A stretch of 64,000 nt of DNA from an uncultured virus (IMG/VR IMGVR_UViG_3300034061_003767) (taxonomy: Duplodnaviria; Heunggongvirae; Uroviricota; Caudoviricetes): the IMG/VR virus record IMGVR_UViG_3300034061_003767. The stretch is one strand, 5' to 3'. Under the pieces are notes generated by a model that saw only the letters and a list, made by a program, of their open reading frames with translations, had not been told where the DNA came from and did no database searches. Positions 1-64,000 of this stretch are shown here, piece after piece (the first letter of the stretch is position 1; each line of letters opens with the position of its first letter). The position numbers and the translations under genes were made by a program.

Positions 1-645
1 TCGTATTAGTCCTACCCAGCTACTTTTTCCGTCTTCTATTCTTTTTATTCGTTGTTCTCTAGTAGCTTTTAAATCTTTTCCTATTTTTTGTTGTTCTCCT
101 AAAAGTTTAGAATATTCGTTAGTATAACTACTAATACTATTTCTAGCAAAACTTAATTGGGTTTCTAGATTAGCTAGTCGTGGAATATCTCTTTGATCTT
201 CGGGTTTTTCATATTCTTTATCTACTAATTTTTGCAGTTTTTCCGTTTCCGATATGTGTCTTTTTCGCTCTTTCATACTACGATTAATTAGAATATCTAT
301 AGTAATAAATTGTTTAATTTGAATTTCTTCAGCGGGTAAAACATCCTCTCTAAATTGTTTAATTAATCCTATCCAAATACTTTCAAAATATTCTAGTTCG
401 CCGCTTTCTTCATCGAATTGGCGCTCTATTTCGTACCAAAAACTTTTACTATGTAGTTTTCTTAAAAGAACTTCATTTTCACTTTTTTCTTCTGTAGAAA
501 ATAATCTATTTTCATCAATATATCTATTGATAGGGTCTATATTTCTATTTAAACTATTAGCAATTTGTTCTATGCTTAGTTGACCAATGCTATCTCGTAT
601 GAATTTTTCTTCGTCTAAGCTTAATTGTCCGCGTTTTTTTGCCAT
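1..645 (-). CDS. Hypothetical protein, N-terminal HTH-like segment plus coiled coil (partial, runs off window)
   Basis: Open frame from ATG at 645 (MAKKRGQLSLDEEKFIRDSIGQLSIEQIANSLNR...) to position 1 with no stop; overlaps end of the sigma gene. Confidence 0.8.
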   Translation of the reverse strand, partial: MAKKRGQLSLDEEKFIRDSIGQLSIEQIANSLNRNIDPINRYIDENRLFSTEEKSENEVLLRKLHSKSFWYEIERQFDEESGELEYFESIWIGLIKQFREDVLPAEEIQIKQFITIDILINRSMKERKRHISETEKLQKLVDKEYEKPEDQRDIPRLANLETQLSFARNSISSYTNEYSKLLGEQQKIGKDLKATREQRIKRIEDGKSSWVGLIR

Positions 646-1238
646 AAAATTTCTCTTATATGACTTAGTAATCTATCTTTGTCGCTTTTGGGTACTTTAC
701 TGCCATTTTTAAGTTTGAGATAAATTAGCCGAAATTCCCCATTAAGATTTTCATCTAGTATTTTTAGTATTTCTATATTTTCTAAAGAATTAGTTCTATG
801 ATCTAGAAAAATATTACTATAATCTTTAGTTTCTTCTAGAGTGGTAAGATGCATCAAATTCTTTTTATTTTCGTTTCTTTTGCTCCATGTTTCGTATAGA
901 TCACAATCATATTTGTTACTATATTTTGTGCAGAGAGAATTTTTCTTGTCGAAAAGAGGACAAGAGTAACAGGGTTTGTCGGGCCTTTGATAGTTATCTC
1001 TTTTGTAATTAAAAAGTCGATTGCGAACGTGGGTCCAAAGAAAGTTTTCTAGGGGCCTTTTGTGATCATAATTTTTTAACCCTTCCAAAGCAAAAATGCT
1101 TATCTGTTGCTTCATATCTTCTATATCATGATAGCCAAATTTAAATTTGTAGGCTAATTTTTTAGTAATAATATCTATAACTTTTAATAGTTCGTTTTCA
1201 TCAATCTGGGGATTCGGTCTTTTTTTCTTCTTTTTCAT
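621..1238 (-). CDS. Phage RNA polymerase sigma70/ECF-like factor with Cys-rich insertion
   Basis: Region-2-like DIEDMKQQISIFALEGLKNYD...FLWTHVRNRLFNYKR; CxxC-x9-C-x9-C insert; short region-4-like C-terminus. Confidence 0.7.
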   Translation of the reverse strand: MKKKKKRPNPQIDENELLKVIDIITKKLAYKFKFGYHDIEDMKQQISIFALEGLKNYDHKRPLENFLWTHVRNRLFNYKRDNYQRPDKPCYSCPLFDKKNSLCTKYSNKYDCDLYETWSKRNENKKNLMHLTTLEETKDYSNIFLDHRTNSLENIEILKILDENLNGEFRLIYLKLKNGSKVPKSDKDRLLSHIREILWQKNADN

Positions 1239-1353
1239 TAAGAATTTCGCCTAGAGTTTTTTGGGGATCTTCAACATTAAGGTCTTGTGAAATGTCCAAA
1301 TGTGAACTAGCAACTACTTTTAGCTCGCTCGGAATAATATTCTCAATTTTCAT
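1201..1353 (-). CDS. Small hypothetical protein (50 aa, MKIENIIPSELK...)
   Basis: Read manually; AAGGA RBS upstream; overlaps sigma gene start. Confidence 0.5.
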   Translation of the reverse strand: MKIENIIPSELKVVASSHLDISQDLNVEDPQKTLGEILNEKEEKKTESPD

Positions 1354-1434
1354 AATTTGTCCTTGCGTTAAGTGAACAATGTTGTACTATATAATAAGTT
1401 ATTAGTACACTTTTGTCAAAAAGGAACAACTATT

Positions 1435-1659
1435 ATGGGTAATTATAAAAAGTGGAGTGATGCAGAGTTGGGGTTTGTTAGGGATAATATTGAAGTTTTG
1501 AGTGATAGTGAATTGGCCAATAAGCTGAAAGATATGACGGGTGAAAATATTACTACGGGAATGGTAAGACGTCAAAGACGCAAGTTGGGTATTGCTAAAG
1601 CTCGTGGTCGTAGAAAAAAGATCAAAGATACTGCTCCACAGTTACATTCAGAAACCTGA
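1435..1659 (+). CDS. Small HTH (Myb/GcrA-like) DNA-binding protein with basic tail
   Basis: WSDAELGFVRDN...SDSELANKL...VRRQRRKLGI; AAGGA RBS. Confidence 0.6.
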   Translation: MGNYKKWSDAELGFVRDNIEVLSDSELANKLKDMTGENITTGMVRRQRRKLGIAKARGRRKKIKDTAPQLHSET

Positions 1660-1687
1660 AACAATAATTGTATTCGGTATTCTAAAG

Positions 1688-1717
1688 AAGCATCAGATTC
1701 GTCTGGTGCTTTTTTTT
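1688..1717 (+). terminator. Intrinsic terminator
   Basis: AAGCATCAGA-TTCG-TCTGGTGCTT followed by T-run. Confidence 0.8.
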
Positions 1718-1934
1718 GTTTGGTTATGGGGCTAATAAGAAGGTTTAGGTAATACATTTTAGTTATGAGGGGCTTATTGAGTTTGGACCACCGCCGCGTT
1801 TTGGGGGTTATACCCCCCATTGGTGGCAAAACAGAAAAACCCCCCATAGGTGGGGAAAGGCTATAGCAAATCCTGTGCCAAAAACTCGAAAACTTACAAT
1901 GTCGATAGAATATGGTTTCGACTATTTTTTTTAG

Positions 1935-1962
1935 TTGACAATGCCGATACTAAATGTAGGAT
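1935..1962 (+). promoter_or_regulatory. sigma70-type promoter, first of about 40 similar ones (e.g. 2911, 3109, 3842, 4875, 6124, 6739, 8087, 8559, 8916, 10550, 11891, 12517, 14591, 15588, 23672, 24129, 36364, 38034, 38868, 45576, 48200)
   Basis: TTGACA-N16-TAGGAT/TAGAAT/TATAAT/TATACT, often with GCCGATA in the spacer, upstream of RBS and ORF or RNA gene. Confidence 0.85.
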
Positions 1963-2004
1963 AGTGGCATGATTACGATGGAAACCCACAATGGAGATAG
2001 TAAG

Positions 2005-2262
2005 ATGCAAACGAATGGTGCGGTTATCACTGGACGCTACATGATCGCAAGCCGCAGGGATGGTCGCGTTTTTAGTGGCATGGTCGAGTCGGTCAAGGCT
2101 CTAGACAAGGGTACGCTTGTGGTGCTAACGTGGTTTTCCCACGACGAAGAAAACTATGGTCACAAGTATCGTTCGTTTTATCTTGACAGCCTCACCGGCT
2201 GGGAAATGTATCTTGATGGCGAAGAGTACGATTGTGCGATTGCTTGCATGGTCGAGGCATAG
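2005..2262 (+). CDS. Small beta-barrel (WYL/Sm/SH3-like) protein, paralog family member
   Basis: GGAG RBS; GRVFSGMVESV...KGTLVVL...YRSFYLD motif shared with 3157 and 3890 ORFs. Confidence 0.65.
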   Translation: MQTNGAVITGRYMIASRRDGRVFSGMVESVKALDKGTLVVLTWFSHDEENYGHKYRSFYLDSLTGWEMYLDGEEYDCAIACMVEA

Positions 2263-2325
2263 ACTGGCCGATATAGGGGTATCTTACATCCTCCCCCCTA
2301 TGGGGGATAACCTAGGAAAAATAAA

Positions 2326-2514
2326 ATGAACAATCTTGATAAGATTTTCGGTGCTATGCGAACTGGCAAGTATGGTACGATTGTTGACCCGAAGGGCAAG
2401 GTATACGTCGGGATTATTAATAGCATCATGAGGGAAGATGGTAGCGGTCGCAACTGGATTGTAACCGTCACGAATCTGACCACGACCGACAAGATTTTCA
2501 TTCACGCTAACTGA
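2326..2514 (+). CDS. Hypothetical protein (small, beta-rich)
   Basis: AGGA RBS, ORF track. Confidence 0.7.
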   Translation: MNNLDKIFGAMRTGKYGTIVDPKGKVYVGIINSIMREDGSGRNWIVTVTNLTTTDKIFIHAN

Positions 2515-2527
2515 AAAGGATAGAAAA

Positions 2528-2689
2528 ATGAGCGATTTTGAGCGGATTATCGCGGATAGCATGATCGACGAGGATGGGCAAGAGTGGACGGTTGGGTATT
2601 TTGGGGTGGATCTGGATGATGAGGAAGAATACATCGACCACGAGGAAGACGCAGACTGGGACGTTTATGGGGAAGAGGAGTTTGCATAA
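2528..2689 (+). CDS. Small highly acidic protein (53 aa)
   Basis: Read manually: MSDFERIIADSMIDEDGQEW...DDEEEYIDHEEDADWDVYGEEEFA; AAGGA RBS. Confidence 0.7.
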   Translation: MSDFERIIADSMIDEDGQEWTVGYFGVDLDDEEEYIDHEEDADWDVYGEEEFA

Positions 2690-2964
2690 CCCCCCGATGG
2701 TAGGGATAACCACACTCTCCCCCACATGGGGGATTGTACCACCCAAACTGGGCCGTTAGAACCTGCCAAAACGGCATACAAGGCAGACTGCCAAAATGGC
2801 AGAAATCGCGCGAAATCTGCCAAAATGGCAGCCACCAGCAAATATCGTGCCAAACTGCCCCCAGCAAATATCATGCCAAATGAAAATCTTTTTTTCTCTA
2901 TTTCTTTTTTTTGACAATGCCGATATAGAATGTAGGATAAGTGAAAAGGAAAAGGAGATTGAAA

Positions 2965-3099
2965 ATGTTTGACGATGCCGAATATATCTCGCAGTGCTGC
3001 GGTTGCCCGGTTGACGTACCTTGCCCAAGCGATCCGGTCGATGATATCGTCGTGATTTGCCCAGATTGTCAAGAATGGACGTCGATTGAAATCGAGTGA
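2965..3099 (+). CDS. Small Zn-ribbon protein (44 aa)
   Basis: SQCCGCP...ICPDCQEW; AAGGAG RBS; own promoter at 2911. Confidence 0.7.
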   Translation: MFDDAEYISQCCGCPVDVPCPSDPVDDIVVICPDCQEWTSIEIE

Positions 3100-3156
3100 T
3101 TTTTTTTGTTGACAATATCGATACTAAATGTAGGATAGCAGTATCACAAGGGAGAA

Positions 3157-3405
3157 ATGCAAATGGAAAGCCGTTGCGACAAGTTTGGTACGGTTCAGGT
3201 GAACAAGGGTTTCGAGTGTGTCAAGCATAACGGCAAGGGTTATGCTGGAAATATCGTCAAGGTGTCGGCTCACCCTAGGGGTACACTTGTCACGATTGAA
3301 TGGTATCTCCCGCGTGATCCTAGTCCCACCTATCGGTCGGTCTATCTCGAAGAGTGTGAAGTGTGGTGGACTCACACTTATAACCGCGAAGTTATCACCC
3401 ATTGA
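3157..3405 (+). CDS. Small beta-barrel protein, paralog of 3890-4150
   Basis: KFGTVQV..FEC.K.NGK.YAG.IVKVS....GTLVTI shared; promoter 3109. Confidence 0.8.
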   Translation: MQMESRCDKFGTVQVNKGFECVKHNGKGYAGNIVKVSAHPRGTLVTIEWYLPRDPSPTYRSVYLEECEVWWTHTYNREVITH

Positions 3406-3424
3406 ACGAAAAGGAAAGCAAACG

Positions 3425-3607
3425 ATGAATGATGAAATCCGAAATCTGGCAAACGCTCTCGGCCTTGTGGTCGCATCGGTATGGAATGGATACACTCGAC
3501 GATGGATTGTGAGCGAACGTGACGCATACTACCCCCTCTATACTACTACCGATTATGCTACGCTGATCGAAGGATTGAAGAATGGAGGACGATTCCCCCC
3601 ATTGTAG
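3425..3607 (+). CDS. Hypothetical protein
   Basis: AAGGA RBS before ATG 3425 (MNDEIRNLAN...). Confidence 0.6.
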   Translation: MNDEIRNLANALGLVVASVWNGYTRRWIVSERDAYYPLYTTTDYATLIEGLKNGGRFPPL

Positions 3608-3889
3608 GGAATACCCCCCTCCGAAGTAGGGTGGGCTACAATACCCCCCTTATGGGGGTTGTCTCAGCCGAGCCTCTCGGCTTACAATAATGACAGTCAG
3701 CCAGTGAGACTGCCAAAATGGCAGGCGCCGCGCGCTTTCTGCCAAAATGGCAGGCAGAGCAAATCTTGTGCCAAACGCCCACCAGCAAATATCATGCCAA
3801 ACAAAAAATATTTTTCCACAATCTTTTCCTCTTTTTTTTTGTTGACAATGCCGATACCTAATGTATAATCGAGGTATAACCAAGAGGAA

Positions 3890-4150
3890 ATGAAAATGAG
3901 TAAGTTTGGAACGGTTCAGGTTGGATACGATTTCGAGTGCCTGAAGAATAACGGTAAGCGGTATGCCGGTGAGATTGTCAAGGTTTCATCGTATGCTAAG
4001 GGTACGCTGGTCACGATTCGATATTATGAGTCAGATGCCTACAAAAACTCGTATGGGGAGTGGGTCGAGGGTTTTAGTCCAGTTCACAAGTCGATATATC
4101 TTGAAGATTGTGCCGAATGGTACACTGAGGAGCCAGCCCCCCAATACTAG
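3890..4150 (+). CDS. Small beta-barrel protein, paralog of 3157-3405
   Basis: Clear sequence similarity; promoter 3842; GAGG RBS. Confidence 0.8.
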   Translation: MKMSKFGTVQVGYDFECLKNNGKRYAGEIVKVSSYAKGTLVTIRYYESDAYKNSYGEWVEGFSPVHKSIYLEDCAEWYTEEPAPQY

Positions 4151-4189
4151 GGGGTTGTGCAGTTTGGTAGGATCAAGTCAGAAAGGAAA

Positions 4190-4390
4190 ATGGTCATGTT
4201 CATCATTATGAAACGTTCGCGAGCATATGAGGGGGCCACACCCCTCGACGCCTACAGTGTTCCCGAAACGTGTGCCTGTGCTGGTGTTGAACCCGGCAAG
4301 GTATACAATAGTCGGGAGTCTGCCCAAGTTGATGCCGACAAGTTGAGCCGGTACAATCCTATCGGGTTTGTTGTGGTTTCCTGTAAATAA
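4190..4390 (+). CDS. Hypothetical protein
   Basis: AAGGA RBS, ORF track. Confidence 0.6.
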   Translation: MVMFIIMKRSRAYEGATPLDAYSVPETCACAGVEPGKVYNSRESAQVDADKLSRYNPIGFVVVSCK

Positions 4391-4418
4391 GTTTTTCTCA
4401 CCACTAAGGGTATCAAAA

Positions 4419-4736
4419 ATGTTTCCGATTATTGAAAAAGCCAAGCGTCAAGCCTACCTTTGCTTCGTGGGTCTGGCTATCCCCTGCGACAAGTCTACGG
4501 CCGATGGCGGTATGATTCGGTCTGAAAAGGTTCTGAAGTTCAATCGGTCTGCTATGCGTGATAGTGTCAACGTCAAGGCCGAAAAGGTTGACCCCCGAAT
4601 GAGTGGGGGTGAGGATACGATGATTGTTAAGGTGGGCAAGCCGGGTAGTCGGGAGAGGGTAGAGGCTTTCCGGTCACAATATGACGCTATCGCCGCTATG
4701 GGCGAGGAAGTATCCCCCTTCGCTTGGGAGGGGTGA
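4419..4736 (+). CDS. Hypothetical protein
   Basis: ORF track (internal ATG, MFPIIEKAKR). Confidence 0.65.
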   Translation: MFPIIEKAKRQAYLCFVGLAIPCDKSTADGGMIRSEKVLKFNRSAMRDSVNVKAEKVDPRMSGGEDTMIVKVGKPGSRERVEAFRSQYDAIAAMGEEVSPFAWEG

Positions 4737-4932
4737 CCCACCCACGAGAGGGGTTCTGTCAAGTTGGCAGCCTTGACTGCCAAAATGGCAGAAATCGCGC
4801 GAAATCTGCCAAAATGGCAGCCACCAGCAAATATCGTGCCAAAAGCCAAAATATTATTTTGCTATTTTTTTTGTTTGACATTCAAGGTATGGCTGGTAGA
4901 ATACCGATATACCTAGCAGAGAGGAAAAGAAA

Positions 4933-5148
4933 ATGATCGAAAACAAAATCAAAGATGCACTGACTCAGATTTGGGGAAGCGAGTCTCACAACGTAACTTT
5001 TCTGGCAACCCCCGATGGTCGGCTGTACGCTGAGTGTGAGTCTACTATGGATCGTCGCCGGTTGACTGATAGTAACTATCGTGAGATTCTGAACGATATG
5101 TTTTATATTTACTGTCTGGAAAATGCCGCTTGGATGGGGGTTTCATAG
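4933..5148 (+). CDS. Hypothetical protein
   Basis: Promoter 4875, GAGG RBS. Confidence 0.7.
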   Translation: MIENKIKDALTQIWGSESHNVTFLATPDGRLYAECESTMDRRRLTDSNYREILNDMFYIYCLENAAWMGVS

Positions 5149-5319
5149 TCCCCCTGTTGTGGGGGTTGATTTGTCTTATCCGATCCTATCGGATTGGCAA
5201 GGTGGGCTATAGTCAGCCAAAATGAGGGCCTAATGGAAATCGTGAGTTTGGTATTGACATTGTGGATATCGGGTGGTATGATTCTTAGTGTGGTTTGGTT
5301 GCTCTCTTTGGAGTAAAAA

Positions 5320-5535
5320 ATGGATTACCAGAAAATCTATAAGTTTGATAATGGTTATGGGGCTAGTGTGGTTTGTAACTTTGGAACCTATGGGGCCAAA
5401 GATGGTCTTTTCGAGGTTGCCGTTCTTGACAGTAACGGAGAGATTGCATACAATACGCCCGTTGCTAGTGACGTTATCGGCTGGCTTGACTTTGCAGACG
5501 TTGCGGATATTCTGAATAAGATTAAGGCTCTCTAA
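5320..5535 (+). CDS. Phage hypothetical protein (FDNGYGASVV family)
   Basis: KFDNGYGASVV...GLFEVAVL...DVIGWL motif typical of small phage proteins; GGAG RBS. Confidence 0.75.
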   Translation: MDYQKIYKFDNGYGASVVCNFGTYGAKDGLFEVAVLDSNGEIAYNTPVASDVIGWLDFADVADILNKIKAL

Positions 5536-5550
5536 TCTAAGGAAAATAAA

Positions 5551-5853
5551 ATGACTTACGCCGAAGCGGTTTCTATGGTGCAAGGTAAAACCAATCGTAA
5601 GACTCGAAAGATTGGTAATAATACCTATGCGGAAATCGAGTATGATAACAGTGTTTCTATTCGGTTGCATGGTACATCGGTTGTAAGGTTTTATCCTAAT
5701 GGGCTGGTGAAGTTGAATAGTGGCGGGTGGCGAACCAGCACCACAAAAGATAGAATCAACAAGTATAGCCCCGTGAGTGTTTACCAAAAAAACTTTGAGT
5801 GGTTTTTGCGTGATCATACTCCGTTTGAAGATAATATCTTGGTTCGTAACTAA
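5551..5853 (+). CDS. Phage hypothetical protein
   Basis: LNSGGWRTSTTKDRIN motif; AAGGA RBS. Confidence 0.75.
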   Translation: MTYAEAVSMVQGKTNRKTRKIGNNTYAEIEYDNSVSIRLHGTSVVRFYPNGLVKLNSGGWRTSTTKDRINKYSPVSVYQKNFEWFLRDHTPFEDNILVRN

Positions 5854-6180
5854 AGAAAGGGGCTAGGGATGGCCGATTATATTAACTGGTATGTATTCTT
5901 TGCTGGATTTACTATTGGTGGTGCTTGTGTTTATAGTATTTGTGAACTACTTTTTCCTTTGAGTAAAAAAGATGAATAAGGCGGATTATATTCTGTTGAG
6001 TTTCTCTTTTGTGATGGGCTGCGTTCTTACCTATCTTCTCAACTAAAACAAGGGCTGCCAATATGGCAGTTTCCGCGGCCGAGCTGCCAAAATGGCAGAG
6101 ATTATTTTTGTGGATTTTTTTAGTTGACAAACCGATATCTAATGGTAGAATCAGCGTATCACCCCAACGGAGAAACGACG

Positions 6181-6369
6181 ATGAATCAGTTTCCTCGGAT
6201 GATGGCTCTTCTGGACGATACGGACACGATCAATGCTCTTCTGGCTCAACTGGTTGATGATGGATCAGTCGAGCCGATTGATGATCCTAATAACCTGACC
6301 GACTTTTGGGATTGGGCCGAAGTGGTCGGGATTGTGGATGAGTTTGCCCCTATTGACAGCATGGTTTGA
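6181..6369 (+). CDS. Small acidic hypothetical protein
   Basis: Promoter 6124, GGAG RBS. Confidence 0.7.
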   Translation: MNQFPRMMALLDDTDTINALLAQLVDDGSVEPIDDPNNLTDFWDWAEVVGIVDEFAPIDSMV

Positions 6370-6390
6370 TTAGTGTAAAAAGGATAAGTC

Positions 6391-6657
6391 ATGAGCCACC
6401 CCGATCCCCTTTACGATAAGGAAAACACGATGAGCCAGGATTCTTTTGACCGTTTCGATGATATGGCCGAGCGTACCATTTATCCGTGGATTGACGATGA
6501 GTCGCACGACAGCGACGATGCTAACTACGATGACCATGATGACTTTTTCGATGAGGATGATTACGACGATAGCATGGACGGAGATCATGATTCCGCGATG
6601 GAATCGGCGGGTTGGGGAACCGACGAGGACTACGGATACTACGGAGACGATTATTGA
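6391..6657 (+). CDS. Highly acidic Asp-rich protein
   Basis: DDHDDFFDEDDYDDSMDGDHDSAMESAGWGTDEDYG. Confidence 0.75.
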   Translation: MSHPDPLYDKENTMSQDSFDRFDDMAERTIYPWIDDESHDSDDANYDDHDDFFDEDDYDDSMDGDHDSAMESAGWGTDEDYGYYGDDY

Positions 6658-6793
6658 GCAAAACCCCGATCTGCCAAAATGGCAGCGGGGCCGCGATTTC
6701 TGCCAAAATGGCATACAAAGATTTTCTTATTTTTTTTCTTGACAGTGCCGATCTATATGGTATCCTTAGAGCATCACCCCAAAGGAAACGATA

Positions 6794-7129
6794 ATGACCT
6801 ACAACGGCTATTCTAACTACGAAACGTGGGCTGTTCAGTTGTGGATCGACAATAGTGAATCGTCCAGTGCGTTCTGGCATCGGCTTGCGGAAGAGATTTA
6901 TAATCACGCAGCATCCGAACAGGCTCATTTTAGCAAGGTCGAGGATGCTACTTGTATTCTGGCCGAAAAACTCCGCGATAGTTACAACGGCGGAATGGAA
7001 GCGCTTTTGAGTGATGGTAACGCAACCGGAACAGTTTGGGCCGATTTGCTGAACGCTAGTGTTTGTGCTGTTAACTTCCATGAGATTGCCAAGAATCTGA
7101 TGGAAAGTGTTGTAGCAGTTCCTGCTTGA
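6794..7129 (+). CDS. Phage hypothetical protein (YNGYSNYETW family)
   Basis: N-terminal YNGxxNYETW motif, C-terminal VNFHEIA; promoter 6739. Confidence 0.8.
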   Translation: MTYNGYSNYETWAVQLWIDNSESSSAFWHRLAEEIYNHAASEQAHFSKVEDATCILAEKLRDSYNGGMEALLSDGNATGTVWADLLNASVCAVNFHEIAKNLMESVVAVPA

Positions 7130-7193
7130 CAAACGATTTTCTTGTGGTATGCTAGTTTTATTGAGTGAAGGATTTCTAAACGAAAGGGTTTTT

Positions 7194-7601
7194 ATGAACG
7201 ACACGATTCTTTTTGGTTTGATTTTTGCTGGTGTGGCCGCTGCTATTTGTGCGTTTTCGTGGTTTCATGTTTATCGTGGAGTGCATGATAGTCTTACGAA
7301 TGCTAAGGTTGGTCAGGTTTATAACTTTAAGTATTTGCAGCCTGTGACTGATGTGCCTGAGCGTTTTATGGCTAGGGTGGTTGGTGTTCAAACTTTTACT
7401 GAGGATTATCTTAGTCGTTTGAATAGTAAGAGTCGTTATCGTCGGAATGATCCTGAGTTTCAGCGTAGTAAGCATCTTGTGACCGCTCAAACTTTTGATG
7501 GTAAGATTAGGAACTTTTATGCTGAGCGAACCACGGATGTTCGTCGCCCCCTGTTGGGAGGGGTACTCTTTAAGAGTGGAATGGCGAGCCTCTTCTTTTA
7601 G
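7194..7601 (+). CDS. Membrane-anchored protein with WYL/SH3-like domain
   Basis: N-terminal TM helix; GQVYNFKY...HLVTAQTFDGKIRNFYAER. Confidence 0.6.
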   Translation: MNDTILFGLIFAGVAAAICAFSWFHVYRGVHDSLTNAKVGQVYNFKYLQPVTDVPERFMARVVGVQTFTEDYLSRLNSKSRYRRNDPEFQRSKHLVTAQTFDGKIRNFYAERTTDVRRPLLGGVLFKSGMASLFF

Positions 7602-7854
7602 GAGGTTCCTCGTCTGCCAAAGTGGCAGGCGGGCCGCGAAAACTGCCAAAATGGCAAGATATTTTCTCACTTGACAACCTTCTAACAGCCGATACAATAA
7701 GCGTATGATTACATCAAACTGCTACTCTTGGAAAGTTTTTCGTTTTAGCCATACATTTGTTGGTTATGTTATGGCTAGTTCTCAATATGAAGCCAATATT
7801 CTTGCAAAAGAAAAGTATGGCGATTTCGTTTGGATTGAACGAGTTCGCTAGTCT

Positions 7855-7926
7855 GGCCCCGTAGTATAGTGGTTAGTACACTGGGCTTTCATCCCAGAGA
7901 CTGGAGTTCGATTCTCCACGGGGCTA
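7855..7926 (+). tRNA. trnE: tRNA-Glu(TTC)
   Basis: Cloverleaf GGCCCCG/CGGGGCT; anticodon arm CTGGG-CT TTC AT-CCCAG; T-loop TTCGATT. Confidence 0.95.
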
Positions 7927-7927
7927 C

Positions 7928-8017
7928 TAGAGAGAACAGGAATCGTAAACCCGCCACTCTCAAAATCCAATGAGTCCAACCAAAGGATTTGTGGCTATGG
8001 CTACCCTGTCTCTTCTA
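7928..8017 (+). ncRNA. Putative structured small RNA
   Basis: AGAG(A)ACAGG/CCTGTCTCT outer stem, GCCAC/GTGGC, two inner hairpins; no ORF. Confidence 0.5.
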
Positions 8018-8120
8018 ATCCTTCGGATTTGGTTAGCGTGGTGTAGTCAGCGAGAAGCACAAAAAATATTTTTTCAAGAAACCCTCTTGACAAGCCGATA
8101 ATAGATAGTACAATGATTGA

Positions 8121-8556
8121 AGAACAAGTGAAAACTTGTTGGTTATGTCGGGCCGAGTAGCCGGTAAAAACGGTAGTTGATGTCCTAGGAAACGTCTTCT
8201 ACAATCGGTCCTAACAATACAAACATCCGTGGGTCAAGCCAGACTAGATTGGGATAACCACTTCGATTATAGATATACATACCGTGTTGATCACTGGTCA
8301 AAAACTGTATATCGTTGCCTGTTGGGGTTATACAACGGGCTAGAAGTCCAATCTATGAGGGATAGCGTCCTCACCACGGCCAATACAACCAGTAACCGTT
8401 CCCAAGAGCCAGACCAGAGCGGGTCTTATGTGCTAGCAATGCCCGCTTTGCAGGGAGGATTTCCGTGGACGGTTTCCACCAGTTTTTACCTTGCTCCAAG
8501 GGTTCATAATATCGGAGTATTGGTGGGTTATAGAATCGGGGCGTAAACGATTCGCT
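8121..8556 (+). ncRNA. Large (~435 nt) multi-domain structured ncRNA, family unknown
   Basis: Own promoter 8087-8114; more than 15 nested helices including long-range pairs (see findings); no RBS-led ORF. Confidence 0.75.
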
Positions 8557-8601
8557 GGTTGACAAAATAAAAACACAGTGTAGAATACGAGAGTAAGACA
8601 T

Positions 8602-8688
8602 GGCGGGCGTAGCGTAATGGTAGCGTGTGTAAAATCGGTGGCAGAGATCTACTGTCTACACGAAATGGTTCGATTCCATTCCCCGTCC
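8602..8688 (+). ncRNA. tRNA-like RNA with extended anticodon arm
   Basis: Acceptor GGCGGG/CCCGTC, D-loop TAATGGTA, T-arm AATGG-TTCGATT-CCATT; 25-nt insert within GTGTA/TACAC; promoter 8559. Confidence 0.65.
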
Positions 8689-8691
8689 CTA

Positions 8692-8843
8692 GTCACCAAC
8701 GAAACTCCGATTCATTCGGTGTGCTACCCTCCATAATGAGATCATAGCCTATATTGGTGACACAATACAACTCTGCTGATAGTTTCCTTAGAAATAAGGT
8801 TGAATAAATATAGTGCCGAGTGCTTATTCGTAAAACTATCAGT
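8692..8843 (+). ncRNA. Two tandem three-way-junction RNA structures
   Basis: GTCACCAA/TTGGTGAC (8692-8761) and GCTGATAGTTT/AAACTATCAGT (8775-8843) with CCTTA-GAAA-TAAGG. Confidence 0.5.
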
Positions 8844-8962
8844 GTGTCGGCCAAAATGACAGGCCGAGCGGCCGATCTGCCAAAATGACAGATATTTTTT
8901 TGTGGACTTTGCGTATTGACAAGCCGATAATAGACTATAGAATACGAGCATAGGAGAGAAAC

Positions 8963-9136
8963 ATGAATCACGACCCATATTGGACATTCCCACAGTTTCC
9001 TGAGAATAATACTTGGGAGATTCGCTATTTGTGTTGGCGAGCGTGTGGCGAAACCAGAGAACACAGCACACGACTCGCTAATGAGGGACGTATGCCTGCT
9101 AACTGGTGGATGCTTTACAGAGATGATGGAAGGTAA
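8963..9136 (+). CDS. Small Trp-rich hypothetical protein (57 aa)
   Basis: Read manually: MNHDPYWTFPQFPENNTWEIRYLCW...; AGGAG RBS; promoter 8916. Confidence 0.65.
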   Translation: MNHDPYWTFPQFPENNTWEIRYLCWRACGETREHSTRLANEGRMPANWWMLYRDDGR

Positions 9137-9137
9137 A

Positions 9138-9338
9138 ATGAGAATAAGTAAAAAACAAATATCAGATGCTCTTAGTATTGATAGTGACGATCTATCGTCA
9201 AAGGATATGGGTATTGCATTATTGAACATTGAGAGTATACTTGATAGCGTTGCTGAAAACCTTGATGATGATTTTGAATCTGCGGCTTTGGGCGATGCTT
9301 CTAATCTAATACAAATGATAAGAGAGGCATTGACTTGA
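9138..9338 (+). CDS. Hypothetical acidic protein
   Basis: Internal ATG (MRISKKQI) coupled to upstream stop. Confidence 0.6.
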   Translation: MRISKKQISDALSIDSDDLSSKDMGIALLNIESILDSVAENLDDDFESAALGDASNLIQMIREALT

Positions 9339-9570
9339 CGATAAAGAATGGTATAATGGTGACAAATGAGAATCTTCCGTAAAATAATTCTGTTCTTGCC
9401 GTCTTTGACCATGTTCTTTCTGGCATACTTTAGTTTTATTTGTGATAACGAGGCTACACACTTTAGTTTTAGGTGGAAATAATGACCGTTAATGAGTTTA
9501 TTGACGAGTTTCTTGATCCAAAGTTTCAAGAAATATTGAAGATTGTGGAACAGGTTTTGGAGGAAAATAA

Positions 9571-9795
9571 ATGAACTGGCATTATGATAATCCTATTAGG
9601 GACCGTAAGTATCTTTGTTGTGTAAAGGGATACTCTGAACCTATTGATCTTCTCTGGAATAAAGAGCAGGGAGGGTGGGGTGATTGGTGGCATGGTGAAT
9701 ATGACGATGGTTTGGCAGAATGGGATCAGTTTGACAATGATCTAGTGGTATGCTATATTGGTTTTGATGAGATTCCTATGCCGGAGGGTTGGTAA
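9571..9795 (+). CDS. Hypothetical protein (DUF551-like, Trp-rich)
   Basis: GGAGG RBS; MNW...KYLCCV...IPMPEGW. Confidence 0.65.
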   Translation: MNWHYDNPIRDRKYLCCVKGYSEPIDLLWNKEQGGWGDWWHGEYDDGLAEWDQFDNDLVVCYIGFDEIPMPEGW

Positions 9796-10049
9796 TGGAA
9801 TGGCTTAGTTTTTTTGGTTATCGTCGCCCTATTAATGGGCAAAAGGTTTATTACTTTGGGCCAGATATTGGGGTATGGCGGGGAAGATATGAGATTCATA
9901 GAGATGATCCTGTGAGTGAACATATTCTTATTTGTGAAGAAAGTCCCGGTCTTGTGGATCGTATGGATGCTCCGTGGTGGATGCCGTATGAGGGACAACC
10001 AAAACCAAAACGACCAACTACCGATTATCCAGAGGATTACCCGCAATGA
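9795..10049 (+). CDS. Hypothetical protein (DUF551-like)
   Basis: MEW...WWMPY...P pattern; TAATG coupling. Confidence 0.65.
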   Translation: MEWLSFFGYRRPINGQKVYYFGPDIGVWRGRYEIHRDDPVSEHILICEESPGLVDRMDAPWWMPYEGQPKPKRPTTDYPEDYPQ

Positions 10050-10582
10050 TTACTATTTCAACCGATGAGTTTCGTCGTCTTATCGGCCATATTCAGGAGT
10101 ACCTTGACAATCCTAATCTACCTAATACAATGGCGAAGATTGCTATCGACACCCTAAAGATGTACGATATTGAAGCCTACGAGGAAAATGCAAAAAATGA
10201 ATGAAGATCGTGAAAAGGCTATGGTTACTATCATCAACTTTTTTAACTCTCGCATGGGTGCGATGAGCAAGAATAATGTAGATAAGGCTAAAGAGTTGAT
10301 CTCTACTCATGAGATTGCGGCTTCTGAACTGGTGGATAAATACGTGAGGCTTGTCTATGAAAACTCTTAGTGATATTTGTCCGTGTGGGGCGTGTGATGT
10401 TCTGGTGTGGAAGTATGATGATTATGGATTAATCTGGAACTTCTGCCAGCAATGCCATTGGTGGTATATCGACAACGATTAACTGCCATAATGGCGGTGG
10501 TCGCGGCCGAACTGCCAAAATGGCAGAATATTTTTCTTATAGAACGGTATTGACAGTGCCGATACTAATGGTATACTTAGGG

Positions 10583-10666
10583 AAACAATGGGCGGGGACA
10601 ACCACAATGATATCAAAGAAGGTTGTCTGAAATGTCCGTCGAGTATGGCCCAAGCCGACATTGTTT
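10583..10666 (+). ncRNA. Putative promoter-driven structured small RNA
   Basis: Promoter 10550-10577; AAACAATG/CATTGTTT, GGCGGG/TCCGTC, GACAACC/GGTTGTC, GGC-CCAA-GCC. Confidence 0.55.
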
Positions 10667-10769
10667 TTCCTAATCCTCCGGATTTGGCTGGGGTGGCTGT
10701 AGTCAGCGAAAGTTTAAAGATCTTGACAAGAGTTGGTCGATAGAGTATACTCTAGTTATAGGAGAAAAA

Positions 10770-10994
10770 ATGGATATGAGCGTTATAGCAAGATTTGAGG
10801 CTCTGGACAGACTTAGTGAATCTCTTACAAAGCAACAGATTGAAGATTTACAGATAGTTATTAAAAACACCAAAGAAGAACTAGAGATTTGTGAAAACTG
10901 TGGAGATAGTTGGGTTGGAAATACAGAAAAAACTCTAGAGATGCTTGCTAACAGTTTAAACTTTCAACCAGACTATCCTGAATACGACTATTGA
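10770..10994 (+). CDS. Hypothetical protein
   Basis: Promoter 10723, AGGAG RBS. Confidence 0.7.
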   Translation: MDMSVIARFEALDRLSESLTKQQIEDLQIVIKNTKEELEICENCGDSWVGNTEKTLEMLANSLNFQPDYPEYDY

Positions 10995-11025
10995 CAACTG
11001 ATAGCCGATAGAATATAGTATAAGC

Positions 11026-11451
11026 ATGAAACAGAAACCACTATACGGCGAAGTTCGTTTTCACCTTTCTAACGGTGAGCATTATATGCACTGGCAAGTT
11101 AAGGTTAAGCAGGGTGGAAAAACTGTTGATGTGTATTATTATGACCCCAAAGAATATCAGTTGGAAATGAGGGGTTGTAAGTTGTGGAACCGGCCGAATA
11201 AGGCTAAACAGGTATTTGAGGCTGGTGTGCATGATGTTAGTGGGTGGGTGCGGTGTGAAGAAGTTATGTTGAGGAAGGATTTTCATCCCGCTCTACCTAT
11301 TGACAATCTTGAGAAGTTGTTTTATAATCCACTTCGTGATCCACACTGGCGACGAGAAAGCGACAATAACGAGTTCGTTTGGGACGGTAGCGAGTATGCT
11401 ACTCTTCTGACTAACGGCAAACAAGTTTACATTTTGGAAGAAAGGATTTAA
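11026..11451 (+). CDS. Hypothetical protein
   Basis: 141-aa ORF after promoter 10991. Confidence 0.75.
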   Translation: MKQKPLYGEVRFHLSNGEHYMHWQVKVKQGGKTVDVYYYDPKEYQLEMRGCKLWNRPNKAKQVFEAGVHDVSGWVRCEEVMLRKDFHPALPIDNLEKLFYNPLRDPHWRRESDNNEFVWDGSEYATLLTNGKQVYILEERI

Positions 11452-11822
11452 TGATGATTAATCTGCAACTGAGCGTTCGTGAGGCTATGGAACTTGCTTT
11501 CTATGCTAGGGAGGACATTAGAGAGCGTATCACTCAGGCTTTTGAGGTGGCTTTGGGTGTGAACCAGCGTTGTACTGTTACGATCACTAGGGGTATGAGT
11601 TTGGATAACCGTATCCCGTGTATCAAGGCTATTCGCCAGTATACTGGTTGGGGTTTGAAGGAGAGCAAGGAGTGGACTGATGATCTGGTTGGTGGTTGGA
11701 AGGGCGATAGGTTCGTTCCTGCTACTCACCACACCAACAGCATCACTCTCAAGAATCCTGAGATGGCGGAAAATCTGCTGCGTGACCTGACCACTTTGGG
11801 TTGTGAGGGTTATCTCTCATAA
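11451..11822 (+). CDS. Ribosomal protein bL12 (L7/L12) C-terminal-domain-like protein
   Basis: NRIPCIKAIRQYTGWGLKESKEWTD resembles KI.VIKAVR..TGLGLKEAK; AE.L...L..LGC ending. Confidence 0.75.
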   Translation: MMINLQLSVREAMELAFYAREDIRERITQAFEVALGVNQRCTVTITRGMSLDNRIPCIKAIRQYTGWGLKESKEWTDDLVGGWKGDRFVPATHHTNSITLKNPEMAENLLRDLTTLGCEGYLS

Positions 11823-12050
11823 CTGCCAAAGCGGCAGGCGCCGCGGCCGATCTGCCAAAATGACACCCAAAAAATATTCACGAACGGCTGTTGACTTGCC
11901 GATACTCTATGGTAGAATGATAGCATCACACGACAAGACGCCAACCGATCACGACAACACAAAAGTTCGGATTGGCTCTTGACAAGTGATGATTGGGATG
12001 ATAAGATACGTTTGTTCGGTTTGATTAACACTAACTTGGAGAGATTTACC

Positions 12051-12305
12051 ATGAAGAAGTTTTCGTTTGTTGTTGATATTGTTGCTACTGATCTTGACCG
12101 TGAGGTTGTGGTTGATTCGATTGGTGATTGTCTGCGTGATGCTCTGCCGTCCGATGTTCATGCTAACGTCAAGGCCGGTGAGGTCAAGGCTTTTAGCGAG
12201 CAGGGTTATAAGGTTTGGCGGGCTAGGGTTACTGGCGTGACTGCCAAGGCTGCTGGCGATGCTCACAATAGCAAGGTCGAGCAGGAAGTCGAGGCTGTTG
12301 CCTGA
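12051..12305 (+). CDS. Hypothetical protein
   Basis: GGAG RBS, MKKFSFVVDIV; promoter 11979. Confidence 0.7.
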   Translation: MKKFSFVVDIVATDLDREVVVDSIGDCLRDALPSDVHANVKAGEVKAFSEQGYKVWRARVTGVTAKAAGDAHNSKVEQEVEAVA

Positions 12306-12328
12306 GCCTAGCATATCTACTATAATAT

Positions 12329-12369
12329 CCGATAGACCGCTAGTGGCGAACTGGCGGCTATCGGTTTTT
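12329..12369 (+). terminator. Intrinsic terminator-like hairpin
   Basis: CCGATAG-A-CCGCTAG/CTGGCGG-CTATCGG followed by TTTTT. Confidence 0.65.
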
Positions 12370-12371
12370 AT

Positions 12372-12443
12372 GGCCCCATAGTTAAATGGATATAACAACT
12401 GCCTTCTAAGCAGTTATTGGAGGTTCGATTCCTCCTGGGGCTA
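12372..12443 (+). tRNA. trnR: tRNA-Arg(TCT)
   Basis: Cloverleaf; ACTGC-CT TCT AA-GCAGT. Confidence 0.95.
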
Positions 12444-12565
12444 TTATCCTGCCAAAACGGCAGGCTCCGCGGCCGATCTGCCAAAATGGCAGCTATTTTT
12501 CTTCAAGTTTTTTTGCTTGACAAGCCGATATTCTATTGTAGAATCAGTAGCACAGGAGACATAAA

Positions 12566-13270
12566 ATGAAAACAGCAGACGGTAACGATAAGTTGGGCAA
12601 GGGTTGCATTGTGGTTTCGCGTCCGGTTGGCGATACTTGTCCGTCCGATTGCGACTATCTCAATAATGGCTGCTATGCTGAGGCTACGGAAAATCAGTAT
12701 AAAAATGCTCGTACTGCCGGGTTTGCTAATCTAGTCACGGAAAAGCATAAAATCCGTGCTATGATTCTTGACGCTAAGAAGCGTAAAAAGTCTATTCGCT
12801 GGCACGAACGTGGCGACTGGTTTCTCAATGGCGAACTTGACCTAGACTATGTTGCTAATGTAACGTGGGCGTGTGAGAGTATTCTTGCCGATGGTGATAG
12901 TCTGCCTGATATGTGGTTTTATACCCATATTTATGATAGTCGGCTTGTTGCACTGGAAAAGTATATGAACGTATATGCTAGTGTGCATGATGATAATGAT
13001 ATGGGCGAGGCTATGGCACAAGGCTTCAAACTGTTCGCATGGTGCGATAGCGATATGAAAATCGCCCCGAAGCGTCCAAAGAGTAAAGTCAAGGCGGAAG
13101 CATGGAGGAAAGCGTTGCCCAAACTTGTTGTGCTGAATGGTAGCAAGTTTGTAACGTGTCCGGAAATCCGTCGTGGTCGGTCAGAAATCACTTGCACTGG
13201 CACGAAAGATAGTATATCATGCGACTTGTGCGTTCGCGGTTTGGCTAATGTTCTATTCCCTGCCCATTGA
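12566..13270 (+). CDS. Gp88-like Cys-rich phage protein (radical-SAM-related fold)
   Basis: TCPSDC...GCYA, IRWHERGDW, WFYTH, C-terminal CP...C...CDLC. Confidence 0.6.
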   Translation: MKTADGNDKLGKGCIVVSRPVGDTCPSDCDYLNNGCYAEATENQYKNARTAGFANLVTEKHKIRAMILDAKKRKKSIRWHERGDWFLNGELDLDYVANVTWACESILADGDSLPDMWFYTHIYDSRLVALEKYMNVYASVHDDNDMGEAMAQGFKLFAWCDSDMKIAPKRPKSKVKAEAWRKALPKLVVLNGSKFVTCPEIRRGRSEITCTGTKDSISCDLCVRGLANVLFPAH

Positions 13271-13277
13271 GGATAAT

Positions 13278-13520
13278 ATGAAAAGTTTTACATATAAATG
13301 TCTGCCGATTGCAGAAGTGTGCGAATATAACGACTTGCTTTTGATGGATGTTATGGATGCTATTTGTGATAGTGATATTAGTTTTGGTACTAACTATGAT
13401 ACTATTATCTCTCACACTCAACTAGAAAGTATTCTGGAAGATGCTGGTATTGCTATCGACGGATTAGATTATAATAATCACGATGCTGATGGATTAGTTC
13501 TTATCGCCTTGGGGAGTTGA
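13278..13520 (+). CDS. Hypothetical protein
   Basis: GAGGA RBS, MKSFTYKCL. Confidence 0.6.
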   Translation: MKSFTYKCLPIAEVCEYNDLLLMDVMDAICDSDISFGTNYDTIISHTQLESILEDAGIAIDGLDYNNHDADGLVLIALGS

Positions 13521-13524
13521 GCAG

Positions 13525-13770
13525 ATGAGTAAGTGGTATGTAAAAAGTAATACGGTCGAAAAGATTGTTAGTATTCCTCATAGTAGTCCTATGATGGCTG
13601 CTATTCAGGTGTTTAATGATACTAATGAGTTTGATATTTTTGACGAATATTTTTATGTGGACGAACGTGGATTCCGTGACTATACAAATGCTGATAGTTT
13701 AACCCAGATTATTAAAACGCCCAAAGTTATGATTCGTGCTAAAGAGCAACAGGAGGAAGATCTGCCATAA
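13525..13770 (+). CDS. Hypothetical protein
   Basis: ORF track, GGAG RBS. Confidence 0.65.
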   Translation: MSKWYVKSNTVEKIVSIPHSSPMMAAIQVFNDTNEFDIFDEYFYVDERGFRDYTNADSLTQIIKTPKVMIRAKEQQEEDLP

Positions 13771-14280
13771 TGGCAGCCTCCGCGGGCCAACTGCCAAAAT
13801 GGCATTAAAGTTCCAAGCCGATCATGCCGATAATATCCGTATGGACGAGAAAAAGGATTTGACAAGGATAACACTTATGCTACAATGGATTGGTGTGATT
13901 GTTGCTATTTTAGGCTTTGCTTATAATGGTGTAAAAGATTATCAAAAGGGTGAGATTAAACTTCCTGCTTTGCAACAAAAACAGGAGTTGACAAAAACGA
14001 ATCATCCGATACAATATTGTTTAATGGCATACGACCCTAATCTAAATAAAGTTTTCTATCAGCACGAAAATGGACAATGGTATGATTACGCTCCACAACA
14101 ACGACGATACGCGACCACGCCGCAAGTACGGCACTATTAAACTCAAGGTTAAGAAGCCTTGGGAAGTGTCTACTGGTCACAAGGAACACAGGGATACGCT
14201 TATGGATAATCGCCCCAAGCGACAGCGTACTCGCAAGGCTATTGACAGGAGTTGGCAAAGAGAGTATGATATGTAGTCTT

Positions 14281-14353
14281 GCCGATGTAACTCAGTTGGT
14301 AGAGTAGCGGTTTTGTAAACCGCCTGTCGGGGGTTCAAATCCCTCCATCGGCC
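14281..14353 (+). tRNA. trnT: tRNA-Thr(TGT)
   Basis: Cloverleaf; GCGGT-TT TGT AA-ACCGC. Confidence 0.95.
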
Positions 14354-14354
14354 C

Positions 14355-14425
14355 TCCGAGATGGTGAAACGGTATCACAGAGGACTTTGGATCCTTTATT
14401 CTACGTTCGAATCGTAGTCTCGGAA
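14355..14425 (+). tRNA. trnQ: tRNA-Gln(TTG)
   Basis: Cloverleaf; GAGGA-CT TTG GA-TCCTT. Confidence 0.93.
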
Positions 14426-14453
14426 TCGGAGGCTGACGTTTGAGTTGCGATGG

Positions 14454-14525
14454 TGGCGAGTAGCACAACGGTAGTGCAAGCGGCTGTTAACCGCTAGGTT
14501 ACAGGTTCGAATCCTGTCTCGCCAG
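14454..14525 (+). tRNA. trnN: tRNA-Asn(GTT)
   Basis: Cloverleaf; AGCGG-CT GTT AA-CCGCT. Confidence 0.95.
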
Positions 14526-14626
14526 TTTCAGCTAATCCTACGGATTTGGTTGTGGTGGTTGTAGTCAGCGAAAATCTCAAGTGTGTGGTGTTGACAAACC
14601 GATAATATCTGATATACTGCTGATAT

Positions 14627-14699
14627 GGATCTCTAACTCAATCGGTAGAGTAGCGGCCTTTTAAGCCGTAGGTTCTGGGTTCGAGTCCCAGGGGGTCCA
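14627..14699 (+). tRNA. trnK: tRNA-Lys(TTT)
   Basis: Cloverleaf; GCGGC-CT TTT AA-GCCGT; promoter 14591. Confidence 0.95.
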
Positions 14700-14748
14700 C
14701 TTGACAGTTGTTTGGTTTGGTGTAGAATAGAGCAAAGGAGAAACGACT

Positions 14749-14925
14749 ATGCCTGATGATGAATATGAGTTTCATTATGATAGTGTTGTGGAAGATTCCG
14801 ACGCTCTATATGAAGATGACTTTTTTGATGTGATTTTTGATGATGATGACGATTATGATTCTCCTGACCAACAGGACTATGAATATTACTATCATAATGT
14901 AGTGGATGAACTAGACAACGAATAG
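14749..14925 (+). CDS. Highly acidic Asp/Tyr-rich protein (58 aa)
   Basis: Read manually: MPDDEYEFHYDSVVEDSDALYEDDFFDVIFDDDDDYD...; AAGGAG RBS; promoter 14701. Confidence 0.75.
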   Translation: MPDDEYEFHYDSVVEDSDALYEDDFFDVIFDDDDDYDSPDQQDYEYYYHNVVDELDNE

Positions 14926-14938
14926 CCCTTTCTCGTCT

Positions 14939-15030
14939 GGTGGACGCAACTTGGTGGGACAAGTATTCTATACCTAGGCATAACGCCTTATCTATCCTTT
15001 CTTAGTACGTTCGAATCGTGCCGTCCATCT
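14939..15030 (+). ncRNA. tRNA-like RNA with non-canonical central region
   Basis: GGTGGACG/CGTCCATC acceptor, ACTTG-GTGGGA-CAAGT D-arm, GTACG-TTCGAAT-CGTGC T-arm. Confidence 0.65.
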
Positions 15031-15041
15031 TTGACTCTCCT

Positions 15042-15518
15042 ATGGAAGACGTAAGAAAAACAACCGAAGGCAAGTATATTCAGGGTGCTAGCCACACTTG
15101 CCACGTTTTGAATCATAAGGCTAGAAATAAGATTATTATTAAGGCTGTTTGTGATCTAAGAAAAATAGCAGATAGTTTTGATAGCATTGCCTGCTGCGGT
15201 GTAAGTGGATTGATGGTGGTTCCACAAATCGCAGAGTTACTCAACAAGAATATTGTTGTGGTAAGAAAGGGGGAACAATGCTATTCAGAGTTTCGTACCG
15301 AGGGAGTGGCCCCTTTTCAATATATTATATTAGACGATTTAATCTGTTCTGGTTCGACCGTTCGGCATATTAAAAAGGTAATCAAGGATGAATACTCGCG
15401 TTCTCATTGTGTTGGGGTGTATTGTTATCTGCCTAATGAATGTGCTTATCGTAACGATGAGGATGGTTCTAAACTCTGCAAGCGTGATCTCGGTGTTTCG
15501 CTCCTAAATATTGGGTGA
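15042..15518 (+). CDS. Type I phosphoribosyltransferase
   Basis: PRPP-binding motif YIILDDLICSGSTV; VVVRK. Confidence 0.8.
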   Translation: MEDVRKTTEGKYIQGASHTCHVLNHKARNKIIIKAVCDLRKIADSFDSIACCGVSGLMVVPQIAELLNKNIVVVRKGEQCYSEFRTEGVAPFQYIILDDLICSGSTVRHIKKVIKDEYSRSHCVGVYCYLPNECAYRNDEDGSKLCKRDLGVSLLNIG

Positions 15519-15661
15519 CTGCCACAATGGCAGCATCCGCGGACCGCCTGCCAAAATGGCAGAAAAGATTTTCTGGATTTCTAACGCTTGACAAGCCGAA
15601 TACATACTGTAGAATCAGCGTATCGGAACGAAAGAAGTTAGCCACCACGAAGGAGATTAAG

Positions 15662-16606
15662 ATGCCTGCTGCTGTTGAAAAGATGATGTTTGTTGGTGAG
15701 ACACCTTGGCATGGCCTTGGTAATCAGGTCGATGAGGGTATCGCTGTTAACGATGCTATTGTCGAGGCTGGTCTGGATTGGGAAGTGGGTCTGAAGGATT
15801 TGCAGACCGTTGATGGTACTCCTGTTAATCATCGTGCAACATATCGCAAGAGCGATGGTAGCATCCTTGGTGTTGTTGGACCTCGCTATACCCCTCTCCA
15901 GAATAAAGATGCGTTTGATTGGTTCCAGCCTTTCCTTGATGCTAACGAGTGTTCGATCCATACTGCCGGATCGCTCCACCTTGGTCAAAAGGTCTGGGTT
16001 CTCGCTCAACTCAACCGCGACAATAGCGAGATTGTTCCGGGTGATGAGGTTAGCAAGTTTATCCTGCTGAGTAATAGCCACGACGGTACAACGGCTATTC
16101 GTGTCGGATACACTCCGATTCGTGTGGTCTGCGTGAATACGCTGTCATATGCTCACAAGCATGCGAACAGCCAACTGATTCGTATTCGTCACACTCGCTC
16201 CAGCCAGAAGAATCTGGAACAGGTTCGTGATATTATGGACAATATTAACGCTGGTTTTGAGGCTACTGCGGAACAGTATCGGTTCCTTGCTGGTAAGCAG
16301 TTTAACCAGAAGGATATTGATAAGTATGTTAAGGTTGTGCTGAATATTAAGGGTGCTGACGAGGATATTAAGACTCGTACCCGTAATATTATGGACGATA
16401 TTATGAGCCGTATCGAAGGCCCAAAGCAGACTGCGGCTAATGTTCGCGGTACTTGGTGGGCTGCTTATAATGGGTTCAATGAATATCTGAACTATGGTAA
16501 GGGTCGCACGACTGACAACCGGCTCGATAGCCTCTGGTTCGGCCAGAACGCTAACGAGAATAATAAGGCGTTGGAATCCGCTCTGGAGTTTGCCAACGCG
16601 ATCTAG
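15662..16606 (+). CDS. DUF932 (TIGR03299 phage/plasmid-like) protein
   Basis: TPWHGLG, Y.PLQN..AF, LLSNSHDGT, TPIRVVCVNTL, IRHT, GTWWAAYNG motifs. Confidence 0.9.
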   Translation: MPAAVEKMMFVGETPWHGLGNQVDEGIAVNDAIVEAGLDWEVGLKDLQTVDGTPVNHRATYRKSDGSILGVVGPRYTPLQNKDAFDWFQPFLDANECSIHTAGSLHLGQKVWVLAQLNRDNSEIVPGDEVSKFILLSNSHDGTTAIRVGYTPIRVVCVNTLSYAHKHANSQLIRIRHTRSSQKNLEQVRDIMDNINAGFEATAEQYRFLAGKQFNQKDIDKYVKVVLNIKGADEDIKTRTRNIMDDIMSRIEGPKQTAANVRGTWWAAYNGFNEYLNYGKGRTTDNRLDSLWFGQNANENNKALESALEFANAI

Positions 16607-16626
16607 TCTTCCTTTCGTGGCGTGGT

Positions 16627-16668
16627 AAGAGCCGCCGTAGGGGTAATGCCCTGCGGCGGTTTCTTTTT
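16627..16668 (+). terminator. Intrinsic terminator
   Basis: GCCGCCGTAGGG-GTAATG-CCCTGCGGCGGT followed by TTCTTTTT. Confidence 0.85.
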
Positions 16669-18308
16669 ATACCATGACTGCCAAAACGGCAGACGGCCCG
16701 CGGCGCCTGTCAAGATGGCAGATCGAGATTTTGTCAAAGAATCTCAAAAAGGTTGCTTGCTACTCCAGGGGTTAGACGATACAATGGAGGCGTAAGTCGT
16801 TATCTGTCAAGGGTTTACGACTAATATTAGTAGAAGAGATTAGATGAAATCTTTTCTATAAAATATATAGATGATCACCAACCCAATTTACTTGGATTAC
16901 CCAATCCTACGGATTTGCGGTCTTGGCGATAGTCAGCGAAAGAAAGGGTCACTATGAAAGTTTATGTAGTATTTGATTTCCCTGAGATATCGGACGTTAA
17001 TAGTCCAGAAGCAGATTTTGCTATTGATAGTCTCAGTGAAGATTTGACCGGGTTTGCTAGAGATGGTGAATATGAGTGGTATATTGATGATGCAGAAGGA
17101 GGAACTAATGGCTAATAAATATGTTAAGTATTTTACTGCTACTATTAAAGTAGAGGGTGACTCTGATGAGGCGATCAATCATATCGGTCGCAATATTCAA
17201 AACTGGATTGATGATACTCTGATTGATGATACTATTTTTACTGATGGTAGTGGTGATGCTATTATGGTTTCTTGGAGGGAAAATAATGGATGAAATTATT
17301 AGGGCGATTAATGATAGTCTGGATAATGCTAAAACCAAACTAACATGGTACTCTATTACTGGGGATAGTCAGTATATGGATGAGTGTAAAGAATGGCAAA
17401 ATATTGCTAGTATCTATATGAATCAACTTATCATGGAGCAGAAGAATGAAAGTTGTGCAAGTACAAATTGAATTGGTTATTAATGATGATGTAACCGATA
17501 AGCAGGATATTGCTGTTTATCTTACTGATAGATTGTATAGTGATCCTGAATTCTTTGGGGATTTTGGTCCTGAGAATATTTTATCTGTAAAGGAATTTGA
17601 ATGAGATACGATCCTGAATATAACAGTTATAAGTTTAGCAGTGAAGAGCTTATCCATATTGTTGATGGGTTAAATTTTTATAAACTTTATTCTCCTCTAG
17701 AAGATAAGTTTGCTAAAAGTATTGAGATCCTTATTCATAATCTTATTAAGAGTACCAAGATGCCTATGAGTCAGTAACCAGTGTGTTGTGTGTTCGTTCT
17801 TATGATAATCGTGTGGGTCTGAAAAGTCAAGCAGTGGTATGTTATGTTGTAAAGGAGTATAGGTTCTAGTTACTAGTATCTTACTCTATTCACATTACTT
17901 ACACTTATCACTACTCACTGACCTAGATATTATTACTTAACTGCTCTGCATAATATATCCCCCTCCAGAGATACCCTGTCAAGTAGCGAAACCCGCTTAA
18001 TAAAAAATAGTTTTAGTGGGTTGGATTTGTAAGTCGTTTAGTATCAAAGGGTTGCGTCAGATCGGCCGATATGGTATGATACAGTGTGTGTTCAAACCGT
18101 TTGTAAAGGATGTTAATGACTATTGTTCTTATTGCTAGTTGTGTTATTGGTATTATGAATGGTCTTGCTGTGGTTAAAAATGGTTAGTAGTTTTTGAATG
18201 AGATATTCTGGTATTAGTATGTTTGCCCAACGCTATTGTTTTTAACTTTCATCATTAGCAAACTTGACTATACCACAATCTCATTGGTTGTCAAATAACA
18301 AAACAGGA

Positions 18309-18395
18309 GGAGAGATGGCTGAGTGGACTATAGCAACGGTTTACTAAACCGTCGAGGGTTAAAATCCTCCGGGGGTTCGAATCCCTCTCTCTCCG
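18309..18395 (+). tRNA. trnS: tRNA-Ser(ACT), rare A34 anticodon
   Basis: GGAGAGA/TCTCTCC-G; long variable arm; ACGGT-TT ACT AA-ACCGT. Confidence 0.9.
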
Positions 18396-18450
18396 TTGTA
18401 TTACCTAATATATTAAGTTTGCTTTGGTTGCTCATAGTCAGCGAAGTTTT

Positions 18451-18522
18451 GCAACAGTAACTCAATGGTAGAGTGAAAGATTTCCAATCTTTATGTTGAG
18501 GGTTCAAGTCCCTTCTGTTGCT
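18451..18522 (+). tRNA. trnG: tRNA-Gly(TCC)
   Basis: Cloverleaf; AAAGA-TT TCC AA-TCTTT; U73. Confidence 0.93.
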
Positions 18523-18932
18523 TAGTCTCACCCAATATAATAGGTTTGGTTTTTTTGGTCGTAGTCAGCGAAAGTCGGGGGCTTATGATAGCATATGTAT
18601 TAGATAAAGAGATTACTGGGGAAAAAATTTTGCAGGATATAAATGGTTTAATAAATAAGTTTAAACAAACGAATCCACAAAATATTCCTATCCTAACTAT
18701 ATCCATAAAAACTATTAGTCACGAAGATACTAGTCTCATTCCTAAGTTAGAACACAAGGTTTGTTCTACCTAATATATCAAGTTTGCCCAGGTTGCTCGT
18801 AGTCAGCGAGTTTTATCATCATGAATAGTCTTGGATATTTTAGGGATTATGGGTGGCTAATAATTTTTTTCACATTAATATACTATATGACTACCATTTC
18901 TTATCTGCATTACTACTTAGAGAGAAAAGACC

Positions 18933-21900
18933 ATGACTGAAGAATTTCACAAACCTTTTGTTAAAAGTTTACTAATAGTTGCTTTTGCCACAGTAGTTGC
19001 TATGATTTCTAGTAGATATGTGGCCAATCATTATGCAAATACTAAATTTTACCCTGCAAAAACCATAGAATACTCCTCTCAAAAATCCCAAGAACAAGTA
19101 TATTCATCAGTTGTTGAGTAAATACAAGGCACTTCTGCATAATATTGTCCTATTTTTACTTATTGAATATAGCGGTCATCTAAAACGGATTAAAGGCCAC
19201 ATTAGGAAATGGCCGATAATACCCCTTGACAACCCATCTGGTTCATGGTATACTGGTACTGGTAGTAATGGTATTTTTCTTAATAGGTATAGGTAAAAAT
19301 GTATAGGAATGTATTGTTGACCGATAAAGAAATCGCTCTACTCAAGACTATTATTAGCCAAACTCTACATGAAAAAATCGTTCCCCAAGCACAAAATTTG
19401 ACCATTATTCATAACAGGTTACGAGAAATCAAGCCTCTAGTTTCTAATAATCAATTCTTTAATTATGGTAAATAGGGATGTAATGGGCAAGAAATCAAAA
19501 CAATCAGATGTTATTGGGCCTCATACCCACAAATATGGTAAAATGCAAGGTAATGAGATGATTGATGGACGACTTATTCTACGAATGATTGGGTCTTATA
19601 AGTTTAAGAAAGTGGCTTACTTCGATAGTTATCTTGAGGCTAATAGGGTGTTCTATGAATGGTTGGAGGAAAATAAATGAAACAATCTTTGTGGAACTGG
19701 CTTTTCCTCTCATGTGCTATAAGTATTATTATTTTTCTTGCAGAAATAGTTTTGCTATTAGAGAAACTTGGAAATAACAAATGAACATTAATCTTGACAA
19801 ACCTAATATCAAAAAGGGTTTCAAACCCACCAAATCAGAATCCTTCCCTATTAATGCTGATGGTTTGGTAATGTATTTGTATACTGCTGGTGATAATGGT
19901 AATAGGTATACAAGAGTAGAGTTTAATGACTATTCTACCTATAATGATTATATTATGATAATGGATAGAGAAGCCTTAAAGGGAATGGCCGATTTTATCA
20001 ATAACTATCTGGAGAAAAATTATGAAAACTAAATTTCCACAAGAATTATATGATTTACTTAATCTTCAATTTCATGCTGCAACCACTAGCAATAGTTGTA
20101 AAATACTGCCTACATTCGATAAGGACAAAGAAGGAGATCTATCAATAAGTATATGTTTTAATGGAATCTCAATAATCTTAAATGATAACGGAACATGGTA
20201 TTATTCAAAACCAACCAATAATTGATAATTTTACACTTATAGGAGAAAAGAAATGAACAGAAGAAGTCTTATTAAATCTTTGTTGCCAATAACGGCTGGG
20301 TTTTTACTTTTTAAGAACGTATATGGTGAGCATGAATCATACCTTTACAAAGGTAAAAAACTTATTGTTGTACCATCAGATACTCTTTATAATATCTGTC
20401 AGAAGAAAAAAGAACCGAAGTTTCTTCCTAAATTTCAATCTAATGATAGTATCATAGACGAAATGAAAATCTTTGTTGATATGTGCAAAGAGTATAACCA
20501 GAAACTTGGATATGAAGTATATGGCTGTGTTCATAAAGACGGGAATTATTCGGTAGTCTCATTCATTGATTCACATATTAATGATAACATTTTTATCTAT
20601 CTTAAACGGTCTGTTATTAAAACTAATTTGACATAAACAAATATTGGAGAATAACTAATAATAACTATACCTCGTTGGGAATATTACTTACTTTATTTCA
20701 TTGCGTTTATGCAGTGTTTAAAATTTATAGATAGGATTTTTACACAATGAATAATCCAACATTATCAGACGATATTCTTTACGCCATTAGTTGTGTTCAA
20801 GACTATAGGGCTACTATAGATACTGATTGTGAAGTTGGTGGTCATGTTTATGACACTATTAGTCATCGAATTGACCGATTAATGGATTTTTATTATATGT
20901 TAACAGGATTTAATCCACATAATATTAGACAAATTAATTTAAATGAGATTGACTAAAGTCTTATGAAACTCTCCAAAGAAGAAATAGATAGCCTAATTGT
21001 TAATGATATTCTTATTGGTAATCATTTTAAGGTGGGATATTTAGAACTATATCCAGAACTATCTGAAGATATTGCCGTAGGAATCTCTTGTATGCAAGAC
21101 TATAGAGATACTATTGATTGGGAGGATCAAGAAAGATGTAACGATATCGCAATACGAATTAGTAGACTATTACAATTTTATCACAAGATATGGGAAATAA
21201 GTCATAGAACTTGATTATCTCGGGGAAAAAAAATGAGTCACCTAAACCAGCAAGATTTGAATGATATAAAGAGCATTGTCGAAGAAGTTCAAAGAATGAC
21301 TATAGATTTTGATCTTAGTTACGATCAAGGATATGTAGCAGAATTACTTTATGATGTTGATATGAGTATGAGAGCAATATTAGAGATCATTAATGGGCCA
21401 AGTGGTACTGTTGAGAGAATGATATGAGTTCTAAAGAACAAATTTTTAATAGTTATGATGAAGCACATAAGCATAGTTTAACTGTGCCTTGGAAACTAGA
21501 AACTTGTAATGGGGGAGAAGAATGTTGGTGCAGGATGATTGTGCCAATCGAACCAATCAAATATCTTAATAAGATTGGGGATACTGAACGAATTGATGAA
21601 ATTGATTATATTATTCCAGATGGTAGTATAGATAAAGAAACAGCGGAATATTTCGTTGATTTACACAACAGAGAAATAGAAACAGAGAAACTTCATAAAA
21701 TTCAAAAACAAAGATTAGGATTGTGTTGACAAACCCAAAACTTCTGTTAAACTACATCCATCATGAATACCGATAAACAAACTAATGTTGGTCAAGAGTT
21801 GGTCGAGAGGCTACAAAATCTGAATAAGATGCTTGATGTTATAAGATCAGCAGAGGTTGATACTTTGGAATTGCCCGAAATAAATGACAAGAATAAATCT

Positions 21901-22791
21901 ATTGTAAAACCTAAAAAATTGCCTAAAAGAAAGAAATGAAATGACCGTAAACCATGATAAAATTCAGTTAGCACTTAAAGCGATTGATGTAAATCAAGAA
22001 AATTTGAAGAAATATTTTTATGAAATGATTATTGACTCTCTGTATCTCATGCACAAAAATATGAAAGATAAGAAAAAGTGGGGAATACCACATAATAAAG
22101 GCTATTCTCTTGATGATCTGGCAAATCTGTATTTAGTTTTTAGTTCACAACAATCAAAAGATTCTAAAAATGAAGCCCTCAAGCAAACAACTTAAAGTTA
22201 TAGAATTTCTAGAACAACAACTAAAGTTCTGGAAGAATACTAATGATATTGGGTCGCCAACCCATGTTGGTGACATTAGTGAGTTTTCTAGAGCAAATTT
22301 ATACGATGTTTTTTCAGAAGATGAAATTGAGGATGTTGATATATTAACTACCGAATTGTATATAAATATTCTGGAATTAGAGTAATGACTGTTTATATCG
22401 TTGTTGGTGAAAAAGAAAATGTCTATCAAGATGAAATTGATGGGCCTTTTGTATCTCATCCAGATAAAAAAATTGTTAAAGTATTTAGTGATGAGGAAAG
22501 TGCCAGAAAGTTTGTGGCTGACAATAAATTATCCAAAGGTAAGCGTGAGCCTTATGGTGATACCTCTTATTACCATAATGGATACTATGATTTAGAGATT
22601 GAAAGTTGGGATGTAGAATGAATAAACAACAAGAATTATACTCTCATGATCTTTCTTTAAAACAACTGTTACGAGAAGCAGAAGATTTTTGTTATAAGCA
22701 TGATTTAGAATACGACGAGCGAAAAATTATGATAACCACGAACTATGGTAGTAATGTGGTGATATTTTATCAGGACAATAAAAAGAATTAA
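18933..22791 (+). other. Run of short hypothetical CDSs (e.g. 19781-20032, 20022-20225, 20253-20636 with twin-Arg-like N-terminus, 20747-20956, 20963-21214, 21233-21427, 21424-21729, 21941-22195, 22170-22385, 22385-22621)
   Basis: Head-to-tail ORFs with RBSs and overlapping start/stop codons. Confidence 0.7.
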
Positions 22792-22794
22792 ATA

Positions 22795-23304
22795 ATGTCT
22801 CTTATAGTTGTTGATGTTGAAAGCGACGGGCCTATTCCATGTGAATATAGTATGATTTGTTTTGGTGCGGTAGTTTTTGACGAAAATCTTAACAAAACTT
22901 TTTATGGTCAAACAAAGCCTATTTCTAAAAATTATCAACCCGACACATTAAAAATAAGCGGATTTACTAGAGAGCAACATGAAAAATTTGATAATCCATA
23001 TGATGTAATGGTAAGGTTTAGTTATTGGATAAAAGAAAACAGTAAAGGTAAACCCATCTTTATAAGTGACAATCCTTGCTACGATTGGCAGTGGATTAAC
23101 TATTATTTTCATTATTTTATTGGGGAAAATCCTTTTGGATATTCTGGCAGAAGAATTGGCGATCTATTTTGTGGCATGAAATTGGATATGAGATCATCTT
23201 GGAAACATCTTAGAAAAACTATTCACGACCACAATCCAGTAAATGATGCTATAGGTAATGCTGAGGCATTATTGGAAATGAAAAAAATGGGTTTAAAAAT
23301 ATAA
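22795..23304 (+). CDS. DEDDh 3'-5' exonuclease (Rv2179c/RNase T-like)
   Basis: VDVESDG, N..YDWQW, HNPVNDA motifs. Confidence 0.85.
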   Translation: MSLIVVDVESDGPIPCEYSMICFGAVVFDENLNKTFYGQTKPISKNYQPDTLKISGFTREQHEKFDNPYDVMVRFSYWIKENSKGKPIFISDNPCYDWQWINYYFHYFIGENPFGYSGRRIGDLFCGMKLDMRSSWKHLRKTIHDHNPVNDAIGNAEALLEMKKMGLKI

Positions 23305-23305
23305 A

Positions 23306-26300
23306 ATGAACCAACTAATAGGTTATCTAATGGGGCGATTGGGTAAAAGAACTTGTCCTATTATCAAGATAGAACAAGTAGCCGATGTTTCATTTAATTG
23401 TCCTTTTAATATGTGGTATGTAATAGAATTCAAAGATGGAACAACGATTGAATTAATGGAAAAACCTAAACTTGAGTACCCTAATAAGAACCCTACATCT
23501 TGATTACGATCTCGTAGAGGTTCATTACAGCCCTTTATTAAAAAACAAGCCATACCTAGTCAGAGTATATAACTGGGGCGGTTCTGAGCCAGAAGAATTA
23601 AGATTAGAACAAAACGAGATAGATAATCTATGCAAAATTCTCAAAGATAGAAACTTGCTCTAAAGGCTGTATTGACAACTGACGATACTGTAGTATACTA
23701 ACGCTACACCCATTGGAGAAACTTGTGAACTACTACATTGAAAAACACGATATGACAATGATTTTGGATGCTCTAGAATGTTTGAGTGAGCATTTGAAGC
23801 ATTACGAAAATAATAGTCCTAATTATCCTTGGACTGTAGACGAAGTTGATGGTCTTTTTCAGAGTTTTGATAACTCGTTCCATGAGGAAGTTAAATGATT
23901 AAATGTTTTAGTAATGTTGTCGGCCACAAAGAGGCTCAAGAATTGGTTGTTGATTTGAATCAAATGAAGTCCTCAAAGTCTGATCCTTTTTATATTAAGT
24001 ACGATCCAGACCAAGACTACTCCCAAAGCGACAACTATTTGGTGATTGGTAATGTTACCCAAAATGATTGGGATGAACTAAATCTGGATGTAGATTTCAT
24101 GGAAACAGATATTCTTTAAAAGTGACTATTGACAGTTGCCGATAGTTTGATATAGTGATGTTGTCACCCCTTGGAGAAAACATTATGGGAATGGGTAGTT
24201 TTGCTGTTGGATCTTTTGTTATCGAATACAAGGACTTGAAGAAAATCTGTCCCGATGAAATCAAGGCTATTGAAAAGGCTAAATACTTTGATAGTGTTGG
24301 ATGGGGAAATATTGGTCGATGGCTGGCATGGAGCGACAATGACCAAATTATTGATGCTCTACATGATGCTGTGCTTGATGACAAGTCTAAACCTACTATT
24401 CGACTGGAATTGACAGAAGAACAGATTGTGGAAGATATTTTCGATCAATATGAAATTCTTGTAACCAATCTTAAAACTCAGTTTAACAAGAAAACCGGAT
24501 TGAATTTGTATTTTGACCACTATGATGAAGAAGGTGGCGATAGATATGATAATCCGGGCGATAAGGATGGTTGCATTTTCTGTGTAGATGGAATGGTGCA
24601 ACTAACTCCTGTTGGCGAAAAGTTTAAGGATATTATCTCTGAAAGAAAGTGGACACAATATGGGTGATTATCATTGGATGGATAGTGTTAAGAAAATTAT
24701 CAATAGTGTAGCGAAAGGATATAGTGAAACTAAGAGTCCTGTTATTGATCCTTATATTATTCCAGAAATGAGAATCAATAGTATGTATCCCTATACTTTT
24801 GAGCAAACAGTTAAAGTTACTCACTATTCCAAACCTAAACGCCGTGACCCTGCTAGAAATTGGAGAAAACAATAATGTATACTCAATTTGATAGTTCTGC
24901 TATGGAGTGTGCTAGATATATTTTTGATAGCGACTGCGAACAAGTTAGTTATCAAGAATATGTGCAAGATGGAAATGATCCAAGGGATCACATTCTTTAT
25001 CATGCTGCTATTGTTCTAGGTGAAACCGATGATTTTGCTCCAGATATTGATGAGTATTTGAGTATCAAAAATGATTAAACACTTTCCAATTACTAACACC
25101 GATAAGGTTATTGAGCATTATTCACAAAAAGATAATGTTCCTATCATTTATGTTTGTACTACAGATTTTAAAATGAGTGATCGTCCCGTAGATATTTTCT
25201 ATAGAAATACTCCTCATCCAACATTTGGTAACAGATATTTTGGTATCGGTATTAATCATGAAGATGGATCTTATGTTATTTTTAATGCTGACGAAATTGA
25301 AAGTTTCACATTTGGTCTTGTAGAAGATGACGATGGTAATCTTCAATATAGCCAATCTCATCATGAGTATAAAAGTTTTGACAACGGCAATATGATTGAT
25401 GGAGGTAGACGCTACATTAGATCATCTCGTAATAATGTTTCTATTTATGTTGTTCGTGATGGAAAAATGGTCGAGCGACATTTGACAACTTCTGACAGTC
25501 TGGTATAATACATTGTTGTGGTTCGTTGTCTTTTACTTTAGAGGATATTTATGAGTCTTGGTGTTGCTGAAAAGAATGGTAAGTTTGTGGTTACTCAGAA
25601 TGGTCAGCCTATCAATCTTCCTAAGAGCGATGGTCAGGCTATTGTGACTGAATTCAATAGCAAGAGTGATGCCGAAAAGTATATGAGCATACTCAAATCT
25701 CTCAAAAAGAAAAAGTAAAATGGACGCTGAACTCCAAAATCAACTGTACGAAAAGTATCCCGACTTATTTTCCAATAGGAATAAAGGTCGCATGGAATCG
25801 TGTATGTGTTGGGGGTGCGAGGTTGGAAACGGTTGGTATGAATTGTTATCCTCTGTTTGTTGGAGAATTTTTCAACACGAAAGAAATATATCAGAGAGGG
25901 TGCGTGTTAGAACTGAGAATGATAAACCTAACGACAAATCTGACCTAGAGTATTTCCCTGTTAAATTTGACCAAGTGAAAGAAAAGTATGGTGGACTTCG
26001 CATATATTTCAGCGGTGGTGATAATTATGTAGATGGTCTTGTTGGTATGGCGGAAGAATACTCTTATAAAGTGTGTGAAGTTTGTGGCAATGCTGGCAAA
26101 CCCAATAAAGGTGGATGGATAACAACCTTATGTGAAAATTGCAGGAAAGAAACTTGTCAAACAATGCCACAATAACAATTAGCAAACAAGAAGCATGGAG
26201 AATGTTAGATGCTCTTGATGCTTATAAAAAAGATTATAGTGTAAGTGTAGCAGTAAATAAAGTTATAGAATCACTAAGTAAAAAACTTAAAAAGATCGTT

Positions 26301-27319
26301 AAAGAATAATAGTTATGGATAACCTAATAGGAATACTATACGGTAATGAGTATGTAACTAGTTTTAGTATATCATTTACAGAACCAGAAATACTAACAAT
26401 CAAATTTAAAGATGGTTCAACACTAAGACTATGCGAAGTACAACCAGATAAAACGGGAAAAAATAATGAGACAACTAATATTTGACGCTATCTTACTATC
26501 TTTAATAGTCGTATGCTTTTCAAGACTTACATATACTCGTCACAGACTTGAGATGAATGTCATGGTTGTTCAAGGTTTACAGCATCAAATTGATGACCTA
26601 AATAAAAAGTTGGAGGAAAAATGAGTTGGAACTATCGTGTCGTTAAAAAAGTGAATAAAATACCAATTAACTTAAAAAAGAATAATCCTAGTATGGATGA
26701 TTTTGATATCACTTATGAAATCCATGATGTGTATTATGATGAAAGTCTAGATATTGTAAATATTGGAAGAATATCATTTCCTATGGGCGATGATGTTGAG
26801 TCATTACAATGGAGTCTAGAAAGAATGATGGAGGCTTGTAGTAAGCCGGTTATCGACTATAATACTGGAGAAGAAGTCAATGAAGAAAAAGACTAAACTC
26901 AAAACCGCTAAAAAATCTAAACAAAAGATTGATGTTGTAATAGAATCATTAGTTCATCTTGAACAAAGAATGAAGGAACTAATAACTAAAGTAGAAAGTT
27001 TGCATACACAAAGATATTATCATTCACAAAATTCTGAACCAAAAAAATATTGGCCGGTTGATTATCCAAAATATAAAGATGTAACATGGGATACTATTGA
27101 TAAAGGATTACAGTAGTGAATATCGTGCCTATCAATGATAATAATAGTCAATTTGATTTGGTAGAAATTAAGTCTACTAATAGTTGCAATCCAACTCCGC
27201 ATTGTAAAATTCATGGGGCGATGAATTGTGTTGCTGTTCACGATAAGGGAAAACTTTGGAGATGTATTCAGAGCAATCAATTAAAGGATTGTAGAGCAGG
27301 TTGCGAAGAAATACTATGA
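23306..27319 (+). other. Run of short hypothetical CDSs (e.g. 23895-24119, 24185-24667, 25071-25508, 25720-26175, 26621-26896, 26880-27116)
   Basis: ORF track; 25720-26175 has the QVKEKYGGLRIY...CEVCG motif common in phage proteins. Confidence 0.7.
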
Positions 27320-28338
27320 GAAAATTAGCCAGTATACAAACAGTAAAATACGTTAAACCCATTCCAGATGCAGACAGTATAGAAACTGTGGGTGTTTTAG
27401 GTTGGGAGGTTGTGAGTAAGAAGGGTGAATTTAAACCCTGTGATACTTGTGTATTTTTTGAGATTGATAGTTTACTTCCAGAAGTTCCAGAGTTTGAATT
27501 TCTTCGTAAGAGTTGTTGGAATGATAATCTAAAAAAGTATAGACTCAAAACAGTAAAGTTGCGTAAACAACTGTCTCAAGGATTAGCATTACCCACAACT
27601 GTCTTTCCTATACTAGCAGGATTGACTGCTGGGGCTGATGTTACTGATCTATTAGGTGTTGAAAAATATGAACCCCCAATTCCCGCTCAAATAGTAGGAG
27701 ATGCTAAGTCTTTTAGTTGGCCCATAAGCAAAACTGATGAAACGAGAGTACAATTAGATGATGAATATGGATTTATTGAAAGATTAACTGGAGAGCCTTA
27801 TTATATCAGTCTTAAATTAGATGGAACCTCTAGTACATTTTTAATTGATCCTAAAGACGAAACTTATCATGTTTGTGGAAGAAATTTCTCTTATAAAGAA
27901 AATGATTCTCATAACTTTTGGATGCTGAGTAAAAAATATAATATTGAACAAGGATTGAGGAACTTTTGGGAAAAGGGTCACAGATTAGCATTACAGGGAG
28001 AGGTTGTCGGGCCGGGAATACAAAAAAATCCGTTAGGATTAACCCATGCTGATCTTTATATATTTAATGTAGTAGACATTAGAACTGGTCAGAAGTTATG
28101 CTTAGATAAATCTTTAATCGTAACCTCTCAACTTGGTTTGAATTTTGTTCCTATAGTTGACAAAGGCTCAAGTTTCAGTTATACTAAGACCGATCTACTA
28201 GAGATGGCGAAAGGCAAATATAAAACCCATTTTCTTTCTGCAAAAGACTCTCAGGATCGTGAGGGAATAGTAATTAGGAGTATGTGTGGAGAAATTAGTT
28301 TTAAGGCTATTAATAATGATTTTTTGTTAAAAGAATAA
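27316..28338 (+). CDS. ATP-dependent RNA ligase, DRB0094 family
   Basis: MRKLASIQ, KLDGTS (motif I), QGEVVGPGIQKN, EGIVIR, SFKAINNDFLLK. Confidence 0.92.
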   Translation: MRKLASIQTVKYVKPIPDADSIETVGVLGWEVVSKKGEFKPCDTCVFFEIDSLLPEVPEFEFLRKSCWNDNLKKYRLKTVKLRKQLSQGLALPTTVFPILAGLTAGADVTDLLGVEKYEPPIPAQIVGDAKSFSWPISKTDETRVQLDDEYGFIERLTGEPYYISLKLDGTSSTFLIDPKDETYHVCGRNFSYKENDSHNFWMLSKKYNIEQGLRNFWEKGHRLALQGEVVGPGIQKNPLGLTHADLYIFNVVDIRTGQKLCLDKSLIVTSQLGLNFVPIVDKGSSFSYTKTDLLEMAKGKYKTHFLSAKDSQDREGIVIRSMCGEISFKAINNDFLLKE

Positions 28339-29235
28339 GATGTCCAGAATTCCACTAACTCAAGAAACTCAACTAGAAAACTTAAAAGCCCACTACGGAT
28401 TTAGTTTAAATTTTGTGGAAGTTACAATTCCTCTTACAGAAAATGAGATGATTGATATTTGGGGAGAAAATTGTGACGAATACGAACACAGTTGCTCATT
28501 ATGTAGAGCGTGGCATGAGTGGAATACTAATTATCATAAGGTAACGGTAGTCGTATCAAGAGATAGTATTGTTAAGGCAGCAAAGAATGGTTGATTTAAA
28601 ATGGTTTCATCCGTTTAATTTCTTGTTTTATAAAAAACCAAGAATAGATACACATTGGCATCCATCAGACGATCTTTATCAGTATGGTTTTAGTTTAAAC
28701 TTAACTACTGAAATGTATTATTATACTTATGATTGGGGAATCGGATTTAGTTTCAGAATTCTCGGATTTGGTTTTGAGATAACAAAGGTAGGAATATAAT
28801 GAAATATATTTATTCATTAGTTCTATTACTAATACCTATTGGTCAACAGTATGCTTTACAACCAAATACTCCAGTATGGTTTTGCGTACCAGATGAACTT
28901 GGTTGGACAAGAGGAAATGTGGTATATCTATGGGGATATTATCCAATGGTAAGCAGCGAAAAAGGATTAAAAGATTTCAAAGATATTAACTGGGAAATAG
29001 GCTATGAATAGATATAAAATTTGTAAATTTGTTGATGGTAACAACGAAGAATGGTATCAGGTTCGTAAAAGGGGTTTATTGTTCTGGTACTGGATTTCTG
29101 ATTGTGAACTTCTTGGCAGCGGAATACTGCACACAGTTAAAAAGTTTTTCACAATCGAACAAGCAAAAGAATATATCAATAACGACATAAAATACCTTAA
29201 AAGAGGACAGATCAAAAAAGTAGACTGTTTTGATT

Positions 29236-29712
29236 ATGCGTAAGAAGTATAGTAGTTATAAAATAGATAATGTTATTTTTCTTATAATTTCTATTACTAT
29301 ACCTATACTATTTTTAAATCCTTTACATGAACAAAATCTACAAAAAGACAAACCGCCACTATTAACCTGTATCTATTGTAAAGGTACTGGGGAAAGAGTT
29401 GAGGATGTAAATAGAATAATATTTTTGGCTAAAACACAACTTTATTTAAATAAACATTTGGCTATTGACAAATGCGAAAAGTGTGTTAAAATCCCTGAAA
29501 CTGGAAGTTATATTTACTGTGATGAGGCTAATAACCAATATTCCGTTTTTCTTAAAGAATATGGTGCTGTTGGGCCGAAAATGGAAAAGACCATTTGCGG
29601 AGAATGTATGGGTGGTGGTCAATTTAAAATCTTGACTAAAAATCCCAAAACAAATCAATGGTATACTCAAAAAGATTATGAAGAAAATGAACGAGCGAAA
29701 ACAAATCAATAA
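29236..29712 (+). CDS. Membrane-anchored protein with DnaJ-type CxxCxGxG Zn motifs
   Basis: TM helix; CIYCKGTG and CGECMGGG. Confidence 0.55.
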   Translation: MRKKYSSYKIDNVIFLIISITIPILFLNPLHEQNLQKDKPPLLTCIYCKGTGERVEDVNRIIFLAKTQLYLNKHLAIDKCEKCVKIPETGSYIYCDEANNQYSVFLKEYGAVGPKMEKTICGECMGGGQFKILTKNPKTNQWYTQKDYEENERAKTNQ

Positions 29713-30375
29713 TCTAACAAAAGAACAAAAGTTTGTTATCTTCTGGCTCTATAATAGAGTAGCCGAAAAGATGCCATCTAATCCTATAAAGGGTGGAGAT
29801 AATGATATTATTCTTGATGGAATTAATGTGACCAATGTTGTAAGAGAACTGCTACAAGATAGGTTGTTCGTATGACTTTCGAAGAATTTTTAAATCGCAT
29901 TGATAAAGTTTATTACGAAAACGAATTTGAACTTCGTTATGGTCAGACTATAATGAATGTGTTATACCAAATCTGGCCGGATCAATACAAAAAGATCACC
30001 GGAACTGATCTTGATTGTTTTTATGATGACGGTACAGCACAATCAACTCTTGAGTATTTAGAGAAGGTGTGGAATGACCAGAACATTTGAAGAATGGTTA
30101 AACGAACTTGAGGGATTTTCTTTGCGTATGGAAAGAGCATACGATGATCTAGTCGTTAACCCTAAAGATGAGGTTGATAACTGGCAAAATATTAAAGCGT
30201 GGCTAAAAGGATCTTTTGATGCCGGATATGAGGCTGGTGAATTTAATAAACTATATCTTATTCAAAGTCTAAAGTCTGAAATACGAACACTAAACAAAGA
30301 GATTGCTGGATTAAGAGAAGAAAGGCGTTCGCTAGTTGACAAAGACTTTCCGCCAGGATATAATGCAAATCTACC

Positions 30376-30492
30376 ATGACAAAACCGCTAACTAAAGAGT
30401 TTCTAATTAGTAGAAAAGTTTGTTGTTCTCATAAATGTTTAAATTGTCCTTATATTCCAAAATGGATTAAAGGCAGCACAAAAATTAAATGA
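30376..30492 (+). CDS. Small Cys-rich protein (DUF5522-like)
   Basis: Read manually: EFLISRKVCCSHKCLNCPY. Confidence 0.55.
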   Translation: MTKPLTKEFLISRKVCCSHKCLNCPYIPKWIKGSTKIK

Positions 30493-30568
30493 TCTATGAA
30501 ATTGTGATATATTTTATTTGTTGCGAATTAATCATATCATTAGCAGAATATTGGATTAAAAGTTCCAG

Positions 30569-31252
30569 ATGAATGAAATAGTTATTATTAGCGATATTCA
30601 TTTAGGAAGCGATGTTTGTCAAGTTGATCGACTATATAAATTTCTTGACAAGATACAAACACAAACCCTAATCATTAATGGAGACTTATTTGACAGTTGG
30701 GATTTTAGACGATTACGCAAGGATCATTGGAAAATATTAAAGAAACTTAGGCAACTGTCCGATAAGATAAAAGTAGTTTGGATTAGTGGAAATCACGATG
30801 GGCCAGCAGAAATGGTGAGTCATCTTATTGGTGTGGATTTTGTTAATGAATACTTAGTAGAAAGTGGACACAAAAAAATGCTGGTTTTACATGGGGATAT
30901 TTTTGATAACTTTATTTCCAAATATCCTATGTTTACAAAGTTTGCCGATAAGATTTATAGATTAATTCAAAGATATGATAGATTTCACAACAATCAATAT
31001 TACTATTCTAATTTAGCAAAAAGAAATAGCAAAACTTTTTTAAGATGCTCAGAACAAATAGCAGATCGTGCATTACAATATTGCAAAGATAAAAATTGCG
31101 ATTTTGTTATCTGTGGTCATACTCATGCCGTATTGACAAAAGCATCTGGCATGGTAGAATACTATAACTGCGGCTGTTGGACAGAAAGCGTTTGTTCTTT
31201 TATCACTATTAATTCTGGAAATGTGGAGACAAAATATGAAAGACCGATTTAA
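30569..31252 (+). CDS. Calcineurin-like metallophosphoesterase (LpxH-like)
   Basis: SDIHLG, GDLFD, GNHD, HGD, GHTH motifs. Confidence 0.9.
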   Translation: MNEIVIISDIHLGSDVCQVDRLYKFLDKIQTQTLIINGDLFDSWDFRRLRKDHWKILKKLRQLSDKIKVVWISGNHDGPAEMVSHLIGVDFVNEYLVESGHKKMLVLHGDIFDNFISKYPMFTKFADKIYRLIQRYDRFHNNQYYYSNLAKRNSKTFLRCSEQIADRALQYCKDKNCDFVICGHTHAVLTKASGMVEYYNCGCWTESVCSFITINSGNVETKYERPI

Positions 31253-34200
31253 CCTTGAAAATGAAATATCAATTCTTCATACTTTTGCTGATAATCTTGG
31301 TACTTTGAGTGAAGGTATTCTTGAACATGGTTTGACCACAGATGAAACTGTAAATGCTATTGAGGGGCTACGAGTGATGCTGTCGCTCCAAGCAAATAAG
31401 TTGATGGATACTATGACCCAATGTTTTAAACTGGATCAATATAGAGATTGCGACTATACCGACCAAGACGCTAAAATGGATACTTATTCGTGAACACAGA
31501 AATTTATCGACAAATCTCAAGTTTTTTAGATAGTGTTGGATCATACATTTACATGGAGTATGGTTCGGACTATCATAATGAATTTACCAAAGACAAAAAT
31601 CTACAACGTATGTATGATTTTGTGGGAAGTTATTATCTTGGTGGCAATAATGTTCCAGATACAGCACGATATGTTGTGGAACTTTTAAATATGATGCGTG
31701 ATGGACGAGCATAAACAAGAAGATATTCCTATTTATGGATTAGAAATCAATGATGGGGTTAACGCCCCGTTTGCTGATTTATACTTAGATCTTTTTCCAG
31801 AACTTTATGATGTAGAATGAAATCATTAGCAACATATTATAAAGATAAAAATAACTTTGATGGTGTTGTTATGATAAGATTGGTACACGATGGAGTGTAC
31901 GAAGATTATTCAAAGTGGGTATCGGACAATAGTTATTTATTCTTGTTTGATAATTTTATGAAAATAGGTCATATTTTACTATTCACCGATCCTGTTAAAG
32001 AAATAGATGATACTCATATAACGATTAATCTAGATAAACCTAACTTATGTTTAGGTTTAGAACTATTTTATGGAGGAGCAACACCGTGAATAGCGTAGAA
32101 CAATTAATTCAGATGTTGCATAGCGTCACAGAATACGATATTATAGACTGTGGGTATGATGAACAAGGCCACAAATGTTATGCTATTCGCAATCTTTCAA
32201 CTAAACCATCCACGCTTTTGCTTGGAAATTTAGAAACAACAAATTTTCCACAGTGGTGTGGTAAAAATAAACAATAGGAAAACAATATGAAAAATTTAGT
32301 AAAATGTTTTATAGTGATAATGCTTATGAGCGTTGGGTCAAGTCTATATGCTCAAAATTGGATACCATACCAAGAAACTATTCAACCTGTGGTACAAACT
32401 CAAGTTGTGTATGTTGCTGAACCTCAACCAGTAGTTGTTTATCAGTGGGTTCCTTATGTTGTTCAGCAAAATGTTATTGTGGAACAACAAAGAATTTTTT
32501 GTAGAACTCAAACAGTAGTGACCAGACCTTTTACTCAGTGGATTCTTCAACCAGTAGTAATTTACCGATGAAACCAAATTTAGAATACGACTTATTTAAA
32601 AATGATACCATAGTAGAAAAATGTAAACACAGCATGGTTTATAGCCAAAATCTCTATGCTGCTATGTGTAACAATAGTTTTTATTATGATGATGAAAAAT
32701 GGAGTACGTCTTGGCGTGGTGCTGGTAGTATTGTATCAGACATAAGAGATGCTGGAGAAACTTACCTAGACTGGTATTGTTCTGGAATGTATACCCAAGA
32801 AGGTTATGTTGCAGAGAGCGTTGTTACTGATGAAATACGTCTTGATTTAATGAAATTAGGATGGGTTGTTAGACCATATGAGCCAAAATTAGAGCCTGGG
32901 GTTTATACTAATGTATGGTGATATATGCCAAAAGTAACATTTGAATTTAATTTACCAGAAGATCAAACAGAATATGAAGTAGCGTCCCAAGCAAATCAGA
33001 TGCAAAGTTTTTTGTGGGATTATTCTCAACAATTAAGAGCATGGTATAATTTTCACACATTTAAAGATGCTAATGATGCTGTGGACAAGATACGAAAAGA
33101 ATTTTATAGATTACTGAACGATAATCAGGTTAATATAGACTTATGAGATTATTAAAAAGTAGAATAGACTATTGGAGCAATTCTAGACTCGCCAACTGGG
33201 TAAGGGGCGAGAATAAACCATACGCTCTTGAATGGCATAAATGGGATGAGTGGAAAAAAGAGCAAAAAAAGAAAAGACCATTCAGATATTGGTTAAGCGA
33301 TACTGTTCTAAAGAAAATGCAAGATATTATTTATCTTCCACTCGATATTTATCGCACAATCAAAGTTTATGTTCGTAATAGATTTTTCGATAAACTTCAC
33401 TATCTTAATACGGGCTTAAAAAAAGGAGAATATTACGACTTAGACTATAGAATGATCCACGCTCTATTCAATGAGTTGGTAGATTTTGTAGAATTGGAAT
33501 TATCTCACCTTAGTAGATACGACAAGAATAAAAAATACAAGTTTGTCAAAGGTCGCTGCCAAGAAGCACAAGATGATTATTTTAGATGGGCGAATCACCT
33601 AAAGCAACAGGGTCGATTAACAGAGCAGGCTAAAGCAAGTCGTAAGATTAAAGAACTGTACGAATGGTGGAAATATATTAGACCAAAAAGAGTTGATCCT
33701 TACTCTTCTAGTTCTTTCTCTTATGATATAGATGAAATCTTAGATAATAAAAACATAAAACAAAAACAAAAATCCTACAAGAAGGCGTATGATTTACAAG
33801 AAAAGTATGATAATGAAGATACTGAGATGCTAATAGAACTTATTAAAATCAGAAATCATCTATGGACATAATGTGTTAAAACTAAAAAAACAACCCTATA
33901 ACAGCGTTTGGATTAGTGCAGACTCTCAAAAAGAATTGGGAGAAACATTTATTCGTTTTCAAGAATATTATGAAAGCCCCAATTTAGACTTCAAAAGTAG
34001 GGTCTTCACACTAGGCTCTGTTAAAGAATATTATAGTAAAGAATACGGCGCTGATATATACAGTGAAACATGGATAGGATTTAACTTTCCAAGTGCTGTT
34101 TTATCTCCTTTTAAACAAGGATTATTTGATCCACTAACAGATCAAGAAAAAATCTTATTAGATTTACTAAAGTATAGAAATGATGATTACTATATAATAG

Positions 34201-35382
34201 GAGCGCAAAATAAAAGTACTTTAAGACACGAACTTTCACATGCTATGTATGGATTTTCTAAAAAGTATAAAGAAGAAATAGATCACTTTATCTACGAAAA
34301 TAGACTAAAATTCAAAAAAGTTAAAAAATATATAATAGATAAAGGATATTGTGAACAAGTATTAAATGACGAAATCCAGGCATATGTAACAGATAATGAT
34401 GACGCCTTCATACTAAATAATCTTGATCCAGAACTTATAAGCGGCATCAATAAAATCTATATTAGAAATAAGAAAAAACATGAGATTATCTCCTAATAAT
34501 ATCGACAGCGTTTATTCTGGATCAGTTCTATATAATCTCTGCGGAGACAAATTAACTGTTCAGAACTATAGTTTTAAATATAATAATGGTAAAATAATAT
34601 TCTGCGAAATAGATTGTATAGATAAGGATGGATATACAGAAAAATATAGTTGTGACGAATTATATGATTCTTTTGAGGATCTTTGCGATGAAGAAAAAAG
34701 TTTTGTTAAATGGATAAGAAAAAACCCAGATATTATTTATTTTTATACTGATAAGGTTTTTCAATTTAGAGATTGTTATATCCAGGCTTTTGCTAATGGA
34801 TTTAATCACAAAATAAAATATTCAGCAGAGGAGTCTTTACAAAAATGAGTTGGGACGGTAAATTCAAATACGAGCCTATGAGTCCAGATAAAGTAAAACT
34901 TATTATGGAAGCATATAAAAATGAACAAGTATACGACTACATTATGGAATTATATGAGCTGGTTAATTATCAAAAAGATATAATCAATCAACAAAGAGTG
35001 CAAATTATTGCATTGAAACATAAAGAGGCGTGGAAACATTACGATAGACCACTCGACCAATATAATACAGAGCAAAGAAAATATGTTGACAGGCCGGACA
35101 AATCTGGTAATATGAGTTGCTAGGAGAAAACTAATGCTGTGGACTGAGGTACGTTCTTGGGCTAAAAAATTTGGTTATGAAACAATTAAGGACAAAGAAG
35201 ATAATCAATATTATTGGGCAAAATTAGATTCTGATGATCCTAATGCTAGTGGCGTTGCTAAAAGTGTTAGCAAACTCGCTAGAGCAATTTATAATCACTT
35301 AACAGAAAATAAATGGGTTGAACATCAAGAAGAATATAAAGAAAAACTAGAAACCAAAAAAGCGACTATCAGTGACTACTAA
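31236..35382 (+). other. Run of hypothetical CDSs (e.g. 32287-32571 with signal peptide, 32568-32921, 33143-33871, 33873-34496 with HELSH motif, 34480-34848, 34845-35123, 35134-35382)
   Basis: ORF track; coupled starts and stops. Confidence 0.7.
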
Positions 35383-35519
35383 TAAAAAGAAAAAATTCGC
35401 CTACACCTGTGTGGTTGTACCAGTTGCGGTCGCTAATGGTATGATTGGTGGAATCACCAGTGTAATTACAGCATATTTTTTTAAGCCGTTATGGGACAAA
35501 ACAATGAAATGGTGGAACA

Positions 35520-36173
35520 ATGAACGTAAAACTAATTAGTGTTACTCCAGATGCAGAAAAGCAAATCGCTTATTGTGCTAGAGTATCAAATCCGAAAAAC
35601 CAAGACGGCGATAATATATCGAAACTTTTAAAGTATTGTATAGACCATAAACATTGGTCTATCTTTGAAATGGCTAGTCTTAATCTGGAGATCAATACGA
35701 CTAGAGGATTGGCAGCACAAATTTTACGACATAGAAGTTTTAATTTTCAAGAGTTTAGCCAAAGATATGCTGACACAACATTATTGTCAGAAGAAATTCC
35801 TTTATTTGAACTTCGTCGTCAAGATAATAAAAATAGACAAAATAGTATTGATGATGTTGATCAAGAAATTATTTATAGATGGAATAGTAAATTACGAGAA
35901 CATTTTGCTAAGGCCAAAGCAATTTATGATGGAATGATTAAGGATGGAATAGCAAAGGAATGTGCTAGATTTGTTTTACCATTGGCAACTCCTACAAGAC
36001 TATATATGAATGGTACTCTTAGATCATGGATTACATATATAGCACTTAGAGAAAAGAATGGAACCCAAAAAGAGCATATGACTATAGCAAAAGAATGTAA
36101 AAGAATTTTTTGTGAACAGTTTCCAATAATTAGTGAAGCATTGGGAGGATTCGACAACGAATGGATTCTATGA
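35520..36173 (+). CDS. thyX: Flavin-dependent thymidylate synthase
   Basis: HWSIFE, RHRSFNFQEFSQRY, KECARFVLP, TQKEH. Confidence 0.95.
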   Translation: MNVKLISVTPDAEKQIAYCARVSNPKNQDGDNISKLLKYCIDHKHWSIFEMASLNLEINTTRGLAAQILRHRSFNFQEFSQRYADTTLLSEEIPLFELRRQDNKNRQNSIDDVDQEIIYRWNSKLREHFAKAKAIYDGMIKDGIAKECARFVLPLATPTRLYMNGTLRSWITYIALREKNGTQKEHMTIAKECKRIFCEQFPIISEALGGFDNEWIL

Positions 36174-36409
36174 AAGAATTTAATGTAACAGCACAAGTTT
36201 ATAAACTTTATGATCCACATAAACAAAACTTATTAATAAACCATATATTTGTTGCAAACTCCTCAGAGGATGCTATAGAACAATTTAAAAACCTATATTG
36301 GGGAAGCATAGAATTTCATGTGGTAAAAATTCATAGTGCTGAGGAAATTCCTCAAAATGCTGCTTGACTCTGGCCGATATTGTGGTATGCTTGTAACTAA
36401 GGAGATTCT

Positions 36410-37327
36410 ATGAATAGGCCGGGGCTTTGTTGTATTTCATTAACGCTCAAAGAACAAGGTTATAGTTTCCAGACTATGACCTATAAGCGTTTTTCTAGTT
36501 TGCCTAGAGAAGAAGCGTTAGAAATTCTTGGTAGTAGGATTCAAAACAATCTTATGGTTACTGATAAAACGATTGAGTTTTGTGCAGAAAATAATTATGT
36601 TTATCGTGTTAGTAGTGATATTTTTCCGCTAATTACCTATGATGAAGCAAAAGTTTCTCTAGAAGACTTACCTAACTATGATGCTATACAAAATGAGTTT
36701 AAGAATATTTCACAAACTATTTCCCGTACTAGGGTTCGTGTCTCTGCTCATCCTAGTGAATTTAATGTGCTGGCATCAACAAACGAAAAAGCGGTCGATA
36801 AAACAATCAAGGAACTTAATTTCTACAGTGGTTTCTTCGACCGAATCGGCCTTGAAGCAAATTATAATAACCCGATGAATTTACACGTTCATAATAAAAA
36901 TGGAACACACTCTGAAATCATTGATCGTTTTATTCAAAATTTTAATCGTCTTGATCCTAATTGCAGAAACAGATTGGTTATTGAGAATGATGACAAGGTT
37001 AATTGCTGGAGTGTGAGAGAACTTATTACTCATTTTCATCCCAAAACAAATATCCCTATAACCTTCGACTATTTGCACCACAAATGTAATCCAGACATAT
37101 TGGACGAAGAAACCGCAATAAAGGCTTGTCACGATACATGGCATGGATATAAGCCTCTTTTTCATTATTCAGAATCAGCAGTAGGAAATAATCCTCGTAA
37201 ACACGCAGATTATCCTGAAAATACTTTTGATAATTATGGGTTAGAATTTGATGTTGACTATGAACTAAAAGCAAAAGACTATGCTATAGAACATCATTTA
37301 GAAATTTGTAAAGGAGTAACTGTATGA
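36410..37327 (+). CDS. uvsE: UV DNA damage endonuclease
   Basis: YRVSSDIFP, HPSEFNVLAS, LVIENDDK, FDYLHH, HYSES, HADY, ELKAKD. Confidence 0.93.
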   Translation: MNRPGLCCISLTLKEQGYSFQTMTYKRFSSLPREEALEILGSRIQNNLMVTDKTIEFCAENNYVYRVSSDIFPLITYDEAKVSLEDLPNYDAIQNEFKNISQTISRTRVRVSAHPSEFNVLASTNEKAVDKTIKELNFYSGFFDRIGLEANYNNPMNLHVHNKNGTHSEIIDRFIQNFNRLDPNCRNRLVIENDDKVNCWSVRELITHFHPKTNIPITFDYLHHKCNPDILDEETAIKACHDTWHGYKPLFHYSESAVGNNPRKHADYPENTFDNYGLEFDVDYELKAKDYAIEHHLEICKGVTV

Positions 37328-37601
37328 GTGCTTGGCTTATTGCTTTAACTGGTCTAATATATTTGTATGTAGCAGCAGAGCAGGGCTATAAGGGTAATAT
37401 TGGTATGCTAATTACTTATCTTGGTTATGCTGGTGCTAACATAGGCTTATATATGCTTGCTAGTAAATAAGGAATAGTTTATGATAGAGAAGTTAAATAA
37501 ACCAGAGCCAAAAAAAATAAAGATGCCACCAGTGGTTGACCGAAACAAGGAGTATGATACAATGGAGTTTGAACTAGACTATCCTCCAATCAAGACTAAA
37601 G

Positions 37602-38060
37602 ATGAAGATCATAAGCAAAACAATTCGCAAAGCATATCAGAATTGGAGTCCTTGTAAAGAGATTCGTTGTTGGCATTATGCGGGGTGTTTTGATGGAACA
37701 AAAATGATTTGTTTCACCCAAAACAATCCGATTAAGACTCATGCTGGTGCATACAGAATAGGCGAAGATTTTAATCTTCCAAAATATAAGGAACACCCTT
37801 TTTATCATGCTGAAAGTCATCTTATTTCTAAACTGCTTGATCGCTATAATACCATTGATCTTAGTTGGTCAGTTGTTGTTATGCGTATTAATAGAAAAGG
37901 ATTAATTCTTGGAAGCAAGCCTTGCGAAAATTGTGATAAACTTTTGAGCAGCGTTGGATTGACTGATATTTATTATAGTACCGACTGTGGGAATTTTAGT
38001 GACAGTTTTGGAAATCTCGTTCAAGTAGACCAGTTGACAGTTCCGATGGTTATGGTATAA
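37602..38060 (+). CDS. Zn-dependent nucleoside/nucleotide deaminase-fold protein
   Basis: HAE...SKPCENC...IYYS signature. Confidence 0.8.
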   Translation: MKIISKTIRKAYQNWSPCKEIRCWHYAGCFDGTKMICFTQNNPIKTHAGAYRIGEDFNLPKYKEHPFYHAESHLISKLLDRYNTIDLSWSVVVMRINRKGLILGSKPCENCDKLLSSVGLTDIYYSTDCGNFSDSFGNLVQVDQLTVPMVMV

Positions 38061-38237
38061 TCTTAGAACAAAATAGGTTGAATATGCTATTGTCTTTAAG
38101 CGATAATGAAACCGATACGTTAAAGTGGGTGTTACATATTGCCAAATTAGAAGCGAACAAAAGTTTTCCTAAATCGGGTTTGTTAACCAATATTGAAAAT
38201 ATTATACTCAAAGTAAAGAAACAAACAGGAGAGTAAT

Positions 38238-38456
38238 ATGAACTGTATTTACTGTCAAGATTGTATGGATTTTGAAAGATATGAATTTCTTGTAGAAACT
38301 GGTCGCAAAATTATTTGTAAAGATTGCAGTGTAGAAAATCGTGCCGTAGGTTTTATGGATTGGGGGCATAAGACTGCTCCTAGTCTTGTTATGGTTCCTT
38401 CAAATGCTACTGAAACTATTCGTAAACTTGATAGAGCAAATAGGAGAGCAAGATGA
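38238..38456 (+). CDS. DksA/TraR-type C4 zinc-finger protein
   Basis: CIYC...ER...ICKDC spacing; AGGAG RBS. Confidence 0.55.
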   Translation: MNCIYCQDCMDFERYEFLVETGRKIICKDCSVENRAVGFMDWGHKTAPSLVMVPSNATETIRKLDRANRRAR

Positions 38457-38928
38457 ATTGGCTTGATTTATATAATTTTCTTCATCAACGAGCCAATGAT
38501 CTAAAAAATCTTGGTAGTTTTAATTGGCAAGCACCTGTCGAGGTTTTCGATAACCAATACGGAGAAACTAGCAAGGCTGATCTAATTGAGTTGTATGATG
38601 ATTTTGGTAATAATCAATTCTATATTAAAATTGATAGTGGAGACAATTAATGGATCTTGAAATCGAAAGTTTGTTTTTTAAGCAAGTAACCAAACCTAAG
38701 CATCATTTTATGACTAAAATAATTAATGTTTGGGAAAATAGATATAGAATTAATGTATACATAGAAATTGAAGAAGATAATTTAACCAAGCGAAAAATTC
38801 ACTCAAGTTATTTTTGTCATTATGTTCCCGGTAAACTCACAATCGTGGATGGTCTAAAGAAAACCGCTTGACAATGCCGATAAGTGTTGTATACTTAGGT
38901 TATCACTACTCACACAGGAGCATGAAAA

Positions 38929-39351
38929 ATGAAGGGTAAGAAAAGTTGTCCCGATTGTGGAACTCTGACCGGGCCTAGAGCATACGTTTGCAAGAATTGC
39001 AACCATATTTTTTCATTCAAAATGAACAACAAAGAGAAGCGAACTCTGAAAGTTGTGAAAGATTTTGACTGGAAACAACTTGAGAAGGGTGACAAAATCA
39101 AGGTTGGTGGAGGCCCATATTTTCTTCATGGTGGAGAATTAATCCCTATGGGATATAGGGGTAAGTTTATTGTAGAAAAGATTGACGCTAAAGGTATTCA
39201 TGCTTGGGGTATTGACAAGAGTGCCGGATTTGCCCACATTTATATGGGGCCAGATTTCCAAAATCCCGAAACCGGAGTCTGGAAAGTTAAGCATAAGATT
39301 CTAAAACTTAAAAGGAAAGATCCTGTAGATTCTCCTAGAGAATTTGTGTGA
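38929..39351 (+). CDS. Zn-ribbon hypothetical protein
   Basis: CPDCG...CKNC; promoter 38868. Confidence 0.7.
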   Translation: MKGKKSCPDCGTLTGPRAYVCKNCNHIFSFKMNNKEKRTLKVVKDFDWKQLEKGDKIKVGGGPYFLHGGELIPMGYRGKFIVEKIDAKGIHAWGIDKSAGFAHIYMGPDFQNPETGVWKVKHKILKLKRKDPVDSPREFV

Positions 39352-39616
39352 TGGATAACCAAGACAAAGTTAATGATCTGCTTGATTGCAGAGAAGAAAT
39401 AGCACAATCTCTAAAAAAAATAGACGCTATATTACAAATTTATTTTCCAGATCAATATTCTGACGCCTATCAGCATTGGATGCCTCAGATATTGACAGCG
39501 TTGTATAACGATGTAAAATGGCTTCCTAGAGGTCAGGTTACTCTACAAGACACAATTGACCGAATACTAGACAAAATTAAAGAAGATAGTGGCACTGGTG
39601 TATCTAAATTTATCAA

Positions 39617-40012
39617 ATGATTGGAAAAACTATGAAACAAGAAGTTTATGCTATTGTTGATCTTAACGGTTATGTTTCTCAAATGAGAGAAGCAGCCGCT
39701 AATAGTATTAGTGAAAATGGTCATTCTGATAATTTAGATTTCTATATTAGCCTTGACCAAATGGTGGGTCTTGTAAAAAATATTTGTCTTGGTTTTGATG
39801 ACAACAACCATCCTTTGTTGAATGAAGAAAGAAATCAACAGATTTTTGAAGAAGCAGCGACTTGGATTCATAATGTTGGACTCGCTAAACTAGCAGCACA
39901 AGATTTAATTGAGTGTGCTTGGGATGATGAACTAAATGAAATGGTTTTTTGGCAGAAGGAGCCTGCAAAAGATGACAAACCCAAACGAAAACGAAAGAGA
40001 AAAAATTCTTGA
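39617..40012 (+). CDS. Hypothetical protein, paralog-like of 52323-52748
   Basis: LAKLAAQDLIECAWDDELNEMVFW versus ISGLVQKGLVETAFDEEANDFVFW. Confidence 0.7.
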   Translation: MIGKTMKQEVYAIVDLNGYVSQMREAAANSISENGHSDNLDFYISLDQMVGLVKNICLGFDDNNHPLLNEERNQQIFEEAATWIHNVGLAKLAAQDLIECAWDDELNEMVFWQKEPAKDDKPKRKRKRKNS

Positions 40013-40155
40013 TAGAATAATCAGGATTAAAGAAGATATTTGGGAAGCAAGAGAATATATAAATTCAGATTTCTGTAAGAAATGTTCAGAAATATATTCT
40101 CAAATACTCAGACTTGAACAAGAATTAGAAGGTCTACAAAGAAAATTGGAAAAAG

Positions 40156-40701
40156 ATGAACGTGCTTGATAGTTTGAAAGAGTTGAGCATTCCAGATATT
40201 GCCAAGTATTGTCACGATAAAAGTATCCCTGCTAGTGTTGCTATGATTAACATTGGTGGCGATTTTAATCTTAGCACAATGGTTCGCAATGCTAATTTTT
40301 TTGGATTTCGTAGTATCCATTATGTGGGTAAAAAGAAGTGGGATAAAAGAGGAAGCGTAGGCACTCATCACTACACTCCAATGTACTATCATAAAACAGA
40401 AGAAGATTTTATCAAATCACATTCATCGAGTGGTCGCACACTAATTGCTATTGAAAATAATATTCCAGAATACAAAGATATGACATTCGATCCTTTTAGT
40501 TTTGACTTCTCTAATGTTGATGAGCCAATTTTTATTTTCGGAGAAGAAAATGCTGGTTTGTCAGAAAAGATTCTTATGGCCTGTAGTTGTGTCTTAACTA
40601 TTCCTACTTATGGAAGCGTTAGGTCTTTAAATGTTGGAACAACTAGTGGTATCATTATGAGTTTTTATCGCCACTATTACGAAAAATTTCTCAAGGGTTG
40701 A
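40156..40701 (+). CDS. SpoU/TrmH-family RNA 2'-O-methyltransferase
   Basis: NLSTMVRNA, FGEENAGLS, IPTYGSVRSLNVG SPOUT motifs. Confidence 0.9.
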   Translation: MNVLDSLKELSIPDIAKYCHDKSIPASVAMINIGGDFNLSTMVRNANFFGFRSIHYVGKKKWDKRGSVGTHHYTPMYYHKTEEDFIKSHSSSGRTLIAIENNIPEYKDMTFDPFSFDFSNVDEPIFIFGEENAGLSEKILMACSCVLTIPTYGSVRSLNVGTTSGIIMSFYRHYYEKFLKG

Positions 40702-40757
40702 CAGGGATTGGTCGATAAGGTATAATACGAGTGTTGGTGGTTGATCTTTCACAATAT

Positions 40758-40830
40758 GGGGCGTTCGTCTAATGGTAAAAGACCGTAGTCTTATTAACTA
40801 CAGAAGGGAGTTCGATTCTCTCACGCCCTA
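40758..40830 (+). tRNA. tRNA with TAT anticodon (Ile-UAU), atypical
   Basis: GGGGCGT/ACGCCCT-A; GTAGT-CT TAT TA-ACTAC; T at position 37; promoter 40698. Confidence 0.8.
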
Positions 40831-40831
40831 T

Positions 40832-41356
40832 TTATTTTTGTACTATTGTAAATTTTCTTGTGCTATTACCTACATTTCTTCCTTTGAAAGTTGGTAGTTG
40901 ACTATCGCAGTTAGGACATACTAGACGAATATTATTAACTTTCCAATTATTTGCTTTACCATCTATGTGATCCACAATTAAAGTTATTGGTTTTCCATTC
41001 CAGTTATCACCAGACTGATTGCAAATCATACAATGATTACCATAAGTTTTAATTAGATAGTTTCTAATACTGCGGTTGTTATTCCAACTAGCATTAAATT
41101 CTCCGCTGATTAGAACTTTATGAATTTTAAAATTATTATGACATTCTCTAGAACAATATTTTCTATTTTTTAGTCGTGCTGGATATTCTTTTTTACAAAA
41201 TTTACAGGTTTTCTTTTGTTGTTTTCTTTTGGGATTAATTCTATTGTTGTATGAAATTCCACAAGATCTAGAACAAAATTTAGGATTATTTGTTTCTTTA
41301 CTACAATTTACACAGTTCATGTTTTCTCCTTGAATCGAACTTGACTTTATATACAC
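40832..41356 (-). CDS. HNH endonuclease (homing-type) with Zn-finger repeats
   Basis: FCSRSC and YCSREC repeats; DHIDG...N...N.RLVCPNC; opposite strand to neighbours. Confidence 0.9.
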   Translation of the reverse strand: MYIKSSSIQGENMNCVNCSKETNNPKFCSRSCGISYNNRINPKRKQQKKTCKFCKKEYPARLKNRKYCSRECHNNFKIHKVLISGEFNASWNNNRSIRNYLIKTYGNHCMICNQSGDNWNGKPITLIVDHIDGKANNWKVNNIRLVCPNCDSQLPTFKGRNVGNSTRKFTIVQK

Positions 41357-41609
41357 CAGAACTATAATATAGTATTCGATTCTACTAAGAATAGCAATAA
41401 AAATTCATGACTAATCGTTCAAAACACTCGCCATATTATGTAATCCTCTGTGGATTTTTAGGTATGTCTGTGGGTTTTAATTTTATTCAATATGAAGAAA
41501 TTAAATTACTCGAAAAAGAAAAGATTATGTACAAAATCTTTTTTGAATATCTCTATCTCAAACTAGAGACTTTACAAAACAGGGATTTTGTGTATAATAA
41601 TGATATCTT

Positions 41610-41963
41610 GGGGGCGTAACGGTATCGATTGGATAAAATTTGGTATAATTAGCAAGTAGTGGTTGGTGGAAAGGCCACTTTAAAAATCTACCAAATGCTT
41701 TAACTGGCAATAATCAGTTAGCCCTTGCTGCTTAATTAAATAACAGCAACAATCTTAGAAAGCGATGAAGGTAGCGTTCAAAAGATTGATGTAAAATCCT
41801 TCGGCTGCTAGAATAACCAACGGGTTCTAGCCTGAGATTAGTTGGTACGGAAAGATGAATGTTGTTTGTTCTTTAATCTTTCTCAAAACTTATGAACAAA
41901 ATAAACTTGTAGAGGTTATATTAAAGTTATCACAAGACGGGGATTCGACTTCCCCCGCCTCCA
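41610..41963 (+). ncRNA. ssrA: tmRNA, tag (A)GNNQLALAA at 41706-41735
   Basis: GGGGGCG/CGCCTCC-A acceptor with G3-U; 3' T-arm; TAACT upstream of resume codon; tag ends LAA-stop. Confidence 0.93.
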
Positions 41964-42101
41964 CTTAATATAAAGAAAGAATAATATGAGTTTATGGAAA
42001 AAGTTTTGGAAGAAACTAAAGAAAGAAGAAACTCAAGATTCTGAAAAAATACAAGAAGATAAGTATCTGAAAAAGTTAAAGAAAAAACTCAAGAAATACA
42101 A

Positions 42102-42491
42102 ATGAGAAAAATTTGTACTTATTGTGGCAAGCGGAAAAATCTTAAAAGTTTTCCCAAACACAGTATGTACAAAGATAATCTAGATAGTAGATGCAGACAC
42201 TGCATTAAAAAACATAGCAAAGTAAGAAGCAAACTACATAAAAATGCTCCAATAAAACCAGAAGTTTGTGAGTGTTGCGGTAAAGTTCCCTTCAAATGGT
42301 GTTTGGATCATGACCATAGTGATGATAGTTTTAGGGGCTGGCTCTGTGAGCCTTGTAACACTGGACTAGGAAAATTAGGAGACGATTTAGATGGTGTAAT
42401 TAAAGCTGTAAACTATTTGATAATGACAAAAAATAGGAATCAGCAAAATGAATCTTTACAAAAAATGGATTCAACATCTAAAAGAGAATAA
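42102..42491 (+). CDS. Endonuclease VII-like (His-Me) nuclease
   Basis: CECC...LDHDH...FRGWLCEPCNTGLG. Confidence 0.85.
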   Translation: MRKICTYCGKRKNLKSFPKHSMYKDNLDSRCRHCIKKHSKVRSKLHKNAPIKPEVCECCGKVPFKWCLDHDHSDDSFRGWLCEPCNTGLGKLGDDLDGVIKAVNYLIMTKNRNQQNESLQKMDSTSKRE

Positions 42492-42654
42492 TATGACATA
42501 TACTGAGCATCTTATTTTTGCTCTTTTTTATGGATGTACTTGTTTATTGGCCGGATTTTATCTTATCGTACACTCTGTTTTGCCATGTTTTTTTCCAACA
42601 GCAGGAAGCGATTTGGTCACAAAATTAAGCAAACGATTCAAGGAACAACACTAG
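42448..42654 (+). CDS. DUF6356-like small membrane protein
   Basis: HL...MTYTEH...VHSVLP.FF.TAGSD. Confidence 0.6.
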   Translation: MNLYKKWIQHLKENNMTYTEHLIFALFYGCTCLLAGFYLIVHSVLPCFFPTAGSDLVTKLSKRFKEQH

Positions 42655-42719
42655 ATTGTCGATACTTGACAATAGGATTGGCGTATGGTAGAATACGCTA
42701 AACACAGGAGACTATTTGG

Positions 42720-44033
42720 ATGATTCACGATTTTAATTATGTTATGGGAATGGTGCGTGATCTTAGGGCCACTAGTAGCACTAAGGATAAGGAAGGTATT
42801 ATTCTGGATTATTGTGGACACAATAGTGCCGCAGCATCTTTCACCAAGAATATTTTGCTTTATACCTATCATCCGTTGTGGCAATACAATGTTACTAGTG
42901 ATAATCTCAAGAAGAAGAATCATCTTGTAGCCAGAAAAAATGAATACAAAAATTTCTTTGATTTGCTTGATGCTCTAAAGAGTCGAAAGATTACTGGACA
43001 TGACGCTATCTCTGCTGTGAATAGTTTTATCGAACACTATTCCGAATACGAAGAACTTATCCATTGTATTATCGACAAAGATTTGAAAACCCGTGCTGGT
43101 GATAAGATTATCAATAAGGCTATTCCTGACCATATTCCAGAGTTTAGTGTTGCTCTGGCAGATAAGTACGAGCCTAAACTTGTAGATTGGAAGGATGGGT
43201 GGTATGTTAGCAGAAAAATTGATGGTGCTAGATGTGTTGCTATTGTTGATAGCAATGGTGATGCTACCTTCTATTCCCGCACGGGAAAAGAATTTGATAC
43301 TCTTGCTATTGTTAGGGCCGGTATTAAGGCTCTTAACATTACTAATGTAGTATTTGATGGCGAACTTTGTCTGGTTGACGATGATGGTAATGAAGATTTC
43401 CAAGGAGTAATGAAACAACTCAAGAAGAAAGATCATACTATTCCTAATCCGTCTTTTAAAATTTTTGATATGATTACGCACGATGAATTCTATAGTAAGA
43501 AAGGTGAGAAGAATCGCCCATATTCTATTCGATATAGTAATCTACGAGAAGTAATGAGAGACAATACTTGTGCTTGCCTTAGTGTGCTTGGTCAAGAACT
43601 TATCAAAGATGATGACCATTTTCAAGAGTGGGTTAAAAAAGCATCAGATTGCGGTTGGGAAGGAATAATGGTGAGAGCAAACGAACCCTATAAAGGCAAA
43701 CGTAGCAAAGACCTACTGAAAGTTAAAAAGTTTTTTGATGATGAATACGTTGTTTTTGATGCTGAATTTGGCCCATTCCGATATGTTAAAGATAGTGCAG
43801 AATGTGAAGAAACTATGCTATCTTGTGTGTTTATAGAACATAAAGGACATATTGTTAGAGTTGGTAGTGGCTTTAGTATAGATCAACGACAAGAGTTTTA
43901 TGCTGATCCAGATCAAATTGTCGGACAAACAATCACAGTCCAATATTTTGAAGAGACTAAGAACCAAGAAGGTGGAATTAGTTTGCGTTTTCCCACGTTT
44001 AAAATTCTGCATGGTAACACTAGGTCGATATGA
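42720..44033 (+). CDS. lig: ATP-dependent DNA ligase
   Basis: KIDGAR, FDGEL, WEGIMVR, LLKVK, VGSGF, LRFP. Confidence 0.95.
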   Translation: MIHDFNYVMGMVRDLRATSSTKDKEGIILDYCGHNSAAASFTKNILLYTYHPLWQYNVTSDNLKKKNHLVARKNEYKNFFDLLDALKSRKITGHDAISAVNSFIEHYSEYEELIHCIIDKDLKTRAGDKIINKAIPDHIPEFSVALADKYEPKLVDWKDGWYVSRKIDGARCVAIVDSNGDATFYSRTGKEFDTLAIVRAGIKALNITNVVFDGELCLVDDDGNEDFQGVMKQLKKKDHTIPNPSFKIFDMITHDEFYSKKGEKNRPYSIRYSNLREVMRDNTCACLSVLGQELIKDDDHFQEWVKKASDCGWEGIMVRANEPYKGKRSKDLLKVKKFFDDEYVVFDAEFGPFRYVKDSAECEETMLSCVFIEHKGHIVRVGSGFSIDQRQEFYADPDQIVGQTITVQYFEETKNQEGGISLRFPTFKILHGNTRSI

Positions 44034-44683
44034 TCCAAATTTATAAAGATCCTCATTATATACATAAATTTGCTATATACGGAGAGAGACATTCTGGAAC
44101 CAACTTCTTAGAACAAACAATCAAACAGACATTTCATATAGACATTACCCATTTTTTTGGCGGTAAACACTGGATGGGATTTGCAGAACCAAATTCTATT
44201 CACTATAAAGATAGAGGTATTTTATTTTTTGGAATAGTTAGACATCCATATGATTGGATTAGCGGATTCTTTAATATGCCGCACCATGTTCCAAGAAACA
44301 ACAGGAATAAACTTGAAGATTTTTTATTAAATGAGTGGTATTCTGTAGACTCAAAGAATCAAGAAATCATGCAAGATAGGAACTATGAAACAAAACTTAG
44401 ATATAAAAATATCTTTGAATTAAGAAAATATAAAACAAAATATCTATCAGAAACCATGCCACTAATTGCACAAAATTATGTGTTAATTACCTACGAGTTT
44501 CTTGTCAACTATTATGACAAATTTTTAAATATTATTTCTGATAGATTTAAACTCTTAAAAAGAGGTACTGGGAGTAGACCTTTTTACAAACCATATGCAA
44601 TATTAGATGACCATATTAAAAATATTGTTAATTCTCACATAGACTGGTCTGTAGAGTCTGTGTTTGGCTACTACCCTAGATGA
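44030..44683 (+). CDS. Sulfotransferase-like P-loop protein
   Basis: GERHSGTNFL (5'-PSB-like), VRHPYDWISG, ITYE. Confidence 0.65.
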   Translation: MIQIYKDPHYIHKFAIYGERHSGTNFLEQTIKQTFHIDITHFFGGKHWMGFAEPNSIHYKDRGILFFGIVRHPYDWISGFFNMPHHVPRNNRNKLEDFLLNEWYSVDSKNQEIMQDRNYETKLRYKNIFELRKYKTKYLSETMPLIAQNYVLITYEFLVNYYDKFLNIISDRFKLLKRGTGSRPFYKPYAILDDHIKNIVNSHIDWSVESVFGYYPR

Positions 44684-44741
44684 ACTAAAGAATAGTACTT
44701 GACAAGTCGATACTCTTAGTGTAGAATCACAGCATAACCCA

Positions 44742-45458
44742 TTGGAGACTACTATGATTGTTGAGAACACTGTTATCCCGATTCAGAATACTACTCTTGA
44801 TAAGAGCAAGGCTGATATTTTCTTCGCTAATTTTCCGCGAGATAAGGTTGTAGCATACAAGGACTATTGGGAAAGTGTGCGTCCACAAAATGTGGAAGAT
44901 ATTTTTCGTCGGTATCTCTTTGCGTTTTGCTCCGTTCATACGACATGGAAGGGTAATTGTGCCGGATATAATGCTATCAAGAATTTTGCTGAGTGGGTTA
45001 ACGATCAAGAAGCATTGAAGGAAAAACTCCACAAGAGCGGCGTTGGTCTACACAATAATCGCACAAAGTATATTTGGGATTTTGCCACAAAGTTTTGGGC
45101 TAATCCTAAAGACTTTTATTTTACATCAAAGAAAGGCCACGTTAAGAAGCGTGACGAAATCGTAAACAAGATTAGTGGTATTGGTTTGGCTAAAGTTAGT
45201 TTTGCTCTGGAAATGATTCATCCTAATGAGGCACGAGTATTGTGTGGTGACGTTCATCAACTTCGCCTTTACGATATGGAACATCTGAAGTATAATAAGA
45301 GTAAGAGTGGAACCGATTCTTACAAGAAGATGGAGCGTCATTGGGTAGTAAACTGCGGAAAGCATAAAATTCCACCGTATATTGCTCGTTGTCTTTATTG
45401 GGATAATCTTCAAAAGAAAGATGATAGTCGTTACTGGAGTTTTGTTTTGGAGTCATAA
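44742..45458 (+). CDS. HhH-GPD superfamily DNA glycosylase-like protein
   Basis: ISGIGLAKVS HhH motif followed by DVH. Confidence 0.65.
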   Translation: METTMIVENTVIPIQNTTLDKSKADIFFANFPRDKVVAYKDYWESVRPQNVEDIFRRYLFAFCSVHTTWKGNCAGYNAIKNFAEWVNDQEALKEKLHKSGVGLHNNRTKYIWDFATKFWANPKDFYFTSKKGHVKKRDEIVNKISGIGLAKVSFALEMIHPNEARVLCGDVHQLRLYDMEHLKYNKSKSGTDSYKKMERHWVVNCGKHKIPPYIARCLYWDNLQKKDDSRYWSFVLES

Positions 45459-45681
45459 ATATGAGTCAAAATGGTAAAGGGGATACTCCTAGACAAAAAG
45501 GAGTATCATGGAAAGTTTGGGATAAAAATTACGAACAAATTTTTGGTAAGAAACAAAAAAAATCAAGTTGGGCAGTTGACAAGCCGATAAAGGATGATAG
45601 AATACAAGAGTCTAAGCGAGAGGATCAGTCGCGTGACTGACTCGCAAAGACGGTTGGTTGTTTAAGATTTGGAGGTTGATT

Positions 45682-45963
45682 ATGGCTGAAGTTACTAATG
45701 TTGAGAAGCAGAGTCGTGTTCGTTGTGGTGATGAGGCTTTTCTTGAGGCGGTATATTCGTCCAAGACTTATGCTGAGATTGCTACTAAGACTGGTCAGAA
45801 GGTTGCTAGTACGATGGCTCGTTTTGCTCGTACAAAGGCCGCTCTGGCTAAGAAGGGTATTGAACTTCCTAGTATGGAACGTGCGAAGCCTACCAAGACG
45901 GTGGATAATGTCGAGGCTATGGCTGAGTTTGTTCGTCGCCTCAAGGCTCATAATAACGGCTGA
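45682..45963 (+). CDS. Small HTH-like protein
   Basis: GGAGG RBS; KTYAEIATKTG. Confidence 0.65.
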   Translation: MAEVTNVEKQSRVRCGDEAFLEAVYSSKTYAEIATKTGQKVASTMARFARTKAALAKKGIELPSMERAKPTKTVDNVEAMAEFVRRLKAHNNG

Positions 45964-45972
45964 GAGTCGATT

Positions 45973-46053
45973 GGTAGTCGGCTACAACATTTATAACGGA
46001 TGAGGTACACAAGCATAATCAACCTCAGACTTGTATTGTTGTGGTCGATTACT
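45973..46053 (+). ncRNA. Long hairpin RNA element upstream of tRNA-Leu
   Basis: 17-bp outer stem with four G-U pairs; inner TGAGGT/ACCTCA. Confidence 0.5.
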
Positions 46054-46058
46054 TTTAT

Positions 46059-46143
46059 GCCGGGGTGGCGAAATTGGCGAAACGCACGACACTTAAAATG
46101 TCGCACACTAGAAACGTTGCGGGTTCGAATCCCGCTCCCGGCA
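46059..46143 (+). tRNA. trnL: tRNA-Leu(TAA)
   Basis: GCCGGGG/TCCCGGC-A; CGACA-CT TAA AA-TGTCG; variable arm. Confidence 0.93.
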
Positions 46144-47065
46144 CTTTAACTAATAACAAAAAGGAAAACAAATGAGCAAAAACACTCTGGAATTTTACAA
46201 TGTTGGAACTAAGGTTAAGTTGGCAGATGATGTTTATGGAAATATTATTACTGTTAGTATTGGCCCTAATCATTCAATCACTTATAAGTGTGGTTGGTGG
46301 AATGGTCGAACATATTGTACAGAGACTTTTAACTCTTCTGAAATAGAGGCTGTTGTTACTACAGAAAAAACTCGCATAGGATTTATTTAAAATGAACGAA
46401 CACTCTAATCCTATTGAGTTTCTAATCGAATTTGCTTGGGCAAATGGTGCTGATCGTTTTATAGTCAACAACGCCAAAGATGAATTACGCAAACTAAAAG
46501 ATAATAAGGATAACGAAAACCGCTGGATCAGTTGTGAAAAAGATTTGGCTAAACTCAGAGAAGAACACAACAAACTTCTTTCTGTTTTTAATTATCCAGT
46601 GGCTTATGGTCTTATAAATGACAGACACGATCTTTACGATTTGAGAATAATGGATAATCCTCATAATGCTGATGAAAAAGTTGTACCACTCTATTCTAAT
46701 AGAGAAGAATTTTTAACCGGAGATTGGAAGGGATACAATCACTATGGTAAGTTTACCAAATAAGTTTTATCGAGGGGTAGTATACAGTGATCCTGACTTT
46801 AAACATCCTAATTTTCGTTTTGTTATAGTTGATACAGTAAAAGAAGTTCAGGATGAATATGGAGAGTGGTATCTAGATATTTTCCATGATTCCACAGAAT
46901 TTCTAATGCACGATCATTCTTTAGGAAATGTTTTTTATGGAGTTTATGGATCTTATTGGATAGATATTCCAAAAGGCCCAATTAAACTGTGCGAAACTAT
47001 AGACTTAACAGAGGCTATACATATTGCTCAGGAAATTATGGGATCACAAATTGTTGATAAAACCC

Positions 47066-47599
47066 ATGATTAATCCTGATTATCTTATAGACTATAGTGA
47101 TTGGTTTGACGAAGGTGGTTATTGTCAGGTTTATCCAATAAAAGACAAAAAAGATTTGGTATTCAAAGAGTTTCGTAATAAAAAGAAAGCACAAGAATCA
47201 TACAAATATCATAAAAAATTAGCCAAATTCGATCTTGCACCAAAAATATATAGCAAAATTTGTAAATTAGAATTCTTTCCAGAAGAAGATCTTTATCAAC
47301 CAGATCCTAGTGATTGGGGATACGTTACAGAGTTAGCAAAAACTCATCATGCTAATACTAAAATAAGCATGAAGGATATTCAACTTTTAGTAGATGAAAT
47401 CTATAATAAGACCGGATTAAAATTTTGGGATTGTCACTGGTATAATGTTGGTTTAGTAAAAAGAGGACGAAAAAAGAAAGTGGTTTGTATAGATACCGGA
47501 AAAGAAAGTTTTGATGGTAATGCTAATGCTTGGGCAAATCCAGACCCAGGCCCAAAATGTTCGTACTGTGAAAAGTATGAATGTAAATGTTCTAGTTAG
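47066..47599 (+). CDS. Protein-kinase-like fold protein
   Basis: EGGYCQVY, VFKEF, DCHWYNVG, IDTG. Confidence 0.65.
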   Translation: MINPDYLIDYSDWFDEGGYCQVYPIKDKKDLVFKEFRNKKKAQESYKYHKKLAKFDLAPKIYSKICKLEFFPEEDLYQPDPSDWGYVTELAKTHHANTKISMKDIQLLVDEIYNKTGLKFWDCHWYNVGLVKRGRKKKVVCIDTGKESFDGNANAWANPDPGPKCSYCEKYECKCSS

Positions 47600-48258
47600 G
47601 TGTATTATTTAGTGAGATAGTATTTCCTTAAAATAGGAGAAAACAATGCCCAAAGATTTAGATGATATTTATAAGAAAGTAGATATTTCCGCTAAAGAAT
47701 TAAACTCTTTGGGTAAAGATCAAGACAAAATACACAAAGAAGTATTAGATCTTAAAAAACAAATTAAAGATATTTCTTTTAAGGTAGATGCTATGCTAGA
47801 GATACTAAATAACTTCACTATTATGTTAGCAGAAGATGATGAAGATTTAGAAGAAAATTATGATTTTGATAATGATTCGGATGAATCTTGGGTTCCAAAG
47901 GAGGACGATTTTTGGGAAGATGATACCGACGAATAACTTTGATATTAATACCGCCTTAATTATATTTATCACATATTTTATATTGGATATGTTCTATGCT
48001 TATTATATTCTTTGCATAGAATCTAGACAAAATTTAATGTCATCTTTTATGGCCGGAATGATAACTTCTTTATCAGCATTTGGCGTGGTTAGTTTTAGCC
48101 AAAATATGACCTATGTTATTCCACTATTTTTAGGGGCGTTTGCAGGAACTTACTTTACAATGAAGTTAAAAGAAATCTTGCAATCCAGAAAGCGTAAGGT
48201 TGACAACGCGGAATGACGATGTATACTTGGAGCATCACAGGACACTTGGAGAAACAAA

Positions 48259-50907
48259 ATGAAACTTGCAGATCGAACGGTTGAGGTTCACAGTGCTGGT
48301 ATTAGTGCGTCGAATCAGTTTACGATTGCTCAAACCAGCAAAATGTTTAAGATTCTGTCGGATTCTCTTTATTCCGACAAGACTATGGCAGTTATTCGTG
48401 AACTTGCCACCAATGCTTATGATAGTCATATTAGTGCTGGCAATAAGAATCCTTTTAAGGTGACGTTGCCTACTGCTGCTAATCCTAATTTTGCGGTGCG
48501 TGATTATGGCACTGGTCTTAGTCAGGCAGATATGGAGAGTCTGTATACCACCTATGGGGCATCTAATAAGAATGATAGCAACGATTTTGTGGGTTGTCTT
48601 GGTCTAGGGTCTAAGAGTCCGTTTGCTTATACCAAGAGTTTTACTACTACTTCTTATTTTAACGGTACTCAATATACTTATATTGCGGCTATTGATGATA
48701 CTGGTGTGCCTACGTTGAATCTTATTCATAGTACAGATACTAACGAGCCTAATGGTCTTGAGATTAGTTTTGCTGTTAAGCAATATGATTTCCAAGAGTT
48801 TAGTCAGAAGGCTGTTAGGGTTTTTCATTACTTTAAGAATAAGCCTATTATTGAGGGTGGTGTTCATTGGGATTTTACCAAAGAATATAGCCAGCGTAAT
48901 GTGGTTATTGATGGTGATGGGTGGCGTGTTTGCCGACTCAATAATGACAATATGAAGTTTCCGAATAATTATCATCGTATTCAAAGCGGCATTATTGCTC
49001 TGATGGGTAATATCGCATATCCTGTTGAGGTTTCCCATCTTGTTGGTGAGGAAAAGGTTGAGACTCCAGATCATATTGCTAAGTGGAATCGTGCCTTTAA
49101 TAAGGCCGACATTGCTTCTTGGAAGAGTTTCGTAGGTGAAATTATCAATCAGGGTCTTTATCTGGAACTTGATTTTGGTATTGGCGAACTTGAGATGGAT
49201 GTTAGTCGTGAAGGTTTGCAGTATACAAAATCTGTTGTTAAGACTCTGCGTGAAAAGACCCAGGATATTTTCGTTGAGTTGAAGAAGAATTTCAGCGACA
49301 AGATCGCTACTGCTAAAACCAAGGTAGAAGCAATCCAGACATATTACCAGATGAATGATCTTGCTGGTGGTTGGGGTGTTGGTGCTAGTTGGACTGATGC
49401 TTCTGGTAAAGATCATAGCATTAGTTCTGGTCAGGATATTGAATACAAGTTGGACAAGGAAGAGAATCTTTATGTGTTCAATTATCGCACAGCAGGATAT
49501 CGTTCTCGTCGCATGATTTATCTTACCAACCAAATTCATCATGACACTCTTACGGGCAAGGGGTATAATTACTGGAATACTAGCGGTAAGAAGAATGGCG
49601 GTATGAAGTTCTTCTGGTGCGATATTAGTGCTACAGAAACCGCTAAGAAGATCGTCACTAAGTATTGCAACACAAATGATTGTTTTGCGTATCTTTTGGT
49701 ACACACAAAGGATCATACCAATGTGTCTAATGGCTTTAAAAGTCTAGTTAAGGATGTTGGAGAACATAACATTCTTAATGTATCAGACTATCGTGATCTT
49801 ATTAAAAGTAGTCCTAAGAATCGTGGCAGCAAGGCCAGTAAGGGTAGTGTTAGTGATCAAGAAATCTTTTTGATTATTGGAGACACAAAAGATACCAAGA
49901 ATCTTAACTATGATTACAATGATGCTACTTTTATGAGAAGTCTTAGCCAGACAAGGCTAGATGATCTTGAAGATGAGGATGAGATTGTTTATCTTCCTAT
50001 TGTTAGGTATGGTATTGCCGATAGTATTTATCCAGAAATTCATAAACTGTGTGGGTACAAGGATTTTCTAACCGGGCATAAGGTAATTGACGATACCAAT
50101 ATCTATGCTATTAAAAAGAGCGTGGTTGATCGTTTAAAGAATGATGGCTATAACCTTGTGGATTTTAACACTTGGTTCAAGAAGAGGCTCCAGAAACTAA
50201 ACGATACCAAATTTAAGAATATCTATCAGTTCAATCATCTTGTGCAACAGTGCAAGAACGAGTATAATAGCGATGATAAGATGTCCAAGAATTACAGGGA
50301 GGGTTATCTTGACAGACAATTTCTTTTCCATATTCTGAATGTTTTCGGGCTGGAATATGAAAAGTTTATCAGCAAGCGTAGCGTTGTTGATACTATTAAT
50401 AGTCTAATGATTGTAGAGTTTTTCGCGGACACTATTCATCATGAAAGTTTTGATATTCTCAAATTCAAGAAGGATGATTATTACTCTCATATGACAAAGT
50501 TGTTGCACGATTTTGGGGTCAATGGTCTTGATAGTGCTAAGATTAAAGAGGCCAATGTAGTCTATAATCAAATCAACGCTATGTTGTGTGGTATTTATGA
50601 CAGCGGAGTTGTTGGTGAATATCAAAAGATTTTCAAGCCTTCAACCAGCGGTCAATATGATTGTCCCAAGATGGCTGATCTGAGAAAAACGATTAAAGAG
50701 GAGGTTGACAGCAACCCGATGATGAAGTATATTATGTGTATCCATCCAGTGTCGGGCAATCTGAGAGAACTTAGGAATACTAATCCTCTCAAGCAACTTG
50801 ATGCTGAACATTATTATGGTCATAGGTCTGATGAGCGTTGGCTTAATAAGATGGACGATAATCATGTTGAAGAATTGAAGTTGTCGTTTGGTCAAATTAT
50901 TGGTTGA
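48259..50907 (+). CDS. rIIA: rIIA-like protein with N-terminal GHKL (Hsp90-like) ATPase
   Basis: LYSDK..IRELATNAYD, VRDYGTGLS, GLGLGSKSPFAY, SREGL; directly upstream of rIIB-like gene. Confidence 0.85.
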   Translation: MKLADRTVEVHSAGISASNQFTIAQTSKMFKILSDSLYSDKTMAVIRELATNAYDSHISAGNKNPFKVTLPTAANPNFAVRDYGTGLSQADMESLYTTYGASNKNDSNDFVGCLGLGSKSPFAYTKSFTTTSYFNGTQYTYIAAIDDTGVPTLNLIHSTDTNEPNGLEISFAVKQYDFQEFSQKAVRVFHYFKNKPIIEGGVHWDFTKEYSQRNVVIDGDGWRVCRLNNDNMKFPNNYHRIQSGIIALMGNIAYPVEVSHLVGEEKVETPDHIAKWNRAFNKADIASWKSFVGEIINQGLYLELDFGIGELEMDVSREGLQYTKSVVKTLREKTQDIFVELKKNFSDKIATAKTKVEAIQTYYQMNDLAGGWGVGASWTDASGKDHSISSGQDIEYKLDKEENLYVFNYRTAGYRSRRMIYLTNQIHHDTLTGKGYNYWNTSGKKNGGMKFFWCDISATETAKKIVTKYCNTNDCFAYLLVHTKDHTNVSNGFKSLVKDVGEHNILNVSDYRDLIKSSPKNRGSKASKGSVSDQEIFLIIGDTKDTKNLNYDYNDATFMRSLSQTRLDDLEDEDEIVYLPIVRYGIADSIYPEIHKLCGYKDFLTGHKVIDDTNIYAIKKSVVDRLKNDGYNLVDFNTWFKKRLQKLNDTKFKNIYQFNHLVQQCKNEYNSDDKMSKNYREGYLDRQFLFHILNVFGLEYEKFISKRSVVDTINSLMIVEFFADTIHHESFDILKFKKDDYYSHMTKLLHDFGVNGLDSAKIKEANVVYNQINAMLCGIYDSGVVGEYQKIFKPSTSGQYDCPKMADLRKTIKEEVDSNPMMKYIMCIHPVSGNLRELRNTNPLKQLDAEHYYGHRSDERWLNKMDDNHVEELKLSFGQIIG

Positions 50908-50932
50908 TTTCACAGGAAACAGGAGAAATAAC

Positions 50933-51808
50933 ATGAGTGTTCCTTTTATGTGGGTTGATGGTAATCTTACGTTGGTTCTTAATAATAGAACCTATCAGGT
51001 TTTGCCGGATCATATTAACTACAAGATGATTCTTGAGGCGTTGCCTACCGCGACCTCTGATGAACTTCTTGATATTGTTGATGTTGAAAAGGCAGTTGCT
51101 ACTTTTAGTGATGGTCTTGTGGAGATTAAGAACGGCCAAGTTACCTATGAGGGCGAGGTTGTTCATGGTAGTATCAGTAAGCGTATTCTGGAGTTTATGA
51201 GCAAGGGTCTGCCTTTTCAGCCTCTTGTTAATTTCCTGAATAATCTTATGGATAATCCTAGTATGCAGAGTCAAAAGGAACTCTATGATTTCCTTGAGCA
51301 TGAACATCTGCCTATTACTGAGGATGGTTATTTCTTGGCCTATAAGGCAGTAAGGAGTGATTTTAAGGATAAGTATCGTGGAGTATTTGATAATAGTGTT
51401 GGTCGGGTTGTAAAGATGCAACGGGCTAAGGTTGATGATGATCGTGCTAGGGGTTGTTCTGATGGGCTTCATGCTGGTGCATTGAACTATGTTGCTGGTT
51501 ATGGGTCTGTGGATAATGGTGATCGTATTGTGATCGTCAAGATTAATCCGCGTGATGTTGTTAGTGTTCCTAGTGATTGTAATTGTGAAAAACTTCGCAC
51601 TTGCCAATACGAAGTTGTTGGAGAGTATCAAGGTGAACTAGTCAAGCCTCTTTATTCGGCTAACTTTTCAGAAGATGAGTATGCTGATTATGAGGATGAT
51701 GAGGATTATGATCTCGACAGTGAATACTGGGATCAGTTTGACGATGAAGAAGATGAGGATGATGATGACTATGATTACAACTACGGTGGTAATCAGTACC
51801 CTGGCTGA
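50933..51808 (+). CDS. rIIB: rIIB-like protein with acidic tail
   Basis: NPS...ELYDFL...ITEDGYFLAYKAV, CSDGLHAG, INPRDVVSVP.D..KLRTCQYEVV. Confidence 0.9.
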   Translation: MSVPFMWVDGNLTLVLNNRTYQVLPDHINYKMILEALPTATSDELLDIVDVEKAVATFSDGLVEIKNGQVTYEGEVVHGSISKRILEFMSKGLPFQPLVNFLNNLMDNPSMQSQKELYDFLEHEHLPITEDGYFLAYKAVRSDFKDKYRGVFDNSVGRVVKMQRAKVDDDRARGCSDGLHAGALNYVAGYGSVDNGDRIVIVKINPRDVVSVPSDCNCEKLRTCQYEVVGEYQGELVKPLYSANFSEDEYADYEDDEDYDLDSEYWDQFDDEEDEDDDDYDYNYGGNQYPG

Positions 51809-51835
51809 TTAATGACTCCGTAAAGGAGTCGGAAG

Positions 51836-51894
51836 AAAATGGGCCGCTGGTGCGGATACTAGTTAAGGGAGTGGTTCGATTCCACTACCATTTT
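51836..51894 (+). ncRNA. Minimal tRNA-like element lacking an anticodon arm
   Basis: AAAATGG/CCATTTT stem, CTGGT-GCGGAT-ACTAG D-like arm, AGTGG-TTCGATT-CCACT T-arm. Confidence 0.6.
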
Positions 51895-51909
51895 TTAAAG
51901 AGGTTTACA

Positions 51910-52311
51910 ATGCACGACCCATATGATGACGAAGATGATGGTTATGATGATGAACATTATGATAAAGACTATAATGATCAATATGATCCATATAAATTCT
52001 ATTTTCAGTTCGACATGAGTAATACCCCATTGTCAGACTGGATTACTAAAATGATTAATGATATAGTAAATAAAGAAATAGACTTGGACAAGATGATAGT
52101 GTTTCCTGTGAATAGTTGGAATCCCAATACTGAGAGCAAGCCAAAACTCCAGTATTTGGGATCCAATTATAATAAAGAGCCTATATGGAAAACTAAATAC
52201 TTTATATCCAACCCTCTTAATCAAGAATATAAAAAACATTTACAAAGCAATGCAGCACATTTTATTAAACAACCCAATTATTACAAGGGTTTGTTTGATA
52301 TTTTAAATTAA
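51910..52311 (+). CDS. Hypothetical protein with acidic N-terminus
   Basis: GAGG RBS, MHDPYDDEDDG. Confidence 0.7.
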   Translation: MHDPYDDEDDGYDDEHYDKDYNDQYDPYKFYFQFDMSNTPLSDWITKMINDIVNKEIDLDKMIVFPVNSWNPNTESKPKLQYLGSNYNKEPIWKTKYFISNPLNQEYKKHLQSNAAHFIKQPNYYKGLFDILN

Positions 52312-52322
52312 AAGGAGTTTCT

Positions 52323-52748
52323 ATGTCTGACTCAGAATGGTTTATTGTGCCTGATTTATCAGAGTTTACAGATAAAGCACGATCAATAGTCTATAATAAT
52401 TTTGGCGTTTGGAACAATAAAACAGATATGGATATCCTTATAGATGATGTGGCTCAAAATGAAAAAGCGGAATTTGATAAAGTATTATCTCATCAAGAGA
52501 GTTTAGTAATAGTTAAAGAAAATCTGAAAAGAGAAAGAAATAAGATCACAAAAAAAATTAGATATATTCTAAACGATGATATATTTGCTGAGATAGTATA
52601 TAAACTTAATGATAGGATGGTAAGTAATATTATTAGTGGTTTGGTTCAAAAGGGTTTAGTAGAAACTGCTTTTGATGAAGAGGCCAACGACTTTGTTTTT
52701 TGGGTGAAAAATGATCAAGAAGAAAAAGAAAAACCAGAAACCGATTGA
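52323..52748 (+). CDS. Hypothetical protein
   Basis: AAGGAG RBS; similar C-terminus to 39617-40012. Confidence 0.75.
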   Translation: MSDSEWFIVPDLSEFTDKARSIVYNNFGVWNNKTDMDILIDDVAQNEKAEFDKVLSHQESLVIVKENLKRERNKITKKIRYILNDDIFAEIVYKLNDRMVSNIISGLVQKGLVETAFDEEANDFVFWVKNDQEEKEKPETD

Positions 52749-53139
52749 AATAGATGCTCACTTCAAATATCGATGTCCAAAATCAAATTGCGGATTTGAT
52801 CATTGGCTATCTTTAAAAGAGTGTCAAACAAAAGACTTTAAAATAGTTTGTGATTGTGGGTTTGTATTTAAGCCTAAAAAAATATCTAAGATTAAGATAG
52901 TTTATTCAGATATTAAGTTGGCGGACAACAAAGAACAACCCGCCAAGATTATAGAAAAACCTAAAATTCCTGTTGACTTTAAGAACGATTGTGGTAAACT
53001 ATTGATTAGTTATGGTTTCACAAAAGAAGAAGCGATATCTTTATGTGAAAAAGCTTTTGAGAAAAATCCGGTTAACAGTTCTGGATTATTGATTAAATAT
53101 ATATTACAAAATTTGGAGCAATTAAATGTCAACAATTAA
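52711..53139 (+). CDS. Zn-ribbon plus RuvA domain III-like protein
   Basis: CPKSNC...CDCG; C-terminal LISYGFTKEEA...LIKYILQ; overlaps ruvB start. Confidence 0.6.
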   Translation: MIKKKKKNQKPIEIDAHFKYRCPKSNCGFDHWLSLKECQTKDFKIVCDCGFVFKPKKISKIKIVYSDIKLADNKEQPAKIIEKPKIPVDFKNDCGKLLISYGFTKEEAISLCEKAFEKNPVNSSGLLIKYILQNLEQLNVNN

Positions 53140-54019
53140 AAGGCCAACATCGTTCGACAACATTATCGGTCAGTCAGATGTTGTTACCAGACTCAAAATC
53201 TCTACGCTGGGCTGTAAAAAAACAGGTAGCGTCCTCCCTCATGTTTTAATTGACGGGCCTCCTGGCCTTGGTAAAACAACCATAGCGGGTGCTATAGCCA
53301 CTGAGATGGACGTTAATCTATATACCGCAAACGCAGCAAATTTGCGTAGTGTTAAAAGTGTTCTGCCTTATCTGCTGCGTATGACAAAAAGATCAGTATT
53401 TTTTATAGATGAAATTCATAGGCTACCAAAACTAGTTGAAGAATTTCTCTATCCGGTCATGGAAGATTTTAAAATTAATATTGTTCTTGAAAAAGAGCCA
53501 GAAGAAATTGAAATTCCTGCATTTACTTTAGTAGGAGCAACCACTAGCGGAGGTAGTCTTAGTCAGCCGTTTTATGATCGTTTTCAAATCAAAGAACATC
53601 TATCTTTCTATACTGATGATGAACTAGCCAAACTAGCAGGATTGAATTCAAGTAGTCTAGGACTAGTCATACCAGAATCAGACCTTTTGGAAATTGCAAA
53701 AAGAAGCAAAGGAACACCAAGAATTCTAAATGCTAGACTACAATGGTATAAAAACTATAAGATGTGTAATGAAGCAGAATCTGATGTTCATAATATTTTT
53801 CAACTACAAGGAATTGACGAATACGGTCTAGATGTGTATGATAGAATGTATCTAGACATTCTTAAAAATAACAAAGGCAATCCGTTAGGTTTGAAATCCA
53901 TTAGTTCTCTTACGGGCATAGCGATAGAGACTATTGAAAATAGTATTGAGCCATATTTAGTACGAAAAGGATTTGTACATCGCACCCAAAAAGGAAGAGT
54001 CATAGGTCAAATATGTTAA
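53126..54019 (+). CDS. ruvB: Holliday junction branch-migration ATPase RuvB
   Basis: RP.SFD.IIGQ, GPPGLGKTT, FIDEIHRL, GATT, GTPRI, IEPYL, RTQKGR. Confidence 0.95.
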   Translation: MSTIKRPTSFDNIIGQSDVVTRLKISTLGCKKTGSVLPHVLIDGPPGLGKTTIAGAIATEMDVNLYTANAANLRSVKSVLPYLLRMTKRSVFFIDEIHRLPKLVEEFLYPVMEDFKINIVLEKEPEEIEIPAFTLVGATTSGGSLSQPFYDRFQIKEHLSFYTDDELAKLAGLNSSSLGLVIPESDLLEIAKRSKGTPRILNARLQWYKNYKMCNEAESDVHNIFQLQGIDEYGLDVYDRMYLDILKNNKGNPLGLKSISSLTGIAIETIENSIEPYLVRKGFVHRTQKGRVIGQIC

Positions 54020-54396
54020 AAACAATATGCTTTACGTTTTGTCTTTTATTATTTTCAACAACTATCATTGCTAATGATGGCTTTATTTTATCCTCTATGG
54101 AGGAAACACAAAAACTTTCTAAATTAACAAACAAACCTGCACTAGTAATATTTGGTGCAGACTATTGCAAGTTTTGTCAGATACTTAAACAAGATATCTT
54201 GACTAATCAATTAAGTCCAAGCATAAATGAATATATTATATGCTATATTGATGTAAAAGATAATCTTAATCTAAAAAACAAATATAAAATATCTTCTATA
54301 CCCGACTCTAGAATATTTATTGATAACGAACAAGTGTCTAAAACCACGGGCTATTCAAAAGACACATATAAAAAGTGGTTAAATAATGATCGATAA
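54013..54396 (+). CDS. Exported thioredoxin-like protein
   Basis: Signal peptide; FGADYCKFC; IP cis-Pro loop. Confidence 0.8.
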   Translation: MLKTICFTFCLLLFSTTIIANDGFILSSMEETQKLSKLTNKPALVIFGADYCKFCQILKQDILTNQLSPSINEYIICYIDVKDNLNLKNKYKISSIPDSRIFIDNEQVSKTTGYSKDTYKKWLNNDR

Positions 54397-54694
54397 TAAT
54401 TCTATAATAATATTAGTCATTATTATTTTAATTATTAATTCGTTTTTTATAGGATACTTATTGGGTCGATCTGTCAGTACAAAGGGTGTATCAAATAATA
54501 ATACCAAATCATTTTTTAAACGAGAACACGAGAAACTAAACACAAATAATCCTATTTCCATAGACGATAAAAAATTCGTTGCTGATATCAAAACAGATGG
54601 ATTAGAAAAAAAATATGATTCATTAGGAGATATTAAAAAGAGTGAAGAAAATATCTCTAATTCTGTAAACAAACTTAAAAACCTAAAGAGGTAG
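54386..54694 (+). CDS. Single-pass membrane protein
   Basis: N-terminal hydrophobic helix; immediately upstream of actin-like gene. Confidence 0.75.
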   Translation: MIDNNSIIILVIIILIINSFFIGYLLGRSVSTKGVSNNNTKSFFKREHEKLNTNNPISIDDKKFVADIKTDGLEKKYDSLGDIKKSEENISNSVNKLKNLKR

Positions 54695-54698
54695 TACA

Positions 54699-55700
54699 AT
54701 GTCAAAAGGCTTAGACGTAGGAACAAGTTACATAGTATTGTCTTCAGAACAAGATGGCAATATAGAGTATAAAGACTTTAGAGATGCTTTCTATATAATT
54801 AAACCTACCACTCCCGTAGCAACCAAAATGATCGAAAAAGGTTTAGCTGGAAAAACATTTATCAAAGATAGTGACGGATCGTTTATTATCTTAGGAAAAG
54901 ACGCTATAGAAAAAGCAGTAGAAAGAAATGATGTTGCAAAAAGACCCATGTATAGGGGTGTTGTCTCAGCAAAAGAAAAAGACGCAAAAAGAGTACTAGC
55001 ATTTATTTTAAAAGAAGTAGTCGGAACATCCTCAGAGTCAGGAGAAAAACTTGTATTCTGTGTTCCTGCACAACCTGTTGATCAAGAAGACGAAGATTTT
55101 GATGTTGGATACCATGAAGATGTTGTTAAAAGTGTTTTAGCAGAATGTGGTTATGATGCTAGAGCAATTAATGAAGCAGAGGCTTTGTGCTACTCAGAAT
55201 TAGAGGGCGATGATTATACTGGGATAGCAATTAGTTGTGGGGCTGGTATGACAAATGTTTGTGTTATGTTAAACGGTGAGCCAACAGTAGTCTTTAGTAC
55301 CACAAAGTCAGGCGATTGGATTGATCGTATGAGTGCTGTAGCCACAGGAGAAACGGATAGTGTTGTACAGGCTGAGAAAGAGGGTGGTCAATTTAAAATT
55401 GGAGAACCCAACAACAATCCTGTCCTTGCTGCGGTATCTGCATATTATGAAAGACTAATTGATTATACTACAAAACAATTATCCTCAGCATTAACAGGAC
55501 ATAAGTCTTTACCAAAATTTAAAGATCCTCTCAAAATTGTTGTTGCTGGAGGAACCTCTCAAGCACAAGGATATATAGAATTATTCACACAAAAACTAGC
55601 AGAAAATAACTTCCCTCTTGTAGTCAAAGAGGTCGTCCACGCTACTGATCCACTTCATGCTGTTTCTAAAGGATGCTTAATAGCGGCCAAAGTATTATAA
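54699..55700 (+). CDS. Actin-like ATPase (MreB/volactin-like)
   Basis: Phosphate-1 GLDVGT, INEAEA, phosphate-2 SCGAGMT, adenosine VAGGTS, connect-2 AVSKG. Confidence 0.85.
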   Translation: MSKGLDVGTSYIVLSSEQDGNIEYKDFRDAFYIIKPTTPVATKMIEKGLAGKTFIKDSDGSFIILGKDAIEKAVERNDVAKRPMYRGVVSAKEKDAKRVLAFILKEVVGTSSESGEKLVFCVPAQPVDQEDEDFDVGYHEDVVKSVLAECGYDARAINEAEALCYSELEGDDYTGIAISCGAGMTNVCVMLNGEPTVVFSTTKSGDWIDRMSAVATGETDSVVQAEKEGGQFKIGEPNNNPVLAAVSAYYERLIDYTTKQLSSALTGHKSLPKFKDPLKIVVAGGTSQAQGYIELFTQKLAENNFPLVVKEVVHATDPLHAVSKGCLIAAKVL

Positions 55701-55763
55701 TATAATAATATATTCAGTGTATTTAAATAGGATGTTCAGCCTCTAATAATTACGGAGGATGGT

Positions 55764-56519
55764 ATGCTTAAAAAGATTATATTCTGCATCTTATTTATTA
55801 ATTTATCAACAATTTTTGCTGGAACAACAGACCCCAATACTCCAGATCAAAAGTATGTGGATTATGCCAAAGACTTTTATTATGTAGGTAAAATATGTGG
55901 ATCTTATGAAGACGGCACTAGATTTTGTGCATCTGCTGTAGCAATAGATGATCATCATATATTAACTGCTGCTCATGTTGTAAAAAATAGTGTTTCGTGT
56001 TCGGTTTCTTTTGATGATAAAAAATATAACATAATTACAATGACTATACATAAAGATTTCAATGAAAATAAATTTGGAACAGCAGATATTGCTATAGGAT
56101 ATTCAGAAAAATCGTTTGACTTAAAGTTTTATCCACAATTATACAATAATAATGATGAAATTGGCAAAGTGTGCTGTATTTCTGGATATGGTTTAACTGG
56201 TACATTTAAAACTGGAGCACGCTTATCTGATCAAAAAAAACGAGCAGGATCAAATATCATAGATGATATAGAAGATGATATGCTTATTTGTAGTCCTTCT
56301 TATCCTCAAGATTCTAATAGAACTTCATTAGAATTTTTTATAGCTAGTGGAGATAGTGGTGGTGGTCTTTTTATAGATAGTCGTTTGGCCGGAATAAATT
56401 CTTGTGTGATGGCTATTGACAGATCGCCCAAAAGCAAATATAATGAACAGTCAGGCCATACTAGGATTCAAAAATTCATCTCTTGGATTGAAGAAAACAA
56501 AATTAAAAAACAAAAATGA
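55764..56519 (+). CDS. Secreted trypsin-like serine protease
   Basis: LTAAHV, DIA, GDSGGG catalytic triad; signal peptide. Confidence 0.9.
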   Translation: MLKKIIFCILFINLSTIFAGTTDPNTPDQKYVDYAKDFYYVGKICGSYEDGTRFCASAVAIDDHHILTAAHVVKNSVSCSVSFDDKKYNIITMTIHKDFNENKFGTADIAIGYSEKSFDLKFYPQLYNNNDEIGKVCCISGYGLTGTFKTGARLSDQKKRAGSNIIDDIEDDMLICSPSYPQDSNRTSLEFFIASGDSGGGLFIDSRLAGINSCVMAIDRSPKSKYNEQSGHTRIQKFISWIEENKIKKQK

Positions 56520-56925
56520 AAGACTTTGATAGTTTTGATAGAAAATCTTTTCGTAAAGAAAAATTAGATAGCAAAAAAAAAGATAGAAAATTATCTAGCG
56601 ATTTTAGCGAAGAGCAAAGAATTAAAAGATTAAATAAACAAAATCTAAAGAAAAAAATTCAGGAAATAGCAGAAGAAGAAAAATGGGAAGACTGGGAAAA
56701 TGAAATACATTGAGGAAATTTATTCTGGAGATTGTTTTGAATTTAAAAATAAACAATATTTATTAACACATGACTTTAAAAAAAATGGTCAAAGATTATG
56801 TTATTGTTTATTAGACGGCACAGGAGAATGGTTTGAGCCTTCTGTTATGGTTGAGATATTTCCTATATATGGACTAGACAATAACAATAATACATATCCT
56901 ATTAAACCAACACCGAAATCGTCAG

Positions 56926-57180
56926 ATGTTATCTAGATTAAAAATATTTGTCTCGTCATTATTCTGGCATATTGCTAGAGGATTGCCAAAAAGTGGAAAA
57001 CAAAATATCTTAGCAAGATATGACATTTGTAAACAATGTGAATCTTATAATCGTCAATACAAAATTTGTAATGAATGTGGATGTAATATATCTAATAAAA
57101 GTATTTTTTTAAATAAATTAGCTTGGGCTGATCAGGAATGTCCTTTAGGAAAATGGGGTAAATATGCAAAAGATAAATAA
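56926..57180 (+). CDS. Cys-rich small protein (DUF6171-like)
   Basis: R..IC..C...C.ECGC...K...CPLGKW. Confidence 0.6.
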   Translation: MLSRLKIFVSSLFWHIARGLPKSGKQNILARYDICKQCESYNRQYKICNECGCNISNKSIFLNKLAWADQECPLGKWGKYAKDK

Positions 57181-57712
57181 AAAACATATATTTTATATTA
57201 AAGATAATTTATTTGACAATATTATTAATAAAATTCAAACTAGTCAAACTAGTCACACAATTATAGTTCCTCATGTATGTAATAATATTAATCTTTTTGA
57301 TGCTGGATTTGCTGGTCAGATCTCTATTAGATATCCTGTAGTCAAAGCAAATTTTCACCTTTTAGGTAAGGATGCTAAATTAGGCTATACGCAATTTGTT
57401 AAAGCGTACGAAAATACCAAAAAAGAAAGTGAAATTGTTTTTGCTAATATGATTAGCCAAAATGGTACTATCGGAGCTTTAAATAAACGTCCATTAAATT
57501 ATGCTTTCTTAATGCGTTGTATGCTTGATGTTAAACAATTTATTCAAAATAAAACTAAAGAAGATACAGAACAAATAATAGAAATACATTGTCCAAAATT
57601 TGGTAGTGGTTTAGCAGGAGGTCAATGGTCTTTTATTCATCAGCTAATAATAGATATATGGAAAAATATTCCCGTCTATGTTTATGACTATGACAATAGG
57701 AATAAAATATAA
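57164..57712 (+). CDS. Macro domain (Poa1p/TARG1-like ADP-ribose processing) protein
   Basis: HVCNN...AGFA; PKFGSGLAGGQW. Confidence 0.8.
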   Translation: MQKINKKHIFYIKDNLFDNIINKIQTSQTSHTIIVPHVCNNINLFDAGFAGQISIRYPVVKANFHLLGKDAKLGYTQFVKAYENTKKESEIVFANMISQNGTIGALNKRPLNYAFLMRCMLDVKQFIQNKTKEDTEQIIEIHCPKFGSGLAGGQWSFIHQLIIDIWKNIPVYVYDYDNRNKI

Positions 57713-58326
57713 TGCAAGATCTTATGACACAACAAGATATCTATAAGGAATTAGATTTTTGGAAAAATTATATACAGCCATATAAAAATTTTAAACATAA
57801 ACAATATTATATAGATTTTTTTCCATTTTCAGAAATTACTGGACATTGTTTAGAAATTGGTTGTGGAGGATCTCCCTTTGTTACATATGTGGATAATCCT
57901 ATATCTAATATAGATTTATCTTTGGTCGATCCTCTAATAAATCAAATAGCAGAACTGCCTAGATATGACTTTTTAAAAAATTATCATATTTTTAATTGTA
58001 GTCTACTAAATTTTAGTACATTAGAAACATACGACTATATTATTTGCTTAAATGTTTTAGATCATTTTCCAAAATATCATACTAATTTTATAGATAAAAT
58101 AAAAAGTCTTTTAAAGCCTCTCGGTAAATTATTTTTATATTATGATATTAGAAAAGAGAATAAAGATGATCACTATAGTATTGATCACAATATAATTTAT
58201 CAACATATTCATAATAATTTTTCTATAGTTAAAGAATCTTTAGCTATTAATCCAGAACATAAAGATTGGTCTACAGTATATATGGGATACAGAGCTGTTT
58301 TAGAAAATAAACTGGACCACAAATGA
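57712..58326 (+). CDS. Class I SAM-dependent methyltransferase
   Basis: LEIGCG, YDYIICLNVLDH, LLKP.G. Confidence 0.85.
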   Translation: MQDLMTQQDIYKELDFWKNYIQPYKNFKHKQYYIDFFPFSEITGHCLEIGCGGSPFVTYVDNPISNIDLSLVDPLINQIAELPRYDFLKNYHIFNCSLLNFSTLETYDYIICLNVLDHFPKYHTNFIDKIKSLLKPLGKLFLYYDIRKENKDDHYSIDHNIIYQHIHNNFSIVKESLAINPEHKDWSTVYMGYRAVLENKLDHK

Positions 58327-58901
58327 ATTATTTACTCGATTGCGGTACTCATTTTTTTCAGGGATTAAACAAACTAAATGATATCTATAGGTTTGACCAT
58401 ACTTGGCAGATTTATTGTTTTGAGGCTAATCCTATAACATTTATAAAATCAAAAAAATATTATCCATCTTTTCCAAATATAATACATGAAAATTTGGCTG
58501 TTTCTATAAACGAAAATGAATGTATAGTAAACTGCGACATAAATAATAATGATGAATGTGGTCAGGGATCAAATATATTAACATCACCACCTAATAAAGA
58601 TATCGTATACAATCACTTGTTCAATTTTATGCCATATAAAGTGAAAAAATTTGATATCTGTAAATTTTTACAACAACTAAATAACATAGAACAATTAATT
58701 ATTAAAATTGATATTGAAGGAGAAGAGTTTAATGTAGTCCCACATATTTTAAAACACTTTAATTGTTCACTCATCAATACTATATATATAGAATTTCATG
58801 AGAGATTTTTTATAGAAGAAATAGAGACTTATCAAAAATTAAAAATAAAATATAAAGAGTCTTTATCCAAACTTGGTTGCCGCGTGATAGAATGGGAATG
58901 A
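58323..58901 (+). CDS. FkbM-family methyltransferase
   Basis: LDCG, FEANP, KIDIEGEE, IEFH. Confidence 0.85.
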   Translation: MNYLLDCGTHFFQGLNKLNDIYRFDHTWQIYCFEANPITFIKSKKYYPSFPNIIHENLAVSINENECIVNCDINNNDECGQGSNILTSPPNKDIVYNHLFNFMPYKVKKFDICKFLQQLNNIEQLIIKIDIEGEEFNVVPHILKHFNCSLINTIYIEFHERFFIEEIETYQKLKIKYKESLSKLGCRVIEWE

Positions 58902-58908
58902 ATAATAT

Positions 58909-59586
58909 ATGAAACTCTACACTCTATATACCGATTCTCATGCTGTTTTATTAAATAATTTTTTTCTTCCTTCTGTTAAGAAAGTAAAAAACATAGAACT
59001 AATTATTGAACATAAACCACAAGACTGTGCATCTGGACAATATATGCAGAATGGTTGGCTGACAACCATGAAACATAAAGTTCAATATCACATAAAAGCC
59101 TGTCAAATATATGACGATGAAATATTTATATATTCTGATTGTGATGTTATTTTTTTAAATAAAAATTTAGTACAATCTATAATTGATGAAATGGGAGATT
59201 GTGATATAGCTTGCCAAAACGATGTTGCCCTCTACAATAATAGAGATACTTGTTGTGCTGGGTTCTTTGTTTGTAAAACCAATAATAAGACTGTACATCT
59301 TTGGCAAAGTATTTTAGAACACATGAATAGTTTACCAACAAATACAAACGAACAAGATCAGTCTTTATTAAATCACTATTTAGATAAAATTGATATTAAA
59401 TATAAAACATTATCTCATAAATTTTTTACATTAGCAAGACATAAACCAGAACTATGGGATCAAAAAAATAACTACTTCGACTTTACTATACCTGATGATA
59501 TTATTGCATACCATGCTAATTGGACACATGGCATAGAAAACAAAATTGCTCTTTTAAATTATGTACAATCTAAAATAAAACAATAA
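58909..59586 (+). CDS. Nucleotide-diphospho-sugar transferase (GT77-like)
   Basis: SDCDV, CAGFF, DQ, HANW..G...K. Confidence 0.8.
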   Translation: MKLYTLYTDSHAVLLNNFFLPSVKKVKNIELIIEHKPQDCASGQYMQNGWLTTMKHKVQYHIKACQIYDDEIFIYSDCDVIFLNKNLVQSIIDEMGDCDIACQNDVALYNNRDTCCAGFFVCKTNNKTVHLWQSILEHMNSLPTNTNEQDQSLLNHYLDKIDIKYKTLSHKFFTLARHKPELWDQKNNYFDFTIPDDIIAYHANWTHGIENKIALLNYVQSKIKQ

Positions 59587-59588
59587 TT

Positions 59589-60449
59589 ATGAATATATTA
59601 ATTACAGGACATAAAGGATTCGTTGGAAAATATTTTGTTACAAAATATGCTAATCATAATATTGTAGGAATCGACATCAAAGATGGTAACGATGTTAGAG
59701 ATTTTTTCAAAAAAGATTTTTCTGCTTTTGATTTGGTTATACATCTTGCGGCTATTGTAGGAGGCAGACAAACTATAGAGGGATCTCCAATATCTGTTGC
59801 TATTGACTTATCGATTGATGCTGAGTTTTTTAGTTGGTGCTTAAAGGCTAAACCTAAACATATAATATATTTTTCTTCATCAGCAGCATATCCGATTAAA
59901 TATCAATATTCTAATTCTAATATTAAGCTATCTGAAGATTTGATAGATTTAGATAATGTAGAATCTCCAGATCTTACTTATGGATGGGCAAAATTAACTG
60001 GTGAATATTTAGCTAAATTTGTAAGTCATGAAATTAATACTACAATTTTTCGCCCATTTTCTGGGTATGGTTCTGACCAAGATTTGTCCTACCCTTTTCC
60101 TTCTTTTATTAAAAGAGCATATGAAAAACAAAATCCTTTCGAGATATGGGGTGACGGAACACAAGTTAGAGATTTTATACATATTCAAGACATTGTGGAT
60201 GCTGTTGATGTGTGTGTTCAAAATAAAATTACCGGCACTTATAATCTTGGATCTGGCATACCTACTTCTTTTAATGATTTAGCAAATCAACTATGTGATA
60301 TAGTTGGTTACCAGCCCTATATCCTGCATAAACCATCTGCTCCTACTGGTGTAATGTATAGGGTTTGTGATCCAACTAAAATGCTAAATTTTTATAAGCC
60401 AAAAATTACTTTAGAACAAGGTATTAATTTAGCTTTAAATTCTATATGA
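59589..60449 (+). CDS. NAD-dependent epimerase/dehydratase
   Basis: TGHKGFVG, HLAA, YGWAK, GDGTQVRDFIH. Confidence 0.92.
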   Translation: MNILITGHKGFVGKYFVTKYANHNIVGIDIKDGNDVRDFFKKDFSAFDLVIHLAAIVGGRQTIEGSPISVAIDLSIDAEFFSWCLKAKPKHIIYFSSSAAYPIKYQYSNSNIKLSEDLIDLDNVESPDLTYGWAKLTGEYLAKFVSHEINTTIFRPFSGYGSDQDLSYPFPSFIKRAYEKQNPFEIWGDGTQVRDFIHIQDIVDAVDVCVQNKITGTYNLGSGIPTSFNDLANQLCDIVGYQPYILHKPSAPTGVMYRVCDPTKMLNFYKPKITLEQGINLALNSI

Positions 60450-62263
60450 GAGTAGCCCATCGTCTAGCAAAGAAATGTCAATCTGATAATTTGATTAATT
60501 TATCCGTTTCTTTTACAAATGCAGACATTTTAAATGATCATATTATTGATGTATTTATCAATAAAAATATAAACATTACAGATAAAAGCATATTGGTTTT
60601 GTCTTTAGTTAATAATTGTGGGAATAGTATATACTATATCGATAAATTTATTCAAGAACTATCAGAAGTATTTAATAATATTAAATTTTGTTTTTTTTCT
60701 AATAACAATAAAGACCCAACACATAAAATCTTAGATAATTTAGAACAAGCTTATAAAAATAATGTTTATATTATAAGACATAAAGATGAACCTATCTCTA
60801 TTGTAGATAGAATTTATAAATTTGCAGAATATCGTAATATTAATTTTATAGAAGCAATTAATAAGTTTGGTACAGATTTTGATTATTTAATAGTTTTTGA
60901 TTCTGATTTATCTGATAGTATTCCGATTCAACCTATAGTTGATAGTCTAAAAATAGAAAACATAGATTGGTCTTGTATAACTGGGAACCATTGTTATAAA
61001 AATTCTTCCTATTATTATGACGATCTAGCATTAAGATTTATTAATGATCCTATCAATATAAGAGACAAATATAAAAATTTTGATATTTTTTATGGAAAAT
61101 CTGAATACTGGCTAGATAATTTATATCTAATGAACAATTGGATTAAAGTTAAATCTGCTTTTGGTGGTCTTAGTATTTATAAAATGCCAGAAGTTTTAGA
61201 TATTTTTCATACCCATCATCATTTATATGATATGGAAAACCTACCAGAATATACTGCTGAGCATATAGCTCTAAATCTTAAACTTACCAAAGATATTTTA
61301 ATTAATCCTAATATCAAATATACCAATACTGTTAACATAGAGGGAAAAATGTATAATCATCCTATAGCTTTTGTTCCTAGAGATGCTGGATTCTTTTCTG
61401 TATTTAATTTCTATGTGGGGTGTCTAACTCAAGGAGGTAGGTCATATCCCCTATGGAATAAACAAGAACTACTGAATATGCATAGAACTAATGATCATTT
61501 TGCATACTGGACAGAGAATTTTAATTGTTGGTTCGATTATTTTGAGCCTGTTGAATTTTTTGCTAATGATACAACACATATATCTCAAGAATATTTAAAA
61601 CTACCAAGATATTCTGGTGAACAAGGACCAGAGGAATTTAGAATACCAGATAAAACTAAACAATTATTAAAGGGAGATAAAGAAACTTTTAAACAATGGC
61701 GAATCAATGTTCATAAGTTTTTCAAAACCTTTGTAAAGTTCAAACCCGAAATTGTCGATAGTGTCAATGAAATTTGGGACGATAATTTTGGTGATAGTCA
61801 GAACATTATCGGGATCCATTATAGACATCCAAGCCATTTTATAGAGAGTGGTAAAATATATTTAGAAGACTATTTCTCTAAAATAGATACTATTCTAAAA
61901 GAACATCCTAGATCAAAGATTTTTTTAGCGTCTGATAGTCAATTTGGTATTTATTCTTTTGTAGAAAGATATGGCAATAGGGTTTTTTATATCCAAGATA
62001 TTGATAGATTAAGCATGGCGGAGTTTTTACAGTGGGCTTTTGGATTAGCCGACGGTAAGGCGGATCATGTTGGTTTTATCAACGGGAAAGGATACGAACT
62101 TCACCATAAACGAGTAGGCAAAATAGATAATAAAAAAATGACCACCGATCTTCTCAAAGAAGTTCTATGTTTATCCCGTTGCAATCAAATTATTAATAAT
62201 ATTTCTAATATTCCATTAGCTATTAGCTATATAAATCCGGAGGTTGAAATTATCACACTATGA
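60446..62263 (+). CDS. Two-domain glycosyltransferase (CAP59/GT69-like GT-A plus NodZ/GT23-like GT-B)
   Basis: FDSD, YYDDLALR, VKSAFGGLSIYK, EH; then GFFS, IGIHYR, IFLASD, LSRC. Confidence 0.7.
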   Translation: MRVAHRLAKKCQSDNLINLSVSFTNADILNDHIIDVFINKNINITDKSILVLSLVNNCGNSIYYIDKFIQELSEVFNNIKFCFFSNNNKDPTHKILDNLEQAYKNNVYIIRHKDEPISIVDRIYKFAEYRNINFIEAINKFGTDFDYLIVFDSDLSDSIPIQPIVDSLKIENIDWSCITGNHCYKNSSYYYDDLALRFINDPINIRDKYKNFDIFYGKSEYWLDNLYLMNNWIKVKSAFGGLSIYKMPEVLDIFHTHHHLYDMENLPEYTAEHIALNLKLTKDILINPNIKYTNTVNIEGKMYNHPIAFVPRDAGFFSVFNFYVGCLTQGGRSYPLWNKQELLNMHRTNDHFAYWTENFNCWFDYFEPVEFFANDTTHISQEYLKLPRYSGEQGPEEFRIPDKTKQLLKGDKETFKQWRINVHKFFKTFVKFKPEIVDSVNEIWDDNFGDSQNIIGIHYRHPSHFIESGKIYLEDYFSKIDTILKEHPRSKIFLASDSQFGIYSFVERYGNRVFYIQDIDRLSMAEFLQWAFGLADGKADHVGFINGKGYELHHKRVGKIDNKKMTTDLLKEVLCLSRCNQIINNISNIPLAISYINPEVEIITL

Positions 62264-63114
62264 ACATACAGGAACTATTACCTCCATCAGCAGAATTTAT
62301 AGATCGATATAATAATAATATTGAGCTTGGTAAATCTTTTCTAAAAGATAAAAAAATAGTTATTATTGGTTTGGCCAGAAATATAGCAAATAGTATCGAG
62401 GATTCATTATCAAAACTAGTAGACTTTGCACAAAATGCTAAAGACTATAAAATTATTATTTTTGAAAACGATTCAAGTGATAATACACGCGAGATATTAG
62501 AGAATATAAAAAAAGATAATCCTAATATTATAACTCTTTATGAAACCCATAATCGACCACAGTTTGGACAGGTACAAGATACAGAGCGTACTATGGCTTT
62601 GGCAGAATATAGAAATACTCTAAGAGAGTACATCAATACGCATCTGCTAGACTACGATTACGTAATTGTTTCTGATATGGATTTTATTGACTTCAGCGAC
62701 CTAGGCTGCTATAATTCTTTTGGCTGGTTGGCTCGTCATACAGACACAATTGATGCTGTAGCGGGTAATTCTTTTGAATATAAAAACGTAACATTGGCTA
62801 ATCAAAAAAGTTTATGGAACTACGATAGTTGGGCATTTAGATATACATGGTGGAATCAGTTGCCTGTTTTAGATTCTATGACTTATAGTGGAATGTTATG
62901 GTTTGGATTTTTTATTATGCCGGTTGGTTCTACAATAATTCCTGTAAATAGTGCTTTTGGTGGTATGACAATATATAAGACGCATCAATTTGTTCAGGGT
63001 ACTTATGATGGTTATGATTGCGAGCATGTGTGTTTTCATTATAGTTTAAAACAAAAAATACCATCATTTCAGCTGGTATTAAACCCTTCTCAAACAATGG
63101 TATTTAAAGAATGA
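62260..63114 (+). CDS. CAP59/GT69-like glycosyltransferase
   Basis: ENDSSD, LAEYRN, DMD, YDSWAFR, VNSAFGG..IY, DCEHV. Confidence 0.75.
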   Translation: MNIQELLPPSAEFIDRYNNNIELGKSFLKDKKIVIIGLARNIANSIEDSLSKLVDFAQNAKDYKIIIFENDSSDNTREILENIKKDNPNIITLYETHNRPQFGQVQDTERTMALAEYRNTLREYINTHLLDYDYVIVSDMDFIDFSDLGCYNSFGWLARHTDTIDAVAGNSFEYKNVTLANQKSLWNYDSWAFRYTWWNQLPVLDSMTYSGMLWFGFFIMPVGSTIIPVNSAFGGMTIYKTHQFVQGTYDGYDCEHVCFHYSLKQKIPSFQLVLNPSQTMVFKE

Positions 63115-63240
63115 CAATCGTTTTATCTTTAGCAATAATTATTGGCATTTTAAATTGTATGAAAACTATTTCGGATACAAGATTAGGATATCTTCCAGCC
63201 GTCAAACCTTCGAAAAATTTAATCAGTTTTACTTTTTTAA

Positions 63241-63783
63241 ATGAATAATCGTCTACACAATCAAAGAGTTTATCTCGCTGGTGCTATGGACAGAGTTGCT
63301 GATCGTGGTACAGGTTGGCGAGATAGTATAACTCCATTCTTACAAAGTTTAGAAATTGTGGTATTCAATCCGATTAGTAAGCCTACAGATATTGGATTAG
63401 AAGATCATGATACTCATCAAATCAAAACTAAGCTCAAACAAATGGGCAGATATGACGAATTAGCTGCTATGATGAAAACTATTCGTAGTGTAGATTTACG
63501 TCTAGTAGATATTAGTGATTTTTTAGTAGTCAATCTAGACTTAGATATTCATCCATGCGGCACATACGAAGAAATTACATGGGCCAACCGACAAAAAAAA
63601 CCCATTATCATACATATGGTCCAAGGTAAGGGTCATGCTCCAGATTGGTTGTTTGGAATGATTCCTCATCAAATGATTTTTTCCAACTGGGATGAAATCA
63701 AAAACTATCTAAATCATATTAACAATTCAGAAAATATAGACACACATAAAAGGTGGTATTTCTTCAATGCAAAAAATAATTAA
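63241..63783 (+). CDS. Nucleoside 2-deoxyribosyltransferase-like protein
   Basis: VYLAGAM, WR, FNP, D...V..SD, GT.EE. Confidence 0.75.
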   Translation: MNNRLHNQRVYLAGAMDRVADRGTGWRDSITPFLQSLEIVVFNPISKPTDIGLEDHDTHQIKTKLKQMGRYDELAAMMKTIRSVDLRLVDISDFLVVNLDLDIHPCGTYEEITWANRQKKPIIIHMVQGKGHAPDWLFGMIPHQMIFSNWDEIKNYLNHINNSENIDTHKRWYFFNAKNN

Positions 63784-64000
63784 CGAAACAAAACTAGATT
63801 TTGATGACGTTTTGATTAGGCCAAAACGATCTACTCTGAATAGTCGAGCAGAAGTAGATTTGGTTCGTACTTTTAAATTTGCTCATAGTCCACGACAATT
63901 AAATTGTGTACCGATTATGGTGGCAAATATGGATACTGTTGGTACATTTGAAATAGCTAAATCGTTATGTAAACAGCAAGCTATCACCTGTCTGCACAAA
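63767..64000 (+). CDS. guaC: GMP reductase (partial, runs off window)
   Basis: KLDFDDVLIRPKRSTL.SR..V.L.R.F, PIMVANMDTVGTFE. Confidence 0.9.
   Translation, partial: MQKIINETKLDFDDVLIRPKRSTLNSRAEVDLVRTFKFAHSPRQLNCVPIMVANMDTVGTFEIAKSLCKQQAITCLHK

Follow-up and report, generated by a model that had tools for sequence, protein, structure and literature searches.

Thirteen early-gene units of an uncultured T4-like phage each begin with a near-invariant pair of 15-base palindromes. In the 64-kb stretch of DNA that was analyzed (the window), this 44-bp element, CTGCCAAAATGGCAG-N14-CTGCCAAAATGGCAG, is present in 13 copies, all of them on the + strand and confined to 2.8-16.7 kb (Table 1). The best explanation of the whole, to which we give a probability of about one half, is that the element is the 5' module of a cassette resembling the promoter-early stem-loops (PeSLs), in which it would provide paired docking sites for a protein, a boundary between units and an end-point for exchange.

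The palindrome was found 29 times in the window when up to two mismatches were allowed, vs 0.09 expected from shuffles. These matches comprise 27 sites on the + strand and two minus-strand re-reads of the same sites, and the 27 sites correspond to 13 pairs and one single copy at 2763. This search returned no palindrome outside 2763-16721 in the 64 kb. The original prediction had listed a further single copy at 4756, which is indeed present with three mismatches, and it had described a constant 14-nt spacer, which was confirmed in 13/13 pairs. When single palindromes of the window and of five related genomes were scored without presupposing any spacer, neighbors at most 120 nt apart were separated by exactly 29 nt in 73 of 83 cases. 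The spacers were also correctly described as GC-rich and usually containing CGCG, a motif found in 12 of the 13 in the window. In the same way, 80 of 134 unique spacers from relatives (mean GC 73%) contain CGCG, vs 25.4 expected and a maximum of 36 when each spacer was shuffled. Their sequence is otherwise variable, with 104 distinct spacers among the 134 contexts, and their internal symmetry does not exceed that of shuffles.

Table 1. Coordinates of the double palindromes and associated features in the window (gap, distance to the -35 box).
Feature	Position	Strand	Remarks
Double palindrome 1	2788..2831	+	degenerate extra copy 2763-2777; promoter 79 nt downstream
Double palindrome 2	3710..3753	+	promoter 88 nt downstream
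Double palindrome 3	4777..4820	+	degenerate extra copy 4756-4770; promoter 54 nt downstream
Double palindrome 4	6055..6098	+	gap 25 nt (-35 box at 6124)
Double palindrome 5	6671..6714	+	begins 13 nt past stop codon of ORF 6391-6657; gap 24 nt
Double palindrome 6	7614..7657	+	gap 13 nt
Double palindrome 7	8848..8891	+	most degenerate; TGACAG in both right arms; gap 24 nt
Double palindrome 8	10483..10526	+	begins at base after TAA stop codon; gap 23 nt
Double palindrome 9	11823..11866	+	begins at base after TAA stop codon; gap 24 nt
Double palindrome 10	12449..12492	+	begins 4 nt past tRNA-Arg; gap 24 nt
Double palindrome 11	13762..13805	+	first loop (TAA) is stop codon of ORF 13525-13770; gap 53 nt
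Double palindrome 12	15519..15562	+	begins at base after TGA stop codon; gap 25 nt
Double palindrome 13	16678..16721	+	behind canonical intrinsic terminator 16629-16662
GC-rich early array	1935..15615	+	30 strong sigma70-type promoters, 13 with element, 17 without
Two sigma54-consensus-like boxes (TGGCAY-N5-TTGC)	2838..2878	-	directly after element 1
Further sigma54-consensus-like boxes	1866-1880, 3759-3773, 3785-3799, 4827-4841	-	same pattern
Gene of 74-aa HTH protein	1435..1659	+	conserved at head of array

Each element is the 5' edge of a repeated cassette of ~170-200 bp, in which the palindrome pair is followed by a T-rich tract, a near-consensus sigma70 promoter and a 5' UTR. The cassettes sit in a promoter-dense early array (GC 45% vs 32%), where promoters matching at least 10 of 12 consensus positions were counted as strong. 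The elements lie at unit boundaries, seven of the 13 beginning at most 15 nt from an upstream stop codon or tRNA end. Seven copies had been said to end 23-25 nt before a TTGAC(A/T) -35 box, and this gap holds for all of them. The six other copies have a promoter as well, at gaps of 13, 35 (weak, 9/12), 53, 54, 79 and 88 nt, and in relatives the promoter lies at 22-26 nt in 33 of the 83 contexts where one was detectable, with further classes near 13, 52 and 80-90 nt. The strict activator-like phasing that had been proposed is thus not supported, with only 7/13 copies in the window and 33/83 contexts in relatives falling in the expected range. Nor is a general role at early promoters supported, as 17 of the 30 strong promoters in the array are palindrome-less; the element is not required for early promoter function, since only 13 of the 30 carry it.

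The exact 44-bp form was found in 116 stretches of viral contigs. Four complete relatives, whose rIIA is 49-79% identical to that of the window, contain 15-31 copies each, limited to one region of 9-20 kb on one strand, and none elsewhere. Among 185,579 species genomes, the double form gave a single match, on a 1.8-kb MAG contig, and the double element is not a host regulon site. Relatives that lack this palindrome carry an analogous element in the same place, a GC-rich island flanked by the short palindromic word TAAGNNCTTA. The relatives are mosaic at these cassettes: of 257 left ends of pairwise homology, 145 lie no more than 10 nt from the base at which the palindrome starts, often exactly on it, and homology blocks end at palindromes 15 times vs 4.0 expected.

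Among 452 unique palindrome copies, 225 are exact. The left arm together with the A-tract (CTGCCAAAA) is about half as variable as the right arm in a tally of per-position changes. In the loop, 72 of 101 changes are to T and changes of the center remain A/T. The word TGCCAAA is found again in an adjoining non-palindromic motif. Gene conversion cannot explain invariant arms that flank a free spacer.

Of the 208 stem pairs that are changed in these copies, 182 are broken, 24 are kept by wobble and two are compensated, a result that bears on the degenerate and maybe decaying half of the copies because the other half is exact consensus. It had been suggested that variants keep the dyad; on the contrary, the variant TGACAG (G12 to A) faces an unchanged C4 in 40 cases and a compensating T4 in only two. 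The internal pairs 2:14 to 5:11 are preserved in 18 of 86 cases (tally of per-pair counts), close to the roughly 17-25% estimated for unconstrained substitutions, and if the element is folded as one long hairpin instead, 49 of the 53 pairs with a change are broken. Selection on the sequence and none on the pairing, with fixed spacing, best fits these counts, and the best reading of the element from its sequence is that of a putative protein docking site rather than an RNA hairpin.

By its anatomy, the 44-bp element opens an early regulatory cassette of PeSL-like type, which recurs along a GC-rich, hyperplastic early region. In the docking-site model, the two 15-bp dyads placed 29 bp apart around a GC-rich, CGCG-centered core are candidate docking sites on double-stranded DNA for a sequence-specific reader, probably a tetramer or a pair of dimers, whose gene could belong to the phage or to the host. 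We infer that such a reader would sit at about -60 to -103 of the next promoter and over the 3' end of the preceding gene, where it may create a boundary between early transcription units. The downstream promoter may thereby be shut off, insulated or tuned. Being the longest invariant stretch in the array, the element is in addition a favored end-point of homologous exchange, and from its first base cassettes are gained, lost and swapped. Nevertheless, 29 bp correspond to 2.76 helical turns, so that two dimers would not share a face, which argues against this model. The distance to the promoter is not constant, another observation that counts against a protein site.

The original prediction of tandem sites for a dimeric regulator with a 29-bp period stands insofar as tandem sequence-specific sites fit best, but no reader protein was identified, either in the HTH gene at the head of the array or in the gene-content contrast of palindrome-bearing and palindrome-free genomes. 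The HTH protein (74 aa) has three helices, an arginine-rich third helix and a basic tail, and it is probably not the palindrome reader. In 32 of the 52 viral loci where its gene occurs, the nearest ~6 kb are free of palindromes. The gene is also found in five long related genomes with 0-1 palindrome copies, and the DNA-reading helix of the protein does not differ between the palindrome-bearing and palindrome-free groups. Three genes separate the two sets of genomes, encoding an actin-like protein, a small membrane protein and a SpoU methylase, and none of the three is a DNA binder of the expected kind.

The main alternative, which appears possible but clearly less probable, is a classical PeSL stem-loop acting as RNA, in which each early unit would end in a pair of small hairpins or in a single long one. 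It would terminate or stabilize the upstream transcript and shield the next promoter from read-through. The element is in the right place for this, behind stop codons or a tRNA, just 5' of a promoter and always in sense orientation, and its architecture matches that described for PeSLs (PMC4122927). The 44-mer is predicted to fold as RNA at -20.5 kcal/mol (-13 to -28 kcal/mol with flanks), and 3-4 of the 13 second palindromes have a T-run close behind that satisfies a simple terminator rule. However, the T-run belongs to the promoter, as palindrome-less promoters such as that at 3109 carry it too, and copy 13 lies directly behind a canonical terminator. The broken pairs and the unequal conservation of the arms also speak against a hairpin, whose loop or linker would need no fixed 14-nt, GC-rich, CGCG-enriched spacer. 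Finally, the analogous word of relatives cannot form a hairpin loop owing to its 2-nt center.

Less likely still is a sigma54-type reading, in which the TGGCA words of the palindromes and the adjacent TGGCAY-N5-TTGC boxes would be recognized by a reader of -24 elements. Candidates for this reader are the sigma54 holoenzyme of the host, which might act together with an enhancer-binding protein, and a phage-encoded protein carrying an RpoN-box-like helix; at the head of the cassette, either would establish a silent nucleoprotein block or an antisense promoter. The boxes conform to the sigma54 consensus and are strongly over-represented in the window (6 vs 0.21 expected, all on the minus strand). 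A total of 171 lie in 304 kb downstream of the conserved HTH gene vs 3 in 465 kb upstream, a reversed control gave 0, and boxes are present in 20/20 palindrome-bearing loci. A box follows the element in 58 of 134 contexts, and in 56 of these 58 its TGCCA word continues the period at 28-30 bp. In addition, the HTH protein weakly matches the last 43 positions of Sigma54_DBD (E 0.073, below cut-off), and sigma54 chains are among its non-significant Foldseek matches. On the other side, 151 of the 171 boxes are antisense to the early genes and abut palindromes. Since they stand 4-5 nt after the second palindrome and in antisense, the palindromes do not serve as their upstream activator sites. In the window, a box follows the element in only 4 of the 13 cassettes that have palindromes, the box at 1866 heads the palindrome-less first cassette, and at the -12 position the spacer supplies only GC, in 69 of 134 contexts. 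Searches of five complete related phage genomes detected neither a DNA-binding domain of sigma54 nor, beyond generic AAA+ noise, an activator domain of the sigma54 type. Sigma54 is absent from the matches of an HTH-family profile to solved structures, none of the fold matches of the HTH protein is significant, and the distribution of the HTH gene does not follow that of the palindrome. The idea of a hijacked or titrated enhancer-binding protein was accordingly right about the boxes, which are real, but is not supported by their orientation or by the gene content of these five genomes.

It is improbable that the element is a DNA-processing site, at which a site-specific enzyme would cut, nick or recombine the DNA and so mobilize cassettes in the manner of an integron attC or a homing site. 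The starts and ends of the homology blocks at palindromes would agree with this, several copies exactly abut stop codons, and the folded topology is like a small attC, in which each arm has two boxes, an AAA/AAA bubble stays unpaired and the tip varies. Yet palindrome-less promoters are enriched as breakpoints too (17 observed vs 8.3 expected), and an insertion at 10749-10991 lies between two plain promoters, so that ordinary homologous exchange between repeated cassettes is enough. Every cassette has its own promoter, pairing is not conserved, and a search of five complete genomes gave no recombinase of the tyrosine or the serine type. The shuffling of cassettes that had been predicted is real in relatives, but recombinase-type sites are not supported.

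A centromere-like function, in which the sites would position phage DNA through an adaptor of an actin-like (Volactin/ParM-type) protein, is very improbable. An actin-like gene is present at 54699-55700 of the window (Volactin, E 5e-62), and it is one of only three non-array genes of the palindrome-bearing genomes G003-G006 that are absent from the palindrome-free G008-G010, a contrast set that is probably a single clade, so that the co-occurrence is not independent. Repeated short dyads, as found here, are typical of type II partition sites (ParMRC). However, record G020 has 0 palindromes although actin gene and early region are both present, no adaptor gene was found, and the sites span 14 kb and are coupled to promoters instead of being clustered by the actin gene 38 kb away.

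Extruded hairpins of the N4 type, which had also been proposed, are not supported, as the conserved pairing that they require was not seen. The hairpin promoters of the N4 virion RNA polymerase have a 6-bp stem and a 3-nt loop, a geometry that the element shares; in contrast to N4, canonical sigma70 promoters lie downstream of every copy and the phage is T4-like by gene content. Integron attC sites likewise mark cassette boundaries next to stop codons and have a folded form with two boxes per arm around a variable center. Here, however, no integrase was found in five complete genomes, the cassettes have their own promoters, pairing is not conserved and the central part is of fixed length.

Tandem arrays for dimeric regulators include the lambdoid operators and the NtrC tandem dyads at glnAp2. 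The element is similar in its two odd-centered dyads of ~15 bp with an A/T center and fixed spacing 5' of a promoter. It differs in that it lies clear of the promoter, its 29 bp from center to center are a non-integral number of helical turns and its distance to the promoter changes in steps.

The closest resemblance is to PeSLs, which are described in the T4-type phages RB49/phi1, PST/T4 and nt-1/KVP40 (PMC2839356, PMC4122927). Both are small composite cassettes of the hyperplastic early regions of T4-like phages, in which a palindromic module lies just 5' of an AT-rich tract and a strong sigma70-like promoter, with a Shine-Dalgarno sequence and a start codon after them. Both are repeated in tandem between small genes and located at insertions, deletions and replacements between relatives. 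PeSLs have a single stem of variable sequence, whereas here one invariant 15-bp word occurs twice across a GC-rich spacer with a fixed length of 14 bp, and selection does not act on its pairing. The pair heads no more than 13 of the 30 promoters and keeps every letter among phages that share only 49-85% identity in rIIA. While PeSL-type promoter cassettes of T4-type phages are known, a variant headed by paired palindromes is new.

All thirteen of the palindrome pairs predicted for the early region were recovered with a spacer of exactly 14 nt (13/13), together with degenerate single copies at 2763 and 4756. At up to two mismatches, the 15-mer CTGCCAAAATGGCAG was found 29 times in the window against 0.09 expected from shuffles. 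On the + strand there are 27 sites, and the other two matches are sites whose symmetric loop lets them be read again on the minus strand; they all range from 2763 to 16721 with none beyond in the 64-kb window. When single palindromes were located first, in the window and five related genomes, neighbours within 120 nt of each other were exactly 29 nt apart in 73 of 83 cases. Since no spacer was assumed in that step, the 29-nt spacing is no artefact of the search pattern. The CGCG said to be usual in the spacer is present in 12 of the 13 window copies.

A promoter follows the element in all 13 cases, twelve times with at least 10 of the 12 consensus positions and once with 9, and these promoters have T-runs before them and a Shine-Dalgarno sequence and an ATG after them. 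For seven copies, the original prediction placed a TTGAC(A/T) box 23-25 nt past the element, and this holds for all seven; in the other six, a sigma70-type promoter lies at 13, 35 (weak), 53, 54, 79 and 88 nt. At the upstream edge, a stop codon or a tRNA 3' end lies no more than 15 nt from the start of 7 of the 13 elements; three of the elements start at the base right after it and one has the stop codon inside its first loop.

The phage is T4-like by gene content (rIIA/rIIB, RNA ligase, DNA ligase, a clamp-loader-like ATPase, thymidylate synthase). Its early array, about 14 kb at 1935-15615 (+), contains 30 strong promoters on the + strand, defined as TTGACA-16/17-TAnnnT matched at no fewer than 10 of 12 positions, and the element precedes only 13 of them. 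Many array promoters have an extended -10, an upstream T-run and the spacer word (G)CCGATA, with CGATA in 14 of the 30. The element-bearing block has a G+C content of 45% versus about 32% elsewhere in the genome, and the corresponding region is likewise GC-rich in all four complete related genomes. Ten tRNA genes and one tmRNA were found in the window; several of the tRNA genes are located in the early array, each with its own promoter, and a tRNA-Ser at 18309-18395 (+) carries the anticodon ACT (ARAGORN), whose wobble position, an unmodified A, is unusual. Hairpin-like words of C5-6 and G4-6 (CCCCCC-N3-9-GGGGG) occur after ORFs in the array's left part, often with the stop codon on one side and the palindrome pair on the other; in many relatives, a G-run stands immediately 5' of the first palindrome. 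Left of the array, a divergent sigma-like gene and its neighbour are transcribed away from it and have relatives at 52-85% identity.

Positions of the features discussed in the text
Feature	Position	Strand	Remarks
Conserved neighbour of sigma-like gene	1-645	-	
Divergent sigma-like gene	621-1238	-	Sigma70_r2, E 7e-5, just below cut-off
HTH ORF, 74 aa	1435-1659	+	Own terminator 1684-1715; just left of array
C-run/G-run hairpin-like words	1840-1855, 2293-2306, 2719-2732, 3644-3658, 4137-4154, 5150-5165, 7547-7563		
Sigma54-like boxes, TGGCAY-N5-TTGC	1866-1880, 2838-2878, 3759-3799, 4827-4841	-	
tmRNA	41610-41966	+	Rfam RF00023, 116.6 bits
Actin-like protein, Volactin family	54699-55700	+	E 5e-62
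Analogous boundary element	Early regions of the related viral loci L160, L176, L182, L188, L193		

The exact 44-bp pattern was observed in 116 stretches of IMG/VR viral contigs, so that a large uncultured clade is concerned. The anticipated conservation in related phages was thus found, and it extends to four complete relatives (138-224 kb, with rIIA 49-79% identical to that of the window). Each of these carries 15-31 copies at no more than one mismatch, all on a single strand and confined to one stretch of some 9-20 kb per genome; the reversed control pattern gave no match in these four genomes. The search of host genomes for the palindrome was less fruitful: among 185,579 species genomes of bacteria and archaea the exact pattern matched once, on a 1.8-kb MAG contig, and no host was identified thereby. 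The record nearest to the window, G001, is a 34-kb fragment lacking the array, the sole match to the window in the named phage collection is a 73-bp tRNA-like stretch, and the 15-mer was not found in the literature searched.

In 134 unique contexts, invariance reaches 93-100% at the arm positions other than the final base of the second palindrome, where it is 84%. The spacer is represented by 104 distinct sequences in these contexts, yet its G+C content is 73%, its central positions are S-only, and CGCG occurs in 80 of the 134 spacers as compared with 25.4 after shuffling. Symmetric pairs within the spacer are not above shuffles, and the spacer was rejected as a palindrome or hairpin of its own. 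Gene conversion cannot produce such invariant words, held rigidly apart by a spacer that is free in sequence but constrained in composition; they point to protein recognition of the letters, most simply on duplex DNA. The most likely role of the element, with a probability of about 0.5, is that of a putative docking site for a DNA-binding protein at the boundary of early units.

An RNA hairpin or terminator is an unlikely alternative that has stable predicted folds in its favour: -7.1 kcal/mol for the 15-mer and -20.5 kcal/mol for the 44-mer, which would form one long hairpin with an AAA/AAA bubble, and this stability makes a structural role plausible. Nevertheless, among 452 unique copies (225 exact), 182 of 208 changed stem pairs are broken, 24 are kept as wobble pairs and 2 are compensated; in the long hairpin, 49 of 53 changed pairs are broken. 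When the terminal and loop-closing pairs are left out, 18 of 86 changed pairs are preserved, a proportion similar to that of unconstrained substitution, estimated at about 17-25%. Two common variants, G12 to A (seen 40 times) and T10 to C (seen 29 times), stand opposite an unchanged partner, the left arm and A-tract are about twice as well conserved as the right arm, and the changes in the centre are mainly A to T (72 of 101). This substitution pattern argues against a structural role of the palindromes. The T-run after the element belongs to the promoter, because palindrome-less promoters have one too (e.g. 3109), and the last copy of the element stands directly behind a canonical terminator. 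By a simple hairpin plus T-run rule, 3-4 of the 13 second palindromes pass, and in the remaining ones the T-run begins 3-6 nt off or is absent.

The putative docking site finds a parallel in relatives devoid of the palindrome. There, GC-rich islands 13-23 nt long are found at the same positions upstream of early promoters, and they are flanked by copies of a different short palindromic word, TAAGNNCTTA and near variants, often with the same sigma54-like box behind. The word is concentrated in the early regions, with 11 of 13 copies in the palindrome-free relative G008 and 8 of 11 in G009. It is no hairpin because its centre is 2 nt, and no other repeated 15-nt palindrome of 6+3+6 geometry was found in these relatives. 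The conserved feature seems to be short dyads around a GC-rich core with an exchangeable dyad word, and an exchangeable word with a kept core design is as expected for protein-DNA recognition.

A candidate reader was sought in the HTH ORF, a small gene at the array head. Its position is conserved in 4 of 5 relatives, and its product gives a sub-threshold match to the C-terminal end of Sigma54_DBD, has an arginine-rich third helix (RRQRRK invariant) and ends in a basic AT-hook-like tail, RGR(R/P)KK. Its AlphaFold model is a generic three-helix HTH (pLDDT 77.7), and at least 150 homologues were found, none with a Pfam domain. No sigma54 was found when the family profile was compared with solved structures, and the fold search with the model gave no significant match, the best by target coverage being the GcrA DNA-binding domain and sigma54 chains having E > 2. 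The HTH ORF was rejected as the specific reader because, of 52 loci that extend 2.5 kb or more downstream, 32 are palindrome-free and the recognition helix is identical in the palindrome-bearing and palindrome-free groups. Moreover, five long genomes with this ORF have 0-1 palindrome copies. The related record G003, which has palindromes and no HTH match, is uninformative on this link because its array abuts the contig end.

Gene content was contrasted between records with palindromes (G003-G006) and without (G008-G010). No array gene was both universal in and specific to palindrome-bearing genomes. Outside the array, three genes separate the groups, coding for an actin-like protein, an adjacent small membrane protein (just upstream of the actin-like gene in G006) and a SpoU methylase. 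Among 357 related viral contigs, the best 80 have the actin-like protein at 82-100% identity. It was rejected as the partner of the palindrome by the record G020, in which no palindrome accompanies the actin gene, the HTH gene and the early region. Three further records, G016, G018 and G019 (behind loci L308, L334 and L347), were dropped as actin-positive, palindrome-negative cases; their contigs, 95-100% complete according to CheckV, do not reach the array region, as they terminate near rIIA or the actin gene, and are devoid of the whole early region, the HTH gene, td and further markers. Arrays of this kind probably interrupt metagenome assemblies and make estimates of completeness misleading.

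Sigma54-type recognition is distinctly improbable, though the adjacent sigma54 motifs on which the original prediction drew are real. The sequence AGCAAAT-N4-RTGCCAAA directly follows the second palindrome in 58 of 134 elements and reads on the opposite strand as TTTGGCAY-N5-TTTGCT, which fits the sigma54 -24/-12 consensus in full. With it the 29-bp period continues, a TGCCA lying 28-30 nt past that of the second palindrome in 56 of the 58. In the window, six boxes were found against 0.21 expected, all on the minus strand and antisense to the early genes. The 80 loci found via an unrelated protein have 171 boxes in 304 kb of early region versus 3 in 465 kb upstream, and none of the reversed control box; 151 of the 171 are antisense.

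An enhancer-binding-protein site has its -24/-12 promoter downstream, in the same direction and about 80-150 bp away, and it calls for sigma54 and for a cognate AAA+ activator that has a sigma54-interaction domain. Here, the palindromes are downstream of the boxes and abut them, the boxes standing 4-5 nt past the second palindrome. A box follows the element in only 4 of the 13 palindrome-bearing window cassettes, and the sixth window box, at 1866, heads the first cassette, which is palindrome-less. In five complete related phage genomes no Sigma54_DBD was found, and the search for a sigma54 activator domain returned only weak AAA+ matches (E 0.006-0.008), while the control matched all 14 control genomes. 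Nothing relevant on sigma54 with phage early promoters was found in the literature searched. Given this geometry and the presence of the box in 4 of 13 cassettes, the proposed hijacking or titration of an enhancer-binding protein is not supported.

A reader of -24 type acting on TGGCA words is a minority possibility. In its fullest form, to which we give a low probability, the palindrome pair, the CGCG-centred GC core and the sigma54-like box would make up one nucleoprotein element, in which TGCCAAA words spaced 29 bp apart, about a quarter turn per step, would be read by a recogniser of the -24 element type. The recogniser could be a phage HTH of RpoN-box-like type, or else the sigma54 holoenzyme of the host, kept in a silent closed complex. 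The complex might set a programmable boundary from one early cassette to the next and also give rise to antisense control, and related phages would then have swapped the flanking word and retained the GC core and the box.

The synteny of cassette boundaries, a check named in the original prediction, was examined in relatives, and the flanks turned out to be mosaic. When 109 unique contexts were aligned all against all, 145 of 257 left homology ends lay within 10 nt of the first palindrome base, and right ends gathered 150-210 nt downstream, i.e. past the promoter and 5' UTR. Of the downstream-flank clusters that have several members, 15 of 19 pair with two or more upstream clusters, and in the opposite direction the figure is 16 of 20. 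When the window array was compared with five relatives, 15 block ends fell at palindromes (4.0 expected), 9 at promoters following a palindrome (5.0), 17 at palindrome-less promoters (8.3) and 31 elsewhere (54.6), these 72 ends not being independent because one boundary recurs across several genomes. For instance, window 10749-10991 is an extra gene between two plain promoters as compared with relatives.

A DNA-processing site, which the excess of block ends at palindromes would favour, is nonetheless quite remote as an explanation, given that ends are enriched at palindrome-less promoters as well. The recombination sites suggested for shuffling early cassettes are likewise unsupported: neither a tyrosine (PF00589) nor a serine recombinase (PF00239) was found in any of the five related genomes, with positive controls matched. 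Cassette shuffling is a by-product of the repeats. Finally, a centromere is the least probable reading: the actin-like gene is among the three that distinguish the two groups, but G020 speaks against it, no partition adaptor gene was found and, in comparison with a type II partition centromere (parC-like), the actin-like gene lies 38 kb off and there is no clustering by the operon.

Selection on letters and spacing points to an unrecognised trans-acting reader that may control or insulate a subset of early units. The boundary module appears exchangeable between lineages, because relatives use another word around a similar GC-rich core. Once found, the reader would offer a handle on the timing and partitioning of a very promoter-dense early region, with its 30 near-consensus promoters per 14 kb and a base composition unlike the rest of the genome.

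Several known systems can be compared with the element. Integron attC sites serve promoterless units and are conserved in structure and variable in sequence, whereas the units here each carry their own promoter and the element is conserved in sequence, its pairing not being kept. The N4-type hairpin promoter, an alternative raised earlier that goes with a virion-packaged single-subunit RNA polymerase, has a fitting geometry of 5-7 bp stem and 3-nt loop, yet pairing is not maintained here. The closest likeness is to the PeSL (promoter-early stem-loop) cassettes of T4-type phages, which earlier work presents as promoter and terminator units whose repeats drive gene shuffling. In PMC4122927, a stem-loop is followed directly by an AT-rich tract and then a sigma70-like early promoter, and the units cluster in hyperplastic regions, at indels between close relatives; PMC2839356 also deals with PeSLs, and PMC4503421 mentions them without bearing on the element. 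A strong sigma70-like early promoter, an AT-rich upstream tract, a Shine-Dalgarno sequence and a start codon are all present here, clustered in a hyperplastic region of a T4-like phage and tied to indels and replacements among relatives, and the homology behaviour of the cassettes is that described for PeSLs. The difference resides in the terminator stem-loop, in place of which there is a palindrome with pairing mostly broken among changed pairs. An invariant paired dyad, under selection for letters and spacing and not for pairing, would thus occupy the slot of the stem-loop, and the description that suits the element best is a PeSL-like early cassette with a paired, letter-conserved dyad in that slot.

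Follow-up and report, generated by a model that had tools for sequence, protein, structure and literature searches.

The window analysed here, a 64,000-nucleotide stretch of DNA from an uncultured virus (IMG/VR IMGVR_UViG_3300034061_003767), carries ten tRNA genes and a tmRNA at 41610-41966 (116.6 bits), together with PHROGs matches to rIIA, rIIB, DNA ligase, RNA ligase and clamp loader (19 ORFs scanned) and Pfam matches to ThyX, UvdE, endonuclease VII and a SpoU methylase, among others (40 ORFs scanned). Since the same DNA is also found in lake-water metagenome runs, this combination of protein genes, tRNAs and tmRNA identifies the window as belonging to an uncultured T4-like lake phage. Within positions 7800-9000, Rfam searches at E up to 10 match two neighbours of the region under study, a tRNA-Glu gene (7855-7926) and a tRNA-like element (8603-8687), the latter below threshold at 26 bits against the cut-off of 29 of the tRNA model RF00005. 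Positions 8121-8560 of the + strand specify a promoter-driven non-coding RNA, with the following features at and around it:

8087-8114, + strand: sigma-70-type promoter with TTGACA (8087-8092), a 16-nt spacer and TACAAT (8109-8114), agreeing with the consensus at 11 of 12 positions
8121-8211, + strand: accessory module M1, with a hairpin at 8123-8140 and a closing helix 8150-8156/8205-8211
8212-8226, + strand: linker 1, TAACAATACAAACAT, of AAUACAA type
8227-8379, + strand: module D2, a conserved four-way junction (covariance model R1)
8229-8546, + strand: open reading frame of 105 codons with a GTG start, the only long one on this strand and not a gene
8380-8386, + strand: linker 2, CCAATAC, which reads AAUACAA together with the AA of the helix that follows it and precedes D3
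8387-8560, + strand: module D3, a conserved four-way junction (covariance model R2)
8559-8586, + strand: next promoter, TTGACA-16-TAGAAT, whose -35 box overlaps the last two bases of D3 helix P1

A previous reading made from the sequence alone had proposed the TTGACA-N16-TACAAT promoter at 8087-8114 and an RNA beside tRNA genes at 8121-8556. Both the promoter and the tRNA neighbourhood are borne out, and the proposed extent is nearly right, the last helix actually closing at 8560; for the early expression that was also claimed, the sigma-70-type form of the promoter is the sole basis. The RNA probably starts near 8121. Promoter-like sites are dense in this part of the window, with 12 in 7600-9200 against 3.1 ± 1.5 in shuffled sequences, and four promoters that match 11 of 12 positions lie on the + strand within 1.3 kb, at 7671, 8087, 8559 and 8916; the one at 8559-8586 drives the tRNA-like gene 8603-8687. 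Of the 55 distinct relatives described below, 54 have a promoter of the TTGACA-type form at most 330 nt ahead of their first D2.

Conservation of the 8229-8546 frame at the protein level, which the same reading had named as an argument against an RNA, is not seen: the frame is interrupted by 3-14 stops in 37 of 38 relatives, the first of them within 4-32 codons, which refutes it as a gene. It is open for 87 codons in one relative (L165), and the close relatives L006 and L007 have 1-nt indels. The better-than-shuffled folding also called for is found in part, the minimum free energy of 8121-8556 being -135 kcal/mol against -123.2 ± 5.6 in shuffles (z = -2.12, with 1 of 100 shuffles folding as well), which taken alone is moderate support. 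The argument from G-U pairs for selection at the RNA level holds: many are conserved on the + strand, for example as GU in 37 of 55 and UG in 40 of 48 sequences, and these would read A-C on the opposite strand. Together, compensatory changes and strand-specific G-U pairs are spread over more than 60 base pairs.

An apparently uncatalogued RNA family

Loci in IMG/VR were collected with three seeds, an exact 32-mer, a D2 motif and a D3 motif, yielding 173 loci, of which 96 carry homologous sequence and 59 of these are distinct. A gapped D3 pattern added at least 121 metagenome stretches, bringing the D3 interiors to at least 104 distinct ones from at least 203 loci when metagenome contigs are included. 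The same pattern run over 185,579 species genomes gave five matches, of which a single one, on a 141-kb MAG contig (L180), passes both covariance models; those in Saprospiraceae, Rhodanobacter, Nitrosospira and Streptomyces fail R1 as well as R2 and were rejected. As far as these sequence searches can see, the family appears to be frequent among contigs of uncultured phages and missing from cellular genomes.

No match at gathering score was found for the stretch among the 4227 families of Rfam 15, none on the D2/D3 RNA at E up to 10 over 7800-9000, and none on the RNA at E up to 1 in 15 relatives; blastn searches of GenBank phages, one with this region of the window and one with a consensus-like relative, likewise returned nothing. 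RNase P RNA, tmRNA, group I and II introns and riboswitches are set aside for want of any Rfam model match, the tmRNA of the window being located elsewhere. The Rfam scan that the sequence-only reading had asked for thus agrees with its statement that RNase P, intron and tmRNA signatures are missing, and its suggestion of a new large non-coding RNA class fits, as far as Rfam 15 and GenBank phages show. The RNA family is strongly supported and apparently uncatalogued, and its member in the window has three modules. Six metagenome numbers of family loci are absent from the readable tables of the catalogue of Fremin et al. (2023), which comprises 8,495 candidate RNAs from IMG/VR, and other parts of that catalogue may contain pieces of the D2/D3 RNA. 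There is no constant protein neighbour, the best family occurring in 16 of 51 loci, and adjacency to tRNA genes is frequent but not a rule, since only 7 of 43 relatives have a tRNA predicted by ARAGORN in the flanking sequence retrieved with them.

Modular architecture of the RNA

In the RNA, modules that each form a closed unit follow one another, connected by single-stranded linkers of the AAUACAA type. In the first alignment, conservation begins near 8213 and ends at 8560, with parts shuffled between phages; D2 and D3 are the two units kept throughout the family and together form a conserved core of ~330 nt. D2 directly adjoins D3 in 20 of 49 distinct pairs, and the other 29 have 62-223 nt of inserted modules between them. 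These inserts fall into at least eight recurring types, each with its own closing helix, and two of the types are tRNA-like, ending in a tRNA-type T arm (in loci L054 and L160); another carries TGTACA at its hairpin tip in all four copies while the stem changes. The motif AATAC begins 22 of the 29 inserted stretches. In linker 1, A7, A9, A10 and A11 of the D2 alignment are at least 90% conserved, and A5, T6, A7, C8, A9 and A10 of the D3 alignment, in linker 2, are invariant or conserved to at least 90%.

The 5' side of D2 varies in content as well. In 11 of the 55 distinct relatives the -10 box ends 10 nt before D2 and M1 is absent, so that the minimal RNA consists of D2 and D3; elsewhere D2 is preceded by M1, by other modules or by the tRNA-like unit that occupies 8603-8687 in the window, and in one locus (L172) by a true tRNA-Gly directly before it. 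M1 is therefore an optional accessory module. Fifteen of the 19 regular-expression matches to it are homologous copies, and all 15 keep the CCUAGG loop of its inner hairpin (palindrome CCTAGG, 8184-8189 in the window); both hairpins have compensatory changes, in the first from C-G to U-A, and two variants differ in the stem of the inner one.

On the 3' side, 117 distinct contexts of D3 among the matches listed divide into 60 with a U-run, 12 with the next promoter, where D3 runs straight into TTGACA, 14 with linker-like sequence and 31 others, several of which again contain AATACAA. A terminator of the usual form does not follow D3, the U-run being present in only those 60 of 117 contexts among the matches listed.

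Conserved folds of D2 and D3

The secondary structure of D2 was written by hand on an alignment of 46 sequences and turned into model R1, which was searched against 61 sources and gave 60 matches (55 distinct). In this fold, a four-way junction whose arms are separated by few spacer bases or none, the closing helix P1 is followed by the short hairpin P2, then the long arm P3 and finally another hairpin, P4; P3 contains a 7-nt bulge and then a three-way junction with a variable hairpin. Its elements in the window, all on the + strand, are:

8227-8232/8374-8379: P1
8233-8235/8242-8244: P2
8245-8252/8348-8355: P3a
8260-8264/8343-8347: P3b
8272-8313: P3c, the variable hairpin
8317-8324/8333-8340: P3d
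8357-8361/8368-8372: P4
8254-8331: pseudoknot between the bulge ATAACC (8254-8259) and the P3d loop GGTTAT (8326-8331)

Across its 34 pairs, 95.9% of 1798 alignment cells are paired, a figure favoured by the fitting of the alignment to R1, and 23 pairs show change on both sides; none of 500 shuffles reaches any of the five measures used, and slid controls are 36-42% paired. The pseudoknot was picked out by a scan for covarying column pairs. In its six pairs 99.7% of 304 cells are paired, against 23-50% in slid controls, and the partners switch together, one pair being G-C in 27, C-G in 23 and U-A in one sequence and another A-U in 45 and G-C in six. None of 500 shuffles equals it in share paired or covariation score, and 27 of 500 reach its count of pairs with two-sided change.

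In topology D2 resembles a tRNA cloverleaf: its closing helix has 6 bp, its short arm a loop of 6-8 nt, and the arm that follows the long one has 5 bp and a loop of 6-7 nt. It differs in having neither spacer bases between the arms nor a T-loop consensus, and in that its long arm is a pseudoknotted three-way junction. Neither RF00005 at E up to 10 nor ARAGORN detects a tRNA in D2 or D3. Homology between D2 and D3 themselves, suggested by a shared GACYAGA stretch, was dropped because most D2 variants do not show this likeness.

D3 (model R2, 51 matches) is likewise a four-way junction, with these helices on the + strand of the window:

8387-8392/8555-8560: P1, AACCAG/CTGGTT
8394-8400/8468-8474: P2, AACCGTT/GACGGTT
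8406-8410/8457-8462: P2a, GAGCC/GG-TTT
8415-8424/8441-8450: P2b
8475-8482/8520-8527: P3, the variable arm, TCCACCAG/TTGGTGGG
8533-8537/8549-8553: P4, with the conserved loop GGGGCGTAAAC

Here 93.4% of 1385 cells are paired over 31 pairs, 18 of which show two-sided change; none of 500 shuffles comes up to these measures and slid controls are 30-54% paired. P1 and P2 say little because they hardly vary, and the covariation is carried by P2a, P3 and P4. At least eight sequence versions of the P3 arm occur, all of which fold; four relatives lack the arm. The P2 interior likewise comes in several versions with the same helix plan.

Covariation among homologs, the check proposed alongside the initial description, is strong for D2, for D3 and for the D2 pseudoknot. 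The helices drawn by eye in that description fared well in its first two domains: the domain 1 hairpin AACAAGT/ACTTGTT (8123-8140) is upheld by the C-G to U-A change in M1, GGGCCGA/TCGGTCC (8150/8205) and the hairpins within it are present in the 15 homologous copies, and all seven helices named in domain 2 fall within the covariation-supported structure. In domain 3, GAGCGGGT/GCCCGCTT and GAATCG/CGATTC stand, and the other four of the six, CCAATAC/GTATTGG, GAGCC/GGTTC, GCAGGG/CCTTGC and GTGGA/TCCAC, fail because they clash with supported pairings or use segments that most relatives lack. The single closed fold of three domains has to be given up as well, domain 1 being optional and D2 and D3 being separately closed modules that are often not adjacent.

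A self-complementary loop in D3

In every D3 one hairpin offers an apical loop. In the window this is the loop of P2b (8425-8440), which holds the hexamer GCTAGC at 8432-8437 on the + strand, a candidate for a symmetric kissing-loop contact. In other versions of D3, on other stems, the corresponding loops carry UCAUGA, GGUACC, UGCGCA or UGAUCA, and about eight different hexamers (at least seven) are seen in all. A Watson-Crick palindromic hexamer lies in the loop of 15 of 24 distinct hairpins, where loop shuffling predicts 2.66, and the 15 is an undercount because the simple hairpin finder misplaces the GGUACC type. Among the matches listed, a palindromic hexamer flanked by a stem occurs in 85 of 104 interiors and in 22 of 29 clusters, where 9.8 clusters would be expected (binomial tail 4.5e-6), by a lenient criterion that shuffles pass 21-48% of the time and with clusters that are not independent; it is missing from the other seven of these 29. 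Within one hairpin context GCUAGC is replaced by GGUACC, with positions 2 and 5 changed and self-pairing kept. Judged by sequence, what is conserved in this loop in most variants appears to be solely its palindromic character. No such loop signal is present in the variable hairpin of D2, apart from a UGAUCA within the stem of the window's own subtype.

A hexamer palindrome is unable to pair with itself inside one molecule. The hexamers could equally be DNA sites.

Linkage of D2 and D3

A scan of column pairs found no covarying base pair between D2 and D3, returning only wobble-driven, lineage-correlated pairs, and therefore nothing shows the two folding or acting as one molecule. They keep a single order and occur together in 45 complete loci; in two others (L073 and L021) D2 is followed by only the first 16-40 nt of D3 and then by a protein gene. 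True tRNAs inside some arrays imply cutting, since tRNA-processing enzymes would excise them and thereby divide the transcript. Of four RNA-library runs, two yielded no contig here and the other two short contigs only, one over 8242-8363 with two differences and one over 8359-8560 with eight differences and two gaps, the latter ending at the last base of D3; a third contig, in a relative, continues past 8565. These metatranscriptome contigs attest presence in RNA libraries only; they give weak support to transcription and prove neither it nor the strand or the ends of the RNA.

Discussion

We propose, with a probability of roughly 0.4, that the RNA is an RNA-only, self-associating scaffold with a tRNA-shaped head, in which modules are arranged around D2 and D3 and which has an early role connected with tRNA factors. 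A host-type promoter reads into the chain of modules, and the D3 hexamer would form a symmetric kissing loop with its counterpart in another copy of the RNA, to which the invariant CCUAGG loop of M1 may add a second contact of this kind. In Kretsch et al., loops that switch sequence yet stay palindromic (L9.3 in OLE and L21a in GOLLD) back intermolecular kissing loops in cryo-EM maps, and the D3 P2b loop appears to share this trait of OLE- and GOLLD-type homo-oligomers at the sequence level. By analogy with the structures solved for OLE, ROOL and GOLLD, the RNA may then act as an RNA-only dimer or larger assembly. More speculatively, the tRNA-shaped D2 and the tRNA-like cargo modules could be displayed on such a scaffold, where, at an early stage of infection, they might engage a tRNA-handling factor of the host or the phage such as a defence nuclease or a processing enzyme. 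As to the mode of action, we infer that self-association through symmetric kissing loops, with D2 as the working head, is the most likely one.

Processing into separate RNAs is nearly as likely. The transcript would then be a polycistronic precursor, an array resembling a tRNA operon that is cut in the A-rich linkers and at the tRNAs into separate stable RNAs, and M1, D2, D3 and others would each act alone in the manner of the species 1 and 2 RNAs (rnaC and rnaD) of the T4 tRNA cluster. Much in the data is consistent with this: each module has its own closing helix and the same linker before it, modules are freely rearranged from one phage to the next, the transcripts include true tRNAs as well as tRNA-like units, D2 stands alone in the two loci with a broken D3, and an RNA-library contig spans just 8359-8560, quite apart from the missing D2-D3 covariation. 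By context, rnaC and rnaD (NC_000866, 70908-71171) are also the nearest analogue that we found, two adjacent stable RNAs of a T4-type phage that lie in or beside the tRNA cluster, directly after tRNA-Arg, and are co-transcribed with tRNAs; they measure 119 and 139 nt, against ~150 and ~175 nt here, and rnaC ends in a tRNA-type T arm like the unit at 8603-8687, whereas D2 and D3 have neither a canonical T arm nor a CCA end. In T4 the two RNAs are cut out by tRNA-processing enzymes. Against this reading stand the fixed order of D2 and D3 and their co-occurrence in the 45 loci, unlike freely shuffled units, and R1 and R2 find no match in the T4 tRNA region (L177, T4 69000-74000) at E up to 0.01. 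Processing and self-association are moreover compatible, and under both the palindromic loop calls for an explanation.

The remaining alternatives are far less probable than either of these. A divergent member of GOLLD, which the sequence-only reading gave as the alternative to a new class, or of ROOL would share the setting, since these RNAs too are phage-encoded, tRNA-adjacent, found in lake metagenomes and devoid of a protein partner gene; GOLLD, as described by Kretsch et al., also has a conserved 3' part, a less conserved 5' region, a variable linker that may contain a tRNA, and palindromic kissing loops, which the succession of D2, inserts (two types of them tRNA-like) and D3 recalls in layout, a likeness that does not amount to homology. 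We nevertheless consider this quite improbable, as neither the stretch nor its relatives have a GOLLD or ROOL match in Rfam at any cut-off tried, and ROOL is represented there according to Kretsch et al. Against the GOLLD model RF02032 (416 positions, cut-off 150 bits) the best score is 14.5 bits, at another place, and none of five relatives' records passes. The size differs as well, with ~330 nt for D2 and D3 against ~600-800 for the cores of GOLLD and ROOL and more than 800 for many GOLLD RNAs (Kretsch et al.), and so does the construction, here a string of modules that each close on themselves, with the AAUACAA linker recurring between them. A template array for a reverse transcriptase, similar to the UG27 phage arrays, is slightly less probable again: the preprint on these (bioRxiv 10.64898/2026.09.22.753630) describes units of ~149 and 167 nt with a pseudoknot, which may be gained or lost, and this invites comparison with the ~150- and ~170-nt modules here, one of them pseudoknotted, and their gain and loss, but the hosts given there are gut Bacteroidota and Bacillota, the UG27 units repeat one fold where the present modules differ in fold and share no visible motif, and no protein family accompanies the present RNA constantly. 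Of the genes that adjoin UG27 arrays, a reverse transcriptase and two accessory genes, none was found among the window's ORFs, neither the 40 compared with Pfam nor the 19 compared with PHROGs containing a reverse transcriptase in this window. Least probable of all is a protein-coding gene or a DNA-level boundary or promoter cassette such as PeSL. The 105-codon frame in the window and the location among densely spaced early promoters might suggest one or the other, but the stops in the relatives oppose the former, and the latter is at odds with the compensatory changes and strand-specific G-U pairs, as well as with a loop-bulge pseudoknot that would be meaningless in duplex DNA.

If the self-associating scaffold is the right reading, it may extend to a broader, though unlikely, conclusion, namely that the family is a third, unrelated class of phage RNA-only assemblies, modular and early, in which the kissing loops of D3, and of M1 where present, join copies while slots bounded by AAUACAA linkers swap cargo. 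That cargo, such as tRNA mimics and further folds of aptamer-like kind, would be carried on a shared chassis that assembles itself. In a bolder variant the core of D2 plus D3, about as large as a two-domain RNase P RNA, would itself be a ribozyme that recognises the repeated linkers.

To our knowledge very few large structured RNAs of bacteria and phages have been described, and the three that we know to have been imaged are all RNA-only multimers of unknown function. With its short core, its abundance in lake viromes, and its clean secondary structure and pseudoknot, the present family offers a tractable model. If true, the modular assembly would be a natural plug-in RNA scaffold of early infection. 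The family's swappable modules and tRNA-like units bear on the purpose of the stable RNAs in T4-type tRNA clusters, and likewise on why giant phage RNAs adjoin tRNA genes.

Genomic setting of the RNA

The non-coding modular RNA lies within a tRNA/RNA island (window 2001-18000) that holds most of the window's tRNA genes and few long ORFs, and whose G+C content is 0.40-0.47 vs. 0.27-0.39 in the remaining window. Further RNA genes and the protein genes considered here are as follows:

8603-8687: tRNA-like gene with its own promoter (8559-8586) and a canonical T arm, GGTTCGATTCC
~8762-8850: conserved module with ACAATACAA on its 5' side and CTGATAGTTT/AAACTATCAG as its closing helix
18309-18395: tRNA-Ser with anticodon ACT (ARAGORN)
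40156-40831: SpoU-family RNA methylase gene, directly before tRNA-Ile(tat)
41610-41966: phage-encoded tmRNA (116.6 bits)
54699-55700: ORF matching Pfam Volactin, an actin-like protein (210.6 bits)
55764-56519: trypsin-like protease gene, next after the Volactin ORF

The A at the wobble position of the tRNA-Ser anticodon is unusual.

tRNA-like units and a further conserved module

The tRNA-like gene 3' of the RNA carries ~25 extra bases in its anticodon loop, scores 26 bits with the Rfam tRNA model (below the cut-off of 29) and was not called by ARAGORN on the window; in its combination of T arm and long insert it resembles T4 rnaC. In four relatives (loci L012, L134, L165 and L172) the same unit is found upstream of D2, one of the RNA's two conserved four-way-junction modules, within the chain of modules that makes up the RNA array, and there its insertions differ. 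The module at ~8762-8850 is in turn found 3' of D3, the second four-way-junction module, in L001 and L006, and modules of this type are directly followed on their 3' side by tRNA-like genes in L006, L013, L080 and L088, for which ARAGORN reports odd anticodon loops (the four-base 'gaga', the two-base 'aa', and 'aaa').

Copy number and promoters

Among the matches listed, one metagenome contig has two to the D3 pattern (L232 and L233), ~1.4 kb apart; the RNA may therefore be present twice in some phages. The promoter of the RNA (8087-8114) and a second one at 8916-8943 have a conserved spacer (TTGACAAGCCGATAATAGA...TAGAAT), and this same spacer is kept across dozens of related phages. Such conservation, both between the window sites and among relatives, suggests that these promoters are more than bare σ70 sites.
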